NCBI GenBank assembly: GCA_963695335.1
Contig: OY968764.1
Coordinates: 992,001-1,056,000, forward strand
Reading direction: 5' to 3'
Source of the DNA: an uncultured bacterium
GTDB lineage: Bacteria; Babelota; Babeliae; Babelales; Vermiphilaceae
DNA length: 64,000 bases
Shown: positions 1-64,000 of the stretch, one piece after another
Numbering within the stretch: position 1 is the first letter of the stretch
How the letters are laid out: each line of letters opens with the position of its first letter
Notes under the pieces: generated by a model
What the model saw: only the letters and a program-made list of their open reading frames with translations
Told to the model about the DNA's origin: nothing
Database searches by the model: none
Position numbers and translations under genes: made by a program

Positions 1-3000
1 CCCATCAATTCAATTCACCGGAAGCACTAATACTGGTGTATCAGCAGCTACTGCTAATACATTATCATTTGATAGCAATGGTGTTGAGCAAATGAATATT
101 AGTCCAAGTGGAGTTACTATTGATGGATTGAGTACAATAGGAGTTGTGCATAATAATGCTGCAGGATTACTTTCAACATCATTAATCGTTGATGCTGATA
201 TTACCGCTGCAACAATCACTAATGATAAATTAGCAAATATATCGAGTTCCAATGTTGCTAATGATATTGTTGTTCGTGATAGTTCAGGTAATTTTAGTGC
301 AGGAACTATAACTGCAAGTTTGACTGGCGCAGCATCATCAAACGTTCTTAAAGCTGGTGACACTATGACTGGTACATTACAATTACCAGCAGGAACAACA
401 GCATTACCTTCTCTGGTGTTTACGGGAAGTACAACAAGCGGACTTTCAGCAAGCGCTGGCAATTTATCATTCAGCACAAACGGTGTAGAACAGTTGAAAA
501 TATCATCTGGTGGAACAATCTCTGTTGATTCATTTATGTCGGCTGGTGTTGTACATAATGATGCATCAGGTAACTTATCAAGTTCGTTGATTGTTAATAG
601 TGATATTAGTGCTACTGCTGCAATAACAGATAATAAATTAAATACCATTTCTACAGCCGGTAAAGTTGCAAACTCTGCAACAACAGCCACAAGTCTTAAT
701 ACAGCAAATGCCATTGTTGTGCGTGATAGTTCAGGGAATTTCTCTGCCGGTACAATTACTGCAAGTTTAAATGGTAATGCAACAACTGCAACATCAGCTG
801 GAAGTTTTTCTGGATCATTGAGTGGAGATGTTACAGGCACTCAAAGTGCAACAGTAGTCAGTTTTGTTGGTGGACAAACCGCTGCCAATGTTGCAGCAGC
901 AACAGTCCTTGCTAATGCTGCTACAAATCTTGATACTGCAAGTGCTATTGTTAAACGTGATAGTTCAGGGAACTTCTCTGCCGGTACAATTACTGCAAGT
1001 TTAAGTGGCAATGCGACAACTGCTACAACAGCAACAAATTTTTCTGGTTCATTAGTAGGTGATGTTACAGGTACTCAAGGAGCAACTGTTGTAAGCACTG
1101 TTGGTGGACAAACTGCTGCAAACGTTGCAGCAGCAACGGTTTTAGCTAATGCTGCTACAAATCTTGATACTGCAAGTGCTATTGTTAAACGTGATAGTTC
1201 AGGAAATTTCTCTGCAGGAACAATCACCGCAAACTTAATTGGTAATGTCACTGGACATGCATCATCAGATCTTGCACTTACTGGCGGTACTTTAACTGGA
1301 ACATTAACATTACCTGCAGGAACAGCGGCTTCTCCATCATTACAATTTACTGGAAGCACAAACAGTGGTATATCAGCTGCTACTGCAAATACACTTTCTT
1401 TTGATATTAATGGATCTGAACAAATGAAGATTAATTCTTCAGGTGTGACTATTGATGGATTGAGTACTGCGGGTGTTGTACATAATAGTGCTGCAGGATT
1501 ATTATCCACTTCATTAATAGTTGATGCTGATATTACCGCTGCAACCATTACTAATGATAAGTTAGCAAACATATCAAGTTCCAATGTTGCTAGCGATATT
1601 GTTGTTCGTGATAGTTCAGGGAACTTCTCTGCTGGTACGATCACTGCAAGTTTAAGTGGTAATGCGACAACTGCAACATCAGCCGGAAGTTTTTCTGGTT
1701 CATTAGTAGGTGATGTTACAGGTACTCAAGGAGCAACTGTTGTAAGCACTGTTGGCGGACAAACTGCTGCCAATGTTGCAGCAGCAACAGTGCTTGCTAA
1801 CGCTGCTACAAGTGCTAATACTGCAAGCACCATTGTTAAACGTGATGGAACAGGAAGTTTTGCTGCACAAGAAATAAGTATGAATGATGGTATTATTGCT
1901 GGCAACATTAATTTAACAACAACACCAAGCAGTTCAACAGCGGGTAATATTCTAAAAAATGGAACTCGATTTATTCATAATTTTGGTACAAATAACACAT
2001 TTGTTGGCTTAAGCGCTGGTAATTTTACTATGAGTGGTTCTGGGAATAATACTGCCATGGGGAACAGTGTATTAACAGCTAATAGTACTGGAGCATTCAA
2101 TACTGCAATGGGTAGCAGTGCATTAGCAGCCAATACTATTGGTGTTGATAATACTGCGATTGGTTATAATGCATTAACATTGAATATAACAGGCACTGAT
2201 AATACCGCACTTGGTTATAATACATTGAGTGCTGCTACAACAGGCAGTACTAATATTGCAATTGGTTCTGGTGCTGGAGGAACATTAACAACCGGTAGTG
2301 GTAATATCTATATAAATGCAAATGCTGCTTCAGCAAGCGAAGCCACAACAACACGTATTGGCACATCACAAACAACTGCTTTTATGGCAGGTATTTTTGG
2401 TGTAATACCAAGTGGTACTGTTCAAACAGTTACCATTAATAGCTCAGGACAACTTGGTAGCACTACTTCTTCATCGAGTGGAACAAGCCTTAATACACCA
2501 AACACTTTGGTTGAACGTGATGGAACAGGAAGTTTTGCCGCACAAGAAGTAAGTATGAATGATGCTATTTGTGCAGGCAATCTTGTATTAAGCACAAATC
2601 CAAGTACATCAACAGCTGGTAATATTATGAAAGGTGCAAATAGATTTATTCATAATACAGGAACAAGTAATACATTTATTGGAGTAACTTCTGGTAACTT
2701 TACCACAACTGGTACAGGGCAAAACAGTGCTCTTGGTGTTAATGCATTACTTGTTAATGGAACCGGTGCTAATAACACAGCTCTTGGTTATAATGCGCTT
2801 AGTGCATGCACAACGGGAAGTAATAATATTGCGATTGGTTCTGGTACAGCAGTTGCTACAACAACGGGAAGTAATAACATTTATATTGGAACCAATGATG
2901 GTGCAGCTGGTGAAAATACTACTATTCGCATTGGCTCACAAATAACTAACACACCAACATCTTGCTTTATCCAAGGCATAAATAACGCAACGATCCCTAC

Positions 3001-3400
3001 AGGGCAAAGTACTGCAATTCGAGTACAAAATACAACAGGCCAAATTGCGCCAGCTTCATCGTCTCGAAGATTTAAACACACAATAGAAGATATGGAAGAT
3101 ATTTCAGCACATGTTTATGAATTACGCCCTGTAAGCTTTATTTACAACAGTGATACAACACATGAAAAGCAATATGGATTAATTGCTGAAGAAGTTGATA
3201 ATGTGCTTCCGCAAATTGTGTCACGTGATGGTGAAGGATTACCATATTCAGTTAACTATGAAATATTGCCGGTGCTCCTTGTTAAAGAAATGCAAAAACA
3301 ACAAATAACTATTCAACAGCTGCAAAGTGATAATATGCAGCTTAAGGATATGGTGCAACAGCTTATGAGCCGTATTACATCTTTGGAGGCGAGAGCATAA
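1..3400 (+). CDS. Large repetitive fibre/adhesin-like protein with C-terminal peptidase S74-type intramolecular chaperone; 5'-truncated by window edge
   Basis: Frame is open from base 2 (PSIQFTGSTNTGVSAATANTLSF, matching an internal repeat). RDSSGNFSAGTITA repeats, GxxNTAxG repeats, C-terminal SSRRFKH...LRPVSF...YGLIAEEV plus coiled coil. Confidence 0.85.
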   Translation, partial: PSIQFTGSTNTGVSAATANTLSFDSNGVEQMNISPSGVTIDGLSTIGVVHNNAAGLLSTSLIVDADITAATITNDKLANISSSNVANDIVVRDSSGNFSAGTITASLTGAASSNVLKAGDTMTGTLQLPAGTTALPSLVFTGSTTSGLSASAGNLSFSTNGVEQLKISSGGTISVDSFMSAGVVHNDASGNLSSSLIVNSDISATAAITDNKLNTISTAGKVANSATTATSLNTANAIVVRDSSGNFSAGTITASLNGNATTATSAGSFSGSLSGDVTGTQSATVVSFVGGQTAANVAAATVLANAATNLDTASAIVKRDSSGNFSAGTITASLSGNATTATTATNFSGSLVGDVTGTQGATVVSTVGGQTAANVAAATVLANAATNLDTASAIVKRDSSGNFSAGTITANLIGNVTGHASSDLALTGGTLTGTLTLPAGTAASPSLQFTGSTNSGISAATANTLSFDINGSEQMKINSSGVTIDGLSTAGVVHNSAAGLLSTSLIVDADITAATITNDKLANISSSNVASDIVVRDSSGNFSAGTITASLSGNATTATSAGSFSGSLVGDVTGTQGATVVSTVGGQTAANVAAATVLANAATSANTASTIVKRDGTGSFAAQEISMNDGIIAGNINLTTTPSSSTAGNILKNGTRFIHNFGTNNTFVGLSAGNFTMSGSGNNTAMGNSVLTANSTGAFNTAMGSSALAANTIGVDNTAIGYNALTLNITGTDNTALGYNTLSAATTGSTNIAIGSGAGGTLTTGSGNIYINANAASASEATTTRIGTSQTTAFMAGIFGVIPSGTVQTVTINSSGQLGSTTSSSSGTSLNTPNTLVERDGTGSFAAQEVSMNDAICAGNLVLSTNPSTSTAGNIMKGANRFIHNTGTSNTFIGVTSGNFTTTGTGQNSALGVNALLVNGTGANNTALGYNALSACTTGSNNIAIGSGTAVATTTGSNNIYIGTNDGAAGENTTIRIGSQITNTPTSCFIQGINNATIPTGQSTAIRVQNTTGQIAPASSSRRFKHTIEDMEDISAHVYELRPVSFIYNSDTTHEKQYGLIAEEVDNVLPQIVSRDGEGLPYSVNYEILPVLLVKEMQKQQITIQQLQSDNMQLKDMVQQLMSRITSLEARA
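725..1230 (+). repeat. 234-bp (78-aa) tandem intragenic repeats
   Basis: gatagttcagg recurs at 725, 959 and 1193; a further long duplication has offset 1332 bp (278 vs 1610). Confidence 0.85.
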
Positions 3401-3554
3401 AAAAAGCATTTGATTTTGTACCCTCAAAATGTTAGAAGACATAATACAGGTTACACATTAATTATATTATTTTTACGGGAGGGTACAAACGAATAAAGTT
3501 TTCTAAAAAAGAGAGAAAGTCGAATAAATATATTTTTCACAAAAAGGATGTTTT

Positions 3555-5915
3555 ATGAAGTTGAAGTCACTTTCACAGACCTTAGGGCTTGCCCTTTTAA
3601 CTGTCATTTCACTCACAGCCAATGAAACGGCACAAATCCATTTATCAGCTGCAGAAGTACAAGAAATCTTTGATAATCCAACGCGCTCTTATGTGTATGT
3701 TGGAAGAGATGTGAGTAATCTTGCAGATGTTATCGCTGAAGTATCCAAACTTGATAACGATGAAGATTCTCCAGTAAGAGCTCTCGATTCACACATCCAA
3801 AGAGGATTTGTAATCGGAAATTATGAAGGCGTTGCACAAGCTCTTGAGCATGCAGAAGCTGTTATGAATAAAGTAGATGCAGACAGAACAAGCGAACTTT
3901 CTCGTGTTTTAAATGCGGTTGTTGAACAAGTAGCTGCAGATCAATTAAATCTTGATGCTGAAATGTTAGAAGCTGCCAATGTGGAAGCTCCTGAAGCAAG
4001 AGCATGCGGTACTTGTAATTCTCATTGTTTAAGAAAATTAATTGTTAAAGAAAAAGTAGATTTTCTTAACAAAGTTAAATTCTTTGAAGATGTAACATTC
4101 AAAGAAGATGTTACTATAGAAGGTACATTATCAGTAAATGATATTTTTGTTCAATCATTAAGCACATGTGATGTTATTGTTGGTTGTGATATTTTTATGA
4201 ATAATTCAACAAGCTCTGCTGTGGGTAATATCATAAAAGGCGGTGCTTTATTCCTTAGTAATTTTGGAACAAACAATACGTTTGTTGGTCAAAATTCAGG
4301 TAACCTTACTCTAACTGGTGGCAATAATAGTGGATTTGGAACAAATGCATTAAGTTCAGAAACAACTGGTGTTCGTAATTCTGCTGTTGGAAGTGGCGCG
4401 CTTCAAAATAATACAATAGGTATTGATAATACTGCTGTTGGTGTTAGTGCACTTATGGCTAATACAACAGGTAATCAAAATATTGCTGTAGGCAACAGTG
4501 CTCTTACAGCAAATACAACAGGTATTGATAATACTGCTGTTGGTTATTTTGCAATGACAAATAACGTAGTAGGTATTAACAATACTGCTGTTGGGGCATT
4601 TGCACTTGCATCTAACACAGCGAGCAATAATACTGCCGTTGGTTTTGTTGCACTTCAAAACAATACAACTGGTGCCGGCAATACTGCTATTGGAGACGGC
4701 GCACTTAATACCAATACAATCGGTATTCGTAGTACTGCAGTTGGTTTCCAATCGATTTTTTCTAATATAACAGGTATTGATAATACAGCAGTTGGTTATC
4801 AAACTCTTTTTGCTAACACAACAGGTAATCAAAACGTTGCTGTAGGTAGTAATGTTCTTGCATCAAATACAACAGGTATTGATAATACTGCTGTTGGTTA
4901 TTTTGCAATGACAGATAATGTAATAGGTATTAACAATACTGCGGTTGGGGCATTCGCACTTGAATCTAACACAGCGAGCAATAATACTGCCGTTGGTTTT
5001 GTTGCACTTCAAAATAATACAACTGGTGCCTTTAATACTGCTCTTGGAGATGGCGCACTTAATGCCAATACAATCGGTATTCGTAGTACAGCAGTTGGTT
5101 TCCAATCGATTTTTTCTAATATAACAGGTATTGATAATACAGCAATTGGTTATCAAACTCTTTTTGCTAACACAACAGGTAATCAAAACGTTGCTGTAGG
5201 TAATAGTGTTCTTGCATCAAATACAACAGGTGTTAGTAATACTGCCGTTGGTTATTTTGCAATGACAGATAACGTAGTAGGTATTGACAATACTGCGATT
5301 GGGGCATTCGCACTTGAATCTAATACAGCGAGCAGTAATACTGCCTTTGGTTATGTTGCACTTCAAAACAATACAACTGGTACCCTTAATACTGCTCTTG
5401 GAAACGGCGCACTTAATGCTACTACAACAGGTAGTAACAACATTGCCATTGGTAATGGAGCAGGAGGAACCTTAACAACAGGTAACAACAATATTTATGT
5501 TGGTGCTAGTGCAGTTGCTGCAGGAGAAAGTGGCGTTACACGTATTGGTGGTATCGTGGGCACAACTACTGGTGTAGCTGATGCTATAGGAGTTGTGATT
5601 GATTCAACTGGCCAACTCGGAACCATTTCTTCTTCAAAATATGTGAAACATAACATTCAACCTATGAACGATGTTTCTGCAAGCATTTATGATCTCAGTC
5701 CAGTAACATTTGCTTACAACAGTGACGCATCTGAAACAACACAATATGGTTTAATTGCTGAAGAAGTTGCTGATATATTCCCTGGCATTGTCGTAAGAAA
5801 TGCTAATGGTCAACCAACAACCATTCAGTATCATGTATTACCAGTATTAACATTAAACGAACTTAAAAAACTTGCTGCACGTGTAGCAGTTCTCGAAGCT
5901 CACTTAATGAATTAA
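3555..5915 (+). CDS. Secreted fibre/adhesin-like protein with S74-type chaperone
   Basis: Signal peptide MKLKSLSQTLGLALLTVISLTA; NTTGxxNTAVG repeats; SSSKYVKH...LSPVTF...YGLIAEEV. Confidence 0.85.
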   Translation: MKLKSLSQTLGLALLTVISLTANETAQIHLSAAEVQEIFDNPTRSYVYVGRDVSNLADVIAEVSKLDNDEDSPVRALDSHIQRGFVIGNYEGVAQALEHAEAVMNKVDADRTSELSRVLNAVVEQVAADQLNLDAEMLEAANVEAPEARACGTCNSHCLRKLIVKEKVDFLNKVKFFEDVTFKEDVTIEGTLSVNDIFVQSLSTCDVIVGCDIFMNNSTSSAVGNIIKGGALFLSNFGTNNTFVGQNSGNLTLTGGNNSGFGTNALSSETTGVRNSAVGSGALQNNTIGIDNTAVGVSALMANTTGNQNIAVGNSALTANTTGIDNTAVGYFAMTNNVVGINNTAVGAFALASNTASNNTAVGFVALQNNTTGAGNTAIGDGALNTNTIGIRSTAVGFQSIFSNITGIDNTAVGYQTLFANTTGNQNVAVGSNVLASNTTGIDNTAVGYFAMTDNVIGINNTAVGAFALESNTASNNTAVGFVALQNNTTGAFNTALGDGALNANTIGIRSTAVGFQSIFSNITGIDNTAIGYQTLFANTTGNQNVAVGNSVLASNTTGVSNTAVGYFAMTDNVVGIDNTAIGAFALESNTASSNTAFGYVALQNNTTGTLNTALGNGALNATTTGSNNIAIGNGAGGTLTTGNNNIYVGASAVAAGESGVTRIGGIVGTTTGVADAIGVVIDSTGQLGTISSSKYVKHNIQPMNDVSASIYDLSPVTFAYNSDASETTQYGLIAEEVADIFPGIVVRNANGQPTTIQYHVLPVLTLNELKKLAARVAVLEAHLMN
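4458..5420 (+). repeat. 354-bp (118-aa) near-identical tandem repeats, about 2.7 copies
   Basis: gctaaYacaacaggtaatcaaaa at 4458, 4812 and 5166. Confidence 0.9.
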
Positions 5916-5934
5916 TACAAGAAACAGTATCTAT

Positions 5935-5968
5935 AAAAAGCTCCGCAATTACTGCGGAGCTTTTTTTT
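5935..5968 (+). terminator. Rho-independent terminator
   Basis: aaaaagctccgca-attac-tgcggagcttttttt. Confidence 0.85.
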
Positions 5969-5970
5969 AA

Positions 5971-6031
5971 CCCCCGCCGTCGCCACTCTTTCGCCAAGGC
6001 TTCAAAGCGCAGGCAAGGCTATGGCGGGCTT
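5971..6031. repeat. GC-rich palindromic REP-like element with nested copy
   Basis: cccgccgtcgcc[actctttcgccaaggcttcaaagcgcaggc]aaggctatggcggg; related tctttcgctgaaagcttcggaagataggc near 46372-46400. Confidence 0.55.
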
Positions 6032-6130
6032 CGCCATTTTTTAACTCCATATAAAACATCAGATAGATTATGGATTATAACTGGTGAATATAATAAGATG
6101 TTCTTTATTAATGATTATTGTTAAAAAGGA

Positions 6131-7180
6131 ATGTCTATGCGGTTGCTCTATTACATCTTCTTTTTTTATGCTTACGCATTACCTGCTACTGAATATATCT
6201 ATCCTGTTGCATCACTCAGCGATGAAAAAACAATATTATATATTCATCAACATTTTTCAACAAACATTGAACTGTTTTCTTACAATACACAAACCCGTCA
6301 AACTGAGCCAATGTTGTGGTCAGTTTTTAATCCGGCAGGGTTACAAATGTTACCAGATAATAGTGGTTTTAGTTTTATTGATAACGGCAGATTGCGCATT
6401 AAATCATTTGATAAACGATCAGCAAAAGCTATTGATTTTGATGATCCTTTATGTGGCATTAACAATTTACATTGGATTGATAATCAGAGTTGTTATTGCA
6501 GTGCACAATATAATAATAACTTTGCGCTTTTTGAATTACATGATGATGGTACATTGCAATGTTTACGTTCAGCAGAAGGGAAGGATTATATGTATCCACA
6601 AAAAATTGATGATCAACTATTCTATATTGAGCGCTGCACTACAAAAAACAGTCTTAATGATTTTCATTACACCATAGCCTCGTGCTCATATCAAAAAAGC
6701 AATTCTGATAATTTAAAGGCAAATCTTGTTGCTGATTTTGGAACAACTCCAATCATATTTTTAACAATGGTCTCTGAAACTGAAGGGTTTGTGGTTGAGC
6801 ATGCACAACAGATAGATAGTGAAAACCCAACAATGCTATTTACGTATCATCAGATTATAAAAGAGGGTGATGCGTGGAACAAAAACATTCTTTTTTCTTT
6901 TTCTATTCCTACTTCTTTATTATTAGATATCCAAGAACGTCTCTATGAATCTATTTTGCCATTGTTACCACGTATTATTAATGAGAAGGTATATTTTGTT
7001 GATTGCGCCAATAATACGGATTATATCCTTGAGCCATATTTTTATAGCCTACAAGATAAAATAGTCCAAAAAATCAACCTTGATCAACACAAAGGACATG
7101 CTTTTGCACCAATGTTATGCAAAAACACGCTGTATTACGGCGGAACCAAGCAGCCGTCTCTTTTTTCTATGTTAACATAA
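6131..7180 (+). CDS. Secreted hypothetical protein, possibly TolB-like beta-propeller
   Basis: 349-aa ORF with aagga RBS, hydrophobic N-terminus and beta-rich PD/W-D-type blade-like motifs. Confidence 0.6.
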   Translation: MSMRLLYYIFFFYAYALPATEYIYPVASLSDEKTILYIHQHFSTNIELFSYNTQTRQTEPMLWSVFNPAGLQMLPDNSGFSFIDNGRLRIKSFDKRSAKAIDFDDPLCGINNLHWIDNQSCYCSAQYNNNFALFELHDDGTLQCLRSAEGKDYMYPQKIDDQLFYIERCTTKNSLNDFHYTIASCSYQKSNSDNLKANLVADFGTTPIIFLTMVSETEGFVVEHAQQIDSENPTMLFTYHQIIKEGDAWNKNILFSFSIPTSLLLDIQERLYESILPLLPRIINEKVYFVDCANNTDYILEPYFYSLQDKIVQKINLDQHKGHAFAPMLCKNTLYYGGTKQPSLFSMLT

Positions 7181-7237
7181 TATCCATTATCAGATTGTAA
7201 ATGTTGTTGATTTTTACCAATGAAAAAAAAGCGGCCT

Positions 7238-7388
7238 GTTACAGAGTTCTCCAATTCAAATTTGAATTGCGTTAATTCATACGCTTTTCTAACTCTTTAA
7301 TACGAGCAAGAAGTTACAGAGTTCTCCAATTCAAATTTGAATTGCGTTAATTCATACGCTTTTCTAACTCTTTAATACGAGCAAGAAG
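7238..7388. repeat. Exact 75-bp-period tandem duplication covering the 3' end of the 7347-12752 gene
   Basis: 7238-7312 is identical to 7313-7387. Confidence 0.95.
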
Positions 7389-10300
7389 GTTGTTTATAAT
7401 TTTTTTCATCTTTTGATTATCTTCCCGTAAATCTGCAATAGTGAGATCTTTTTCTTGTAGTTCAGTTACCTTTTTATTCATTTTTTGAACCTCATTAAGT
7501 AAGAGTGGTATTAACATATCATATTCCACCCCAAATATTTCACCACTGCCAAAAGGATCTGTTTTTACCAATTCTGGTATAATTGAAACCGTTTCTTCGG
7601 CAATTAAACCATATTGTTTAATATTAAGTTTACTTCTTTTGATCATTGGGTCATCATTATACTCGAATGAAACCGGTCGTAACTGATAAATAGCTTCTGA
7701 ATCAGTTCCAATATCCATAATATCATGCTTAAAACGTCTTGATGAAGGCGCTAATGGAATCACAAATCCTAATGTAGCATAACCCGTAACAGGCGCATTT
7801 GGTATGTATCCAACTCCAATGTCTGCCGGAAGTAAAAGCGCACTTTCAGGCAAAACGATAATATCATGTACCAATGGTGTTCCAATTCCTATCGTTCCAA
7901 CAGTAGGAAAACCTTCTGATCCTATCCAAATATTATCCACGCCAGCAGGGCTCAAAGCCCCTGCAGTATTACCAATTGCTATATTATTTGCTCCTGTGGA
8001 AACAGGCAATGCACCATTACCAATAGCTATATTTCCAACTGCAGCATTTGCTGCCATTGCACCTATTCCAATAGCTATATTTCCATCGCCTTGCATTGCT
8101 TCACCTGCACCATCACCAATAGCAATGTTTCCATTCCCTGTTGTGCTAGTACCCATAGCGTTGTTACCCATTGCAATATTACTCGCTCCTTCATTAACTG
8201 CAAGCACTGCATTACCAATGCCAATATTAAGTGTTGCTCCAGGAGCAGTAGCCATAGCTCCATGACCAATTGCTATATTACTAGCACTTTCATTTATTTG
8301 AAGCGTATTTCTTCCCATTGCAATATTATTAATCGCGCCTGCTCCACTACCCATAGAAAGCACACCAATAGCTATATTATTAGTCGCATCATTTGCAGAA
8401 AGAGCACTTTGCCCAATAGCTATATTGCTAAAACCTGTCGCACTTACGCTCATCGCATTTTGACCTATTGCAATATTATTAAATTGACCATTTGCAGAAA
8501 GAGCGCTATCACCAATAGCAATATTAAATGTTGCCACACCTGTTGGAGAAGTAAGCATGGTATTATTACCAATAGCTATATTACTTAAGCCACTATCCAC
8601 ACTCAAAGCATTTTGACCGATAGCAATATTCAAAGCGCCTGTTTCATTAAGTGTCATTGCTTGATCACCTATTGCTATATTAGTAGTACCATTGTTAGTT
8701 GATAAAGCACCTGTGCCCACGGCTATATTTTTTAATGCTGTAGTACTCACCCCCATAGCATCGTTACCAACAGCTATATTTGAAGCATTATCAATATTAA
8801 GAAGCACACCAGATCCAATTCCAATATTATTAGATGCAGCTCCACTTGGACTCAGTTCCATTGCCCGTGGACCAATCGCTATATTATTAAAGCCATCAGG
8901 ATTGGTAAATAAAGCTTGTGGACCAATTGCAATATTATTATTTCCTATTGTATTTGTAAATAATGTAAGATTTCCAACGGCAACATTACCAGCTCCTTCT
9001 GTATTGTTTAGCATTGCTTCAAACCCTACCGCTGTATTAAAGTTACCGTTATTAGTATTAAGAGTCTGATACCCAGTGGCAGTATTTCCTTCACCTGACA
9101 CATTAGCTACCATAGAAAGTGCGCCAACTGCCGTATTAAAGGCTCCTTCAACATTTAAATTAAGCGTTCTATCACCTACCGCTGTATTAAAAGAAGCTTC
9201 ATTACTTTCAAGAGATTCAAAACCAACAGCTGTATTTCCTAAACCTATTGTATTATTAGCAATTGCGGAAACCCCTACTGCTGTATTTTCAATACCAAGA
9301 GTGTTAAGAAGAAGTGCATCATATCCAACTGCCGTATTAAAATCAACTAAATTAGCTTCAAGGGCTGACCAGCCAACTGCTGTATTGCCATTACCGGATA
9401 TATCGGAGGATAATGCAGACCAACCAACGGCAGTATTAAAACTTCCATTTGTATTAACTAGCATTGATTGAGAACCAATAGCTGTATTATCTACTCCAAT
9501 ATTATTGTCTATAAGAGCACTCCATCCAAGCGCACTGTTTTCAGTACCAATCGAATTAAAACGCATAGCAAATTGGCCAACCGCAGTATTACGATCTGCT
9601 TGATTATGCGTTAAGGCAGATGTACCAACTGCAGTATTACCTACACCAATTAAATCTTCCCTTAAAGCTTGATACCCTACCGCAACATTATCATCAGTAG
9701 GAAAAATATACGCCTCAAGAGCAGCTTGACCTATAGCTACATTATCTCGCCCTGCAGGAAGTGCAAACAGTGAATTAGTTCCCACTGAAACATTTTCTAT
9801 TGAAGCTGTTCCCAAAAATTGTGATTGGGCACCAACAGCAACATTCTCATCTCCAACAACGTTGCTAAACATTGTCTTAGAACCAACGGCAACGTTACTA
9901 GCTCCTGCCACGTTTGCAAATAATGCATTTGCACCTACAGCAGTATTATTTATGCCACCTATATTAGTAGTCATGGCACTACTTCCCACAGCTGTATTAC
10001 TCACACCATCAAGATTAGATGTCAAAGCATCATGACCCACAGCAGTATTATCAGCACCAATAAGATTTTCTTGTAAGGCTGCATAACCTACCGCAGTGTT
10101 AGCATACCCTGTCGTATTATGCTGTAATGCAAACGTACCAACGGCGGTTGCTTCACCAATTTGATGATCTTGTAACGCTTCATACCCTACCGCCACATTC
10201 CGATCTCCCGTTAATGTGATAGGACCAACGGTAAAATCAGCTCCTGTCACTGTTTCTAAAGCATGATTACCAATGGCAACGTTTTCATTACCAGTAACGT

Positions 10301-12752
10301 TAGAAAAGAAAACATGATATCCTATCGCGATATTATCACTTCCTGTAGTATTTGCCGGAGCGGCAAATGTTCCTGCTGCTGTATTTTGTACGCCAGTGGT
10401 GTTGGCATTCAATGTAAAATTGCCAAGAGCAGTGTTAAAGAAACCCGTTGTATTAAGTGTTAATGCATCGGAACCCAAAGCAGCATTGGTTGATGCTGTA
10501 TTATCTTTTAAGGCATTATTCCCAACAGCCACATTAAACACACCAGTAATGTTGGTAGTTAAAGCATACCGTCCAACCGCGATATCAGCTGAACCACTTG
10601 TATTTGATTCTAACGCAGCATTACCAACCGCAACGTTAGCCAAACCTATTAAGTTTGTTTGTAATGTTTTACTACCAACCGCAGTATTATCAATACCTAT
10701 GGTGTTTGATTCTAATGAATGAGCGCCAACAGCAGTATTTTCAAAACCAGTAATATTTGAAGTTAATGCATTATAACCAACCGCGGTATTTTCATATCCT
10801 GTTAAATTTGATTGTAATGCATGATTACCAAGAGCTGTATTATAACTTGCAACAGTATTTTGCTGTAACGCAAAATTACCAACCGCAAGATTATCGTTAC
10901 CTACGGTATTAAATTCTAAAGCAAAATTACCCATGGCAACGTTTTCAATACCGGTTGTATTTGCTGCTAAAGCAAAATTGCCAACTGCTACATTATGATG
11001 ACCTGTTGTGTTACTTTCTAACGCAAAATTACCAAAACCTGCATTAAAATCACCAACATTCTCTTCTAGAACCTGAGTACCAAATGCAGCATTAGATGAA
11101 CCTGTTACATTGGCTACTAAAGTATTCACACCAACGGCAACGTTAAACAGTCCCGTTGTATTATTTTGCAGAGAATTCATACCAATTGCGATATTTTCCG
11201 ACCCACTCGTGTTGGATTCCAATGCAAAATTACCAATTGCTATGTTTAATAAACCTAAAGTATTAGATTCTAACGCATCAACACCTATTGCAATATTATC
11301 ATGACCAAGTGTATTAGATTCTAAAGCGTTATTACCTATTGCAATATTTTGATATCCTGTAGTATTAGAAAAAAGTGCATTAACACCAATGGCAGTATTA
11401 TCATATCCAGTTATATTTGATTGTAATGCATTAACTCCATAGCCACTGTTACCTCCAAATCCGCTCATGGTAAAGTTACCTGCATTAACACCCACGAACG
11501 TATTATCTATTCCAAAATTTTGTATAAAGCTATTTCCAGCTTTCAGAACATTACCTATGCTTGGACTTATGGAATTATTCATAAGAAGATTACAACCAAC
11601 AATCACATCACATGCGCTTATTGTTTGACCAGAAATTTCACCTACTGATAAGTTATCAATAGAAGCATCTACTGCAGAGAAATTGATCACACACAGGTCA
11701 TTAATGCAATCTCCTACAACAATATCAGTAACAGATAACAATTGAATGGTAGCATTATTAATAATCGCGTCATTGACTGATAATGTACCACTGACTGTTG
11801 CATCAACTGCTGATAAATCATTAACACATAATGAATCAAGGCAGCTTCCAACAACGATTTCCCCTATTGATAAATGTTCAATAAAAGCATTGTTAACTGA
11901 TAATGTACCACTGACTGTTGCGTCAACAGCTGACAAATCATTAACACATAAACTTTCCATGCAACTTAAAACAACAAGATCTGTTACCGTTAAATTGTTA
12001 GTACAAAGATCAATACAACTTCCTCCTGGGGAAATTATATCGGTAACTGTTAACGTATTGACGCATAAACTATCAATACAACTTAAAACGGTTAGATCTG
12101 TGACAGTTAATGCACCTTCTATAATAACATCATCTTCGAATATGGCCTTATCATATACTTTTAACTTACCATGGAGCCTTGTTTTTCCTTTAACAATTAA
12201 ATTGTCATCAATACGAACATCTTCTTTAAAATAAGTATCATTAAAAATAGTAACTATAGGTTTAAATCCAGGACAAGGACAACAATTATCGTTATTCTCA
12301 AAGGTATTATGTTTTACAGCTTCTGGTGCGATAGATAATGAACCATTAATCATTTGATTAATCACAAGCTCAAGATCATGTATTAATTTTTTAGTTAATT
12401 TTTTAGGTAAATTTTTATAATTTTTTTCTATAACTCGTTCAGCATAATCAAGAACTTGTGCAACTGCATCCCATTCACCAAACAAAAATCCTTGATCCAT
12501 GTGTGCACGTAATGCCCAAAGACAAGAATTTTTATTTTCGTCTAATTCACTCATTTCTTTAATAACTTCACGAATTTTACTGGTTTTTGTACCAAAATAG
12601 ATATATTGATCAGATACTTGATGATGTGGATTATTCATTTCGCTGTCAAAAGAATGTGGTAACAAATCTCTTCTTTCCGCTAATAATGGTATAGCGCATG
12701 CACCTAATAACAGTGGCAAAATACCATACCGTTTTAATTGACGTACATTCAT
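7347..12752 (-). CDS. 1801-aa secreted fibre/adhesin-like protein: Cys-rich stalk, long GxxNxAxG repeat region, S74-type chaperone
   Basis: Signal peptide; SCxDxLC repeats; many NxAxG repeats; PSSRRFKH...LRPVSF...YGLIAEE. Confidence 0.85.
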   Translation of the reverse strand: MNVRQLKRYGILPLLLGACAIPLLAERRDLLPHSFDSEMNNPHHQVSDQYIYFGTKTSKIREVIKEMSELDENKNSCLWALRAHMDQGFLFGEWDAVAQVLDYAERVIEKNYKNLPKKLTKKLIHDLELVINQMINGSLSIAPEAVKHNTFENNDNCCPCPGFKPIVTIFNDTYFKEDVRIDDNLIVKGKTRLHGKLKVYDKAIFEDDVIIEGALTVTDLTVLSCIDSLCVNTLTVTDIISPGGSCIDLCTNNLTVTDLVVLSCMESLCVNDLSAVDATVSGTLSVNNAFIEHLSIGEIVVGSCLDSLCVNDLSAVDATVSGTLSVNDAIINNATIQLLSVTDIVVGDCINDLCVINFSAVDASIDNLSVGEISGQTISACDVIVGCNLLMNNSISPSIGNVLKAGNSFIQNFGIDNTFVGVNAGNFTMSGFGGNSGYGVNALQSNITGYDNTAIGVNALFSNTTGYQNIAIGNNALESNTLGHDNIAIGVDALESNTLGLLNIAIGNFALESNTSGSENIAIGMNSLQNNTTGLFNVAVGVNTLVANVTGSSNAAFGTQVLEENVGDFNAGFGNFALESNTTGHHNVAVGNFALAANTTGIENVAMGNFALEFNTVGNDNLAVGNFALQQNTVASYNTALGNHALQSNLTGYENTAVGYNALTSNITGFENTAVGAHSLESNTIGIDNTAVGSKTLQTNLIGLANVAVGNAALESNTSGSADIAVGRYALTTNITGVFNVAVGNNALKDNTASTNAALGSDALTLNTTGFFNTALGNFTLNANTTGVQNTAAGTFAAPANTTGSDNIAIGYHVFFSNVTGNENVAIGNHALETVTGADFTVGPITLTGDRNVAVGYEALQDHQIGEATAVGTFALQHNTTGYANTAVGYAALQENLIGADNTAVGHDALTSNLDGVSNTAVGSSAMTTNIGGINNTAVGANALFANVAGASNVAVGSKTMFSNVVGDENVAVGAQSQFLGTASIENVSVGTNSLFALPAGRDNVAIGQAALEAYIFPTDDNVAVGYQALREDLIGVGNTAVGTSALTHNQADRNTAVGQFAMRFNSIGTENSALGWSALIDNNIGVDNTAIGSQSMLVNTNGSFNTAVGWSALSSDISGNGNTAVGWSALEANLVDFNTAVGYDALLLNTLGIENTAVGVSAIANNTIGLGNTAVGFESLESNEASFNTAVGDRTLNLNVEGAFNTAVGALSMVANVSGEGNTATGYQTLNTNNGNFNTAVGFEAMLNNTEGAGNVAVGNLTLFTNTIGNNNIAIGPQALFTNPDGFNNIAIGPRAMELSPSGAASNNIGIGSGVLLNIDNASNIAVGNDAMGVSTTALKNIAVGTGALSTNNGTTNIAIGDQAMTLNETGALNIAIGQNALSVDSGLSNIAIGNNTMLTSPTGVATFNIAIGDSALSANGQFNNIAIGQNAMSVSATGFSNIAIGQSALSANDATNNIAIGVLSMGSGAGAINNIAMGRNTLQINESASNIAIGHGAMATAPGATLNIGIGNAVLAVNEGASNIAMGNNAMGTSTTGNGNIAIGDGAGEAMQGDGNIAIGIGAMAANAAVGNIAIGNGALPVSTGANNIAIGNTAGALSPAGVDNIWIGSEGFPTVGTIGIGTPLVHDIIVLPESALLLPADIGVGYIPNAPVTGYATLGFVIPLAPSSRRFKHDIMDIGTDSEAIYQLRPVSFEYNDDPMIKRSKLNIKQYGLIAEETVSIIPELVKTDPFGSGEIFGVEYDMLIPLLLNEVQKMNKKVTELQEKDLTIADLREDNQKMKKIINNLLARIKELEKRMN

Positions 12753-12861
12753 GTATAACTCCTTTTTTTTAATTCAATAAAAAATTAATGGAGACAAAAA
12801 ACTCTTTAGTTTGTAATAAAAATAAAACAAGGCAATTAAAAAAATAAACAGTTATGTATAA

Positions 12862-12894
12862 AAAAAGGCATTCACTTGCATGAATGCCTTTTTT
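12862..12894 (-). terminator. Rho-independent terminator
   Basis: aaaaaaggcattca-cttgca-tgaatgccttttt. Confidence 0.8.
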
Positions 12895-12914
12895 AGAGAT
12901 ATATGAAGAACTAA

Positions 12915-15371
12915 TTATTCTAAATTCAATGCCGCTGTAGTCATTGCTGCAGCAATACCTCTGAGCATTGCACCAAATTTTTGATTATCAGCTTGAAGAT
13001 CTTGCACAATACCATTTAATTTTTGCACTTCATTGAGAAGTAACATAGGTAATAAATGATAGCGTACAGTGTATGGTGTGCCTTCTTCATCGCGGATAAC
13101 TAATGCAGGGAATACTTGATCAACTTCTTCAGCAATTAAACCATACTGTTTTGTTTCTGTTGCATCGCTATTATACACAAAGGTTACAGGATGCAAGTTG
13201 TATATATTTTCTGAATCAACATAGTCCATATCTTCTATGTTATGTTTGAATCTTTGTGAAGAAACAACCGTTCCTAATTGACCCGCTGCATCAACAAACA
13301 CTGGTATACCAGTACCGCCAACAACACTTGTGAACACACCTTGTAAAAATGCTGCTGTATGAGTAGCAGTTGTACCAATACGTATAATACCACTTTCAGT
13401 TGCAACACCAGGATTTGATATATAAATGTTATCATCACCAACTGTCAAACTCACTCCAGCGTTAAATCCAACAATAACATTCGTATCACCGGTTGCTGCA
13501 AATGCTGCTGCATTGTTTCCTACGAAAACGTTATTGAGTCCTGTTGAACTAAATCCTGCCTGGAATCCAACTGCCACATTACCAGAACCAACTATATTAG
13601 ATGCTAATGTAAAGCCACCAAGCGCGGTATTTTCATTACCTGTTGTGTTTGATGTTAAAGCAAATGCACCCACTGCTACGTTATTTTCTCCAATAGTATT
13701 GCCTGGTAAAGCAAATCCACCAACCGCTACGTTTTCAAAACCTGTTGTGTTTGAAGATAATGCTTGACGTCCAATACCCACGTTTTCAGCACCAGTTGTG
13801 GTAAAATTACCAGCATTTATACCAACAAAGGTGTTATCAGTTCCAAAATTATGAATAAATCTGATACCACCCTTAAGAACGTTACCGATAAGAGGACTTA
13901 TTGAGTTATTCATAAGAAGATTACAACCAACAATCACGTCACACGCACTGATTGTTCCACCAGAGATTTCACCTACTGATAAGTTATCAATAGAAGCATC
14001 TACCGCAGAAAAATTGATAACGCAAAGATTTTCTATGCAATCATTAACAACTAAATCATTAACGGATAATGAATCAATAGAAGCATCAACTGCCGAAAAA
14101 TCGATAACACAAAGACTATCAAGACAGCTTGCAATAATAATGTCACCTACAGACAAATTATCAATCGTTGCATTAACTGCTGATAAATTAATCACACAAA
14201 GATTTTCCATACAACTATTTACAACTAACTCATTAACCGATAACGAACCAATAAATGCATCAGTTGCTGATAGATTAACAACACAAAGACTATCAATACA
14301 ACTTAAAACAATAATCTCTCCTATAGATAAATTATCGATAACAGCATTAACTGCTGATAAATTCTCAACACATAAATTGTCTATACAGCTGTTTACTACT
14401 AATTCATTAACCGATAATGAATTAATAAATGCATCAGTTGCGGATAAGTTAGTAACGCAAAGGTTATCAATACAGCTAAGAACTGTTAGATCTGTAACAG
14501 ACAAGTTAGTGACACAAAGATTTTCCACACAGCTCAATATAATTATATCAGTGACAGTTAAATTATTTACACAAAGATGATCAAGACAACTACCAATAGG
14601 AAAAATAATATCAATAACCGTTAATTCATTCACACAAAGATTATCAATACAACTCAGTACTACTAAATCAGATACCGTTAATGTACCTTCTATAGTAACA
14701 TCTTCTTCAAATTCAACATCATCTTTAAACTTAACTTCATCATAAAACTTAACATCATCTTTAAATTTAACCTTATTCAAAAATTCAACTTTTTGTCTTA
14801 TTTTAATCAACTTACATTGTCTTACAGGGCAACAATGATCAGATTCTGTTGTAAAGCATTGTCTAATAATTCTAGCATCTTCAACAATAGAAGGGTCTCC
14901 TAAAGCTGAAGGTAAATCTAAAGCCTCAATAATTTTTTGTGAATCAACGGTAAGTTGTTCATTAACAACTTTATTAACTACCTCTTCAAGAGATTGAGAA
15001 AGATCTTGCGCTTCTTGAGCATCCATTCTTAAATAATTTTCTTGTAACACAGTTTCAGCGTAACCCAAAACTTCTATAACAAAATCATACAATCCAACCG
15101 AAAAATCTTCTTCAATATTGTTTTTCAATTCATGCACTAAAGATTCTTGATTCTCATCAAATTCACTAATAGCAGACACTACTTTGTATAAATCGCTAAC
15201 ATCTTTCCCGATATAAATATATTTCATACCACTAGCTTCTAACAGCTCACGTAATTCTGTATCTGAAATATACGCTTCATCTTTTGTAATCGCTTGCATG
15301 TGAAGCGAAAAAAACAAAAGTCCAACGTGTAAAAACAGGCGATGGACTCGATTAAACCGAAGATTTTTCAT
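12915..15371 (-). CDS. Secreted fibre/adhesin-like protein with Cys-rich stalk and S74-type chaperone
   Basis: Signal peptide; nine (S/D)CxxxLC units; VSSQRFKH...LHPVTF...YGLIAEEV. Confidence 0.85.
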   Translation of the reverse strand: MKNLRFNRVHRLFLHVGLLFFSLHMQAITKDEAYISDTELRELLEASGMKYIYIGKDVSDLYKVVSAISEFDENQESLVHELKNNIEEDFSVGLYDFVIEVLGYAETVLQENYLRMDAQEAQDLSQSLEEVVNKVVNEQLTVDSQKIIEALDLPSALGDPSIVEDARIIRQCFTTESDHCCPVRQCKLIKIRQKVEFLNKVKFKDDVKFYDEVKFKDDVEFEEDVTIEGTLTVSDLVVLSCIDNLCVNELTVIDIIFPIGSCLDHLCVNNLTVTDIIILSCVENLCVTNLSVTDLTVLSCIDNLCVTNLSATDAFINSLSVNELVVNSCIDNLCVENLSAVNAVIDNLSIGEIIVLSCIDSLCVVNLSATDAFIGSLSVNELVVNSCMENLCVINLSAVNATIDNLSVGDIIIASCLDSLCVIDFSAVDASIDSLSVNDLVVNDCIENLCVINFSAVDASIDNLSVGEISGGTISACDVIVGCNLLMNNSISPLIGNVLKGGIRFIHNFGTDNTFVGINAGNFTTTGAENVGIGRQALSSNTTGFENVAVGGFALPGNTIGENNVAVGAFALTSNTTGNENTALGGFTLASNIVGSGNVAVGFQAGFSSTGLNNVFVGNNAAAFAATGDTNVIVGFNAGVSLTVGDDNIYISNPGVATESGIIRIGTTATHTAAFLQGVFTSVVGGTGIPVFVDAAGQLGTVVSSQRFKHNIEDMDYVDSENIYNLHPVTFVYNSDATETKQYGLIAEEVDQVFPALVIRDEEGTPYTVRYHLLPMLLLNEVQKLNGIVQDLQADNQKFGAMLRGIAAAMTTAALNLE

Positions 15372-15526
15372 ATAATCCCTTTTTTGTTAAAAAAACAGTT
15401 TTCTACATTAAGAAAGACTCCTTTGACATAACAAAAGGGAAAGATTAGTGTCAACATTTTGTTCGTTAATATTTTTTTATATTATAAAAAAAAGTTCCGA
15501 ATCTTTTTCCGCTCGTGGAGAGGATC

Positions 15527-16018
15527 CTATTTTTGTAACAAACTATTCTGATTACTCGACCACAATCCACACAGAGTAACAGCTAATGCATCAGTGACGT
15601 CTTCTTTTTTTGGCACTTCCATTCCAGGAAACAGTTGCAATATAACACGTGCAACCTGATCTTTTGTTGCCCCGCCAAAGCCAGTAACAGATTGTTTAAC
15701 TTCTGTAGGCGCAAACTCGCAAATAGTCGTTTTATACTTATGTGCAAGAAGATATAAAATACCTCGTAAATAACCAAGCTTTAAAAAATTTTGAGCATTT
15801 TTACCTAAGAATGGTGTTTCCAGTGCTATCACCGTAACACCATGAATGACAATTTTTTCTTCAAAAAAATTATAAAACTCTCCAACACGAATAACAAGAC
15901 TATCGGATGATGACATGGTAAGACAACCATAATCAAGAAGAAGGGCTTGACGCCCTTCTTTTTTTAAAATTCCAAATCCAGCAAACCGAAACCCTGGATC
16001 AATACCTAAAATTACCAC
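15527..16018 (-). CDS. ruvC: Holliday junction resolvase RuvC
   Basis: ILGIDPG, ALETPF, EVKQSVTGFGGATKDQV, DVTDALAV motifs. Confidence 0.95.
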   Translation of the reverse strand: MVILGIDPGFRFAGFGILKKEGRQALLLDYGCLTMSSSDSLVIRVGEFYNFFEEKIVIHGVTVIALETPFLGKNAQNFLKLGYLRGILYLLAHKYKTTICEFAPTEVKQSVTGFGGATKDQVARVILQLFPGMEVPKKEDVTDALAVTLCGLWSSNQNSLLQK

Positions 16019-16053
16019 TCTTTTTTTTCCTTTTTTTTTACTTCACTTTTTTG

Positions 16054-17592
16054 TTATGTAACTTGTTCTACCAATTCCTTAGTTGATTGCGATAATGGAT
16101 ATTGGTGAATATGTGCTAATTCTGCTGTTTCTATGCAACTATCTTCTAAATCTAAAACAGTGATAACATTATCAGTATCAAGCGTTATTTCATCTGTTGT
16201 TTTTATAACAACATATCCAGTCTCTACACTCTTTGCCAATGCTTTTCTAAAATCATCTAACGTATGAACCTTTTCACCATTAACTTCATTAATCGTATCA
16301 CCATAACGAATGCTTTGCATATGAGCTATTTTTGAATCTGAAAACACGTTAGTTACCACAAGGCGCGATCCATTACCATAAAGATTGGTTAAATAACGTC
16401 GCAATCCACCTCTTTCTTTGCACATATTAATATAGTTAACTGTTAATGGCATAATAATCATACCAGCAAACATTTCATAATCGATTGTTTCATATGCAGG
16501 AAATTTCATCGCTATACTATCATCATCTTCATCATTTTCTTTGCACGCAATGTTCAAAATTAATTCCAGCGCTTCTCCGTTACGATATATTTTTAATATA
16601 ACGTCCGTACCAATTGATTGTTGATGTATATAGGAATCAAACATTATTTTTTCATCATCACATAAAGCTTTTATTTCACCATAATTATCAATCTCATACT
16701 CATCTATGGTACAGATAATATCATTTGCTTCCACTCCCGCACAAGCTGCAGGGCTTGATGATACTACATCACACACCAAACAACCACCTTCTATGGGGCA
16801 ATTAAAATAATCTCTAATCTCTGGGGTTGTAAACGTCCAAATGATACCATTACTTTTAATTTTTAATAATTGGAATTCACGCAATGCCGGTGAGAATGTT
16901 TTAAATATATTAATTGGTGTAGCAAAGTTCGAGTTTTGCGCGTTAATGATAACCGAATTAGCAATGCCAATCACCATCCCATCTCTATTAAAAATAGGAC
17001 CTCCTGAATTTCCTGGATTAATAGGAGCATCTAATTGAAACAAACTATTTAAACGAGCGCTAATCACACCAGCAGTTCCTTTGATTTGATCCGTTTCTAT
17101 TGTGGTACCAGGATACCCTAATGCAAGAACATTTTCCCCGCGTTGAACCATATCAGAATCACCCATCTGCACATACGTAATTTTTCCAACTGTTTTACGA
17201 ACAAGTGCAACTGCTTTTTCATCAAGTTGCAAGAGTGCCACATCATGCTGAGGACATATTCCTACAACATGAGCTTTTAAACGTTGTTTACCTAAAGTGG
17301 GAATGGTTACATACACAGAAAGAGCCTGATCAACCACATGCGAGCAGGTTACAATACAACCATCTTCATTAATAAAAAAACCCGTACCTGTGCTGGTACT
17401 TGTACCACACACAACATACGGGTTAAACCAATTAGTAGCTCTTGAAGTAGAAAAAATATGAACAACAGCATCACGTGTAGCGGCTTGCACCTCTTGCCAT
17501 GCTTGATCAGTGGTGGGTGCTTCTTGTGCGCATGCTATTGAATATATTAATACGCTTAACAATCCTACAAAATACCTTTTTTTACATATCAT
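16054..17592 (-). CDS. HtrA/DegP-like serine protease with PDZ domains
   Basis: Signal peptide; TCSHVV, HDVALL, PGNSGGP catalytic triad; PDZ-like C-terminal half. Confidence 0.9.
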   Translation of the reverse strand: MICKKRYFVGLLSVLIYSIACAQEAPTTDQAWQEVQAATRDAVVHIFSTSRATNWFNPYVVCGTSTSTGTGFFINEDGCIVTCSHVVDQALSVYVTIPTLGKQRLKAHVVGICPQHDVALLQLDEKAVALVRKTVGKITYVQMGDSDMVQRGENVLALGYPGTTIETDQIKGTAGVISARLNSLFQLDAPINPGNSGGPIFNRDGMVIGIANSVIINAQNSNFATPINIFKTFSPALREFQLLKIKSNGIIWTFTTPEIRDYFNCPIEGGCLVCDVVSSSPAACAGVEANDIICTIDEYEIDNYGEIKALCDDEKIMFDSYIHQQSIGTDVILKIYRNGEALELILNIACKENDEDDDSIAMKFPAYETIDYEMFAGMIIMPLTVNYINMCKERGGLRRYLTNLYGNGSRLVVTNVFSDSKIAHMQSIRYGDTINEVNGEKVHTLDDFRKALAKSVETGYVVIKTTDEITLDTDNVITVLDLEDSCIETAELAHIHQYPLSQSTKELVEQVT

Positions 17593-17654
17593 TGTAATAG
17601 CCTCATTAAAATTATTACTTCTTTGATTTTAGAGATTATCCGGAAATCCCAATT

Positions 17655-17799
17655 CCGCTCGTCCTGAGTGTTTTTTTGTCCTCAAAAAAATGTATCGAAG
17701 GATGCGGAATAAACAAAAATATTAGAAAACTCTCTTTTATGTTGCACCCTTCGATACATTTTACTACGTTTCACTTCGTAAAACACTCAGGGCGAGCGG
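17655..17799. repeat. Inverted REP dimer, long variant with internal hairpins
   Basis: ccgctcgtcctgagtg[hairpin]tgtatcgaagga at 17655-17702 and an inverted copy at 17747-17799. Confidence 0.85.
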
Positions 17800-17856
17800 T
17801 GGGAAATAATCGAGTTTTTTAATTTTCGGATAAGTTCTTACTACAATAATGTAACT

Positions 17857-19395
17857 TTATAATAAAGAACTATCAACCTGTGTAATTAATTTTTGAGCAA
17901 ATTCCGATAATGGATATTGATAAACATGAGACAGTTCCACTGTTTCTTTGCAACTATCATATAGCGATAAAACTGTTAAAGCATTATCAGTATTTAAATA
18001 CGTTTCATCGGTAGTTTTTATCGTTATAAAACCAGTTTCTATACTTTTGTATAATACTTTTCTCAATTCATCTAATGTGGTAACGCATTCACCATTAACC
18101 TCATTAATAGTGTCAGCCCAACGAATTGTTTTTATATGTTCAACTTTAGATCCTGAAATAAGATTTGCAATAACAAGGCGTGGTCCATTATCATGAAGAT
18201 TCGTCAAATATCGCGCTAAACCAGGCTTATCTTTAGAATATGCTTTAATATAATTTACTGTTAATGGCATAATAACCATGCCCGCAAACACTTCATAATC
18301 TATTTTTTCATAAGGAGGATATTTTGTACTAATATTATTATCATCCAGTAAATCAATAGTAACAGGAATATCCAATGATACTCCATTACGCCATACACTA
18401 AAATTAACTTCTGCCCCTAAAGGAAGCATCACTATATATTCATAAAATGATATTTTACTACTACCAGGCAAAACAATTATTTCGGCATAATTATCTATAA
18501 AATAACCATTAACCGCAGAAATAATATCCCCTATTCGCAATCCAGCGACATAACCTTTTTTTAAAGGATCAAGATCACATATCAAACAACCATTTACATC
18601 TGTATTACCAAAATAGCTTCTGATTTCCTGATTAGTCGGCTCCCATACCATCCCAAAATCACTATTTATTTTTAATAATTTATGATCATAGAGATCAGAT
18701 AATGATGATTTTAAAACATTAATAGGAACAGCAAAATTAGTACCTTGTGCCTCTTTATTTCCTCCTCTATGAATTCCAATAACCATCCCTTTTTTATTAA
18801 ATACAGGACCACCCGAATTGCCTGGATTCGTTGCAATATCATACTGTAAATATCGATAAAGATGAGCACTTACAACTCCAGAAGTAGCCTTAAGCTCTTT
18901 TGCTGCCAAGGGATATCCCAATGACAAAACTTCTTCTCCGCTTCGTATCTCGTCTGAATCACCTAATTGAAGATATGGTATTTGATTAAATTCTTTATGA
19001 ATTACACTGAGAGACTCTTGCGTAAAGCGTAATAATGCTATGTCACGCTCTGGGCATATCCCGATAACATCAACTTTAAAACGTTGCTTGCCAAATGCTG
19101 CCATAGAAATAAAAACTGCTAATGCATCTTCAACAACATGAGAACATGTTACGATATCGCCAGTGCTGTTAATGATAAAGCCTGTTCCACAGGTATTTTT
19201 AGTGTTATTTACACAATATGGATTAGACCAATTAACATCTCTTGATGTAACAAAAATTTGAACTACTGCATCACGTGCAGCTACTTGAACTTCTTGCCAT
19301 GTTTGATCGGCAATAGCAGATTCCTGCATACATTGCATGGAACAAGAACTGAATACACTCAACAAAATTGCGGCATATATTTTTTTATATAACAT
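17857..19395 (-). CDS. HtrA/DegP-like serine protease with PDZ domains (tandem paralog)
   Basis: TCSHVV, RDIALL, PGNSGGP; colinear with the 16054-17592 protein, both 512 aa. Confidence 0.9.
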   Translation of the reverse strand: MLYKKIYAAILLSVFSSCSMQCMQESAIADQTWQEVQVAARDAVVQIFVTSRDVNWSNPYCVNNTKNTCGTGFIINSTGDIVTCSHVVEDALAVFISMAAFGKQRFKVDVIGICPERDIALLRFTQESLSVIHKEFNQIPYLQLGDSDEIRSGEEVLSLGYPLAAKELKATSGVVSAHLYRYLQYDIATNPGNSGGPVFNKKGMVIGIHRGGNKEAQGTNFAVPINVLKSSLSDLYDHKLLKINSDFGMVWEPTNQEIRSYFGNTDVNGCLICDLDPLKKGYVAGLRIGDIISAVNGYFIDNYAEIIVLPGSSKISFYEYIVMLPLGAEVNFSVWRNGVSLDIPVTIDLLDDNNISTKYPPYEKIDYEVFAGMVIMPLTVNYIKAYSKDKPGLARYLTNLHDNGPRLVIANLISGSKVEHIKTIRWADTINEVNGECVTTLDELRKVLYKSIETGFITIKTTDETYLNTDNALTVLSLYDSCKETVELSHVYQYPLSEFAQKLITQVDSSLL

Positions 19396-19452
19396 GTTTG
19401 TATAACCTCCATTGTATATGTTATTTTATTTTTATAGCCTCAATTAAAACTC

Positions 19453-19617
19453 TTATTTTTTATTTTTTTTAACCACAACATGACTTTTTTGAAACACAGA
19501 ATGTTGTTTACCGTACAACAATGAAGCAAAACCTTGATACAATAATCCCCCTACTACTAACGCAGTAAACGTACTTAACACAAATTCATCTCTTTTAGAA
19601 AAAAATCTACTTTTCAT
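19453..19617 (-). CDS. Possible 54-aa small membrane protein
   Basis: Hand-translated MKSRFFSKRDEFVLSTFTALVVGGLLYQGFASLLYGKQHSVFQKSHVVVKKNKK; aagggg RBS-like sequence upstream. Confidence 0.4.
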   Translation of the reverse strand: MKSRFFSKRDEFVLSTFTALVVGGLLYQGFASLLYGKQHSVFQKSHVVVKKNKK

Positions 19618-19685
19618 TCATGGCCCCTTCCACAACATTGTTTTAGTTAACTTTTTTATAATACCTAATCGAAATGAAATTTTAA

Positions 19686-21089
19686 TTAATCAAAGTCGGC
19701 TGTATCCTCAAATTTAGTAAGTTCTCTAATAAAGTTCATATACACCGTTCCTGTTGGCCCATTACGCTGCTTGCCGATAATAAGCTCCGCCAATGCAGGG
19801 TTTTCTGTTTCTGGATTATATACAACATCACGATATAAAAACATAATCACATCAGCATCTTGTTCTATCGCTCCTGATTCTCGCAAATCAGAAAGCATGG
19901 GGCGTTTATCCATACGACTATCAACAGCACGTGAAAGCTGTGATAATGCAATGATTGGAATATTAAGTTCTTTTGCTAATGCTTTAAGTGATCGGGAAAT
20001 ATCAGAAACCTCTTGATGGCGATTTTCATGTTTTTTATTGGAATGTAACAGCTGCAAATAATCTATAACTAAGAATTGTAACCCATGCTCAGCTTTTAAC
20101 TTACGTGCTTTTGCTCGTAAATCCATAATATTAAGCATTGCTGTATCATCAATAAACACTTTCATTTCAGCAAGCTGTGCCGCAACATTCGTTAGATCAA
20201 TCCACTCATCAGATGAGATAGTTGCGTTACGAATATTATGATGACCAATACCAGATTCCGCTGAAAGTAAACGGAGCGTCAGCTGCTCAGCTGACATTTC
20301 AAGGGAAAACACACCAACAGAAAACCCACTGCGTGCTGCCGTTAAAGCAACACCCAAAGCAAGCGCCGTTTTACCCATTGATGGACGTGCTGCAAGCACA
20401 ATAAAATCGCTGTTTTGAAAACCAGAAGTCATTTGATCAAGTTGGGAGAATCCTGAAGGGACACCTGTTATGCCCTTCATATGACTTTTTATATCAGAAA
20501 GATGCTGGAATGTTTTCTTTAACCAGATATCAAGCTGAATAAAACTATTGCTTGATCTTTTGTTGGCAATATTAAAAATAACTTTTTCTGCATCATCAAG
20601 AACAGCATCTATTGAACTCTGATCTTGTGTATAACAGTTAGTAATGATTGTTGCGGCAGAACTAATAAGCTGCCGCAACACTGATTTTTCTTTGATAATA
20701 GTAGCATGTTGAACAATCAAACCAACCGATGGTATATCTTCTTGTAAACTCACCAGATAGATAATACCTCCAGCTGCATCTAACAAATCTTTTTTGGTCA
20801 GTTCGTCTTGAAGTGTAACAATATCAATACGTTTATGTTTCTGACCTAAATCAACAATTGCCTGATAAATAATTTTGTGTGCAGGATTATAGAAATCATC
20901 GGGAACAATAATTTCTGAAACAGTTGTAATGTATTCATCATTCAATAACAATGCTCCCAAAACAGCTCGCTCCGCATCAACATGCGCAGGAAGTGTTTTT
21001 CCCAGAATGCCTTCTACATTCTGTTTTTTTGCTACAACGGAATTATTATTATAATGACTGTTTTTACTCATATATCTATTCAGATACAA
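19686..21089 (-). CDS. dnaB: Replicative DNA helicase
   Basis: AERAVLGALL, AARPSMGKT, IDYLQL, LSQLSR, SDLRESGAIEQDAD, KQRNGP. Confidence 0.97.
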   Translation of the reverse strand: MYLNRYMSKNSHYNNNSVVAKKQNVEGILGKTLPAHVDAERAVLGALLLNDEYITTVSEIIVPDDFYNPAHKIIYQAIVDLGQKHKRIDIVTLQDELTKKDLLDAAGGIIYLVSLQEDIPSVGLIVQHATIIKEKSVLRQLISSAATIITNCYTQDQSSIDAVLDDAEKVIFNIANKRSSNSFIQLDIWLKKTFQHLSDIKSHMKGITGVPSGFSQLDQMTSGFQNSDFIVLAARPSMGKTALALGVALTAARSGFSVGVFSLEMSAEQLTLRLLSAESGIGHHNIRNATISSDEWIDLTNVAAQLAEMKVFIDDTAMLNIMDLRAKARKLKAEHGLQFLVIDYLQLLHSNKKHENRHQEVSDISRSLKALAKELNIPIIALSQLSRAVDSRMDKRPMLSDLRESGAIEQDADVIMFLYRDVVYNPETENPALAELIIGKQRNGPTGTVYMNFIRELTKFEDTADFD

Positions 21090-21519
21090 CGGTTACGGTA
21101 ATGATTGATCTCAATTTTGTTGTTAATTTAATCTCAACTTTAAAAGAGCCTTTTGATTTGATAGATTTATCAAACTCTACTTGGCTTTTATTGATACTGA
21201 TGCCTTTCTCAGCAAGTGCATCAACTACCTCTGAAGCGTTAATGGAACCATAGAGTTGCCCATTATCATGCATTTTGCGTTTAAGAGTAATAGATACAGA
21301 ATTAAGAGTTTCTGCGAACATAGAGGTCTGAGAAGCTATAACCTCTTTACGGTTTTCAACGCTGCGTATTTTGGCAACGTATTGATCTTTATTGTGAAGA
21401 GTAATTTCAACAGCGAGACCTTTTGGAAAAAGAAAATTGCGGGCATAACCATCCCCAACTTTGACAATCTCTCCGGCCATTCCTACTTTTTCAACATTTT
21501 TGCGTAAGAATACTTCCAT
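21076..21519 (-). CDS. rplI: 50S ribosomal protein L9
   Basis: GEIVKVGDGYARNFLFPKGLA and LYGSI; directly upstream of dnaB. Confidence 0.96.
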   Translation of the reverse strand: MEVFLRKNVEKVGMAGEIVKVGDGYARNFLFPKGLAVEITLHNKDQYVAKIRSVENRKEVIASQTSMFAETLNSVSITLKRKMHDNGQLYGSINASEVVDALAEKGISINKSQVEFDKSIKSKGSFKVEIKLTTKLRSIITVTVVSE

Positions 21520-21611
21520 GTTTTGCTCCTTTTGATGATTAATTCAATTTTTTGCATTAATATCGATACTTTCAGTATATCTTAAAAAAAAGAGCTTGAA
21601 AATAAGGGATT

Positions 21612-21758
21612 TTAGCCTTTTTGCTCATAATTTTCCCGTTCTCGGGCTGCCAGCATCAAATAATAACTCGAATGCTGTATTGAATGGACAATGGCGATCA
21701 ATGCAGTCATAATAATAAGAACCATCAAAATGACTGAGCCTGCCCGCGTTTTATTCAT
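21612..21758 (-). CDS. Short PilX/GspK-like pilin-type protein (48 aa)
   Basis: Hand-translated MNKTRAG/SVILMVLIIMTALIAIV...; gaggaag RBS; third gene of a pilin-like trio. Confidence 0.55.
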   Translation of the reverse strand: MNKTRAGSVILMVLIIMTALIAIVHSIQHSSYYLMLAARERENYEQKG

Positions 21759-21779
21759 AACTTCCTCTAATTTTCCAAA

Positions 21780-21849
21780 CCGTTCGCACTGAGCTTGTCG
21801 AAGTGAGCGAATGGATGTTCGTTTCCTTCGACAAGCTCAGGACGAACGG
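21780..21849. repeat. Inverted REP dimer (short variant)
   Basis: ccgttcgcactgagcttgtcgaagtg ... tccttcgacaagctcaggacgaacgg. Confidence 0.9.
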
Positions 21850-21862
21850 GACAGACAAAAGA

Positions 21863-22345
21863 TCATTCATTCATACACTCCTTAACCGCCACAAAGCATA
21901 TAACCGGCTTACTTTGAGCAGCCCTTGGTTCCAGTTTCATTTCTATTCCCACAATGCTGTCGCAAGCTTTTTCAGGAGTAAATGTGACCTGTGCAACCCC
22001 AGAGGCAACAGTACTTGTTGTTTTATGAGCCCACACTCCATTATATACGCCAGTAGTTCTTTTCAGGCAGTGATCGGCAAAAGACCATCCAATATCACAA
22101 TCCTCGCCTTGCCAAATAAGCTCATGAGGGGTAATCAGTTTCCAACTGTTTATACCTGTACGCACATCTCGCACAAAAAGATCTGATGCAACATGCAACG
22201 CCATAATTGATTGCGACTTACGCGCAGATGTTAATGAAGGAATAATAAGAGATACAATAATATGACATAAAAAAAATGTCATAAATGTAAAAAGCATAAG
22301 GTATAACAAAAAGGATAACAGTGAAAAGCCTTTTTTATTATGCAT
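21863..22345 (-). CDS. Prepilin-type (PilW/GspJ-like) protein
   Basis: MHNKKG/FSLL followed by a hydrophobic helix; Glu5 absent. Confidence 0.65.
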   Translation of the reverse strand: MHNKKGFSLLSFLLYLMLFTFMTFFLCHIIVSLIIPSLTSARKSQSIMALHVASDLFVRDVRTGINSWKLITPHELIWQGEDCDIGWSFADHCLKRTTGVYNGVWAHKTTSTVASGVAQVTFTPEKACDSIVGIEMKLEPRAAQSKPVICFVAVKECMNE

Positions 22346-22547
22346 GTATATTTCCGTACTTTTTTACAAAATCTCTTTCTTTTTGATTACGAAGCGTCGA
22401 AATTTTTTCAGCAGAGTTAAGGGCTTTCTGTTGCGTGACTTTAACTTCAATTATATAATGAGTGATAATCAAGATAAAAAAAGTTGATATCGATAAACCA
22501 ATCATAAGCTCAATAAGGAAGAATCCATCTTTAGTATACTTCACCAT
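22338..22547 (-). CDS. Prepilin-type (PilV/GspI-like) protein
   Basis: KDG/FFLIELMIGL class III signal with Glu5. Confidence 0.75.
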   Translation of the reverse strand: MVKYTKDGFFLIELMIGLSISTFFILIITHYIIEVKVTQQKALNSAEKISTLRNQKERDFVKKYGNIHA

Positions 22548-22671
22548 TATATATTCCTGCAGAGAAATGATAGTTTTGAATCAAAAAGTTATGTAAACTA
22601 TACCGACAAAATAAAAATCGATGCAATAGATCATGAGAGTTTAACACAATAAGAATGAGAAGGTATTCATT

Positions 22672-24570
22672 ATGACGTATCGTGTACTATGTTTTAATAT
22701 ATTGATGAGCGTACTTTTCTGCTGCTATTCACCAACAATCATTTCTGCACAAAAAATGATGAATCCCCAACAAATGCAAGATTTTGAAAGGGAACTTGAA
22801 GAAGCAAATCGCGCCATAGAAGAGTATGTTTCAAGTCTTTCCCCTGCAGAACAAGCAGAATTTAACCGCCAAGTTGAAGAAATGTCACGAATGTTTGAAA
22901 ACATGAACGAAGAAGAATTTGAAAAATTTCTTGGTGATATGTTTACAGATGAACCGATGACTGAACCAAATCCATTTACTGAAGTACAACCAGTTGCGCA
23001 AGAAGTTGTTGAAGCAACATCTTTAAATGCAGAAGACAAGAAAAAAGCAGAAACAGCTCTTAAAGTGCTCGATGATATTATCAAACAATCCAATTTATTT
23101 ATGGTTCTTGTTAATAGCTCTCCTGAACTGCCTAACCGCATAACTCGTTGGGGAACCCAAAACACAATCAACAATTGGCAAACAGGTACCAAATGGGATG
23201 GTTTCAAATTAGAGCTTGAATCATTAGTCCAAAAACTGTACAAAGCCCAAGAACAAGATCTCAGTAAAAAATATAAATATCTTTTAGAACTCATCGCGGA
23301 TGAAGCATTGTATAATAATCTTATTCAATTGCAAACATCACTGAATAAACTTGTTCCAACAATTAATCTTCCCGAATTTGGCATTCAAAAATTGAGTGCA
23401 CAATCAAAAAATGCAATCAAAGAAATACTTAATAAATATACTGAAGGCTTTTATTTATTAGGCATTCCAAAAGCTCTTGATGCACTTTTTGAAAAATATG
23501 CTCCAGAAGCAGAAAAAATCAAATCTGCAGAAGAAGCTGCTACTAAAAGAGCACAAGAGTCTGCACGAGGAGTACGCACTCCTGCTTCAGCAGAAACTGT
23601 TGGCGTAGGACAAGAAAGCTTTGGTTATGATTATGGTTATGGTTATCCACAATATTATGGTGGGGATTATGGTTATAATCCTTACGAAAGTTATAGCCCT
23701 TACGGAGATTACGGTAATTCTGATTATGGTTATGGAGCAGAAAATGGCGCGGGTGCTAAAGCTGGTCAAGGTGCTGGTGGATCTGGCGGTAGTAGCCGTA
23801 GTGGTGGTGGTAAAGAAAATAAAGATGATAAAGACAAAGATAAAGATAAAAAAACAGAACCAACAAAAGCCACCCCTCATCTTGAAATTGAAGGCGCTCT
23901 TGCCACAATAAAAACTGATCTGACAGATATCAAAAATGCTCTTGTTGATGAAGAAGGCAAACCAACAAAACTTGAAAAACTTACAAAAACTCTTGAAAGT
24001 TCAGAAGACAATGATCTGGATATTTTCGCTGGTTCAACATTAACAACAACTGTTGATAAAAAATTAGATGCAGTTGCCAAATCTCTTGAAACAATAGATA
24101 AACAAAAATTAAATGCTGCTGATTTATCACATTATCAACGTGAAGTACAAAAAGCGTTTGATAAAAATAAAAAAGAACTTGAACTGTTGCGTGATTCATT
24201 AAAAGTTTTTGGTACAGCAGACGATATTAAAAAAGCACAAGATGCCGCTAAAAAAGCAAACTTGTCTGAAACTGAAAAAGAAAAAATTGTTCCTAATAAA
24301 GATATCAGCAAAGTGTCTGGAACCAAGCGATGGGTATTCTTTGGTGGTAAAGAAACAGAATTACCAGCAGAAGGTAAAGAGAAATTAGAAGAGAATGTTG
24401 GAACTCCTGCATCTTTACTTACCGTTAAAGATAAATTAGATAAACTCTTTGCAGACATGAAGAAATTCATATCTAAAAAAAGTGAAGTTCCTGTAGTGCC
24501 AAGACAAAAAGAAGAAACTCCAAAAGCGCCTGTTCAAGGAGAAGCTACTCTACCTGAAGAAACTGAATAA
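22672..24570 (+). CDS. Secreted hypothetical protein with Tyr/Gly-rich low-complexity linker
   Basis: 632-aa ORF, signal peptide, helical regions, YDYGYGYPQYYGGDYG tract. Confidence 0.75.
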   Translation: MTYRVLCFNILMSVLFCCYSPTIISAQKMMNPQQMQDFERELEEANRAIEEYVSSLSPAEQAEFNRQVEEMSRMFENMNEEEFEKFLGDMFTDEPMTEPNPFTEVQPVAQEVVEATSLNAEDKKKAETALKVLDDIIKQSNLFMVLVNSSPELPNRITRWGTQNTINNWQTGTKWDGFKLELESLVQKLYKAQEQDLSKKYKYLLELIADEALYNNLIQLQTSLNKLVPTINLPEFGIQKLSAQSKNAIKEILNKYTEGFYLLGIPKALDALFEKYAPEAEKIKSAEEAATKRAQESARGVRTPASAETVGVGQESFGYDYGYGYPQYYGGDYGYNPYESYSPYGDYGNSDYGYGAENGAGAKAGQGAGGSGGSSRSGGGKENKDDKDKDKDKKTEPTKATPHLEIEGALATIKTDLTDIKNALVDEEGKPTKLEKLTKTLESSEDNDLDIFAGSTLTTTVDKKLDAVAKSLETIDKQKLNAADLSHYQREVQKAFDKNKKELELLRDSLKVFGTADDIKKAQDAAKKANLSETEKEKIVPNKDISKVSGTKRWVFFGGKETELPAEGKEKLEENVGTPASLLTVKDKLDKLFADMKKFISKKSEVPVVPRQKEETPKAPVQGEATLPEETE

Positions 24571-24584
24571 TATAAAGTTGAGCA

Positions 24585-24622
24585 CATAAGAAAGGGCCTG
24601 CAATTGCAGGCCCTTCTTTTAT
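24585..24622. terminator. Bidirectional terminator; 38-bp direct-repeat partner of 26162-26199
   Basis: aaagggcctgca-at-tgcaggcccttctttt between convergent genes. Confidence 0.8.
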
Positions 24623-24626
24623 ATTT

Positions 24627-24971
24627 TTAGTATCGTTGTCCAAATGTCTGTCCAGCCTGTTGTATCTCTTCAATACTATAAAATCCACGGTGACGTAATA
24701 TATCCAATTTATCCAATTGTGCTTGAAAATTATCCCTGTGCATTTTTGCGTTTTCAATCAGATAAGATTTAGTCTCTGATGGCATTGATTCATTTTTTTG
24801 TGTTGAGTTCATTACGCCTTGCCAATAATCTCTACCCTTAGCGCTTATATCTCTTTGTGTGTTTAAGAAAGACTGCATTCTCTGTTCCTGCGTTTGCATC
24901 CCATTCATTTGACTGAATGTTGCAACGACCAAAATCATACTCAAACTTAATAATAGTTTGATGTTTTTCAT
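24627..24971 (-). CDS. Small secreted hypothetical protein
   Basis: aagggg RBS; signal peptide ending ...QMNG/MQTQE. Confidence 0.7.
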   Translation of the reverse strand: MKNIKLLLSLSMILVVATFSQMNGMQTQEQRMQSFLNTQRDISAKGRDYWQGVMNSTQKNESMPSETKSYLIENAKMHRDNFQAQLDKLDILRHRGFYSIEEIQQAGQTFGQRY

Positions 24972-25040
24972 AAAATACCCCTTCTTTTTGAAATGAATAT
25001 ATTAGATACAGAAAGGCCCACCGAATGCAGGCCTTTTTTG

Positions 25041-25499
25041 CTATTTGGTTTTTATATAAGGAAAAAGAGTTTCAAAAATAGATTGTGCTTCTTTAAGAGC
25101 CTTCTTGTTTTTTACAATTACTACCAGAGTATCATCTCCAGCTATTGTTCCCAAAATGGGAGTATCATCTGCATCACGGGTATCGTAACTAACATATTTT
25201 TGATCTATAAAATAACCTAAACTATTTGCATTACCAGGATGTGTATGAAGAATTATGAGTCCAAATTCTGAGGTTTTCATACTTAATACAACAGGCAAAG
25301 ATGATGAACTAAAATCGATAATTTTATAAACTCCATCAACTTTGGCTATATTTAATTTTTTCAATTTTCTTGAAAGTGTCGCCTGGGGAATATCATATCC
25401 TCGTCGCTTTAATATCTCCTGCAAATCAACCTGCTCCCGCACTGCTTCATTTTGAACTATATTTAAAATATGATTTTCGAGTAATTTTTTTGATCCCAT
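25041..25499 (-). CDS. argR: Arginine repressor
   Basis: Winged-helix QATLSRKLKKL; C-terminal ILGTIAGDDT arginine-binding motif. Confidence 0.92.
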   Translation of the reverse strand: MGSKKLLENHILNIVQNEAVREQVDLQEILKRRGYDIPQATLSRKLKKLNIAKVDGVYKIIDFSSSSLPVVLSMKTSEFGLIILHTHPGNANSLGYFIDQKYVSYDTRDADDTPILGTIAGDDTLVVIVKNKKALKEAQSIFETLFPYIKTK

Positions 25500-25555
25500 A
25501 ATTATCCTAAATATTCATAATTTGATATATATTATGGAAATGTATCCAAAATAGC

Positions 25556-25616
25556 TTGACTTGTCAATTAAACAGTTTATACTGAATTGTGAATACAAAA
25601 TGAGTATATATTCATA
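25556..25616 (+). promoter_or_regulatory. Sigma70-like promoter with downstream ARG-box-like operator
   Basis: TTGACT (25556)-16 bp-TATACT (25578); TGAGTATATATTCA at 25601-25614 versus consensus TGAATwwwwATTCA. Confidence 0.5.
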
Positions 25617-25662
25617 ATTTTTTTAAACGCATTCTCAAACAATACATAAAACAAAGGTTACT

Positions 25663-26166
25663 ATGTACAAACAATTACTCTCTTTACTAATATTTTTTTG
25701 TTTGCAAATATCATGCATGGAAAAGGAATCCAAGTCTGTTTTTGAACAATTAGATAAAGATCGTCTATCCGTTATTACAGGATATTGCAATCTTCAAACA
25801 ATAGGACGATTAAAACAAATTTCTAAGCATCACAACAATATGATCAATATTGATGTGATTTTAAATAATACTACATCAGTTGCGTATTGCGAATTGGGAA
25901 AAAATGAAAAATACGCCGCTTGCACCAAGGCATTAAAACACTATGAACAAGAATATCATACCAACAAAAACCATGCTCAAATATTTAAAAACTTATTAAA
26001 ACATTGTCATCAACGCAGAAAAAAAGAAACACAGGAATTCATAAAATCTCATGGTTTGAGAATGGGACTCTCAAGAAGAGCTCCTTGTAGTCGCTATGAA
26101 TTATGGATAAAAGTTATCAATGAAAACAATCAAGATGAAGCACAATCTATAATATCTAAGTCATAA
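25663..26166 (+). CDS. Secreted protein with F-box-like motif
   Basis: Signal ...LQISC/MEKE; FEQLDKDRLSVITGYCNLQTIGRLKQISKHHN follows F-box spacing. Confidence 0.6.
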   Translation: MYKQLLSLLIFFCLQISCMEKESKSVFEQLDKDRLSVITGYCNLQTIGRLKQISKHHNNMINIDVILNNTTSVAYCELGKNEKYAACTKALKHYEQEYHTNKNHAQIFKNLLKHCHQRRKKETQEFIKSHGLRMGLSRRAPCSRYELWIKVINENNQDEAQSIISKS

Positions 26167-26199
26167 GAAAAGGCCTGCAGTCGCAGGCCCTTCTTTTAT
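26162..26199. terminator. Bidirectional terminator abutting the ileS stop
   Basis: aaaaggcctgc-agtc-gcaggcccttctttt. Confidence 0.8.
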
Positions 26200-29126
26200 C
26201 CGTAAATTATTCTGTGACATCGATTACATAAATCATCAGGATCGCTGCTCAAATCCCACTGCCAACAACGAGGACACTTAACCCCTTGCGCGTGTTCAAC
26301 ACGTGCAAACAGACCTTTTAATTCTGTTTCTTCAAGATTTGTTGCATCTGATGTGATTGTGCATTGCGAAACAATTAAACACTCTTTTAAAAAGCTTTCA
26401 GCGCTTTCACCTTTTACATTCATCATTGCAAAGAAATTGTTTATTGTATCAGCAAAGTCAGCTTGAGGATCAATATATAATGTAATCTGAGCTTCTAATG
26501 AATGCTTAATTAACCCTTTTTCGCGTTGAACTTCAATAGCTTTAAGCAACGCCGAGCGCATATCTTTTAATATCTCCCAAGCATCTTCTTGGCTATGCCT
26601 CAATTCAACTTCTCCCATCTTCTGTGTTGCTGCATAATGTTGACCACGATGATGCAATGGTTGCATATCTTGTGCAGATACACGCTGAGCTAACAACTCC
26701 CAAACATTATGTACAAGAGGAAATTTCTGCAGATGAATTGAATCAGTTTTACCTTTTTGATATTCATCGGAAAGTTGTTCCGCCGTGAATGATAAAATAG
26801 GTGCTATCAATTTAGTCAGTGTATCAAGAATATGTGCACACACTGTTTGCGCAGATCGGCGTTCAAAACCATCTTTCTTTTCTACATACAATCTATCTTT
26901 AACAATATCTAAATAAAATGCACTTAAATTAACTGCGCAGTAACTTCCAAGTAGATGCGACACACGTGTAAAATTATAATTCTCATATGCATGCATAACT
27001 TCCTCATAAATCTCAAAAAGTTCTTGCATCGCATACTGATCAATTGATTTCATTTTTTCTACTACAATTGCATCTTTAGCGATATCAAAATCATTAATAT
27101 TGGAAATAAGAAAGCGGCAGGTGTTGCGAATTTTACGAAACACTTCTTGCACGTTTTTAAGTAATATTTCTGAAACAACTGCGTCACCACTGATTATCAA
27201 TGCTCGCTGCCCACAAACGCAAACCATCTGTACCAAGATGCTCGATCATTTCTTCTGGTGAAACAACATTCCCCAAAGATTTGGACATTTTTCGACCTTG
27301 TTGCATCAACAGTAAACCCATGCGTTACAATTGTTTTCATGCAGGGAGTTTCTTCAATGATCATACTTGTCAGCAAAGAACTTTGAAACCATCCACGATG
27401 TTGATCTTTACCTTCAAGATACATATCTGCAGGATATTGCAACGCAGGATTTTGTTTTAAAACTGCATAATGGCTAATGCCTGAATCAAACCATACATCA
27501 AGAATATCTGTCTCTTTGCGTAAATCCACCAGTTGTGCATGCAGGACATGTTGTAGAAACATTGAGTTCATTCACATGTCACCTTATCCCAATATTCAAT
27601 ACCTTGCTGTGCAACTTTTGTAGCAACTTCATCAATAAATTCTTGATTAATATAGGTATAATCACATGTATTACAAATTAATGCGGTAATTGGCACACCC
27701 CATTCACGCTGCCGAGAAAGACACCACTCCAAACGCCCTTCAATGGTTGCTGCAAAACGGTTATGTGATGCTTCTGGAAGCATGGTAATACTTGAGATAG
27801 CTGCAAGTTGCTTTTTCTTTAAGATCATTTTTTTCTAAATCACAAAACCATTGTTTAGTTGCACGGAAAATTAATCCATTATGACAACGCCAACAATGAG
27901 GATATGAATGCTTGATGCTTGCTTTTAAAAGTAACGTATTGCAATCCATCAGTTTTTGAATGACCCAACCTTGTCCATCCGCAACAGACATTCCAACTAA
28001 TTCCGGAATAGTAATATCTTTGGTATATTTCCCATCAGGACTGATTGGTGAATAAATTTCCAAACCATTTTTTACTCCAACTTCATAATCAATAGGTCCA
28101 ACTCCAGGCGCAGCAATGCACGCATGCAGTACCATCATCAGTCAGTACAGAATCATCAACTAAAACCGGTGTATAAAAATCAGGAATAAATGGATGATGC
28201 AACATATGCATTTAACAAGATCAATTCTTCTGAATTAAATTCTGCAACAATATTATCTGAAATAGTAAGCAATTGAGAAATTGCATCAGCACGCTCTTTA
28301 CCAACAACAATATAATTGTTTTCTGTTTCAAGAATTACATATGTTGTCATTTGGTTTAAGTAAAACCGCTCTATTGAGCGGCAAAGTCCATGGCGTTGTT
28401 GTCCATACTAACAAACTGATTGGTTTATTTTGCAATGTTGGAAACAGTTCTTGAGAAACATCAGATTCTAAGTGTAAACAGCACATACAAAGAAGGATCT
28501 TTACGATCTTGATATTCAATTTCAGCAGATGCAAAAACGGTCTGACATGAAGGGCACCAAGGACGGTTTTATTTTTACGTTCGATATATCCGCGCTCTAC
28601 AAATATCCCAAAAGCATTAAGAGTATGCGCTTCATACCCAGCATCCATGGTCAAATATGGATTATCCCAATCCATTAATACACCAAGTTGCTTAAATTCT
28701 TGTCGTTGCACATCAATCCATTTTTGAGCATATTGCGCGCATGCTTTTTTAAGCGCAGCACCAGTAAAGTTCTGGATTTTCTTTGCTACCTTAAATTCAA
28801 TCGGCAACCCATGGCAATCCCAACCTGGAGTTACTGGCACATGTTTGCCCATCATGCGCTGCGATTTGCAGACAATATCTTTTAAAATTTTATTATAGGC
28901 ATGCCCAATATGAATATGCCCATTGGCATAGGGAGGACCATCATGAAGAATAAATTTTTCTGCACCCTTGTGGGCATTAAAAGAACGTGGTATAAAGATT
29001 TTCATGTTCCCAGCGCTTGAGCATAAGCGCATCATCTTCTTTATGATTGGCACGAATAGGAAAATCGGTATGAGGTAAATTTAGGGTATCTTTAAAACTC
29101 TTTTTCTGATTATTTTGTTCAGCCAT
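26196..29126 (-). pseudogene. ileS: Isoleucine-tRNA ligase broken by many frameshifts (probably sequence errors)
   Basis: [16 protein letters not shown] start; [46 protein letters not shown] in an alternate frame; C-terminal CPRCW..CNRC. Spread over at least five ORF fragments. Confidence 0.93.
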
Positions 29127-29251
29127 AGATATATTCCTCTAAAAATAGATTCTTATATCTAGTGTATTATCTTTTTTAAAAAAAGCCTAAACCAAATAAA
29201 AAAGGGGCTCTTGCGAACCCCTTTGCTTTTCATCTATAAAAGGTACATGTG

Positions 29252-29779
29252 TTAGTTTATCGGCGTACCCTTACCATATTTTGCATAGGTAGCTTGTTTA
29301 ATTGCCGCACGTTTTTGTTCAATTGATTGTGTAGCTGTTTTTTCTAATTCAGCTCTATTTCTTGTTGCAATAGCTTTTGCTTCTGCAAAGATAGCTTCAC
29401 GTTCAGCTGGTGTAAGTCCTGGAGTTGTGTTCACAACTTCTTTAGCTTTTTCCATTATTACTGCTTCTTCTTTATCCGCTTCTTTTTTGGTTTCACCAAG
29501 CAATAAACTCTTCGCTTTATCAAATAGCGGACCTGGTATTAAACTTTTTGCTTTCTCAGCCATAGCAGCCGCATCAATACCAGTTAAATCTTTAATAGTA
29601 CCAAATATTTTATCGGAATTGTCCGACACCAATTGAGCACCTTTTTTAAGTAAATCCATACCATTCTCTTTAAGGAATGATATTGCTGTGTCAAAAAGAC
29701 CCGAAAAACCCGCACATTGCGTGGTTGTCGGCATAGCAGCGGCACAGAATAAACTGAGCGCTAATAATAACTTTTTCAT
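29252..29779 (-). CDS. Secreted helical hypothetical protein
   Basis: aagggg RBS; signal peptide MKKLLLALSLFCAAAMPTTTQC. Confidence 0.75.
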   Translation of the reverse strand: MKKLLLALSLFCAAAMPTTTQCAGFSGLFDTAISFLKENGMDLLKKGAQLVSDNSDKIFGTIKDLTGIDAAAMAEKAKSLIPGPLFDKAKSLLLGETKKEADKEEAVIMEKAKEVVNTTPGLTPAEREAIFAEAKAIATRNRAELEKTATQSIEQKRAAIKQATYAKYGKGTPIN

Positions 29780-30069
29780 AAAAAACCCCTTTTTTTAGGT
29801 ATTATATACTCTTTCTGATTTTATATTAGTCAATTTTTATATAAAAAATCAATATGTTGCTCAAAAAACGATCAATAGTGCAATCTAAAGCGATTGTTGC
29901 AACAATAAAAACACTTGTAAGGATCTTTTAAAAAGGCTTTTTATAAGACTTTTTTTGCGCTACGCAATCCACAATATATCATATTCTTGTTTTTTGGTAT
30001 TTATTTCTAATATAATTAGAGATGATGAATAAAAACATGACAAAAGTAACGATCTGCAAGGATTATAAG

Positions 30070-31485
30070 ATGAAAAAACTATATATTTTATTCTTTATGA
30101 TGTTTATTTGTAACAATACACCAACTTTTAGCATGAAACGTCTTCCAGAAGAAACTATTGAACAAGGTCATGAAAAAAAGGTTAAAATTCAGCCAACTCT
30201 GATATATCCATTAAGCAATGGGCAATTCATTGAACTTAACAAAGACGCTGTTCTTTTGTGCGATCAGTTGATTAATTTATTAGATTACTCACAGGAAGAT
30301 TACAATCTATTATTCCCAGGAATAGATGTTAATCAGATTCCTTATAAACTTGATTTAACAGATGATGAAGTCATTCTTCTATTTAATATTCTTAATACAA
30401 TAACACAATCTGCTCGTTCTTTTACTGATCAAAAGTCACAAAAATGTTATTACCTTAACCAGGATGTTTTTGAGATAACCTTTAATATATGTAAAGAGAG
30501 GAATGCTCTCACTACTGACATTTTAATAAAAATGATAGGCGCCTGTGATTTTTTAATATGTAACACTCTACTTAATACTTTCACCAAAATATTTGTAGAT
30601 AAATCAAAAGAATTAACAGTAAATCATACGTATAATTTTGCAGATTTTCCCGAAAATAGCGCATCATTTTTTAGAAAACATCTTAAAAGAAAAACGCTTG
30701 GGATTAAACTGAATACATATATTCCTGAATGTAACATCATTGACTATATAATTCTTACTAATGGGCTTTTACCCATAATAAACAACCAAATTATTTTAAA
30801 TGGTCTGCCAATAGCAAAATTAACAAGCCTTGATGGCTTGGAAATGGTAGCACACAATATAAATGCATCATTCATAGTTGCGATACATTTAGGTGATAAT
30901 TATCTTACCTTAACTAGCAATTTTATTAGTTTGCAAAACTTTCCAAATGTGTCAGTACTTAATCTCAGCAATAATCAATTCATCCAACTACCGGAAAATA
31001 TTTTTAATAAACTTGATCAGTTACAGGCATTATATCTCAACCATAATCAATTAATTCAATTATCAAAGAATATCTTTAATAATCTTGTTCAACTAAACGA
31101 GTTAGGATTAGACAACAATTCATTAGTTGAATTACCAGAAAATATTTTTAATAGTCTTACTGCTCTAACAGATTTATATCTCAACAATAATCAATTAACT
31201 CAATTATCAAAGAATATCTTTAATAATCTTCACCAGCTGCAACTATTATATCTTGATCATAATAAATTGATAACACTACCAGAGAATATTTTTAATAACC
31301 TTCACCTGTTGCAATTATTACATCTTGATCACAACAAACTAACCACACTACCGGAGAATATCTTTAACAATCTTGCTCAACTGCAAGAATTATCTCTTGA
31401 TAATAATCCATTCGTTTCTTTGCCAGAAAAAATAGTACAGTTGTTATATTGGTTGAACCCAGAATTGAATCCAGAAGAAGATTAG
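30070..31485 (+). CDS. Secreted leucine-rich-repeat protein with Skp1/BTB-like N-terminal domain
   Basis: Start at 30070 after aagga; 24-aa LRRs LxLxxNxLxxLPENIFNxL; LIKMIGACDFLICNTLL resembles the Skp1/BTB AAxYL motif. Confidence 0.85.
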   Translation: MKKLYILFFMMFICNNTPTFSMKRLPEETIEQGHEKKVKIQPTLIYPLSNGQFIELNKDAVLLCDQLINLLDYSQEDYNLLFPGIDVNQIPYKLDLTDDEVILLFNILNTITQSARSFTDQKSQKCYYLNQDVFEITFNICKERNALTTDILIKMIGACDFLICNTLLNTFTKIFVDKSKELTVNHTYNFADFPENSASFFRKHLKRKTLGIKLNTYIPECNIIDYIILTNGLLPIINNQIILNGLPIAKLTSLDGLEMVAHNINASFIVAIHLGDNYLTLTSNFISLQNFPNVSVLNLSNNQFIQLPENIFNKLDQLQALYLNHNQLIQLSKNIFNNLVQLNELGLDNNSLVELPENIFNSLTALTDLYLNNNQLTQLSKNIFNNLHQLQLLYLDHNKLITLPENIFNNLHLLQLLHLDHNKLTTLPENIFNNLAQLQELSLDNNPFVSLPEKIVQLLYWLNPELNPEED

Positions 31486-31750
31486 CGAATAGTTTCTTAA
31501 TGATTCTTAAGACAGAATTAGTTTTAAAAAATTTTAATAAATGAGTCATATTTAGATTTTGTTATATTTTTTATTTAACGTAAAATTAAATGTGTTATGC
31601 GACGAATTAGTTTAAAAATTAAAAAAATTAAAATAATATTTTTATATAAAATTGAGTAATATTTGCAATACTATTGACTATTTGGATTCAAAATTGATAA
31701 GCTTAGCTATGATAGAGTATATTATTATCGAAAAAATAAGGGGCGTGTTT

Positions 31751-32059
31751 ATGAAAAACACAAAAATATCATTAATCAATGGTTTGATGCTGACCATAAC
31801 GCTATTTACAACAATACAAATATCCACAATGGCACCAGAAATAAATCCTTATCTTAACGATTATCAACGAGGTCTTCTTGAAAGCTATATGAAAGAGGAT
31901 AGAAAATTCATTGAAAACGAACTGAAATTAGAAAGAGAGAAGGAAGGATACAAACCATTTTGGATACCGAAAATGAAAAAACATCTAAAAGATGTTGAAT
32001 CATTGTATTTTGGTAATAGACCAGTAACAAGACAAGATTTAAATTTATTACAAAGATAA
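31751..32059 (+). CDS. Small secreted hypothetical protein, possibly continuing to 32298 through frameshifts
   Basis: aagggg RBS; signal ...IQIST/MAPE; related sequence downstream in broken frames. Confidence 0.6.
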   Translation: MKNTKISLINGLMLTITLFTTIQISTMAPEINPYLNDYQRGLLESYMKEDRKFIENELKLEREKEGYKPFWIPKMKKHLKDVESLYFGNRPVTRQDLNLLQR

Positions 32060-32326
32060 TAAGAATCAAAATAATTTTTCCCATTATGGGTATCGAGCCA
32101 AGCGCCTAAACCAAATAAGAATCTTACACCTAAACAACTCGAGATCATTGAAATATACGGAAGTCTGATCTTGAGTTTCTTGCAAAAGAAGGTCTACGAG
32201 GAAATACAAACTCTCCAGATGAATATGCAGAGATGGCAAAAGCGATGGATGACTCAGACATTACGCGTTTATATGAAAAGGCAATGCAAGCACAATAAAA
32301 CATAAAATGATAAAAAAACAAAGACA

Positions 32327-32357
32327 AAAAAAGCCTTATTAAATAAGGCTTTTTTTG
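32327..32357. terminator. Rho-independent terminator
   Basis: aaaaaagccttatt-a-aataaggcttttttt. Confidence 0.7.
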
Positions 32358-32627
32358 TTGCCTCTATGTCAACAAACTTAAATTTTTTAACATGGATACC
32401 AAAAAACCCATTGTTTTATATATTTTGTACAAAAAAACATGTGAAAATTGATCAATTTTAACGAATGATTTCGAAGCCTCTCAATACAATATTAAATTTG
32501 ATGTTATTTTCCAACCTAGGCCATCTTTGATCGCAAATCAACCAAATCCATAAAAAATATTTCTATCATATTTTTTTATTGGCAAAAAATGCACAAATCA
32601 TGGAAAAATCATATTATGCCATATTTT

Positions 32628-33455
32628 TTAATTTTGCTTCACACATTTTTCTATATATCGAGCATAGTTCGCCAAACTGAGACTATTACTTTCACCACAA
32701 AATGCATCCTCAAAAAGTTCATACAATTTCTCTTGCGAATAACTACTCAATATTTCAAATCTTTTAAGCACGTCAGCATATTGATCGGTAATTTTTAATA
32801 TTTCAAAAATAGTATCGATATCTTTTTGGATACGTACAGATTGTTTTGAGTATTTTATTTTTTCAGTAATCGTAGTTGCTTGATATTCTCGTAACACATA
32901 CAATTGTTTTAAAAAATCTCTTCTTTCCCATAATTCAAGCACAGTTCTCGATGTATCCAATTCAACTTTTTTAAGCAACCTTTGTACATGTTCAATGTTT
33001 AATACTGCATCATGTATACCGATTGCATACAAAATATGAAAAAAAGAAAGTAGTTCATCAATGGAGACTAATAATGCACTATTTTTTAATATCGCTGCAA
33101 ACTCATTTTCAGATAATCGCTGCCATGGCTCTATTGATGCATTAAGATCTGTTAAAAATAGTATAAAAGTTGGATTTTTTGTTAAACGAATATTAATAAG
33201 TTGCACAATATTATCAACAATTTCATCATTCATATGTAATTCTACATCTGATGCACGTAGTTGAAAAAGACGATCAATTGCTATACAAACATCTTCTAAA
33301 TGCAATCTATCATTCAATGCGCAACTATACATTGATTTTTCTAAGTGATCACAAATTGACAGCAATAACTTATTTGCTATATCTATGCGCACCCCTTGTA
33401 CTGGCACAACATAAGCAAGTATAATGATACATAATAAGTTAGTTATTTTTTTCAT
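32628..33455 (-). CDS. Secreted hypothetical helical protein
   Basis: Likely start MKKITNLLCIIILAYVVPVQG at 33455. Confidence 0.7.
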   Translation of the reverse strand: MKKITNLLCIIILAYVVPVQGVRIDIANKLLLSICDHLEKSMYSCALNDRLHLEDVCIAIDRLFQLRASDVELHMNDEIVDNIVQLINIRLTKNPTFILFLTDLNASIEPWQRLSENEFAAILKNSALLVSIDELLSFFHILYAIGIHDAVLNIEHVQRLLKKVELDTSRTVLELWERRDFLKQLYVLREYQATTITEKIKYSKQSVRIQKDIDTIFEILKITDQYADVLKRFEILSSYSQEKLYELFEDAFCGESNSLSLANYARYIEKCVKQN

Positions 33456-33489
33456 AACAAACTTTAAATTTTTGCTGACATATCCTTTT

Positions 33490-36489
33490 TTATTCCCGTG
33501 CCAATCGCTCTTGCGCATCATTCACGATTTCTTGTTGAAGCTGTTCTTTTATAATCTGTGTTGATGTTTTTGCACCCGCATCTACAAGAATTTTTCGTTG
33601 TTGTTCAAGCGATCCACCCCACCGGTTTTTTCCTGCTCTATCAAAAGCATCTAAAGGAGTTTCTTGTTTACCATTAAGAATGTTAACATCAGCACCATAT
33701 TGTATTAATAATTTAAGTATATTTTCCCTTAAAAAATTGATGCTAAATTCAAAAATTGGATACGTAAGCTTAGAATTATACAGATAAGCAACATTAGGGT
33801 TAGCTCCATGCTTTAATAAAAATTCTACCATTTTGACATTATTCTCACTTAAAGCAAGACCCAATGGGGTTATATCCTCATACCGCAAATATTTAAAAGG
33901 CGTATCTACAGAAACTCCACTCGAGATCAGCAATTCAATAAGTGCTGCATTATTCAAGCGTATTGCGCAATAAAGCGGCGTAGTAGAAGTTGTATCAATT
34001 GGTTTAATGGTAGCATTTCCAGTAATATCAGCCCCATCAGCAATACATTTTTTTGCTATAAAAATAAGATCAATATTTTTGCGAATCTGTTGATAATATT
34101 CTAACAGCTTTCTCTTCGCCTCATGCTCTTGACTATAACGATCCCGTGCGGCTCTTGAGTCAGCAAAATAGCCCGATGGAGCTCTTGGCCAATCTATACG
34201 GGGTGTAGGCTCAGTTAAAATCATATATAAAAGATCAGCAAAAAACTTTTTTTTGTATGAGACATCGGTAATGCACTCATACAATGTTAATACAAAATTA
34301 GTATTGAACAGAGGAATATTTATAGTCATTTTCAATATATCTTGAATAAATTGTTGTTTTAATAGATCATCAGAAAATTGTGTATATAACTCCTTAATAA
34401 AATCAGTTAATTGTTCATACAATTTTATTCTGAAGCTATCATTTCTAAGGTTTCTAAATACAGTTTTTGCCAATACCACATTAATCAATGTTTGTTTTGA
34501 TACATTATCAGGCAACTCTCGATATAAGTCTTTGATAAAATCAACAGTTTTTTCATCAGACAATTCCGTTAATGCTATATCTAAAGCAGTGCTCCAATAA
34601 CGCACCACCAAATTTTTCAATCTTGTATCTGTACGCCATAAACCTAATATTATTCCACCATTTATCATAGCTGTTGCAACCGGGCCACCTTGCCAATTAA
34701 GTGGCATTTGTTGATATAAACTCAATGCATAATCCAATGCTTCTTGATTGATATTGTTCATACTCATAATTTTCTTAATGACATCAAATCTTTGAGAATC
34801 AGTTTCTGTCGGGAATGCATAAAACAACGATATTGACGGTTGATATTGTGGATAAGTAGAAAAGAGCGCAGATAAATTTGGCTGAATTCTAAATAATGCT
34901 TGCGCCTCTGCATTTATTCTATAATTGTGTGCCAATTCTTCAGGTGTAAATAATGACTTTTGTTGAGCCCCTTGCTTATCTCTCTGTGGAACCTCAAGCC
35001 AACCGTGACCAGGATGAAAACAAAAATCTGCCTGTAATCGTTGACCTGTTTTCCTATTATTTATATTCATAGTAATTTTTGAAAAGGAATTATTACCCGT
35101 TACTATTACTATTGGTCCTGTAAATGTTATTGTTCTTCGTTCATCAGAAAGCATTGTGCCTAATTCACCCAGATTGTGGGCCTTAATTCCAAAAAAATGA
35201 TTTGCTAATGTTACAAAATTTTTTACACTCATGGCAGCATTCAATTCATAATCACCTCTGACATACCCTACTCCTTCAACACCTGAAACCAGATTCATAA
35301 AAGCTTGCCCACATTCTCGTGTATTAATTTTACTTGCGCTACTATACGTAGTATAAAATTGTTTAAAATCATTATTCAGCGAAAAATTTGATGGTAAGAA
35401 TGTCAGATCAAATGATTGTGACGATGGATTGTACAACATAATATTAAGCAAATCTTGGAGTGCCGTTTCAACACAATTTGGAGCAGGACTTTTATCTTTA
35501 TATCCATATGATGATTGAATAACTTTAGGAGCATATAATGATGTACTTCTTTTCTCATTCAACATGGCACTGACAACTAACTCAAAGTGTGTTGTTGCAG
35601 CTTTCTGCAACACTTCTTTTCGAGGAGTAACTTCCCATGCATGGCGCACAACATCATAATCTTTTTGCGTATACGTAGCACTTTCGCGAATAATATATTT
35701 CTTAACAAAAGATTTTAACCTATCAAAAAAAGTCGGCTCTGTTTTTTCTAAACCTTTTTTTTGCTCAGTATAATGCTGCACTGCCTGAGCCACTGGCTCA
35801 TGAGTTTCTACAAACACTTGCATGAATTCACTAAGCCCCGCAAGATAATGTATCATATCGTGATCATTATCAGGAATTGCCTTTGCATACAAAAAACCGA
35901 GTAAAATTCTACGACAACTATCTTTATCATTTTTATATTCATTTTCGATAAGCGTTAACAATTTTTCTATTTTTCCTCTTGGAAAAGGCCTTTTTTCATC
36001 CGTAATTCTTCTGTATTCATCAAGCCACTGATTAATGATATAATCACGCACTTTTTGTTCTTGTAATCTACCCGACTCTAAAGCGCCTATCACAAGACCT
36101 ATTATTTCTGGCGACAATGAATATGCAGCTTTTGATTTGCTTGCCGTTGGCCTGAATTGCGGTCCCTGCTTATAAAAAAGTTCTTGTACAAGTTGTGGCC
36201 CAAAAGCCTCTGATTCCGTTTCATATCTTTTTTGAATTGCACCTGTCTCTAATTCTATCGCCCCAATTACCGGAGAAACCTCCTGTGCTTTTGACGTAAG
36301 CCCTTCATATAATCCTTTAATCTTTTCAGGAGCATAAATTGTACGTTTTTGCTGAATCCCAGTTTTCACTGGTGTTGTTGTAGTAGTAAATACCGGTCTC
36401 TTAGAAGTTTGTTTTAATCGCATTCCCTGTAATGATACAGGTATAATAAACAGACTGAAAAGAATCAACAAAACATTAGTTTTCTTCAC
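33490..36489 (-). CDS. 999-aa secreted ankyrin-repeat protein
   Basis: GTG start after agggggtt RBS; signal peptide; C-terminal TPLYCAI, TPLGLAL, LLKHGANPN, YGADVN..ETPLD ankyrin repeats. Confidence 0.85.
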   Translation of the reverse strand: MKKTNVLLILFSLFIIPVSLQGMRLKQTSKRPVFTTTTTPVKTGIQQKRTIYAPEKIKGLYEGLTSKAQEVSPVIGAIELETGAIQKRYETESEAFGPQLVQELFYKQGPQFRPTASKSKAAYSLSPEIIGLVIGALESGRLQEQKVRDYIINQWLDEYRRITDEKRPFPRGKIEKLLTLIENEYKNDKDSCRRILLGFLYAKAIPDNDHDMIHYLAGLSEFMQVFVETHEPVAQAVQHYTEQKKGLEKTEPTFFDRLKSFVKKYIIRESATYTQKDYDVVRHAWEVTPRKEVLQKAATTHFELVVSAMLNEKRSTSLYAPKVIQSSYGYKDKSPAPNCVETALQDLLNIMLYNPSSQSFDLTFLPSNFSLNNDFKQFYTTYSSASKINTRECGQAFMNLVSGVEGVGYVRGDYELNAAMSVKNFVTLANHFFGIKAHNLGELGTMLSDERRTITFTGPIVIVTGNNSFSKITMNINNRKTGQRLQADFCFHPGHGWLEVPQRDKQGAQQKSLFTPEELAHNYRINAEAQALFRIQPNLSALFSTYPQYQPSISLFYAFPTETDSQRFDVIKKIMSMNNINQEALDYALSLYQQMPLNWQGGPVATAMINGGIILGLWRTDTRLKNLVVRYWSTALDIALTELSDEKTVDFIKDLYRELPDNVSKQTLINVVLAKTVFRNLRNDSFRIKLYEQLTDFIKELYTQFSDDLLKQQFIQDILKMTINIPLFNTNFVLTLYECITDVSYKKKFFADLLYMILTEPTPRIDWPRAPSGYFADSRAARDRYSQEHEAKRKLLEYYQQIRKNIDLIFIAKKCIADGADITGNATIKPIDTTSTTPLYCAIRLNNAALIELLISSGVSVDTPFKYLRYEDITPLGLALSENNVKMVEFLLKHGANPNVAYLYNSKLTYPIFEFSINFLRENILKLLIQYGADVNILNGKQETPLDAFDRAGKNRWGGSLEQQRKILVDAGAKTSTQIIKEQLQQEIVNDAQERLARE

Positions 36490-36624
36490 GCCAACCCCCT
36501 ATTTATTTCACAACCAAACGCATCATCATTTTCAATTATAAAATAAACAAGTCGAAAAAAACAACAAAAAAAAGCCCCCCTTTATGCTTTGCACATAAGA
36601 AGGGCCTATGTATGTAACAATAAT

Positions 36625-37659
36625 TTATTCTCTATGGCTCTCATATTCATAAGCATATGAACGGTTCAAATCAACAATCATATCTGCCCGTTTTTTTGCT
36701 TCCATTGGAGTCATCGTCTTTTTTGCTACCAAATTTTTTGTCACATCAGGATGATTCTCTAATAAAAATTTATTACGAGCTATTTTTACTTGAGCATCTG
36801 ATGCACTTTCTGGCAAACCAAGTATTTTTTTTGTTTGAGATCCTTTTATTGAAGATGTAGAAGACGATTGCTGCTGTCCAGACTTTTGATACTGTTGTTG
36901 TTTCCATTGTTGATACTGCTGCTGTCTAGACTGTTGATATTGCTGTTGATACTGTTGTTGCTTCCATTGCTCTTGTTGTTGCTGTTGCTGTTGCTCTTGT
37001 TGATACCACTGTTTTTTTTCCCGATCCTTTTTGAAGCGTTCTATACGTTCGTTAAGAGAAAAAAGAAAAGGATATTCCTGCATTATTGTATTGTAATCTA
37101 TATTTCCACGCATACTATCTATCTTATGAATATAATTAATAAGCGCATCAAGAAATCTACTTCTTTCAGTGTCTTTGTTTTCTTCAAGCCATATAAAACA
37201 TCTATTCAAAAGCGCCATAGCGTATATATAAATATCAGTTTTATATCCTAAAAGGGATTGTAAATTAAAAGATCTCATTTCACTGATCAATTTCTCCAAA
37301 GCTTTATCTTTTTCTTGTTTTTCATAATATTTACTACATATTATTTTTTCCCAGCCATCTAAAAGATTTCTAAAAGGCAAAAGTGTCGAATCTTTTCGAT
37401 TATAATCATAATAAGCTTGAGTAAATGGAATAAGTGCAGTCAAAGATCGCGCACTAGGTGAAACATACTTCCTCCAACTAACATCCCCAGACTTTTCAAA
37501 TGCTACTCTTATTCTCACACCAGTCAGGCTCCGCTGAAATGAGGGCATCGTCCAAGCTCTTTTAGGTACATTTCTGGCTTTAGTCAACATACCATGCAAC
37601 GGAAATAAACTACTCAATACCATCAAAAAAGTTAATAAGCGTCTATTTAAAGTTGTCAT
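36625..37659 (-). CDS. Secreted protein with polyglutamine tract and C-terminal J-domain
   Basis: KILGLPESASDAQVKIARNKFLLENHPD...DLNRSY J-domain with HPD; Q-rich linker. Confidence 0.8.
   Translation of the reverse strand: MTTLNRRLLTFLMVLSSLFPLHGMLTKARNVPKRAWTMPSFQRSLTGVRIRVAFEKSGDVSWRKYVSPSARSLTALIPFTQAYYDYNRKDSTLLPFRNLLDGWEKIICSKYYEKQEKDKALEKLISEMRSFNLQSLLGYKTDIYIYAMALLNRCFIWLEENKDTERSRFLDALINYIHKIDSMRGNIDYNTIMQEYPFLFSLNERIERFKKDREKKQWYQQEQQQQQQQEQWKQQQYQQQYQQSRQQQYQQWKQQQYQKSGQQQSSSTSSIKGSQTKKILGLPESASDAQVKIARNKFLLENHPDVTKNLVAKKTMTPMEAKKRADMIVDLNRSYAYEYESHRE
36868..37010 (-). repeat. CAA/CAG-rich polyglutamine-coding tract
   Basis: Encodes YQQEQQQQQQQEQWKQQQYQQQYQQSRQQQYQQWKQQQYQKSGQQQ. 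Confidence 0.9.
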
Positions 37660-38438
37660 AACTGTCCTCCTCCTCTTTTTTGCACATATTGCTCATATAC
37701 TTTACTAACTTTTTCCACCTCAGATAATTTAGCTTTCAATTTCTGTGTAGATATATTTTTCATTGTTGCGTGAGCAATGAGTTGATTCAAATAATCCTGA
37801 TGGTTTTGCATATACCTTTTATAATGCTCATCCACCACATAAGCAGGCGCATCAACAGGTAAGCTAAAAGCAGTTTGCAAGATTATCGGCAATCCACTCA
37901 CTTGATGACTTGTAACATATTGCTGATGTTCTTTTTTCAACCACGTAATAGTTTTATCAATTACTACGTCTTTACTATCTAAAAAAAAATTATGCATAAA
38001 GTTTTCTTTATCCTCAAGCTCCATTACTTGTAACTCTTCAAAAGGCATTTTCACAAGATGCTGTGTTTCTTGCCTATATTTTTTAATCTCAGAAAACATA
38101 TATATTAATTGATTATATGCTTTAGTAATAACATTTAATAACCCGTTACGATCTGCTAATTTTTCTTTCATCAATTCATAATGATATCTAATATCCAATG
38201 GAGTACTATTATAACCAAGGCCTAATACCTTTAAACATTTTTCAAACAACACTGGCTCAGTAACTATTTTGTACTCAACACCAGTATCCTGGGTCAAATC
38301 TCTTGCTTCATTCTGAATATCAAAAATGAATGATTTGAGAAACGGATATTCTCCCACGAATGGCTCCATAGCATAAACTGTTGCCAAGCTAGCCATTGCA
38401 ACCAAGCTTACTGAGAAAAAAAATCTTAACTTTTTCAT
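37656..38438 (-). CDS. Secreted protein with degenerate J-domain-like segments
   Basis: Signal ...TVYA/MEPF; KVLGLGYNSTPLDIRYHY and FSLPVDAPAYVVDEHYKRYMQNHQD. Confidence 0.7.
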   Translation of the reverse strand: MKKLRFFFSVSLVAMASLATVYAMEPFVGEYPFLKSFIFDIQNEARDLTQDTGVEYKIVTEPVLFEKCLKVLGLGYNSTPLDIRYHYELMKEKLADRNGLLNVITKAYNQLIYMFSEIKKYRQETQHLVKMPFEELQVMELEDKENFMHNFFLDSKDVVIDKTITWLKKEHQQYVTSHQVSGLPIILQTAFSLPVDAPAYVVDEHYKRYMQNHQDYLNQLIAHATMKNISTQKLKAKLSEVEKVSKVYEQYVQKRGGGQL

Positions 38439-38617
38439 AAAAAACCCCCTTTTTTAAGCTTTTCCATCACAACTAACACAATCTATCATTTTCTATTATA
38501 AAATAATCAAAGCAAGAAAAACAACAAAACCATTACTATAGACCTTTTTTATTGACCAAACTTATTTATATCTGTAAAATACAAATATGATGCCATATCA
38601 AATCTTAATGGAAAACA

Positions 38618-38962
38618 ATGCAAAAATTACAACTCAATCGCATAACTTTTTTATTCATATTTTTACTAGCACATCACGCTGCAATACATACTATGCAAAA
38701 TAATAAACGGCAGAACAGAACAAAAAATCTCCCTCAGCCGAAAAAAAACCATACCGGAGGAAAAATTACAAACGAACTCAGAAGTCAAAACCTCACAGAT
38801 CGTTTAATGCATCGTTTTCTTACAGAATTACCAAAAGCACCAATAGACAAGATTAAACCTGCACCAGAGACATCTGCACCTGCATCTGATACAAACGCCC
38901 TATTATATAACTACAATTATCCTATGCATCATGATTTCGATTTAGAATGGATTGAAAAATAA
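38618..38962 (+). CDS. Small secreted hypothetical protein
   Basis: Signal ...AAIHT/MQNNKR; terminator follows at about 38963-38987. Confidence 0.65.
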   Translation: MQKLQLNRITFLFIFLLAHHAAIHTMQNNKRQNRTKNLPQPKKNHTGGKITNELRSQNLTDRLMHRFLTELPKAPIDKIKPAPETSAPASDTNALLYNYNYPMHHDFDLEWIEK

Positions 38963-39014
38963 AAAAAGGCTCTCAAGGAGAGCCTTTAGATCGATGTATC
39001 CAAACTTGCACACT

Positions 39015-39194
39015 TTAACTTATCGGCGGCTTTTTTCCGCCAAAAACGCGTGCAATCAATGATAAAACAAACAAAATAAGAAAAATAAAAAATAGAACTC
39101 GCGCTATTTCAACAGAGATGATCTCTACCCCGGAAAAACCAAGTCCTCCAGCTACAATAGCTAAAAGAAGAAATACAATCACCATATCCAACAT
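39015..39194 (-). CDS. DUF1328/UPF0391 small membrane protein
   Basis: MLDMVIVFLLLAIVAGGLGFSG...IARVLFFIFLILFVLSL; aaggag RBS. Confidence 0.85.
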   Translation of the reverse strand: MLDMVIVFLLLAIVAGGLGFSGVEIISVEIARVLFFIFLILFVLSLIARVFGGKKPPIS

Positions 39195-39286
39195 AATAAC
39201 TCCTTTATGTGATAACAACGATTTATCTTTCTTGCAAAATAGCAAAAATAAAAATGATTTATATAGAATTACATTCACAATTTTTA

Positions 39287-40213
39287 TTACACATCTAACA
39301 AATTACTCATCTTACGCTCAGGAGATGCTTCCAGACGCTTCAACCGTTCAATATCACCCAAATATAGTTGCGTTGTTGTTGGTGCAGTATGACGCATTGC
39401 AAGTTGTACTTCATACAACGATGCTCCTGCCTGCATAGAAAGTACACCAAAGGTATGCCGTAAACTATGCGCGGTAATACGCTTACTATCAAGTCCTGCA
39501 GCACGTAACCGACGTTTAATAATTCGAGACAAAGAAAAAATTGTTAATTTTTTTCCATAATTCCGATCACTTAATGAAATAAAAATGGGATCTTTTTCAC
39601 TTCTAATAACACGCGCTTGCAAATAATCATGCAGTGAAACCAATGCCTGAGGCGTTAATAATACAAATTCATCTTTACTTGCACGTCCTTTACCATGAAT
39701 CCACAAAAGCATTTCTCCCCGTTGCTCATACATATCTTCTAATATTGCTGATGCAATCTCTTTAAGCCGCAAACCTGTGCGTACTAAAATATTAATTAAT
39801 GCAAAATCACGTTTGCCTTGCAATGATGAACAATCTATTGAAGCAAATAATTTCTTAAGTGCATCAATCGATAGTGATTCTTTCTGGTGACTTTTTGCAA
39901 ACTTTTTTATTCCTTTAACACCACGAGAAACATTTGGATACAGTTGAGAATCTTCTGTCCACAAAAAAAAGCGCCGTACAACAACTATGTACATCGCTTT
40001 TGTATACGAACTTAACCCTTTTGTATCAAGCCAAAATTTATATGATAAAATTGTTTCCCGTTTTGGTTCTGTTACTTTTTTTTCTGTACACCAACGTACA
40101 AATTGCGTCATTGCATTAAGATATGTAGTACGCGAATTGAGTGAAATATCTTGTGCAGCTATAAAAGGATGAATAAACTCATCCATATTAAATTGATGAT
40201 TTTTAATATCCAT
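39287..40213 (-). CDS. Tyrosine recombinase/integrase (XerC/D-like)
   Basis: RTGLRLKE, GKGRASK, HSLRHT, MRH..PTTTQLY; catalytic residue set looks intact. Confidence 0.92.
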   Translation of the reverse strand: MDIKNHQFNMDEFIHPFIAAQDISLNSRTTYLNAMTQFVRWCTEKKVTEPKRETILSYKFWLDTKGLSSYTKAMYIVVVRRFFLWTEDSQLYPNVSRGVKGIKKFAKSHQKESLSIDALKKLFASIDCSSLQGKRDFALINILVRTGLRLKEIASAILEDMYEQRGEMLLWIHGKGRASKDEFVLLTPQALVSLHDYLQARVIRSEKDPIFISLSDRNYGKKLTIFSLSRIIKRRLRAAGLDSKRITAHSLRHTFGVLSMQAGASLYEVQLAMRHTAPTTTQLYLGDIERLKRLEASPERKMSNLLDV

Positions 40214-40321
40214 AAAAATACAATGTTCCTACTAACCTTTTTTTAATTTATACTATCGCTAGTATGATGTAGAATACTCAAAAACAATCCAATTGTACAA
40301 GATACATACTCAAAGTTTTTT

Positions 40322-40726
40322 ATGAAAAAAATAAACTATTTCATCATTTTTTTATGCTCTTTTGTATCACAAACAGTATCTATATATGCTATGGAAAGAC
40401 AGAATTGTAAATCCCCACATCAAATTCTTACAGAAAATCTATTAGACATGCACATCAAACTGCAAATACCTATCTCTCTTATACATCAGTCAACTATAAT
40501 CAGTTACCCATGTTATATATATGGCGAACGTATAGAACCAAACATACAACTCAATCCGCAAAATAGTCTGTATGAATGCCCCTTATGCAATCGCAGTTTT
40601 ACTCAAAAAAAATTAATCTTGCATATAAAAGCTACCAACATCAAACCCCTATACAATGTCCCATTGAATGGATGTGATTATGCAGAGATAGATGATGCAT
40701 ATTTTTTAGAATGGATCAATCAATGA
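40322..40726 (+). CDS. Secreted protein with one degenerate C2H2-like finger
   Basis: Signal ...SIYA/MERQ; YECPLCNRSFTQKKLILHIK; stop overlaps next start (ATGA). Confidence 0.65.
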   Translation: MKKINYFIIFLCSFVSQTVSIYAMERQNCKSPHQILTENLLDMHIKLQIPISLIHQSTIISYPCYIYGERIEPNIQLNPQNSLYECPLCNRSFTQKKLILHIKATNIKPLYNVPLNGCDYAEIDDAYFLEWINQ

Positions 40727-41406
40727 AAAACAATAGATTAATCAGACCATTTTTTTTATTATTACTTTTTGTATCACTCCAGCACAATCGTATAAACACA
40801 ATGCAAATAGATACGATAAATAATGTACAAAAAAAATATATATGTCTTTATTGCCCCAAAGGATTTAATCAAAAAGGTCATGTCCTAGAACATGAACGCA
40901 CACATACTGGTGAAAAGCCATTTCCATGCACAAAATGCCCCAAACGATTTACTCAAAAAAATCAACTCACAAAACACGAACAAATGCATCATGAAATGCC
41001 ATATGCATGCACAAAATGTACGAGACGTTTTGCTCAACAAAACGATCTGATTGAACACGAATCTATACACTTTAAAGAAAAACCATTTAGTTGCACTACT
41101 TGTAAAAAAAGTTTTACGAACAAGAGCAATCTCACAGTGCACGAATGGACACATACTGGCGAAAGATCATTTCCATGTATATGGTGTGACAAAAGTTTTA
41201 CTCAGAAAGGCCATCTCACAAAACATATACAAAAATTACACCCTAACAAAAAACCATACACCTGCATTATATGTCATGAAAGCTTTTCTCTCAAAGCTCT
41301 ACTTACTGCCCACAAAAAAAGCCACGTTAAATCTAACTCTGTATATAAACCAATAGAACTTTTATTTGAAAGCCATGATCATGGATATATGTTACATAAC
41401 AGTTAA
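40723..41406 (+). CDS. Secreted eukaryotic-type tandem C2H2 zinc-finger protein (six fingers)
   Basis: CxxC-x12-HxxxH repeats with HTGEKPF and HTGERSF linkers; N-terminal signal peptide. Confidence 0.92.
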   Translation: MKNNRLIRPFFLLLLFVSLQHNRINTMQIDTINNVQKKYICLYCPKGFNQKGHVLEHERTHTGEKPFPCTKCPKRFTQKNQLTKHEQMHHEMPYACTKCTRRFAQQNDLIEHESIHFKEKPFSCTTCKKSFTNKSNLTVHEWTHTGERSFPCIWCDKSFTQKGHLTKHIQKLHPNKKPYTCIICHESFSLKALLTAHKKSHVKSNSVYKPIELLFESHDHGYMLHNS

Positions 41407-41414
41407 GAGATTTC

Positions 41415-42794
41415 ATGATAATCAATAAAAATAAACATATTGGTATATGGGGTTTTGGTGTTGTTGGTAAAGCAGCAATCAATTATTTACATGCGCAAGG
41501 TTATCAATTAAGCATCATGGATAAACGGACGCCAACTGACAATGAATTAGATTGCTTAAAAGAAAAAAATATTAGATGGTACAACGAACAAGAACAAGAA
41601 ATATTTTTTAATTCTTGTGACATCATTATTCCTTCCCCAGGGATTAACATATCTCAAATGTGTTACGCGACACATGTTCGTAAATGGTTTCATGAACTTG
41701 ATTTTTTTTATACTGCATTTAAAAAACCAATTATCGCTATCACCGGAAGCATTGGTAAAACATCAACAACACACATCCTTGGACAAATCTTCAAAGAACT
41801 TTCTATTCCTGCTGTTATTGGAAGCAATATTGGCATTCCTACCTTCAATCTTATTGATCAACAAGACAGTGTTGATTATGCCATTCTAGAAGTTTCAAGT
41901 TTTCAACTGAATTACTGCAAGCAATTTGCGCCGCAACTTGCCATTTGGACCAATTTTCATCCCAACCATCTTGATCATCACGCAGATGAACATGAATATT
42001 TTTCAGCCAAAGAAAATATTGTTGCGCATCAAACACAAGATCAAATGTCTTTGGTGCATTTTATGCTACGCAATAAAATGCGTCTTCCAGTTGATGGGCA
42101 CAAACGTTCTTATTTTATTAAAGATTGCCCTACTCAGGACGAGCTTGATTTATTAATGCATAATGAGCAAATTTATTACTTACAACACAACACCGTAATG
42201 CGCTCCGCACAACACATTCACACGCCAATTATGGAACTCACACCAGCGCTCATTGATCTTACATTCATTGAAAACATTATATTACTTGCTGCTGCATGCG
42301 ACATACTAAATTTAGACATTCCCGCATTAAAAAAAGCTGCACAACATGTGCAGCTACCTGAACATCGCGTTGAAAAAGTTGGTACTCTTAACAATATTGA
42401 TTTTTATAATGATTCAAAAGCCACTACCGCCGCATCAACACTTGCTGCTGTTGAAAAACTATCCAAGCGCCCTCTTCATCTTTTTATTGGTGGACTCAGC
42501 AAAGGTGTCGACCGCGCACCATTTATTAAACAACTTCACAATCAAGTTAAACACATTTACTGTTTTGGCAAAGAAGCAGAAGCATTATATGCCATGTGTA
42601 TTGCTCACAACATTCCCGCAACGCATTATACTACACTTAATGAAGCTGTTGTTACATGCACCACTCTTATGCAATCCGGTGATTGTGTATTGCTATCTCC
42701 TGCAGGAAGCAGTTATGATCTTTATGACAACTATGAACAACGAGGAAAACATTTTAAGGAGTTAGTAATAAACTTTATACAGAGTAAATTATGA
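41415..42794 (+). CDS. murD: UDP-N-acetylmuramoyl-L-alanine--D-glutamate ligase
   Basis: SPGI, AITGSIGKTST, LEVSSFQL, NHLDHH, NDSKAT, LLSPAGSSYDLY. Confidence 0.95.
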   Translation: MIINKNKHIGIWGFGVVGKAAINYLHAQGYQLSIMDKRTPTDNELDCLKEKNIRWYNEQEQEIFFNSCDIIIPSPGINISQMCYATHVRKWFHELDFFYTAFKKPIIAITGSIGKTSTTHILGQIFKELSIPAVIGSNIGIPTFNLIDQQDSVDYAILEVSSFQLNYCKQFAPQLAIWTNFHPNHLDHHADEHEYFSAKENIVAHQTQDQMSLVHFMLRNKMRLPVDGHKRSYFIKDCPTQDELDLLMHNEQIYYLQHNTVMRSAQHIHTPIMELTPALIDLTFIENIILLAAACDILNLDIPALKKAAQHVQLPEHRVEKVGTLNNIDFYNDSKATTAASTLAAVEKLSKRPLHLFIGGLSKGVDRAPFIKQLHNQVKHIYCFGKEAEALYAMCIAHNIPATHYTTLNEAVVTCTTLMQSGDCVLLSPAGSSYDLYDNYEQRGKHFKELVINFIQSKL

Positions 42795-43909
42795 TCTCAA
42801 AAAAATTACCTTTATACGCAGATTTACAAGTATTTCTCATCATTGTCGCAACACTCATTCTGATCGGATGTTTGTTTGTGTATTCATCAAGCTCTGTATA
42901 CGCACTGGAAACATTTGGAACATCTCTTTTTTTTGTAAAGCGGCAATGCGCAGGTCTTTTTTTAGGGCTTATCGCGCTTTGCATTGGCAGAACAATTCCA
43001 CTTAATTTTATTAAAAAAAATGCACCTTTTTTATTTTTAAGTTCACTTTTTTTAGTGATTATCACCCTGCTGCCACAATTTTCTCGCACCATTCACGGAT
43101 CAAGCAGATGGCTTACGTTTGCAGGATTTTCATTCCAACCCAGTGAACTTCTTAAAATAACTTTACTATTGTATGTTGCTTATTTTCTTGAAAAAAAAGC
43201 TGCCAAGGGAACCATAGCACTCAAACAGTTCATTCCATTTTCTCTATTGATTGGAATTATGTGCATCGCCCTTCTTAAACAACCAGATTTTGGTATGACA
43301 GTAACATTATTACTCACTACCATTATTTTATTTTTCTGCGCACATGCACAGATCAAACATATTCTTGTAACATTAGTAGGTCTTGCAGTCAGCGCACTGT
43401 TTTTAATTTTATTCCGTCCGTATCGTTTACAACGAGTGATGACGTTTTTAAATCCATGGCAAGATCCTAAAGGTGCTGGTTTTCAGATTATTCAATCATT
43501 AATTGCAATTGGATCCGGCGGATGGTTGGGCACAGGTATCGCACATTCACGTCAAAAATTTTTCTATTTACCAATGCAACATACTGATTTTATTTTTTCT
43601 ATTATCGCAGAAGAAACAGGATTAATCGGATGCTTATTTCTCATCACTTTATTTATCCTTTTACTCTATTTTGGCATACGCATTGCACATCAACTCACTG
43701 ATACATTCAGCACACTCGTAACACTTGGCTTTATGATTCTTATTCATCTGCAAGCAGTCATGAATATGGCGGTTGCAACTGGACTAGCTCCAACCAAAGG
43801 AGTTGGTATGCCTTTTGTCAGTTATGGAAATACATCATTGGTCTGTTATCTTTTTATGATCGGTGTTATTATCAACATGGTACATGAAAGTAAAGCTTCT
43901 CTACGATAG
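42791..43909 (+). CDS. ftsW: SEDS peptidoglycan glycosyltransferase FtsW
   Basis: FQPSELLK, KQPDFG, HTDFIFSIIAEETG, PFVSYG; follows murD. Confidence 0.92.
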   Translation: MISKKLPLYADLQVFLIIVATLILIGCLFVYSSSSVYALETFGTSLFFVKRQCAGLFLGLIALCIGRTIPLNFIKKNAPFLFLSSLFLVIITLLPQFSRTIHGSSRWLTFAGFSFQPSELLKITLLLYVAYFLEKKAAKGTIALKQFIPFSLLIGIMCIALLKQPDFGMTVTLLLTTIILFFCAHAQIKHILVTLVGLAVSALFLILFRPYRLQRVMTFLNPWQDPKGAGFQIIQSLIAIGSGGWLGTGIAHSRQKFFYLPMQHTDFIFSIIAEETGLIGCLFLITLFILLLYFGIRIAHQLTDTFSTLVTLGFMILIHLQAVMNMAVATGLAPTKGVGMPFVSYGNTSLVCYLFMIGVIINMVHESKASLR

Positions 43910-43920
43910 GACATAATATA

Positions 43921-44697
43921 ATGGAACAAATTAAACACTCATTACAGATAGATGACATAGTAGCTTATTCTGCATCAACAGAAAATATTGATCCTCTTGG
44001 TGATGGCATTAGCGCAGTTGAACTTGTACGCATATCTGGTTCAGATTTGGATGTTGTTAACGCTGCGCGTGTCTCTTATGGTAAAATTTCAACAGAAGTA
44101 ACAGAACGTGATAAAAAACTGATTTCATTCTTAATGGAACATAATCACACAAGTCCTTTTGAGCACAATCAATTCTCTTTCCGCATCAAAGCACCTATTT
44201 TTGTTGCACGTCAATGGATGCGTCACCGCATGAACTCATATAATGAAATTAGTTATCGCTACGTTAAAGCATCACTGGAATTTTATATTCCTCCAAAATG
44301 GCGATCACAAGATCTTAAAAATAAACAAGCGTCTATTGGGTCATTTGATAATCCAGAGTTCACACAAAAACTTAAAGATGCCATAGCAAACAGCGTACAA
44401 ACATATGAATATTTATTAGAAAATGGTGTTGGCAGAGAAATTGCACGCAGCGTGTTACCGCTGTGCACATACACAGAATTTATCTTCACTTGTAATCTGC
44501 ATTCACTCATGCATTTTCTTAAACTGCGTCTACATGCAGGTGCGCAATATGAAATCAGAATGTACGCACAAACATTGCTTAAACTTGCATTACCATACTT
44601 TCCTGTATCACTCGGCGAATGGAAGCGTATTCATGCGGCTGAATTAGAAATAGAAACTGATCTGTTCACTCAAAATTTTACCAACACGGCTGAGTAA
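43921..44697 (+). CDS. thyX: FAD-dependent thymidylate synthase
   Basis: NAARVSY, HTSPFEH, RQWMRHR..SYNEISYRY, AQYEIR. Confidence 0.96.
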   Translation: MEQIKHSLQIDDIVAYSASTENIDPLGDGISAVELVRISGSDLDVVNAARVSYGKISTEVTERDKKLISFLMEHNHTSPFEHNQFSFRIKAPIFVARQWMRHRMNSYNEISYRYVKASLEFYIPPKWRSQDLKNKQASIGSFDNPEFTQKLKDAIANSVQTYEYLLENGVGREIARSVLPLCTYTEFIFTCNLHSLMHFLKLRLHAGAQYEIRMYAQTLLKLALPYFPVSLGEWKRIHAAELEIETDLFTQNFTNTAE

Positions 44698-44707
44698 TTT
44701 TTACAAC

Positions 44708-44738
44708 AAAAAAGAGCATCCCTGAGGATGCTCTTTTT
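44708..44738. terminator. Bidirectional terminator
   Basis: aaaagagcatcc-ctga-ggatgctctttt. Confidence 0.8.
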
Positions 44739-44749
44739 ATTCTCTGAAC

Positions 44750-46222
44750 TTAAAAATTTGTATTTACAAATCTTGTCCGTAAATTAACTACTTCAATTGA
44801 CGAACTTCCTTTTTCAATATTCTCAATAACAAACATTAACCGATCTCTTTCATGCGAACCAACTTGTAAATGATATGCACTCGGGATAGTGTCTAACACA
44901 ACATATTGAATCTCATTACCCTTTTTGATAATTGCAAAACAAAAATAATGTCCAAATACATTTACAGATTCTTCATTACCGATGATCATAATATGAATAT
45001 AGTTATCTTGTTGTAAACCATCGCGAATGACTGTTTTAACTCGTTGCACATAATCAAACTCTTCTCGGTTAAATGCAGCAGACCCCAGCTTTTTATATAA
45101 ATTTGAATCAAATAAAGATACTGTACTTATTACTGAAACGTTTATTACGTCATCTCCAAGTTCTTGTTTAAGACGAGGGAGATTATCTCTCAACACTTCC
45201 GCATTGAGCCAATCCCCAATATTAAGTTTACGTAAAAAGTTTGCTGCATCTGGTATATTATGCATCTTATCAAAATCTTGCACATTACCAGTGAGTGCAT
45301 AATCACGAATTAATCGACCATTATTTAATGAAAGCCCTCCACACATAGCTGCAGAAAAACCGGTTTGGTCCGCAAGTTCAAATTGATCAAGCGTTTTACA
45401 TTGCATAAGTGTTCTATTCCAATTATCATATCTGCCCAATTGAACAACACAAGGAACATTTGCAGCAACATCAATATTTTCAAACGCAGGACTTATCTCA
45501 CCCGATAATTTTCTATGTTGTTCATTAAAGACAGAATAGTGAGGTGCAACGTTTTTTGTAATAAATTGAGCAATTTGCTCTTGTGTATAACCTTGTTGTT
45601 TCAACTCTTTGGCTAATTCTCGTTGATCTTGGGTCAAATTTGCCATATCAGTCTGAGCAAATAAAGGACATACATTAAATTTTCTTAGCGCTTGAGCATC
45701 TGTTGGGACTACATGCATTCCAACTTGCACTGGTCGTGGTTGCTCAACCGGTTTACTAGGTTTAGGCACAGGTTTTGCAAACAACAGTTTCATCTGACGA
45801 TTAACTTCATCAGCAAGGTCATCAACTATAGTTCGATCAATAGCATTATCTCCATCAAGCGTTACATGCAGTGTTGCTCCAGCTTGCAGCAAAGCTTTCG
45901 CATACACATCCGCATACTCACTGCCTTGCACACTGTTTCTTACAAAATTAATAAAATAATCAGTAAATCTATTACCTCTTAAAACTTGATCAGATCGCAT
46001 TTCTGTTCTTATAATTCTTAATGCTTGCGCAAATGAACTTTCTTTTTTGGAAGGCTGCACTGAAGGTTGTTTTGGTTGTTCCACAGGACGAGGGCTGATT
46101 ATTGGTTGCACCAAAGTTACTGGCTCAACAGTTTCTGTTTTTTTACCCACTTGTTTTGTACTCAATGAAATTGTAAATAAAAGAGTCATAATTGTTGCAA
46201 ATGTATTTCTAGAAATTTTCAT
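44750..46222 (-). CDS. Secreted protein with putative papain-fold cysteine protease domain
   Basis: Hydrophobic N-terminus; Q..AAMCGGLSLNNG, GHYFCF, YVVLDT in Cys-His-Asp order. Confidence 0.6.
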   Translation of the reverse strand: MKISRNTFATIMTLLFTISLSTKQVGKKTETVEPVTLVQPIISPRPVEQPKQPSVQPSKKESSFAQALRIIRTEMRSDQVLRGNRFTDYFINFVRNSVQGSEYADVYAKALLQAGATLHVTLDGDNAIDRTIVDDLADEVNRQMKLLFAKPVPKPSKPVEQPRPVQVGMHVVPTDAQALRKFNVCPLFAQTDMANLTQDQRELAKELKQQGYTQEQIAQFITKNVAPHYSVFNEQHRKLSGEISPAFENIDVAANVPCVVQLGRYDNWNRTLMQCKTLDQFELADQTGFSAAMCGGLSLNNGRLIRDYALTGNVQDFDKMHNIPDAANFLRKLNIGDWLNAEVLRDNLPRLKQELGDDVINVSVISTVSLFDSNLYKKLGSAAFNREEFDYVQRVKTVIRDGLQQDNYIHIMIIGNEESVNVFGHYFCFAIIKKGNEIQYVVLDTIPSAYHLQVGSHERDRLMFVIENIEKGSSSIEVVNLRTRFVNTNF

Positions 46223-46495
46223 TCTTCCTCCTTATCATTTTTTCTTATATTTCTAACAAGATCGCATAAATCTTTATTCATAATCCATCTTTTCTGACAG
46301 CATATATATTTTTTACAAAACAAATCGCGTTATGCGACCTTACTTCGCGTAAAACTTCCTATTACGCTCCATCTTTCGCTGAAAGCTTCGGAAGATAGGC
46401 AAACAAAAAATAATATACGTAAAATTATTGCAACAGATCATAATACAAATATATATTCCTTTTAAGATCTAATTTTCAAAAAAGGAGAATTTCTC

Positions 46496-46945
46496 ATGGC
46501 ACTCAAAAAAACTGCAAAACGTAAACCAACTGCAAAAAAAGCCACACCAAAGCGCAAAGTAACAAAAAAAGTTACTGCAAAAAAATCTGTTGCTAAAAAA
46601 GTAGTAAAAAAAGCTGTTACTAAGAAAGCAAAACCTGCTGTTAAAAAAGCTGCTCCAAAACGTAAAGTTGCTAAGAAAGCAAAACCTGCAGCCAAAAAAG
46701 CAAAACCGGCTGCAAAACCTAAAAAACGAGTTGCAAAAAAAAGCAGCGTAAAACCTGCAGCCAAAGCTAGAAAATACAGTCCTTTAGCAGGAAAAGAAGT
46801 AGAAAAAGAGATGCACAAATTTAAAGAAGGAACTGCTAAATCAGGTAAAGCTGGAACACCGGTAGAATCACGTGAACAGGCAATTGCAATTGGTTTATCA
46901 GAAGCGCGTAAAAAAGGTGAAAAAGTTCCAAAAAAACGTAAATAA
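46496..46945 (+). CDS. Histone H1-like Lys/Ala-rich protein with DUF6496-like C-terminus
   Basis: aaggag RBS; KKAKPAAKK repeats; EMHKFKEG..KSG..VESREQAIAIGLSEARKKG. Confidence 0.85.
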   Translation: MALKKTAKRKPTAKKATPKRKVTKKVTAKKSVAKKVVKKAVTKKAKPAVKKAAPKRKVAKKAKPAAKKAKPAAKPKKRVAKKSSVKPAAKARKYSPLAGKEVEKEMHKFKEGTAKSGKAGTPVESREQAIAIGLSEARKKGEKVPKKRK

Positions 46946-46960
46946 ATTTTAAAAATTTAT

Positions 46961-47003
46961 AAAAAGAGCAGATGAAAACATTATACTTTCATCTGCTCTT
47001 TTT
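46961..47003. terminator. Bidirectional terminator
   Basis: aaaagagcagatgaaa...tttcatctgctctttt. Confidence 0.8.
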
Positions 47004-47020
47004 ATTTTATAAATAATATG

Positions 47021-48532
47021 TTACTTATTCCAATTCATCGCCAAATTCACAAGCAAACGCACTCCAACGCCAGTAGCACCCGGACGGAAATAAGAAACAT
47101 TTGGTACATCAAACGCAGTACCCGCAATATCAATATGCGCCCACACGGTGTCCCCTACAAAATGTTGCAAGAAATGTGCAGCAGTTGTACCGCCCGCTCT
47201 AATTTGTTTACTTCCAATATTACATATATCTGCAACAGTTGATGTTATCGCTTTTTTATAATCATCTCCCATTGGCATTTGCCACAAACGATCACCAGAA
47301 AGATCTGCTGCTGCATGCAATTTTTCACTCAATGCTGGATGCTGACTAAACAATCCGCTATACACAGGCCCAAGAGCATATGCACACGCACCGGTTAATG
47401 TTGCCAAATCTACCATTGCATCTGGTTTATAATGTTTAACCGCGTAAGAAAGCGCATCAGCTAAAATTAAACGCCCTTCTGCATCTGTATTTTTAATTTC
47501 TGCAGTTTTGCCATTATAAAATGTTACAATATCACCCGGCTTTGTTGCTTTACCACTCGGTAAATTTTCTGATGTTGGCGCAATAGCAATAATATTTACA
47601 TCTGGTTTTAATTGTGCAAGTGCATCAATGGTGGAAATCACTGCAGCGGCACCTGCCATATCATCTTTCATGGTTTCCATAGAATCTGCTGGTTTTAAAC
47701 TTAATCCACCAGAATCAAAGGTAATTCCTTTACCCACAAAACAAAGCGTAGGCCTGTTTTGATTTGTCGCCTTGTACTCAAGAATAATTAATGCACAATC
47801 AACATCTGATCCACGCGAAACAGATGCCAAACCACCCATGCCCATTTCTATAATTTCTTTTTCATGAAATGCTGTCATTTTTAGATTATTGCGTTGCGCA
47901 ACTTCTTGTGCTTTAGCAACCAAATGCTGTGGAGTAAATTGCGTTGGCGGCATATCAATCCAATGACGTGTTTGATTCACTGCATTGGCGATAACAGTTC
48001 CTTTGCTCACTCCACGCTGCACATCCTCTTTGTGTTGTAATTCTGTAACAAGCGTAACGTGATTAAAATTATTTTCTTTGCGTGATTTTTCTGTAATAAA
48101 ATCATCAAAATGATATTCAGCTAATTTTAATGCAATCACTGCTTGTTCAGCTGCATATTCATGTGCAACACTACCCAGCACATCCGCATCACAATGAAAT
48201 GCTACTGATGCACCCTTGCATGCACGCACTTCTTTAACCAATTGGCCAACTGCACGGCGATAACATTCAACAATTCCAACACTTTTATTACTTTGATCAC
48301 CCATACCCACAACAATACAAAAAGCGAGTTTATTATTATGAGTGAATGTAACAGAAACAACTTCTTGTAAACTGCCACTAAATCCACGATGTTTAATAAC
48401 ATCAGCAAGTTCTGGGTACAGTTTTGTAGCTTCGTGCAATTTTGCTACATCAAAATTCTTTTCAACAATATAGGCATAACAATCAACACTTTGTGACAAT
48501 AAATTTTCTGACGAAACGGAAATGGTAAGCAT
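47021..48532 (-). CDS. pepA: Leucyl aminopeptidase (M17)
   Basis: VGKGITFDSGG, MKDDMAG, NTDAEGRLILAD, DLATLTGA, HIDIAG; likely start at 48532. Confidence 0.93.
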   Translation of the reverse strand: MLTISVSSENLLSQSVDCYAYIVEKNFDVAKLHEATKLYPELADVIKHRGFSGSLQEVVSVTFTHNNKLAFCIVVGMGDQSNKSVGIVECYRRAVGQLVKEVRACKGASVAFHCDADVLGSVAHEYAAEQAVIALKLAEYHFDDFITEKSRKENNFNHVTLVTELQHKEDVQRGVSKGTVIANAVNQTRHWIDMPPTQFTPQHLVAKAQEVAQRNNLKMTAFHEKEIIEMGMGGLASVSRGSDVDCALIILEYKATNQNRPTLCFVGKGITFDSGGLSLKPADSMETMKDDMAGAAAVISTIDALAQLKPDVNIIAIAPTSENLPSGKATKPGDIVTFYNGKTAEIKNTDAEGRLILADALSYAVKHYKPDAMVDLATLTGACAYALGPVYSGLFSQHPALSEKLHAAADLSGDRLWQMPMGDDYKKAITSTVADICNIGSKQIRAGGTTAAHFLQHFVGDTVWAHIDIAGTAFDVPNVSYFRPGATGVGVRLLVNLAMNWNK

Positions 48533-48633
48533 AATCTTTTCCCCGGTAATATAGTTATATTTAAAGAAAAGAATAACAAAAAAAGGTCCCACTTAAAAGC
48601 GGGACCTTCTAGTTACGAATCTATTATTTTTGT

Positions 48634-48747
48634 GTTCGTATGCTTCGACGGGCAGGCGGGCGTTCACTCCTGAGCTTGCCGAAGGGTGAGCACGAACGGG
48701 GAATAATTTCTTCCGTTCGTATTGAGCCTGTCGAAATATACGAACGT
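48634..48747. repeat. Composite REP cluster with nested copy
   Basis: cttcgac[gggcaggcgggcgttcactcctgagcttgccgaagggt]gagcacgaacgg followed by ccgttcgtattgagcctgtcgaaata. Confidence 0.75.
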
Positions 48748-48768
48748 TCTTAATCTTCACAAATTTTA

Positions 48769-49320
48769 CTATTCTAAATTACGTTCTTCTGGACCATAGC
48801 TATTCACAAATATATCACGCGGATAATAATACACTTTCCAAGATTCATTTTCTCGTGCAACTCTATTACTGACTTTTGCATTTTTTTTCGCAACATATTG
48901 TGCAATCTCTGCTCCAAAATGCTCATCAATAGACGCTTGCAAATCACTGCGAGAAATATTACCAAATAGTTGTGTTGTTGCACGATCTTTTACATCGTGC
49001 AGCTGTTTTCCGTTATGGAAAAATATAATGGTTGGCATTGTCATCACATGATATAATTTTGCAAGATCTTTTAGTTCTGGTCGTGCAGCATTTACTCGTA
49101 AAAAAATAACATCTGCATCATCATATTTTTGAACTTTACTCACATCTTCATACATCTGCGTTAAGCCTTTATCTTTTCCATCATAAAACAACGCCACTAC
49201 CATACTATCTTGTGCAACGGTTTGCTCAAAATCTCTGCGTGAATTAACTGATTTCATTTTTGCCTGAGATATTGCACATATAAATAAACAAGCAGTTAAC
49301 AACATCATTAATTTTTTCAT
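48769..49320 (-). CDS. Secreted thioredoxin-fold protein lacking CxxC
   Basis: VVALFY, FLRVNA, LAKLYHVMTMPTIIFFHNGK pattern; no CxxC. Confidence 0.7.
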   Translation of the reverse strand: MKKLMMLLTACLFICAISQAKMKSVNSRRDFEQTVAQDSMVVALFYDGKDKGLTQMYEDVSKVQKYDDADVIFLRVNAARPELKDLAKLYHVMTMPTIIFFHNGKQLHDVKDRATTQLFGNISRSDLQASIDEHFGAEIAQYVAKKNAKVSNRVARENESWKVYYYPRDIFVNSYGPEERNLE

Positions 49321-49337
49321 AGCATTCTCCATTTTTG

Positions 49338-50414
49338 TTATCCACCAAATAAATGTTCATCTTCATCATTATCTTCAATAATACCCGCCTGTTCCATTCC
49401 TTCTAACTCACCCTCAAGAACTTGATTATAAAACTGTCTCACTTGTTCGATATATTTTTCCGGATTATAAAAAAATGAATCATAATGGCGACGTCCATTG
49501 GTTAACCACCACCGTTTGTACCCAGCAAGAGCTTCATACACATTTCTTACTTGATCAGTAGAAACTTTTTGATCATTCTTACAATGAATAAGAAACACAG
49601 GGACCATGATGTTTTTAGCTGATTCAGCCGGATGTATTGGACAGAAATTTGTACTTACGCCTGTTGCATCCAACTGCGCAACAGTTTTTAATACTGCTTT
49701 AACAAGCGCCTGGACATAAGGGTGAAAAGCATATTTTTGCAATAAATCTCTACCAGGCACATCAAATTCATAACCAAATACAGAACATTTGAGACATTCA
49801 AGCCCCATCTGAATCACTCTTTCACTTGAATCAAAAGGACAGTCTAAAATCATTGCATCAAACAGTTCTGAACGCTGACTTTGAGCTTCTATAGCCGAAA
49901 CAGCTCCCATAGAAAACCCATATGCAAAAAGTGGCTTATCACATAAATCAGGATGATTTCTTAAAAATTTCGCCGCAGCGGTAACATCCAGTGCTTCATC
50001 ACGTCCAAAGGTACAATACTGCCCTTCACCATCCTGGCCATGGGCGCGGAAATCAAAAGTCATAACATTAAATTGCTTTGTTTTAAAAATACGGCGTAAT
50101 ACGCCAACATCGTATTTATCACACATAAAGCCATGACATACCAAAATAGTGGCTTTTGCATCATCAGATCGCACCAGCATACCTCGGCGGGCAATGCGCT
50201 TTAACGAATCATGCGATTCTTGGGGATATAACAAAATATGCTCAACAACAATACCATCTGCTGTTTTGGTCTTTTCGGGAATAACATGACCATACATATT
50301 ATCTATTGCCCCATTAAGAGCTGGCATCCAGAAGCAAAACATAGATAATAAAAGAGCAATACAACGATTTATTCGTGTTATTGCCGGCATTTTAGCCTTG
50401 TTATATGGAAACAT
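49338..50414 (-). CDS. Alpha/beta hydrolase
   Basis: CHGF, FDFRAHG, GFSMG nucleophile elbow, IHCKND, GRRH. Confidence 0.88.
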   Translation of the reverse strand: MFPYNKAKMPAITRINRCIALLLSMFCFWMPALNGAIDNMYGHVIPEKTKTADGIVVEHILLYPQESHDSLKRIARRGMLVRSDDAKATILVCHGFMCDKYDVGVLRRIFKTKQFNVMTFDFRAHGQDGEGQYCTFGRDEALDVTAAAKFLRNHPDLCDKPLFAYGFSMGAVSAIEAQSQRSELFDAMILDCPFDSSERVIQMGLECLKCSVFGYEFDVPGRDLLQKYAFHPYVQALVKAVLKTVAQLDATGVSTNFCPIHPAESAKNIMVPVFLIHCKNDQKVSTDQVRNVYEALAGYKRWWLTNGRRHYDSFFYNPEKYIEQVRQFYNQVLEGELEGMEQAGIIEDNDEDEHLFGG

Positions 50415-50675
50415 TACTTCCCCTAATTATTAAAAAACCTTAGTAAAACCTCTCTTTTTCTACCCTTATAGTACCAATTAATTTTGACAAACTGCAACAA
50501 TTTTTATAAAATTATTAATAAAATATCAATCTGTGTATATTTTTTGCAAAAAATGGCTAAAAAAGGCCTATCATAGAGAGAAAAAGTAACGAAAACCCAA
50601 AAAAATGGTATATTTAGAGCATAAGCAACGGCTTTTTAAATAAATTAACCATCTAGAGCGAGGAGACATAGTCCA

Positions 50676-53231
50676 ATGAAATCTACAAAAATGATCCATT
50701 CACTGCTTCTATCTGCACTTTCATTCTGCGCAATTATTCAAGCAGATGCTACTCAGCCCACGGCAAATACCGAAAATAGCGAACCTAGTAAACAAGAAAT
50801 GACGTTAACGCCAGTCCAACAGGCAGAATTAATGAAAATTATCGAGTTTGCAGAAAATGCTATCACTAAATCATTCAGTTCCTTACAAAAAATTGAAAAC
50901 ACACTCACAGAAGTTGCCCTTTTAGTCAGAAAAGGCACCTTACAACTTCCGGTGACTGAACTACAAAATATCATGGCTGTCATTACAGAAAATAAAATGA
51001 TAGTTAATGCATTGCTCAAAAGCCAATCAGAAATAGCAGAACTGCAAGACCCTGCAATGTATTTGGAATACGCTCATCTTATTACAGAATTCTGTAATAG
51101 TTTTATTCCTTATTTTAATAATCACATAAAAAACAATTTTAAAGATGCAAAACCATTCGATCTGAAACATTTTGTAACAGATCTTAATAAAGATAAAAAA
51201 AGATCAAAAGGCAGCCATCTTAAACCAGAAGTATTAAAAGAAGGTCTTAAAAAAACAAAATCTGAACTTTCTGCATTACATCACACGGTAAAAAATATCG
51301 GCCTTACTCACTACAATAAATTTTTCCGTAAAATTGATGAATATATCGTTACTCCTGCAAATAAATGGCATGTACCAACAATTGCATACTATGGTACGGG
51401 AGCTACTCTTTTAAGTGTTTATTTGTTATTACATTTTGGAAATATCTCCGAAACAAATCCTAATCTATTACCATCACTTAACACACTATTACAAAAACTA
51501 AAATCATGGGCTGGTTCTTGGCCTCTTATTGATACTCCAATGGGACCTAGACTACCAAACAATTCTTCACAAAATCCATACGCAACTGAAGGAATAGTTC
51601 CAACAGATGCAAGTTTATTCATTACAACAGATTATGCTATCAATCGATTAATGGGGAGTGGGATACCCCTTGCAACATTTGCGATACAACATTTTTATAC
51701 CTCATTCTCAGAAACATGGAGAAATGACATCTATCCAAAAATAGCTGAAAAAAGAGATGATGTCTGGAATTATTTACGTGGTGGTGAATATCGCAAAAAT
51801 CGTAGAATGGGATTAACTGAGATCAACTCAACGCGTACATTTAAAGATATGGTTGGCCTTGATGAAATTAAAGAAGCATTCTCACAAATTATTCAATACA
51901 TTGACAACCCTGAACAATTGATGCGCCTTGATGCAACTCCAGAAAAAGGATGGTTACTCACAGGACCAACCCGTACTGGTAAATCATTCAGCGTTGAATG
52001 TCTTTCTGGGGAAATAAAACAGATCATGGCCAAACGCGGTAGAGCTAACACCATGAGATTTTTTAGTATCGATTCTTTCTTGATTAATAAATTGGGTATT
52101 AAAGATATTCTAGAACAAATACAAGAAGTTGCACCTGCGGTGATCTTTATTGATGAAATTGATCTGCTTGGATTGAACCGTGTTGGTAATAACCAACTTT
52201 TAAGTGAATTTTTAACATCAATGCAAAGTTCTATGAACGCAGACCCATCTAAAATAGTAATCGTTATTGCAGCAACAAATAATCCAGAAAATATTGATAA
52301 AGCATTACGTCAACCTGGTCGATTTGGTAAAGAGATCCGCTTTGAATATCCATCACGTAAAGATCGTATGACGTTTATTAAACGTGAACTTGAATCTATG
52401 GCAATTGATCTTTCACAATTTGATCTTGAAGCTCTTGTCGATAAAACAAATCAAAAATCTTTTGAAGCGTTGAAACAAGTTATTCTTGGGGCTATGGCTA
52501 AAACTTGGTTTAATGAAGAACCATTAACACAACAAGCACTCGAACGTAGTATCGATAGAGAAATCCATCATATTATTCCATTCAGCCGCAAAGATCTTCC
52601 TGAAAGTGAACTGCGCATTATTGCAACACACTTTGCAGGCAGAGCGATCGCTACAATGTTACTTGAAACACATGACAAACTTGATAAGATAACCATACAT
52701 GCGCATATGCCTGATCTTAAAAATGAAATGGTATGGGATACACTTGCAAAGAAAGATGAAAAAGATCATCAGCAAAAAATTGAATATGGTTACCTTGCAA
52801 CCAAACAACCATATGATTCAATCAACATGAAAACTGAAAGTGTTATTATTAATGAAGCGATCACGCTCATTGCTGGTTTTGCTGCTGAAGAACTTTTACT
52901 CAACTCACGCGGTTTCACATGCCACCCTCAAAGTCATGATCGTGCATTTAAAATAATTACTGATCTGGTATTTGGTGGTCTTAATCAAGACAGCTTGCCA
53001 AAAGCTATCAATCAACAATTAAAGCTACAGGCGTATAACATGCTCAAGAAATGTCATGAAGATGCTATGCAATTATTGCGAATTCATAAAGATGCGTTGG
53101 TTGCTTTAACTGATGAGCTTATGAAAAAACAAATTATGACTGATAAAGAGGTACAAGCTGTTATTGATAAGGCTGAAGGTAAAATTGTTGAAAAGCCTAC
53201 GGCTGATACGACTGAAGAAGCTACTGTGTAA
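50676..53231 (+). CDS. FtsH-like AAA+ ATPase with degenerate M41 protease domain
   Basis: GPTRTGKS Walker A, IFIDEID Walker B, AATNNPENIDKALRQPGRF; HFAGR in place of HEAGH; AGFAAEELL. Confidence 0.88.
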   Translation: MKSTKMIHSLLLSALSFCAIIQADATQPTANTENSEPSKQEMTLTPVQQAELMKIIEFAENAITKSFSSLQKIENTLTEVALLVRKGTLQLPVTELQNIMAVITENKMIVNALLKSQSEIAELQDPAMYLEYAHLITEFCNSFIPYFNNHIKNNFKDAKPFDLKHFVTDLNKDKKRSKGSHLKPEVLKEGLKKTKSELSALHHTVKNIGLTHYNKFFRKIDEYIVTPANKWHVPTIAYYGTGATLLSVYLLLHFGNISETNPNLLPSLNTLLQKLKSWAGSWPLIDTPMGPRLPNNSSQNPYATEGIVPTDASLFITTDYAINRLMGSGIPLATFAIQHFYTSFSETWRNDIYPKIAEKRDDVWNYLRGGEYRKNRRMGLTEINSTRTFKDMVGLDEIKEAFSQIIQYIDNPEQLMRLDATPEKGWLLTGPTRTGKSFSVECLSGEIKQIMAKRGRANTMRFFSIDSFLINKLGIKDILEQIQEVAPAVIFIDEIDLLGLNRVGNNQLLSEFLTSMQSSMNADPSKIVIVIAATNNPENIDKALRQPGRFGKEIRFEYPSRKDRMTFIKRELESMAIDLSQFDLEALVDKTNQKSFEALKQVILGAMAKTWFNEEPLTQQALERSIDREIHHIIPFSRKDLPESELRIIATHFAGRAIATMLLETHDKLDKITIHAHMPDLKNEMVWDTLAKKDEKDHQQKIEYGYLATKQPYDSINMKTESVIINEAITLIAGFAAEELLLNSRGFTCHPQSHDRAFKIITDLVFGGLNQDSLPKAINQQLKLQAYNMLKKCHEDAMQLLRIHKDALVALTDELMKKQIMTDKEVQAVIDKAEGKIVEKPTADTTEEATV

Positions 53232-53256
53232 GCAAATATAATTGCAAAATAAACAG

Positions 53257-53292
53257 AAAGAGGCTATTGGAATTCCAATGGCCTCTTTTTTT
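53257..53292. terminator. Rho-independent terminator
   Basis: aaagaggctattgg-aatt-ccaatggcctcttttttt. Confidence 0.8.
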
Positions 53293-53318
53293 AGTTCTCT
53301 CATTTAATTTTTTCTCTT

Positions 53319-53395
53319 GCGCTCGTCCTGAGCCTGTCGAAGGATTTCTTCGAGCGCTCAAAGATACCCTTCGACAGGCTCAGGGCGAGCGCGGG
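53319..53395. repeat. Inverted REP dimer
   Basis: gcgctcgtcctgagcctgtcgaagga ... cccttcgacaggctcagggcgagcgc. Confidence 0.92.
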
Positions 53396-53420
53396 AGGGT
53401 AGCCTTTTTTTGTTTGTTTT

Positions 53421-53843
53421 TTACTTATCAATCATCTTAATCCGCTCAGCATACCGCCCACCTTTAAATTCTTGTGCAAGCCACAAATCAATCATATTCA
53501 CAGCCTGCTCACACGACACAAAATCAGACGGAATAACTAAAATATTGGCATTATCTTCTAACTTAGATTGCTTTGCAATTTCATCATTCCACGCAACAAC
53601 AGCATAGATATGTTTATATCTATTTGCTGCAATTGCCATGCCACCACCAGAAGCGCATAATAAAACACCAGCGCTGACAGCACCGGTTAATATCAAATCA
53701 ACAACCTTATCTGCAAATATTGGGTAATCTGTGCGTTCTGTATTATAAGTACCAACATCAACCCATTCAATGCTGTGCATATGTTGTGTAATAAACTCTT
53801 TGTGCAAGAAACCGCGATGATCTGTGCCTATGGCAATTTTCAT
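53421..53843 (-). CDS. rpiB: Ribose-5-phosphate isomerase B family
   Basis: IAIGTDHRG, DYP, LCASGGGMAIAANR, NANIL, FKGGRYAERI. Confidence 0.9.
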   Translation of the reverse strand: MKIAIGTDHRGFLHKEFITQHMHSIEWVDVGTYNTERTDYPIFADKVVDLILTGAVSAGVLLCASGGGMAIAANRYKHIYAVVAWNDEIAKQSKLEDNANILVIPSDFVSCEQAVNMIDLWLAQEFKGGRYAERIKMIDK

Positions 53844-54493
53844 GCAACCCCCTCCTCTGCTAATGTTTTAGCGGACAGGTCCCACTCAAACGCAACTTGT
53901 GCTTTTAATGATCTGCAATGCAACGTAATATTTTTTGTTTCGGAAGTGATCAAGAAATTATCATTAATATCTTTAGCATCAAATTTTATGCTATATGGAA
54001 CTTTAAATCTGTTATATTTTTTACCAAAAATATGAATATATTCCGGAACAAGTTCCACTGATTTGGTTTCGATCGGGGAGTAATTTTTATCATCTATCGT
54101 TAAAAATAAACTCCAATCACTATTGGTATCACCAAGTGGTTGGTCATATAAACTCAAAAGATAAAACGATATAAAATGATTATTTTCTTCTAATTGTCGG
54201 CGGAGAAATATTTTTCTTTGTTCATCAGTTTTTGCAAATTTTAAAGCATACAAATCTGCATAATTGGTGCGCACATCATCTGATAACCATAACACATCAA
54301 AGCGAGCTGTTGTTGTTAGCTGATCATATGATGTCACGGAACGGATATATTTTTGTGCTGCTGCAACCGGTGAATTCACGGTTGGTGTTTGTTCAAATGT
54401 TCGCGTTCCCCAATCAACCCATCTTCCACAACTTGGTAATAACAGTATCATCCCGATAATATAAACGATGTTAATTTTCATTAATACTTTCAT
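53840..54493 (-). CDS. Putative lipoprotein
   Basis: Hydrophobic N-terminus with lipobox-like LLPSC. Confidence 0.7.
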   Translation of the reverse strand: MKVLMKINIVYIIGMILLLPSCGRWVDWGTRTFEQTPTVNSPVAAAQKYIRSVTSYDQLTTTARFDVLWLSDDVRTNYADLYALKFAKTDEQRKIFLRRQLEENNHFISFYLLSLYDQPLGDTNSDWSLFLTIDDKNYSPIETKSVELVPEYIHIFGKKYNRFKVPYSIKFDAKDINDNFLITSETKNITLHCRSLKAQVAFEWDLSAKTLAEEGVA

Positions 54494-54544
54494 ATTCCCT
54501 TTTTCCTTTGTAACCTATAATAAAAATTATCTCTAAAATTAAAT

Positions 54545-54728
54545 CCCGCGCTCGCCCTGAGCCTGTTTAACCCCATCTTCAGTTCCTTCAGACGGGGACC
54601 CCGGTTCAGCCCCATTTCCATTTCTTCCAATGGGGACCCCAATTGGAGTAAGACGTAAATTGGGGATAAAAACTGGGGCAAAAGGATATCTTTGAGCGCT
54701 TAATCCTTCAACAAGTTCAGGATGAGCG
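54545..54728. repeat. REP dimer (inverted copy of 53319-53395) interrupted by a 112-bp nested hairpin insert
   Basis: cccgcgctcgccctgagcctgt|insert 54567-54678|caaaaggatatctttgagcgct...tccttcaacaagttcaggatgagcg. Confidence 0.85.
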
Positions 54729-54821
54729 AACTAAGAAATCTAATATCTTTCAAGACTAGAGATAGGTTATAATGTATCGTAATTAAAACAATCATTATTT
54801 ACAATAGCAAGGTTAACAATC

Positions 54822-56060
54822 ATGAATATGACACCGTTTTTTTTAGCTCAACGTATAATACTCAATAATGTGTACCAAAAAAATATCTCTACAATGACTT
54901 TTATCTGTTTTAGTGGAATCTTTATCGGTTCATTCTCATTAGCACTGGTCACAGCAATTATGAACGGTTTTGAAGTAACCATTCATCAAAAAATGCAAGG
55001 AATTCACTCTAATATTATCATTCAATCATATCGCAATGGTATCAACACAGATGTTCTTTCCAAAATTTTACACAAAGAGTTTCCAGAAATAACTGCTTTT
55101 TCTCCTATGGCAACCCATCATGTACTGTTGCGCAGCAATGATCAACAGCAAGAAGATACGCCAATCATCGCAATCATTAAAGGTATCAGCCCACACGCAG
55201 AACAACATACCAGTACATTATCACACAAAATGATACGCACTGTCGATAATCAACCTTTTACGCAACTTTTTACCAACAATCACATTATTATTGGTAAAAA
55301 GCTTGCAGAGTACAACAATATAACCATAGGCGATGAAATAGAACTTCTCTTTTTACGCGATAACCAGATACATGGTAAAAAAGTTATTTTTGATTCAACT
55401 CCTGCAATCGTCTCTGGTATTTTTGACACAGGCATTGATGAATTTGATAACGGCGTTATTTATTGTTCGCTCGATTTTTTGGAAAAGTTATATCCCAACA
55501 TTGATGTTGATCAAATTAATGTCACAACAGCATCCAATGTTAACGAACAACAACTCATACAAAAACTGCGCAAACGCCTGGGTCTTGATGTATATTCTTG
55601 GAAAGATCTCTATCCATCTCTGGTGGCAACATTAAAACTGGAAAAATATGTTTCATTTTTTATTCTCGCTCTCATTCTTCTTGTTGCAAGCATGAACATT
55701 ATTTCTCTTCTTTTTATGCAAATCACACAAAAACGTCCTGATATTGCAATGCTCAAAGCAATGGGAATGCCGCACAGCACAATACGTACAATTTTCTTGA
55801 TTATTGGCATGACAATCAGTTGCATCGCATCTGCAAGTGGTTTAATCGCTGCAATTGTCACGAGTTGGTTGTTACAAAAATACCCTTTTATTACTTTACC
55901 AGACACATACTATGTCACTCAGCTACCCGTTGCTATGAATGGGGAAATTATATGTGCTGTATTTTGCGTTGTTATTCTTTTTACATTTATTGCAACATGG
56001 TTACCAATACGGCAAATTGCAACTATCAATGTTTCTCGCGTTTTACGATTTGAAGGATAA
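54822..56060 (+). CDS. LolC/LolE-family ABC transporter permease
   Basis: AIMNGFE, VASMNIIS, DIAMLKAMG, DTYYVTQLP, VLRFEG. Confidence 0.88.
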   Translation: MNMTPFFLAQRIILNNVYQKNISTMTFICFSGIFIGSFSLALVTAIMNGFEVTIHQKMQGIHSNIIIQSYRNGINTDVLSKILHKEFPEITAFSPMATHHVLLRSNDQQQEDTPIIAIIKGISPHAEQHTSTLSHKMIRTVDNQPFTQLFTNNHIIIGKKLAEYNNITIGDEIELLFLRDNQIHGKKVIFDSTPAIVSGIFDTGIDEFDNGVIYCSLDFLEKLYPNIDVDQINVTTASNVNEQQLIQKLRKRLGLDVYSWKDLYPSLVATLKLEKYVSFFILALILLVASMNIISLLFMQITQKRPDIAMLKAMGMPHSTIRTIFLIIGMTISCIASASGLIAAIVTSWLLQKYPFITLPDTYYVTQLPVAMNGEIICAVFCVVILFTFIATWLPIRQIATINVSRVLRFEG

Positions 56061-56062
56061 AT

Positions 56063-57247
56063 ATGATTCATCCAACATTTTCATCATGGAATATAGAAAA
56101 CAAAAGAGTTTTTTTGCGTGCTGATCTTAACGTTCCATTATTAGATGGAAAAATTGATAATGATTTTCGCTTGATCAGCATATTGCCAACAATAAATTTT
56201 ATTCTTAATAAAAACGGCAGCATTGTTTTAGCCACACATATTGGAAGACCTACAAAGCAAGAACCTGAACTTTCTACACACATTCTTGTACCGTGGTTTA
56301 AGCAGCACGGATATGCAATTCAATTTGTTCCAAACATCTCCGCTATAGCAAATCTTGCTATAGTTCCTAAACAGATTCTTTTAATTGAAAATCTCCGCTT
56401 TTTCCCTGGGGAACAAAACGGAGATATTTTTTTTGCAAAAGAACTTGCGCGCACAGCACAATATTATATTAATGATGCATTTGGCACCGTTCATGAAAAT
56501 GCATGCTCTACAACCTTGCTACCCTATGAATTTCCTGAAAACAGACGTAGCGTTGGTTTGCTCATGGAAAAAGAGTTGCAAGCTCTGAGCATGCTCACAG
56601 AACATCCACCTCGTCCTTTTCTTGCTATTCTTGGTGGTGGAAAAATCAAAGATAAAATTCCACTGATTCATAGTTTATTACAAAAAGTTGATACGCTTGT
56701 TATATGCCCCGCGCTCTGCTTTACGTTCCTTAAAGCAATGGGAAAACCTGTAGGAAAATCATTGGTAGATGATACAATGGTCGATGCTTGTAAAAAAATT
56801 ATAATAGAAGCTGAACGCTCTGGCATATCACTACTTTTTCCCGTTGATTACCAAATAACTCACAGCATATCTCCATTTAGTCCTCCGCTCATCCTGAGCC
56901 TGTCGAAGGAAGCAGATAACTTTCCTGATAATGCAATCGGCATCTCTGTGGGGCCAAAAACAGTTGAGCTTATCTCGCAAGAAATTAACCAAGCACAAAC
57001 AATATTTTTAAACTGTGCAATGGGTTTCTCTGAACACCCTCAAACAGAACAAAGCACAAAAGATATTATTGATGCAATGGCACAATCATCTGCACAAACA
57101 ATCATTGCCGGTGGCGATTCAGTTGATATTGCATTACATACCAAACATTACCAACAGATTACTCACCTTTCAACTGGTGGAGGAGCTGCATTGGCATATC
57201 TGAGTGACAAACTATTACCAGGATTGATCCCATTCGAGGAACAATAA
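56063..57247 (+). CDS. pgk: Phosphoglycerate kinase (divergent, with in-frame REP)
   Basis: RVFLRADLNVP, THIGRP, ENLRF, NDAFGT, GGDS, STGGGA. Confidence 0.92.
   Translation: MIHPTFSSWNIENKRVFLRADLNVPLLDGKIDNDFRLISILPTINFILNKNGSIVLATHIGRPTKQEPELSTHILVPWFKQHGYAIQFVPNISAIANLAIVPKQILLIENLRFFPGEQNGDIFFAKELARTAQYYINDAFGTVHENACSTTLLPYEFPENRRSVGLLMEKELQALSMLTEHPPRPFLAILGGGKIKDKIPLIHSLLQKVDTLVICPALCFTFLKAMGKPVGKSLVDDTMVDACKKIIIEAERSGISLLFPVDYQITHSISPFSPPLILSLSKEADNFPDNAIGISVGPKTVELISQEINQAQTIFLNCAMGFSEHPQTEQSTKDIIDAMAQSSAQTIIAGGDSVDIALHTKHYQQITHLSTGGGAALAYLSDKLLPGLIPFEEQ
56885..56910 (+). repeat. REP unit inside pgk coding sequence
   Basis: ccgctcatcctgagcctgtcgaagga matches 53319-53344 at 24/26 positions. 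Confidence 0.85.
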
Positions 57248-57251
57248 TTTT

Positions 57252-57779
57252 TTAGTAAATGGGACAAAAACCTAACAAGCTGAACCCATCTACCATAACA
57301 TCATGCGCATGATCTTCTTCAGAGGCTTTTTCACATACAAGAAGCCCATGATTATCATGCTTCATATCCCAGGCATAAAAATTGTAATCACCAAAGCCCA
57401 ACTCTTGCGCAATAATTTTTGCCATTTCTTCTGGCGAATGCCCACGGTTTTTATGACTTTCGTAATGAAAAGATCTGACTTTTTGATGGAATGAAGACTC
57501 AGTAATTGCTTTGACAAATTGATCAGGGTTGATCCAAATATTTTCCACCCCCTGCAACTCATTGGTAGAAACCCCTACAATACCTTTGAGACAGTTAAAT
57601 GCAGGATTTTCAACAAAATAGGCTGCTTTGGGGATATTAAAGCAATCCTTACTACAGAGCTCATGTAAAACAAAATCTGTAACGTTTTCAAGCCCATGGA
57701 GCTGTAACATTTTCCTTGGTAATCGTCTCAAATTATCGGCAATTTGGGCATTTCGACTCATCAACATTTCCGGCTTCAT
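57252..57779 (-). CDS. Conserved-looking hypothetical protein
   Basis: 175-aa ORF with aaggag RBS. Confidence 0.7.
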   Translation of the reverse strand: MKPEMLMSRNAQIADNLRRLPRKMLQLHGLENVTDFVLHELCSKDCFNIPKAAYFVENPAFNCLKGIVGVSTNELQGVENIWINPDQFVKAITESSFHQKVRSFHYESHKNRGHSPEEMAKIIAQELGFGDYNFYAWDMKHDNHGLLVCEKASEEDHAHDVMVDGFSLLGFCPIY

Positions 57780-58088
57780 AACTACTCCTTCTCGACACCT
57801 TTTTTACTACTACTCTCTCCCAACATACCCCACCTTACCCGTAACTGCAACTACTCTCAAATAGCTCCAATACATCGTATCATACCTCACTTTCCTAAAA
57901 CAATAATCCCCTTCCAATCGTTCAAATTAAGGAAAAAAAAGCCGGAAATAGTCACCAACCCTACCTTTCCCGTGACAATATTTTCTAATATGATAAAATA
58001 ATAAATAGAAAGAGTTAGAAAAGCTCTTTTTTTTAAGTTATTGTAACGTAGTAATAAAGTATGACGATCTATAAAATAGATATAAAAA

Positions 58089-59153
58089 ATGAAAAAAATA
58101 ACATTATTATGCACTCTTTTGAGTCTTTTTCCCCTTGCAGCACGCAGTCCATTCAGAAAAAAAGACAAAGATATGCCAAAAATAACCCTCGGGTGGAGGC
58201 ATTCTAAAAATCTGGTAACCCATACCAACTGGGCCTACACAGAGTACCCTATCTTTACCTCATTCAATAAAGACTATTTCTACTCACATCTGCTTCCAAA
58301 AAGCACCATCAGCGATGTTCACAACCCAGCAGAATCATACGATTGCCAAGAAATCAACACGCTTATTGAAGATCTTCTAAAAGAAATCAAAAAAGGGAAA
58401 AAACAGTTTACCCATTTTAAACTGTTACAAGATAAAAACTTTAATTATAAAGTTCCCTGTGGACTTCTTGTCCTCCAATTCAAAGATTATCCATTTGTTC
58501 TGAAACTGTTCATGGAAACCCCAAAAACTTTCAGCGATCCGTATTGCAAAGGGTTTGAAACGCAATTCTTCTTTTATATGTCTGGTGGTATGAATAGACA
58601 TATTGCAGGCTTAACACGCGTAAAAAATCTTGAAGTGGTTAATAATGAAATCAAAAACCATCCACGTTGGAATGGTAAAATTACCACTCCTCGTAAATGG
58701 TACTGGTTACCTAAAAGAGCTCGCTGGATGAAAATTAATGGGTATAACGTAGGTGGAAAAAAAGAAGTATCAACCGTTATGCCAGGAACATACGCAATTG
58801 TAGCAGACACGCTTGATACCAAAGAAGATGCTCCAATGCTCTCAGCACAACAACGCAGTGAACTGATAATGGAACTGTGCATGGACCTGCATCTGTTTGT
58901 TGATCCACATTCAGATAATTTTGTTCTTAAATACAACAAAAAAACAAATGATTATGACATCAGCATTGTTGATACGGAACATTTCCCATCAATGGTTGGA
59001 TTAAAAGAAGAACCTTTCTTTAATAATCACCTTGAATGGTTCCTGTATTTAGGCGCAAAATATTTCCAGGATGCGTTTTTACAAACAAAAACCAACCGCC
59101 GCGAAGCGCAACAGCAGCAACATGAAATAAATCCCTGTACTTTGAAGTGGTAA
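58089..59153 (+). CDS. Secreted hypothetical protein
   Basis: Signal peptide; DPHSDNF...IVDTE weakly resembles kinase-like catalytic motifs. Confidence 0.7.
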   Translation: MKKITLLCTLLSLFPLAARSPFRKKDKDMPKITLGWRHSKNLVTHTNWAYTEYPIFTSFNKDYFYSHLLPKSTISDVHNPAESYDCQEINTLIEDLLKEIKKGKKQFTHFKLLQDKNFNYKVPCGLLVLQFKDYPFVLKLFMETPKTFSDPYCKGFETQFFFYMSGGMNRHIAGLTRVKNLEVVNNEIKNHPRWNGKITTPRKWYWLPKRARWMKINGYNVGGKKEVSTVMPGTYAIVADTLDTKEDAPMLSAQQRSELIMELCMDLHLFVDPHSDNFVLKYNKKTNDYDISIVDTEHFPSMVGLKEEPFFNNHLEWFLYLGAKYFQDAFLQTKTNRREAQQQQHEINPCTLKW

Positions 59154-59179
59154 TAGAATCTATTCCAATCTAATTTGCA

Positions 59180-59301
59180 CCCTTCGATACACCCCTACGG
59201 GGCACTTAGGGCGAGCGGACTGGATAAAAAATTAAAGATCTACATATTACATTTCTTCCGCTCGCCCTGAGTGTTTTTGCTTGCAAAAATGTATCGAAGG
59301 G
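59180..59301. repeat. REP pair, long variant with internal hairpins
   Basis: cccttcgataca[cccctacgggg]cacttagggcgagcgg and ccgctcgccctgagtg[tttttgcttgcaaaaa]tgtatcgaaggg. Confidence 0.85.
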
Positions 59302-59422
59302 TATGCGTTAAAAAAATAAAAAAAACCTAAAAACGCCGTGTCTACGGGACCTGTTGCTGGTTTTTTCAATTTGAATTACAATTAATAATAATGAGAAAGA
59401 ACCTTAAAAAAGGGTATAAATT

Positions 59423-60418
59423 ATGAAAATACGTACTATTTTCCTACCAATCGTATTTTTTTGTGTTACAGGCATGCAAAGCACTCTGAGCATGAATATG
59501 GCAATTACAGTCGCAAAAGGAGCAGTAAGTGGTCTCTGTTCAACAGCAGAAATAATGATGACTTGCGCGCCATTGCTTGATAAATGCTTATTAAATCCTG
59601 CTGATCGTCAAGCAGAAAAGCTAAAAAATACACAATCTAACGCTCCAGAATCTGTTACTCATTTTGTTACAAAGATAGCACACTCAAGAGGCATTAATAA
59701 TGTTAAAGTTGTTCTTGCTGGTGATGCGCATGACTATAGCACCAACGACAATGGCAATATTATCTTCATCCCAAACAAACAAGCTCAAGAGCTTACAACA
59801 TTACTTGGCAAATCAACCTTAACATCTGAAGAACAAGAACAACTGAATGAACATACTGGTACGTTGCATCATGAACTAACTCATGGTACTATGCGTAGTC
59901 TTAAATACGCTCCCATGTATGATGCTGCTATTGGAACAGCTGGAGCTCTATCATTATCTACTGCACTAACACGCTTTACGCATAAATATTATCCAAGCAT
60001 TCAGCAAAACTTTGCTTTACGCAACGCTTTTAAACTTACACGTGGTGCGTTAGTACTACCTTTTGCTGTTAATTTGATGAACATGAATTTTTACAAAAAA
60101 TATGATGAGTTAAAAGCTGATGATGGCATACCTAATGAAAAAGATTTGCTTATAGCGCAAATAAAAAGACATGAAAAACGTCATGATATACATTTACACT
60201 ATGTAGATGTTATTAAAGAACGTGCATCATTTGGTAATATTATTTCACCACCTGAAGGAAATGATTTCACTAGACCTCAACTCTTTGCCATGAAAACGCT
60301 TCCTAAAAGCTTATTTAATAAGCCAATTGTCATGGATGCCGTCTTTCATGCAAATACAGAACATCCAAGTGATTTACGACGTGCTAATAGATTTAAAGAT
60401 AGACTGGCAAAGCTATAA
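59423..60418 (+). CDS. Secreted M48-like zinc metallopeptidase
   Basis: HHELTH, ELKAD, HPSDLRRA motifs. Confidence 0.7.
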   Translation: MKIRTIFLPIVFFCVTGMQSTLSMNMAITVAKGAVSGLCSTAEIMMTCAPLLDKCLLNPADRQAEKLKNTQSNAPESVTHFVTKIAHSRGINNVKVVLAGDAHDYSTNDNGNIIFIPNKQAQELTTLLGKSTLTSEEQEQLNEHTGTLHHELTHGTMRSLKYAPMYDAAIGTAGALSLSTALTRFTHKYYPSIQQNFALRNAFKLTRGALVLPFAVNLMNMNFYKKYDELKADDGIPNEKDLLIAQIKRHEKRHDIHLHYVDVIKERASFGNIISPPEGNDFTRPQLFAMKTLPKSLFNKPIVMDAVFHANTEHPSDLRRANRFKDRLAKL

Positions 60419-60525
60419 TAAGTAATAGCGCAATAAACTGATTACAAATGTTGCGCTCAGGACAAGCACAGGATAAAATTAATTACATGGGTTACTTAAT
60501 GAAAATTAATGATAAGGGATCAAAA

Positions 60526-62154
60526 ATGATATCTTTTTATAAAAAAACTGTTGTCATAATGACAATTTTTTTTGGAACAAGCATCCACTCATCTGAATAT
60601 ACGATGAAGTCCGTTGCAAAAACATGGCTACCATCTTCAGTGTATGCAGCATTAAAAAAATGGGTTTTTTATCAACCAAAATATGTAAAACTCCAAAAAC
60701 AGTACGAAAAAGAAAAATACAAAACGGTTATCGAAAATCCACAACAATCTGCACAAGAACTACGCGCTGCAATACAAAATAGTGCAGTTCTTAACCAGCA
60801 ACTCAAAGACAATCCCAATCTATTCCTTCTCGGTGCATCATCATCTTCTTATCAAATTGAAGGTGGCTTAGATGATGTCAATGCGACCGCTCAATTTAAT
60901 AAAAAACGAAGCCTGGAAATGGCAGGCGATGCAATTGATTTTTGGAATCGTTATAAAACAGATATTCCACAAATGAAAAACGAACTTGGCATTAATAGCT
61001 TTAGACTCACGCTTGAATGGGGACGAGTACAACCCACAAAAGATACATGGGATGAAGACGCCATCGCAACATACGTTGATATTATAAAACAGTTAAAAGC
61101 ACATGGTATAGAACCTGTATTAGAACTTAATCACTATACAATACCGCTGTGGTTTGCACAGTTAAAAGGCTTTGAAAAAATAGAAAATAACCAATATTTT
61201 GTAAGGTTTGGAGAAAGAATGTATGAAGCCTTACATGAACATGCTACGTATTGGTCAAGTTTTTGCGCCATTGAAGGGTATGCATTCAAAAGTTACTATC
61301 AAGCAGACAATGAACCTGGAGAAAAAAATCTTCAAAAAACAATGGAAGTAATGTCTAACATGCTTGAAGCGCATGTTGATGTGTATCAAGCAATCAAAGC
61401 TTTATATAAAGAAAAATCTGCAACCAATAAAAATATACCCAATCCACAAATTGGTATTCAGAAAAATATCGTTCCATTAGATGCTGTTAATAAAACATGG
61501 AGACAGACAATTAACTGGCCTGTATCAAAACTGTTTACCATGATGGGTGAAGCTGCGCAAAATAAAGGTTTTTTTAACTTCTTTAACACTGGATCTTTTA
61601 AGGTATGGCTTCCAACAAAGGCATACGTAAAAACAGAATATAATCCTCATGCAAAAAAATCTCTTGATTGGATTGGCGTTAACATATATTCAAATATGTA
61701 CATGCTATGGAGTCAGCGCCAAGAAGAAACAGTTACAGACAGACAGACAGCAAACGTAAATTATAGAGATTACCCTGAAGGTATCTATCGCGCGGTAGAC
61801 ACTATAAATACCAATATTGCAAAACCATTAAACATTCCGATTATTGTTATTGAAAATGGTATTGCAACAGATAACACTGATGCGGGGAATGCAAAGCGAA
61901 CTCGCTTTTTCCAAAGAACTTTGTTTACTATTCGCAAATTGATTGAAGACAATTACAATGTTATTGGGTATACGCCATGGTCAGCCCATGATAATTATGA
62001 GTGGCCAAGTGTTGAGCAACCTGATCCTTGGGATTCGCGCCGTTATGGATTTTTCCATGTAAATTTTGATAAAAAATCGCCTAATTACTTACAAAGAACT
62101 TTAAAAACAGGCGCACATTATTACCGTGATTTTCTAAGATCATTCTCTGATTAA
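60526..62154 (+). CDS. Glycoside hydrolase family 1 with signal peptide
   Basis: SSYQIEG, FRLTLEWGRV, NHYTIPLWF, IENG nucleophile, DNYEW..RYGF; likely start 60526 after aaggga. Confidence 0.88.
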   Translation: MISFYKKTVVIMTIFFGTSIHSSEYTMKSVAKTWLPSSVYAALKKWVFYQPKYVKLQKQYEKEKYKTVIENPQQSAQELRAAIQNSAVLNQQLKDNPNLFLLGASSSSYQIEGGLDDVNATAQFNKKRSLEMAGDAIDFWNRYKTDIPQMKNELGINSFRLTLEWGRVQPTKDTWDEDAIATYVDIIKQLKAHGIEPVLELNHYTIPLWFAQLKGFEKIENNQYFVRFGERMYEALHEHATYWSSFCAIEGYAFKSYYQADNEPGEKNLQKTMEVMSNMLEAHVDVYQAIKALYKEKSATNKNIPNPQIGIQKNIVPLDAVNKTWRQTINWPVSKLFTMMGEAAQNKGFFNFFNTGSFKVWLPTKAYVKTEYNPHAKKSLDWIGVNIYSNMYMLWSQRQEETVTDRQTANVNYRDYPEGIYRAVDTINTNIAKPLNIPIIVIENGIATDNTDAGNAKRTRFFQRTLFTIRKLIEDNYNVIGYTPWSAHDNYEWPSVEQPDPWDSRRYGFFHVNFDKKSPNYLQRTLKTGAHYYRDFLRSFSD

Positions 62155-62163
62155 AAAAAATAG

Positions 62164-62226
62164 CTACCGCTCAAACTCTTTTTCTATAGTACTGAGTTGT
62201 CGTTGCAATTTTGCATCTTCAAGGAT
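62164..62226 (-). pseudogene. Displaced copy of the last 20 codons plus stop of dnaA
   Basis: Translates ILEDAKLQRQLSTIEKEFER*, identical to the DnaA C-terminus; 7 nucleotide differences, all silent. Confidence 0.92.
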
Positions 62227-62308
62227 ATAAGTGACGTTTTACTGATAATGATGTGACTGTATATAAAAATGGATAAATAAATTACTAAAATAATCTTGAG
62301 GATATGAC

Positions 62309-63310
62309 ATGAAATATATATCAACATTGTTTTTATTGGTTATAATGCCTGTTTTAGGACAAGAATTACCATGGTATAAAGATAAAGAAACTATTAGAGG
62401 CCGAATTTATAAAAATTTATCTGTTCCTGCAATTAATACGTTTCAATTAATCCAATCAAAAATATCTTCTGCATTGACAATGACAACGAGCTATGTGAAT
62501 AAAAATATATTTCAAAAAAAGATCACATCTATTGAATCAGAATTGAAAAATATTGAAAATGATTTACGGTCACAAGAGCATAAAACAATAGATACTATTT
62601 TTCGCAAAAATGAATTAGATGAATCAACTATACCTTTTTGCTTTGAGATACTTAATGATCTTAAAAAATTCGGCCAAGAATACATGAGTAAACCTGAACC
62701 AAATATTCATCATGATACAATAATTCCAGTAGAATTATCCATAATGCTTATTAAATGTTTAAAGCAAGATGCTATCAATCCCAATAGTATTAATATTATT
62801 GATAAAAGAAATGATGAAGCCTTACAGAAAGAAGTTTTTGAAGACGCAATAGCCATGGCTCCTTATCATAATTGGAGCGTTCTAGAAGGACGACTTATCA
62901 TACATAAAGAACATCCTCAATTTTATGGCACTATTGTATTATTACCTAAAATAAAAAAAGTTAATTCCAATGATGAACAAGAAGCAATGATAACACATGA
63001 ATGTGAACATATTAAAGAGCAGCACAGTGTAACATGTGCTGTTATTAAAAGTTGCTTATATCGTTTAACTGATAATTATAATGAAGAACAACTATTGAAT
63101 AGTCCAGAATGGCATAATCTTACTAATATTCATGAGCAACAAGCAGAAATTTTCCCTAGTTTGCGTGATCCCAAGGTTGCTTCATTAATGAGAAAAATGC
63201 GAGAAAAACATCATTACACAGGCACTCTTTATGAAAATCATTATAATAACCTGAGTAAAATCGATGAAATGTGGAAGCAACATAATTGGTTAAAAAAGCA
63301 AATTAAATAA
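62309..63310 (+). CDS. Secreted HExxH zinc-metallopeptidase-like protein
   Basis: Signal peptide; THECEH and HEQQAE motifs. Confidence 0.7.
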   Translation: MKYISTLFLLVIMPVLGQELPWYKDKETIRGRIYKNLSVPAINTFQLIQSKISSALTMTTSYVNKNIFQKKITSIESELKNIENDLRSQEHKTIDTIFRKNELDESTIPFCFEILNDLKKFGQEYMSKPEPNIHHDTIIPVELSIMLIKCLKQDAINPNSINIIDKRNDEALQKEVFEDAIAMAPYHNWSVLEGRLIIHKEHPQFYGTIVLLPKIKKVNSNDEQEAMITHECEHIKEQHSVTCAVIKSCLYRLTDNYNEEQLLNSPEWHNLTNIHEQQAEIFPSLRDPKVASLMRKMREKHHYTGTLYENHYNNLSKIDEMWKQHNWLKKQIK

Positions 63311-63411
63311 ATCATTAATACTGGATACTGTGTTTCACTCAAATCAGCCATAGCGCAATAAACATCGTAATTAGTTTATTGCGCTATTATTTTTAATCAA
63401 AAACAATCTTT

Positions 63412-64000
63412 TTACCGCTCGAACTCTTTTTCTATAGTACTGAGTTGCCGCTGCAGCTTTGCATCTTCAAGAATGCACTGTTCTATTTTAGAAATGGCAT
63501 GTTTAACCGTTGTATGATTTCGATCTCCAAGATACGCACCAATTTCTCGTAATGATTTATTGGTGTGTTTTTTCATGATATACATGGTAAGTTGCCGAAC
63601 TAAGGCCAACTCCTTATTTCTGTTCTGTGACCTCAATTCATCCAATGAATAAGGAAAATGCTTGGCAACAGCCCTCACAACAACTTTAAAATCAATCCCT
63701 TGCTTTTCTGCCGGAACTTCATCATTAAAAAAGACTTTTTGCACCAAAGCTAAGCTAATCGGTTCCTTTGTTAAATGAGCAAACGCAATGACGCGTATCA
63801 ACGCCCCTTCAAGTTCTCTGATGTTAGAAGTGACATACGAAGCAAGAAAATGAGCCACTTCATCACTCAAAAACTCACCGCTTACTTCAGCTTTTCTTTT
63901 TAAAATAGCAGTTTTAACCTCAATACAGGGCTGGTGAATATCTGCAATCATACCTGATGCTAATCGTGATCGTAAACGCTCTGCTATACCATTAATATTT
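63412..64000 (-). CDS. dnaA: Chromosomal replication initiator DnaA (3' part; continues beyond window)
   Basis: ERLRSRLASG, SNIRELEGAL, RQLTMY, SLREIG...RNHTTVKHA. Confidence 0.96.
   Translation of the reverse strand, partial: NINGIAERLRSRLASGMIADIHQPCIEVKTAILKRKAEVSGEFLSDEVAHFLASYVTSNIRELEGALIRVIAFAHLTKEPISLALVQKVFFNDEVPAEKQGIDFKVVVRAVAKHFPYSLDELRSQNRNKELALVRQLTMYIMKKHTNKSLREIGAYLGDRNHTTVKHAISKIEQCILEDAKLQRQLSTIEKEFER

Follow-up and report, generated by a model that had tools for sequence, protein, structure and literature searches.

Some 200 exported proteins of a Babelota (Dependentiae) bacterium, most of them aimed at the host in appearance, have a strongly conserved methionine directly after the predicted cleavage site of their leader. 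The pattern is confirmed as real, genome-wide and far beyond chance. The genome under study (G000), that of a bacterial parasite of protists, comprises 1.37 Mb; a stretch of 64,000 nucleotides within it, the window, is examined gene by gene below. Open reading frames, leaders and cleavage sites were defined by home-made rules, and all cut sites are predicted. Leaders were assigned to 549/1321 proteins by rules which admit some false leaders, and false Met calls in the set include a pilin, ZnuA, Ugd and the window entry 29779. In Babelota, about 40% of the genes encode exported, mostly unrecognisable proteins, and we know of no effector signal for this group. A one-residue rule parting host-directed from envelope cargo would serve as an effector predictor, applicable here to 168 orphans, and would also help to correct gene starts.

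The site caller used for these counts reads upstream residues only and is blind to the +1 position. Among its 486 calls in G000, the +1 residue is Met in 141, against a background Met frequency of 1.9%, whilst each further offset between -8 and +11 yields 0–34 Mets, the counts at -1 and -3 being constrained by the calling rule itself. Only 1/108 leaders in non-endosymbiont control loci has a +1 Met. Mets in the cleavage zone are preceded by a small residue (A/S/G/C/T at -1) in 287/395 cases, compared with 1960/6193 other positions. The leaders have Sec-type features, with a basic n-region, a hydrophobic h-region, a small -1 residue and a length mostly of 18–24. In their n-h-c regions, adherence to the -3/-1 rule and small -1 residue they resemble the classical Sec/SPase I leaders described in the sections of PMC9360617 drawn on here, but they depart from these in having +1 Met in 29% of cases rather than the ~1% of control loci, in an enrichment of L/I/T at -3 of Met leaders where Ala would be usual, and in frequent H/F/Y/N at -2. 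Glu is enriched at +2 and +4 of Met leaders, occurring at +2 in 124/192 of these versus 25/137 non-Met leaders. A special signal peptidase for Met leaders was rejected, since a single signal peptidase I was found in G000 (one PF10502 match).

As the residue is Met, the +1 ATG might be read as an internal start codon yielding a second, leaderless form which stays in the bacterial cytoplasm, a reading favoured by GalU, whose only copy in G000 carries leader and Met. A Shine–Dalgarno core, however, precedes 0/217 of the +1 ATGs as against 107/217 of the leader starts, GTG and TTG are not in excess at +1, and the sequence before the Met follows the -3/-1 peptidase pattern. Internal initiation is accordingly most improbable, and dual-start genes were rejected on the ribosome-binding site counts.

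A preliminary description of the window had put forward twelve such leaders as a candidate two-stage address for host-directed effectors, and all twelve are present with their Met (a slash marks the predicted cut). On the reverse strand these are MQC/MQES (19327..19395; Met codon 19329-19327) of an HtrA/DegP-type protease (17857-19395), MNG/MQTQ (24897..24971) of a 114-aa orphan (24627-24971), LQG/MRLK (36421..36489; GTG start) of a 999-aa ankyrin protein (33490-36489), LHG/MLTK (37588..37659) of a 344-aa protein (36625-37659) and VYA/MEPF (38367..38438) of a 260-aa orphan (37656-38438). The forward strand carries ISC/MEKE (25663..25719) of a 167-aa orphan (25663-26166), TFS/MKRL (30070..30135) of an LRR protein (30070-31485), IST/MAPE (31751..31831) of a 102-aa orphan, recognised by eye and outside the automatic set, IHT/MQNN (38618..38695) of a 114-aa orphan, IYA/MERQ (40322..40393) of a 134-aa single zinc-finger protein, INT/MQID (40723..40803; a low-score site) of a multi-C2H2 zinc-finger protein (40723-41406) and TLS/MNMA (59423..59494) of a 331-aa orphan. 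The Met is kept in the congener G005 in VYA/MEPF, TFS/MKRL, INT/MQID and TLS/MNMA. For the eleven in the automatic set, at least one of two upstream-only callers agrees with the cut first judged by eye in nine, whilst neither picks the sites of 24971 and 40322. The domain labels originally given fared unevenly: Pfam confirms LRR (30070), ankyrin (36489) and C2H2 (40723, weakly 40322), the J-domain of 37659 is a weak match below the cut-off (E 0.002), and the F-box ascribed to 25663 has no match by Pfam or atlas.

The window also supplies controls which lack the Met, namely three large Peptidase_S74-tailed surface-type proteins (LTA/NET, LLA/ERR and MQA/ITK; 3555..15371), an AAA/peptidase M41 protein with a leader (IQA/DAT; 50676..53231, forward strand), which is not a clear envelope protein, and an HtrA protein (ACA/QEA; 16054..17592, reverse strand). 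The last had been contrasted as an envelope-type protein with the example at 19395; the leader and Met of the latter stand, but it is itself an HtrA/DegP protease and a tandem paralogue (51%) of the ACA/QEA protein, so that the latter serves as a control from within the window. Of the G005 proteins, the nearest homologue of the two paralogues is also without Met. In the 19395 leader an alternative site, SCS/MQC, would likewise give a +1 Met, and a lipobox-like reading is possible.

Across the genome the Met follows the class of cargo. It is found in 42/55 eukaryote-like proteins (ankyrin/WD40/LRR/zinc-finger-type) and 168/373 orphans with leaders, compared with 1/34 envelope proteins and 0/11 collagen/S74 surface proteins (together 1/45); other enzymes with leaders have it in 6/76. 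The Met set amounts to 217 proteins in 146 families, and counting by family gives 14/19 eukaryote-like versus 0/29 envelope families, so that the enrichment anticipated in the preliminary description holds by either count. Exported eukaryote-like domains in G000 are ankyrin, WD40, LRR, C2H2, DnaJ and PP2C, although with Pfam at E 1e-5 over the first 600 aa, 168/217 Met proteins have no match. The Met set also contains additional, exported copies of enzymes of a cytosolic type, such as Tmk, which has a leaderless paralogue.

Reciprocal best hits between G000 and G005 indicate that the +1 Met is under selection. It is retained in 36/39 pairs, whilst flanking positions in these pairs are conserved at about 0.31-0.59 (~45%), with the exception of -1 (0.85), and other Mets of the mature part are retained in 79/146 instances. 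Non-Met +1 residues are retained in 27/40 pairs, though the proteins concerned are more conserved (p 0.01). A rival explanation is that leaders became joined to genes just before an ATG already present, or that one leader–ATG unit was copied many times, leaving a functionless Met which hitch-hikes with its cassette. Leaders of neighbouring genes are indeed alike up to the Met while their cargo differs, a WD40 protein beside an ankyrin protein being one example; 24 cross-family pairs share at least 8/15 leader residues (null mean 9, maximum 16), and Met genes are clustered on the chromosome (350 versus a null of 286). Against this, the Met is kept while the leader drifts, cross-family leader identity averages only 14%, the ancestral start of Tmk lies, by alignment, five residues downstream of its +1 Met, GalU carries another Met four residues beyond the one at +1, and MIOX and HtrA, otherwise conserved, switch between Met and non-Met at +1. 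A functionless passenger is therefore unlikely, and a relic start as sole cause is largely refuted by the retention in pairs and the Tmk alignment.

The best explanation, to which we give about an even chance, is that host-directed proteins, once exported by Sec and cleaved, begin with a Met that is retained and makes their N-terminus host-like, amounting to a lineage-wide rule of Met at P1-prime. Ordinary Sec leaders would be cut after a small residue by the single signal peptidase I, and the cut would expose a Met, typically within the observed pattern Met-Glu-x-Glu. The proteins may then leave the periplasm through a two-secretin type II system, the machinery of which is present, or in outer-membrane vesicles. 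In the protist cytosol, Met followed by a large residue would resist methionine aminopeptidase (MetAP) and resemble the start of a normal host protein, while avoiding first residues of a bulky, basic or acidic kind, which are often left by ordinary signal-peptide cleavage and which, by established rules, N-degron pathways read. Selection for such a start would retain the Met, and its spread would be aided by tandem duplication and fusion, through which, as seen in neighbouring genes and Tmk, leader and Met pass together to new cargo. The sections of PMC8037982 consulted state both that MetAP leaves Met in place before large residues and that signal-peptide cleavage can expose degron residues on a protein reaching the cytosol, as with BiP. 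In the eukaryotic MetAP and N-degron rules the Met comes from host translation, whereas here it would come from bacterial proteolysis.

MetAP-sensitive small residues occupy +2 in 9/192 Met leaders as against 45/137 non-Met leaders, and the difference persists when Glu is left out (9/68 versus 45/112). This avoidance, and the fact that an unrelated endosymbiont of protists shows the pattern as well, lend indirect support to the host-like half of the candidate two-stage code. Acetylation by NatB, raised in the preliminary description, lacks comparable support as the reason for the Met. Although 145/192 Met leaders have Met followed by D/E/N/Q, best-hit pairs show the +2 residue interchanging freely among E, K, Q, L, T, V and D, the last of which is rare (8/192), and just 7/12 window examples have an ME/MQ/MN start. 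Co-translational NatB acetylation may, in any case, not apply to Met starts made by proteolysis. Other observations sit awkwardly with a host-like start: many leader-bearing enzymes which need cytosolic cofactors lack the Met whilst the sole GalU carries it, and the Glu at +2 and +4 resembles a motif.

Non-Met exported proteins have no preference for S/A/T/G/V/P at +1 (orphans 36/89, enzymes 15/35, envelope plus surface 7/14; control loci about 44%). The preference is thus Met-specific rather than for any stabilising residue, which is explained more directly by a recognition tag. In this main rival to the host-like start, which we regard as less likely than not, the two-secretin type II system, or else a chaperone, would recognise the Met(-Glu-x-Glu) at the N-terminus once the cut has freed it in the periplasm, and cargo would so be selected for a second export step. 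Besides the enriched Glu residues, it is favoured by the presence of at least two secretins in 61/61 Babelota genomes, by a gspC-gspD-pilM/gspL-like-gspD cluster in G000, by two secretin matches in the endosymbiont Ca. Nesciobacter abundans and by the gain of Met in one of the two tandem HtrA paralogues. It is disfavoured by the envelope proteins, which lie at background and not below it (1/45 versus 1/108), so that active exclusion is not seen. Moreover, the automatic call gives no Met for 13/55 eukaryote-like proteins (9 when judged by eye), the +2 residue is exchangeable, nine Met leaders are followed by a predicted membrane segment, and no receptor candidate emerged. The type II systems known so far recognise their cargo in the folded state. 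A TolC-family protein as the second export step had no match in G000. A single substitution would make testable both a type II system reading a linear N-terminal tag and the shaping of Sec-exported effectors by host N-degron and MetAP rules.

No earlier description of a +1 Met rule after signal peptides was found in the literature searched, the nearest being the Q-rule of Bacteroidetes (PMC5837995, PMC10653852). As the portions of these papers drawn on present it, that too is a lineage-typical P1-prime residue of Sec/SPase I substrates, seen first as a genome-wide enrichment. The residue there is Gln, which occupies +1 in only 18/486 leaders of G000 compared with 141/486 for Met; it affects >60% of leaders against about 30-40% here, and spans all compartments, whereas Met is confined to eukaryote-like and orphan cargo. 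By analogy, Met might be modified or aminopeptidase-resistant in the periplasm or vacuole and so protect the protein on the bacterial side, since in Bacteroidetes the P1-prime Gln is cyclised and stabilises exported proteins (relevant passages of PMC10653852). True periplasmic and outer-membrane proteins here lack Met, however, neither of the two M24-family peptidases in G000 is in the leader set, and no Met-modifying enzyme was identified in a look-up which covered M24 peptidases, leaving such protection very unlikely.

Babela (PMC4378268) and Chromulinavorax (PMC6561590), of the same phylum, have signal-peptide ankyrin proteins according to the sections cited, which also report leaders in 44% of Chromulinavorax proteins and type II as the sole system for secretion found in Babela. 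The residue after the cut goes unmentioned in those sections, and the word methionine occurs nowhere in the Babela main text (PMC4378268). The pattern holds in relatives, including the congener G005, as the preliminary description had proposed to check, but sampled kin are mostly without it. Four Babelota family samples have +1 Met in 0/14, 0/13, 0/7 and 0/8 leaders. A degenerate leader-AME scan of genome contigs was rich in Babelota, which made up 9/80 loci among the matches listed (assigned partly by DnaB identity), and no other endosymbiont lineage with leader-AME was among them. A Cardinium plasmid, the only lead from an ankyrin search of plasmids, gave 0/11 leaders, a Bodocaedibacter probe found nothing, and a Cytomitobacter probe proved unspecific, its loci being used only as controls with one TM6 locus left out. 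Elsewhere the counts were 0/5 (G094), 0/1 (G097), 0/4 (G107), 0/9 (G109) and 1/6 (G123).

Ca. Nesciobacter abundans, an alphaproteobacterial endosymbiont of protists, has +1 Met in 5/13 leaders from three loci, in a small Holosporales-type sample of about 110 kb from Nesciobacter and 20-60 kb from others. Babelota homologues of its Met proteins were absent among the loci compared. MetAP would cut Met-Pro starts, and two of the Nesciobacter cases are Met-Pro. Taken at its broadest, Met(-Glu-x-Glu) may be both a linear address to which the two-secretin type II system of Babelota responds and a host-protein disguise, on about 200 effectors per genome, and may have arisen independently in at least one alphaproteobacterial protist endosymbiont; this is a tentative and rather improbable proposal. 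A partial parallel exists in Chlamydia trachomatis, where CPAF, CT311, CT795 and HtrA have a cleaved leader, leave by type II or vesicles and are detected in the host cytosol (sections of PMC6717882). HtrA is shared, but the handful of substrates there compares with about 200 candidates here; type III secretion is mainly used, and those sections give no +1 residue rule. Two minor features of the Met proteins may be added. CaaX endings occur in 4/217 versus 0/137 non-Met proteins, too few to weigh, and an F-box-like start motif, with a weak sub-cut-off PF12937 match in only 2/16 segments, is present in 13/217 Met proteins versus 3/332 others.

The window belongs to a Babelota genome (G000; 1.37 Mb in one contig, 35.7% GC), a group which the sections consulted of PMC6561590, PMC4378268 and PMC4776705 describe as intracellular parasites of protists; ADP/ATP translocases occur in 40 of the 41 genomes of the relatives set. 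Among 1321 ORFs called, home-made leader rules blind to the +1 residue gave 620 leader-like starts, 549 without an additional membrane segment. A caller based on positions -3/-1 predicted a signal peptidase I site in 486 leaders, and in 141 of these the site is directly followed by Met (+1 Met). Met occupied any other offset at no more than 34 of the 486 sites, and its background frequency is 1.9%. The second caller was a matrix built from the 125 Met-Glu leaders (positions -13 to -1). When leaders were left out of its training, it still found the site in 108 of 125, and among the 424 remaining proteins it placed Met at +1 in 88. It is biased toward leaders resembling its training set, so that the -3/-1 caller is the independent one. 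The consensus around the predicted cut (↓) is [L/I/T/S/V/A]-[H/F/L/S/Y/N]-[A/S/G/C/T]↓M-E-x-E. Control loci from other phyla gave 0/62 and 1/46.

The twelve leaders of the window listed in the preliminary description are all present as it reported. Its cut sites, judged by eye, agree with one or both of the upstream-only callers in nine of the eleven leaders in the automatic set, but not in ORFs 24971 and 40322; leader 31751 was judged by eye, outside this set. Of the domains it assigned to the cargo, Pfam recovered LRR, ankyrin and C2H2, matched the J-domain weakly and gave no match for the F-box. Its first example (19395) is an HtrA protease 51% identical to the neighbour used as an envelope control.

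The proposed distinction between host-directed and envelope cargo is borne out genome-wide: +1 Met marks effector-like cargo. Pfam domains were sought in the first 600 aa of all 549 leader proteins (E no higher than 1e-5), which were then classed by hand, and the Met set was defined as matrix calls with Met, or rule calls with E/D/Q/K/N at +2 (217 proteins; 146 families by BLAST of the mature part). It includes 42 of 55 eukaryote-like proteins and one of 34 envelope proteins, the window HtrA, a contrast somewhat inflated because the envelope class takes in membrane anchors and lipoproteins, which are not signal peptidase I substrates. By families with a Met majority, the difference is 14/19 versus 0/29 (p 2e-8). 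Envelope proteins carry +1 Met at background level, not below it. Collagen/S74 surface proteins contribute 0/11, other enzymes 6/76 and proteins without a Pfam match 168/373.

The pattern is solidly real and under selection. In 400 kb of a congener (G005), 38 of 140 blind calls had +1 Met. Of 112 reciprocal best hits between the two genomes, 79 passed the site filter; +1 Met was conserved in 36 of 39 pairs. By comparison, other residues at +1 were conserved in 27 of 40 cases, and of the Mets at different positions within the first 100 residues of the mature part, 79 of 146 were conserved. Position -1 was conserved at 85% and other flanks at 31–59%, while the +2 residue interchanges among E, K, Q, L, T, V and D. 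In the HtrA tandem, M-Q-C↓M-Q-E (19395) aligns opposite A-C-A↓Q-E, and since neither this neighbour nor the closest G005 homologue has the Met, its presence in one duplicate is a recent change.

Two other origins were rejected. A Shine-Dalgarno core precedes none of the 217 +1 ATGs, as against 107 of 217 leader starts, so these are not second starts. Nor is the Met simply an old start: exported Tmk reads leader↓MEPEK-MQLTRGIL, whereas its leaderless paralogue begins MPYLRKGIL. Leaders do, however, move about as units that end at Met: adjacent genes whose cargo is unrelated or has diverged fast have them in common (24 pairs against a null mean of 9), and Met genes are clustered on the chromosome. 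Tandem arrays at G000:C1 (the genome's contig) 680001-684979 and 737697-740077 combine a common leader up to Met with differing cargo (WD40 beside ankyrin), a sign of leader reuse.

The expected recurrence in related genomes was seen close by, with blind-call +1 Met at 10/34 in the same genus and 14/67 in the same family, but seven other Babelota families gave 7/96, four of them zero in samples of 40–60 kb. Twelve DnaB loci assigned to Babelota by identity gave 12/57. Loci L197 and L245, deposited as Pseudomonadota, encode a DnaB 63–65% identical to the window's and several translocases each, and are probably Babelota. Beyond the phylum, Ca. Nesciobacter abundans (Holosporaceae), sampled over about 110 kb, gave 5/13 at three loci (p 4e-5 versus controls, uncorrected for the tandem), all orphans without a match in the sampled Babelota loci. 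Its sampled relatives gave 0/5, 0/1, 0/4, 0/9 and 1/6, and a Cardinium plasmid 0/11 leaders. Convergent origin in Babelota and Nesciobacter may be taken as a lead only.

As to the function of +1 Met, we infer, at roughly even chances, that it provides a retained, host-like N-terminus. MetAP works in cytosols and is not known to act in the periplasm. Small +2 residues, which prompt MetAP to cleave off Met (PMC8037982, portion consulted), are rare after +1 Met, at 9/192 versus 45/137 non-Met leaders (9/68 versus 45/112 with Glu left out). This avoidance of MetAP-sensitive residues, the cytosolic location of the enzyme and the same pattern in an unrelated endosymbiont argue for a host-side purpose. 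Alternatively, though less probably, Met (-Glu-x-Glu) would be a sorting tag marking cargo for further export by a type II system. The choice is Met-specific, other stabilising residues not being favoured, and Glu at +2 and +4 is motif-like. What speaks against a strict tag is that Met is missing from 13 of 55 eukaryote-like proteins by automatic call and from nine by eye, these starting mostly with S, A, T or H. Met-specificity might still fit the host-side reading if a +1 Ala, Ser, Gly or Thr could act as -1 residue and move the cut so that Glu, Lys or Gln came first, as Met presumably could not. Host-like N-terminus and tag are compatible, not mutually exclusive.

The genome encodes one signal peptidase I and, for type II secretion, a gspC-gspD-pilM/gspL-like-gspD cluster whose two secretins are long (about 810–845 aa; G000:C1 319600-328150, L097-L098). 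At least two secretins occur in 61/61 Babelota genomes, in line with the part of PMC4776705 consulted. TolC had no match in G000; vesicles are reported for Chromulinavorax (PMC6561590, in part).

+1 Met is a P1-prime rule, a known kind, like the Gln rule of Bacteroidetes (PMC5837995, PMC10653852, parts consulted); its cargo-specificity is the unusual feature. Within the portions consulted, and with subscription journals outside scope, no Met rule is described in literature on Dependentiae/Babelota signal peptides, N-end-rule effectors, type II secretion, Holosporales effectors or the Gln rule. None appears in the parts seen of PMC6561590, PMC4378268, PMC4776705, 10.1101/719211, PMC8163844, PMC8037982, PMC5837995, PMC6717882, PMC9360617 and PMC10653852; the supplementary signal-peptide tables for Babela and Bodocaedibacter could affect this claim.

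Nine proteins with leader, +1 Met and one predicted membrane segment (G000:C1 334593, 342547, 343325, 352580, 353339, 438554, 496009, 819615, 1205028), two with a tail-anchor-like segment at the very C-terminus, are candidate host-membrane proteins. CaaX-like endings occur in four Met proteins (G000:C1 7581, 363842, 922345, 1185172) versus 0/137 non-Met. Leaders also precede cytosolic-type enzymes: an adjacent PyrF and PyrD/PyrE-like fusion (G000:C1 230353 and 232001 (-)), and Ugd, GalU, PpsA, myo-inositol oxygenase and ATP-dependent DNA ligase (274665, 1126799, 1078537, 1131184, 1168736). By tblastn, no second copy of PyrF, PyrD/E, Ugd, GalU or MIOX was found; these leaders may reflect exported metabolism or misread starts. 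A similar LOG/SLOG-family enzyme with leader and Met-Asp lies in G123, a non-Babelota genome (L399:16262-16969 (-)).

In the window, an isoleucyl-tRNA-synthetase-like gene (26196-29053 (-)) is broken into at least five ORFs, and a PpsA paralogue (G000:C1 1141739-1144117) is likewise fragmented, probably through assembly indels; some short orphans may therefore be gene fragments. Four large proteins (window 92-15371) with a C-terminal Peptidase_S74 domain, and collagen-repeat relatives elsewhere in G000, are likely trimeric surface fibres. A tyrosine integrase (39287-40213 (-)) adjoins both zinc-finger genes and other Met-leader orphans, and 46496-46945 (+) encodes a Lys/Ala-rich histone-like protein with DUF6496.

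Follow-up and report, generated by a model that had tools for sequence, protein, structure and literature searches.

A presequence-like module behind the signal peptide of two exported Babelota proteins suggests two-step targeting to host mitochondria

An acid-free basic stretch follows the signal peptide and a methionine in the products of two adjacent genes

Two adjacent genes, ORF A and ORF B, lie on the minus strand of the window, that is, the whole 64-kb stretch of DNA analysed from an uncultured member of the Babelota (contig OY968764.1). Their features are as follows.

33490..36489, minus strand: ORF A, 999 aa
36424..36489, minus strand: predicted Sec/SPase I signal peptide of ORF A, residues 1-22, GTG start (sequence; c-region profile score 14.2; ribosome-binding motif upstream; homologues)
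36340..36423, minus strand: presequence-like module of ORF A, Met23-Thr50, acid-free, with 3 Arg and 4 Lys
34690..36339, minus strand: conserved unnamed domain of ORF A, residues 51-600 (Cys/His conservation; AlphaFold2 model)
33652..33996, minus strand: ankyrin repeats of ORF A, about residues 832-946 (Pfam Ank/Ank_2, residues 832-900; NCBIfam partial)
36625..37659, minus strand: ORF B, 344 aa
37591..37659, minus strand: predicted signal peptide of ORF B, residues 1-23 (sequence; c-region profile; ribosome-binding motif)
37498..37590, minus strand: presequence-like stretch of ORF B, Met24-Phe54, acid-free, with 5 Arg and 2 Lys
36868..37005, minus strand: Gln-rich linker of ORF B (sequence; shorter in homologues)
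36655..36828, minus strand: C-terminal divergent J-domain of ORF B, HPD intact (Pfam DnaJ E 0.002, under the cut-off)

ORF A starts with GTG at 36489, with the ribosome-binding motif AGGGGG upstream, and ORF B with ATG at 37659, preceded by GGAGGAGG. Both signal peptides, called with our own heuristic and a c-region profile, combine a basic n-region, a hydrophobic h-region, a small residue at -1 and a true upstream start. That of ORF A ends in VSLQG, directly before Met23 (36423), and is present in seven of eight aligned homologues, the eighth (P0007) starting at the Met; that of ORF B ends in FPLHG before Met24 (37590). Counted from these methionines, the acid-free runs span 32 residues in ORF A and 31 in ORF B, each with a net charge of +7, and the first 30 residues hold three Arg, four Lys and nine Ser/Thr in ORF A and five Arg, two Lys and five Ser/Thr in ORF B. 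The gene positions and this layout, as described in the earlier note, were thereby confirmed for both ORFs.

With 28 residues in ORF A, 31 in ORF B and no Asp or Glu, both stretches fall within the 20-60-residue, Arg-rich and nearly acid-free range of mitochondrial presequences; that of ORF A is Thr-rich and contains a Thr/Pro run. Arg49 occupies position -2 relative to the domain start, with a predicted MPP site at T50|I51. In ORF B, the Arg -2/-3 site is ambiguous, with candidate cuts at KR-A|W (shared with P0012) and at QR-S|L (not shared). Both motifs previously singled out as cleavage sites, KRTIY and QRSL, are present; the former is conserved across the ORF A family, whereas the nearest homologue of ORF B retains the upstream KR-x-W and not QRSL. 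Individually, the two peptides do not reach significance for amphipathicity (p 0.24 for ORF A, p 0.19 for ORF B). An Atlas search with residues 23-82 of ORF A gave all-eukaryote clusters bearing mitochondrial-carrier labels in 28 of 30 hits (scores between 0.90 and 0.91, with 162-168 shared features, under the tool's guide of 170); obtained without a control fragment, these labels are a weak lead only.

Cargo domains of ORF A and ORF B

Downstream of the module, the AlphaFold2 model of ORF A is ordered from residue 51 onward (pLDDT 92) and forms a compact, high-confidence domain (pLDDT 94). The domain family occurs in 65 of 261 genomes; members were also seen in a Gammaproteobacteria MAG (one cluster member so named) and in a giant virus. 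Cys339 (35473-35475) is invariant (116 of 116 rows) and His495 (35005-35007) nearly so (111 of 114), and in the model a helix begins at the former and a strand at the latter, as would suit a papain-like cysteine hydrolase or transferase. Conservation and model together suggest that this domain is likely a Cys/His enzyme. It matched no Pfam or NCBIfam family and gave no usable match in the Atlas, and Foldseek against the PDB returned nothing for the whole domain or for its Cys/His part. The ankyrin repeats previously proposed for ORF A are borne out by Pfam at residues 832-900; the NCBIfam ankyrin matches are partial and score far under their cut-offs, and a PDB sequence search yielded ankyrin matches only, among the 60 listed.

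ORF B is probably a J-domain protein, as previously proposed: HPD is intact and invariant in 3/3 sequences compared, yet the domain is divergent, scoring 18.7 bits against a Pfam cut-off of 27.8. A distant homologue, P0161, carries PF00226, and the best PDB sequence matches are generic J-domains. A C-terminal J-domain with NHPD is also seen in the mitochondrial J-proteins Pam18/Tim14, but such an identity is not supported: a PDB profile search returned 12 hits, generic DnaJ domains only and no Pam18. Among the viral contigs and plasmids searched, no relatives were found, and no RNA families were detected in the window.

The basic module is optional within the ORF A family and carries Arg at position -2

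We anchored 99 homologues of ORF A at the domain start, using a profile that began downstream of the conserved Arg and labelling classes without reference to Arg. In 19 homologues, the signal peptide is fused directly to the domain (gap 0-8), and Arg occurs at -3..-1 in none. Another 54 carry a signal peptide plus an extension (gap 15-58), with Arg at -3..-1 in 50 and exactly at -2 in 41, while 26 have an extension without a hydrophobic signal, with Arg in 25 and at -2 in 24. The gap is bimodal and Arg occupies -2 in 65/80 extended versus 0/19 short rows, although the homologues are non-independent and provide only five independent pairs, of which 3.2 agree and none oppose (p 0.25). SPase is predicted to cut 17 short forms at positions -3..+5 relative to this domain start, and exactly at it in six; a cut two residues past the Arg would therefore yield the same N-terminus as SPase does in the short forms, within the few-residue accuracy of this register.

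The extensions vary in length (23-56 aa) and are conserved in composition (Arg 12.1%, Lys 7.4%, Asp plus Glu 1.3%; 43 rows). Pairwise identity amounts to 17-35% in the extension versus 38-76% in the domain (seven pairs). Helical amphipathicity at 100 degrees is raised (0.53 vs 0.44; 24 rows, p 0.005; p 0.03 with 27 rows), with no signal at 140 or 170 degrees, and the Tom20 motif is not enriched (10/24 vs 9.5). By profile call, the Met is present in 24 of 43 extended homologues, some extended forms lacking it. A clade of 20 rows (support 99) has no hydrophobic signal; for the one of its 20 genes read in DNA, the module is the true N-terminus, being directly preceded by an in-frame stop.

Similar sites of the (Q)KR-x-hydrophobic type (QKRMYST, QKRRYST, QKRLY, TRSFS, IRSYS) occur in unrelated cargoes, J-proteins among them. 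Only a few of 24 candidate cargoes could be named with Pfam, and cargo function therefore lends little support. In the crotonase of the genome under study, the extension is absent and a stop interrupts the gene.

Presequence-like stretches across the genome

A signal peptide followed by Met is a trait found genome- and phylum-wide. The two-gene framing of the earlier note accordingly stands only in part: both genes have the layout, but it is not peculiar to them, with 19 of 228 signal-peptide-plus-Met proteins of the same genome (G000) passing a presequence-like filter. Among proteins with a non-acidic second residue, the +1 Met is followed by a long acid-free run more often than chance predicts (21/60 vs 8.4 expected, p 4e-5). 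The Arg motif shows a modest excess in this genome (7/16, p 0.02, or 10/19, p 0.002), where the motif shifted as a control likewise exceeds expectation (p 0.05 and 0.03). A slight excess is seen in non-exported N-termini as well (39/92 vs 31.8, p 0.045), and 3/7 in other genomes is not significant.

Composition, the argument originally put forward, proved insufficient by itself, as a crude composition filter was passed by 6/275 signal-peptide-plus-Met proteins versus 20/642 non-exported N-termini. It is the comparison within the ORF A family that, at the level of sequence, provides the real evidence for mitochondrial addressing, composition alone proving little.

The genome (1.37 Mb, 35.7% GC) encodes two secretins, two T2SS F genes, SPase I and two ADP/ATP translocase hits, and about half of its ORFs have signal-like N-termini. 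Tat export was set aside, TatC not being found in this 94% complete genome. The source bacterium is likely a host-dependent protist parasite; its genome traits agree with those described for the Dependentiae/Babelota (PMC4776705, PMC4378268, PMC6561590).

Alternative explanations for the basic stretch

The main rival reads the stretch as a propeptide, with a basic and disordered leader that would keep the cargo inactive or unfolded until a protease of the bacterium, or of the host cytosol or vacuole, cuts at Arg or Lys-Arg and frees a needed N-terminus. Dibasic sites are frequent (13/21 and 17/24 Arg-2 rows), the cut coincides with the domain boundary of what resembles a Cys/His enzyme, and the SPase-based register leaves some latitude. 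We nonetheless regard a propeptide as unlikely, given that 19 homologues manage without the extension, that its sequence is not conserved, that a single Arg suffices in 8/21 rows, that no row has a furin-type R-x-x-R, and that the site is common to unrelated cargoes including J-proteins; nor would a propeptide be expected to combine near-absence of acidic residues with amphipathicity at 100 degrees. A generic basic linker, membrane-binding patch or secretion-sorting signal is likewise improbable; on that reading, the resemblance to mitochondrial presequences would be coincidental, arising from the composition of an AT-rich, Lys-rich proteome. The performance of the crude filter on non-exported N-termini speaks for such a coincidence, as do the 33/768 signal-peptide proteins without Met that pass the class filter; it would leave unexplained the Arg at -2 that separates extended from short forms and the bimodal gap, Lys shows no comparable excess in the K-x-hydrophobic motif in G000 (11/19 vs 9.8), and a compact domain is modelled with high confidence directly after the stretch in ORF A.

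Addressing to another host compartment with similar tags (plastid, hydrogenosome or mitosome, nucleus or nucleolus) appears quite improbable. A nuclear signal needs neither an N-terminal position nor cleavage, which counts against the nucleus. The ORF A stretch is Thr-rich, and transit peptides resemble presequences in composition; Arg enrichment and an R-2 site nevertheless favour mitochondria over plastids (PMC7723863, PMC4585086), and known hosts are heterotrophic protists (PMC12172432). That the Met is instead a second translation start producing a cytoplasmic isoform, behind an incidental upstream 'signal peptide', is scarcely credible, even though databases begin ORF A there (P0003, 977 aa) and some homologue records do likewise. 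The hydrophobic signal is conserved in homologues, the Met follows the (-3,-1) SPase I pattern, and a ribosome-binding motif precedes only 6/201 +1 Met codons, as compared to 124/201 signal-peptide starts and 56/908 deep internal Met codons. The Met is not a second start.

A proposed two-step address from bacterium to host mitochondrion

We consider it likely overall that signal peptide and basic stretch form a two-step address leading from the bacterium to the host mitochondrion. For ORF A, the bipartite targeting proposed in the earlier note is probable, drawing on the optional module, the fixed Arg at -2, family-level amphipathicity and the signal-less clade. For ORF B the case is weaker and the chances are about even: it has three homologues only and QRSL is not conserved, yet IRSYS and QKRLY occur in homologues. 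Sec export and the signal-peptidase cut would expose a eukaryote-style N-terminus starting with Met, the cargo would cross the outer and vacuole membranes by type II secretion or in vesicles, host TOM/TIM23 would import the exposed presequence, and MPP would cut two residues past the conserved Arg. In the matrix, ORF A may act as a Cys/His enzyme with ankyrin repeats and ORF B as a J-protein engaging mitochondrial Hsp70. Against this route stand the fact that type II secretion exports folded proteins while TOM/TIM23 import requires unfolding, as well as the Thr/Pro run of ORF A, dibasic sites usable by other proteases and the lack of significant amphipathicity in single peptides.

Sec export pays a price for extra arginines placed directly behind the signal peptide (PMC5468347, bioRxiv 10.1101/592543), and their retention therefore implies selection; contrary to what this cost predicts, signal-bearing extensions show no shift from Arg to Lys. 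The extensions of the ORF A family match presequence features and the R-2 rule in the literature (PMC7723863). Eukaryotic presequences cut by MPP/Icp55 at R-2 or R-3 (PMC7723863, PMC6769257, PMC4585086) share the length of 20-60 residues, Arg richness, near-absence of acids, amphipathicity (here at family level) and Arg at -2; the bacterial stretches differ in being exposed only after a signal-peptidase cut, in being often rich in Lys, Gln, Thr or Pro and in lacking Tom20 motif enrichment.

Among bacterial effectors, Ats-1 of Anaplasma phagocytophilum is described as a T4SS effector with a cleavable presequence, TOM-receptor-dependent import and a proposed matrix cut two residues after an Arg (PMC2824752). 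The signal-less clade of the ORF A family has the Ats-1 layout; Ats-1, however, is a type IV substrate translated with its presequence at the very N-terminus, whereas the stretches of ORF A and ORF B come after a cleavable Sec signal and start with an internal Met. Coxiella Mce effectors likewise illustrate that intracellular bacteria send proteins to mitochondria, MceB/C needing a free N-terminus (PMC7950127). The corresponding Dependentiae accounts report many signal-peptide ankyrin proteins and lineage-specific J-proteins, with type II as the sole secretion system found in Babela (PMC6561590, PMC4378268), and one isolate that becomes wrapped by a host mitochondrion, the only mechanism named there being one mitofilin-like candidate (PMC6561590). 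The available parts of the Coxiella and Dependentiae accounts mention neither a +1 Met nor a presequence behind a signal peptide, and name no mitochondrial effector other than that candidate (PMC7950127, PMC6561590, PMC4378268). The two-step route proposed here, via a masked presequence, would thus far be undescribed.

In complex plastids and apicoplasts, a signal peptide hides an organelle transit peptide until cleaved, as proposed here for ORF A and ORF B. Both parts of those plastid signals are eukaryotic and serve an ER-to-plastid route within a single cell; in ORF A and ORF B, a bacterial signal comes first, and the tag after it would be recognised in a different organism. The layout escapes standard predictors and gene callers because they read the first signal only or start at the inner Met.

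More tentatively, and at somewhat less than even odds, signal peptidase may edit N-termini: it would cut exported proteins by the hundred to a eukaryote-style Met start, most of them continuing with Glu, Asp, Gln or Asn, as do stable proteins of the host cytosol. A subset with a true presequence would then make up a group of matrix effectors (Cys/His enzymes of a new family, J-proteins, a crotonase) remodelling the host mitochondrion, the enzyme family being readdressed by gain or loss of the module. The sequence rule yields testable matrix-effector candidates, namely the 19 that pass the filter in this genome, and flags a widespread Cys/His effector family without a known fold match. If true, these bacteria would possess a matrix route needing no type III/IV injector, in which the tag for a host organelle stays hidden behind a Sec signal until that signal is cut off, and this would explain the frequent +1 Met among exported proteins of the phylum.

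Basic N-termini behind the signal peptides of two adjacent proteins

An earlier note had proposed that mitochondrial presequences lie behind the signal peptides of two neighboring gene products:

33490-36489 (-): ORF A, 999 aa, GTG start, ankyrin protein
36625-37659 (-): ORF B, 344 aa, J-domain protein

The N-termini it described were found as given. Directly behind the predicted signal peptides, Met23 of ORF A and Met24 of ORF B open basic runs that hold no acidic residue for 32 and 31 positions, each with a net charge of +7, confirming the observation. ORF A has ankyrin repeats towards its C-terminus. In ORF B the C-terminal part is Gln-rich linker followed by a J-domain that is divergent, falls under the Pfam cut-off and keeps its HPD. 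The flanking genes encode signal peptides without such a basic stretch. Of the nine proteins in the window called as having a signal peptide followed by Met at +1 (signal+Met), ORF A and ORF B alone passed a presequence-like filter.

AlphaFold2 modeled residues 51-600 of ORF A confidently (pLDDT 94; first ten residues 92; Cys/His part 96). Cys339 is invariant (116/116) and sits at a helix start, His495 (111/114) sits at a strand start, and Glu341 and Glu415 are near-invariant. This arrangement hints at a possible papain-like hydrolase or transferase, but Foldseek returned no match to the domain in the PDB; the sole significant structural hit was an uncharacterized Yasminevirus protein (E 1e-7, TM 0.25).

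Genome and secretion setting

The window, G000:C1:992001-1056000, lies on a single contig (1.37 Mb, GC 35.7%). The genome has a single SPase I gene and two each of secretins, T2SS F genes and ADP/ATP translocase hits; a search for TatC in it found none. Our own hydropathy heuristic assigns signal-like N-termini to 667 of 1309 ORFs. This gene content agrees with published Dependentiae, supporting assignment to that phylum (Babelota): gspD is described in two copies, as with the two secretins here (PMC4776705), and the text of PMC4378268 names type II secretion as the sole system found, alongside translocases, signal-peptide ankyrins and lineage-specific J-proteins. Signal peptides are given for 44% of proteins in PMC6561590, which also describes the parasite being wrapped by a host mitochondrion, and the hosts known so far are protists according to PMC12172432.

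Other features of the window
92-15371: convergent pairs formed by four long proteins of 786-1801 aa, each with a C-terminal Peptidase_S74 intramolecular-chaperone domain
16054-19395 (-): tandem pair of trypsin-like serine proteases, each 512 aa, with PDZ domains
26196-29053 (-): gene presumed from its motifs to be isoleucyl-tRNA synthetase-like, split into at least five short ORFs in different frames; frameshifted through assembly errors or decay
40322-41406 (+): pair of signal-peptide proteins carrying C2H2 zinc fingers of eukaryote type, candidate host-nucleus effectors, adjoining a phage-type integrase (39287-40213)
46496-46945 (+): DUF6496 protein resembling histone H1, rich in Lys and Ala

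A Met behind the signal peptide is a general trait

A small residue followed by Met lies behind the hydrophobic core in 275 of the 667 signal-like ORFs, 125 of them continuing with Glu, and the c-region before the Met reads (L/I/T/V)-x-(A/S/C/G). The layout recurs in 168 of 1735 ORFs in 2 Mb sampled from 11 other genomes of the phylum, each of which has it. Glu, Asp, Gln or Asn follows the Met in 169/275 cases here (window examples 25663-26166, 37656-38438 and 40322-40726) and 127/168 elsewhere; small residues are rare (13/228 and 13/168, versus 509/1814 non-exported N-termini). In eukaryotes, N-termini of the Met-Glu/Asp/Gln/Asn type retain their Met and are NatB-acetylated. Exported proteins with such starts may possibly mimic stable host proteins.

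Presequence-like starts form a real class and a minority, and the genome-level tests are modest. A crude composition filter passes 6/275 signal+Met proteins and 20/642 non-exported N-termini. Among signal+Met proteins with a non-acidic second residue, 21 of 60 have an acid-free run of at least 17 (expected 8.4, p 4e-5). R-x-(F/Y/L/I) occurs in 7/16 members of the basic acid-free class against 3.3 in shuffles (p 0.02), or 10/19 against 4.3 at a looser profile threshold (p 0.002), with the shifted control R-x-x-hydrophobic likewise raised (p 0.05 and 0.03) and a small excess in non-exported N-termini (39/92 versus 31.8, p 0.045). In the other genomes the class comprises 7/168 proteins, three with the motif, and the excess is not significant.

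The basic extension is an optional module in the ORF A family

Of 261 genomes from the phylum, 65 contain a match to the ORF A domain; 346 representatives also match it at E ≤ 0.001, and the best 150 of these were listed. Among 152 proteins, 139 match the N-terminal subdomain. Gap-free anchoring near the domain start succeeded for 99, leaving out 53; the anchoring profile starts at residue 53, downstream of Arg49. When rows were labeled by how far the domain lies from the hydrophobic core (the gap), ignoring Arg, two separate groups and a third emerged.

Forms of the ORF A family (rows; gap; Arg in -3..-1; Arg at exactly -2)
Short: 19; 0-8; 0; none
Extended: 54; 15-58; 50; 41
Without hydrophobic core: 26 (including P0103, visibly a mislabeled short form); none; 25; 24

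For 17 profile-called short forms, SPase cleavage is predicted between -3 and +5 relative to where the domain starts, and precisely there in six, so a cut two residues past the Arg of an extended form would give the same N-terminus. Extensions (43 rows) span 23-56 residues with 12.1% Arg, 7.4% Lys and 1.3% Asp+Glu, 29 being acid-free; in seven pairs they share 17-35% identity with ORF A's extension, versus 38-76% for the domain. Amphipathicity at the helical angle is raised over their first 15 residues (0.53 versus 0.44, p 0.005, 24 rows) and in signal-less rows (0.49 versus 0.44, p 0.03, 27 rows), with no such effect at 140 or 170 degrees. These traits correspond to the features and the R-2 rule published for presequences (PMC7723863, PMC6769257, PMC4585086). 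Speaking against a presequence, the effect is not significant for ORF A's own peptide, and the Tom20 motif is not enriched in extensions. On a tree built with FastTree, short and extended forms interleave, with 13 changes among the three states; kin rows leave only five independent pairs, of which 3.2 agree and none oppose (p 0.25).

One clade of 20 rows (support 99) lacks a hydrophobic core; the record name of one cluster member assigns it to a Gammaproteobacteria MAG. In L192 (GC 41%), the sole clade locus read in DNA (1/20), an in-frame stop directly upstream of the start marks the basic stretch of roughly 60 residues as the real N-terminus. Retention of the module where the Sec signal is absent is as expected of a host-read address.

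L192:9051-9977 and 11535-12689: genes of the mitochondrial-carrier family and of GDA1/CD39 in the neighborhood of the signal-less homologue, on a Gammaproteobacteria-labeled contig

Relatives of ORF B and further cargoes

The homologues of ORF B are two close ones, both retaining signal, Met-Leu-Thr and basic stretch, and one distant one. The QRSL site proposed for ORF B is not in homologue P0012, which shares KR-x-W with it; P0013 has IRSYS, and P0161 RMLSSRNIS and QKRLY. QKRMYST stands in a second Gln-rich J-protein of the genome and QKRRYST in the homologue of that protein, although both have acids ahead of the site. One further cargo family shows QKRGSF, QKRNF and TRSFS; yet another has Met and extension in its close homologues, and the distant L177 and L179 lack both. 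In genome G195, a crotonase close to the enoyl-CoA hydratases of mycobacteria and mitochondria is intact and carries a signal, Met and ~45 extra residues including acids; the copy in the window's genome (G000) lacks extra N-terminal residues and is interrupted by a stop. Pfam names few of the 24 candidate cargoes.

Loci with further cargoes and leaders
G000:C1:688126-689466 (L043): an additional J-domain protein that is exported, scoring 37 bits in Pfam, with a long basic leader ending in QKRMYST
L052:1222-2241 (G195) and G000:C1:521281-522138: signal-peptide enoyl-CoA hydratase, in 2/61 genomes searched
G000:C1:737341-743784 (L044): five small clustered orphans in which signal and Met-Leu precede presequence-like starts (IRSFYT, IRSFST, LRSFCT); in three, Asn/Glu-rich repeats that resemble one another come next; none reaches a Pfam cut-off
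L068:12864-13647 (G252), L096:1413-2754 (G254), L132:2290-4426 (G055): clear presequence-like leaders behind signal+Met (RRHSS, QKRSF, VRSVA)

Most likely route and alternatives

The route we consider probable would begin with Sec export and an SPase I cut before the Met, proceed through release via type II secretion or vesicles, and end with TOM/TIM23 import and an MPP cut at R+2. Arg directly behind a signal peptide hampers Sec (PMC5468347; bioRxiv 10.1101/592543), which makes it an obstacle to this route and also a sign of selection. Ats-1, an established bacterial effector of the matrix, has a presequence that can be cleaved and is delivered by type IV secretion (PMC2824752); Coxiella MceB/C require a free N-terminus (PMC7950127).

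A propeptide cut at Arg or Lys-Arg, an unlikely alternative, would suit the common dibasic sites, but single-Arg sites are frequent as well and none shows a furin-type pattern. Three others rank below both: a generic basic spacer is doubtful, a tag for another organelle quite improbable, and an internal start at the Met scarcely credible, since a ribosome-binding-like motif precedes 124/201 upstream starts versus only 6/201 of the +1 Met codons (deep internal Met, 56/908), by which the Met is not a second start.

The titles and abstract openings searched, mostly of open-access literature, describe neither a presequence behind a Sec signal nor the +1 Met, and term searches of the main texts of PMC6561590, PMC4776705, PMC4378268 and PMC12172432 found neither. 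Judged from sequence, the earlier proposal of bipartite targeting, in which the basic stretch would serve as a mitochondrial address behind a bacterial export signal, is well supported for ORF A's family and only plausible for ORF B.
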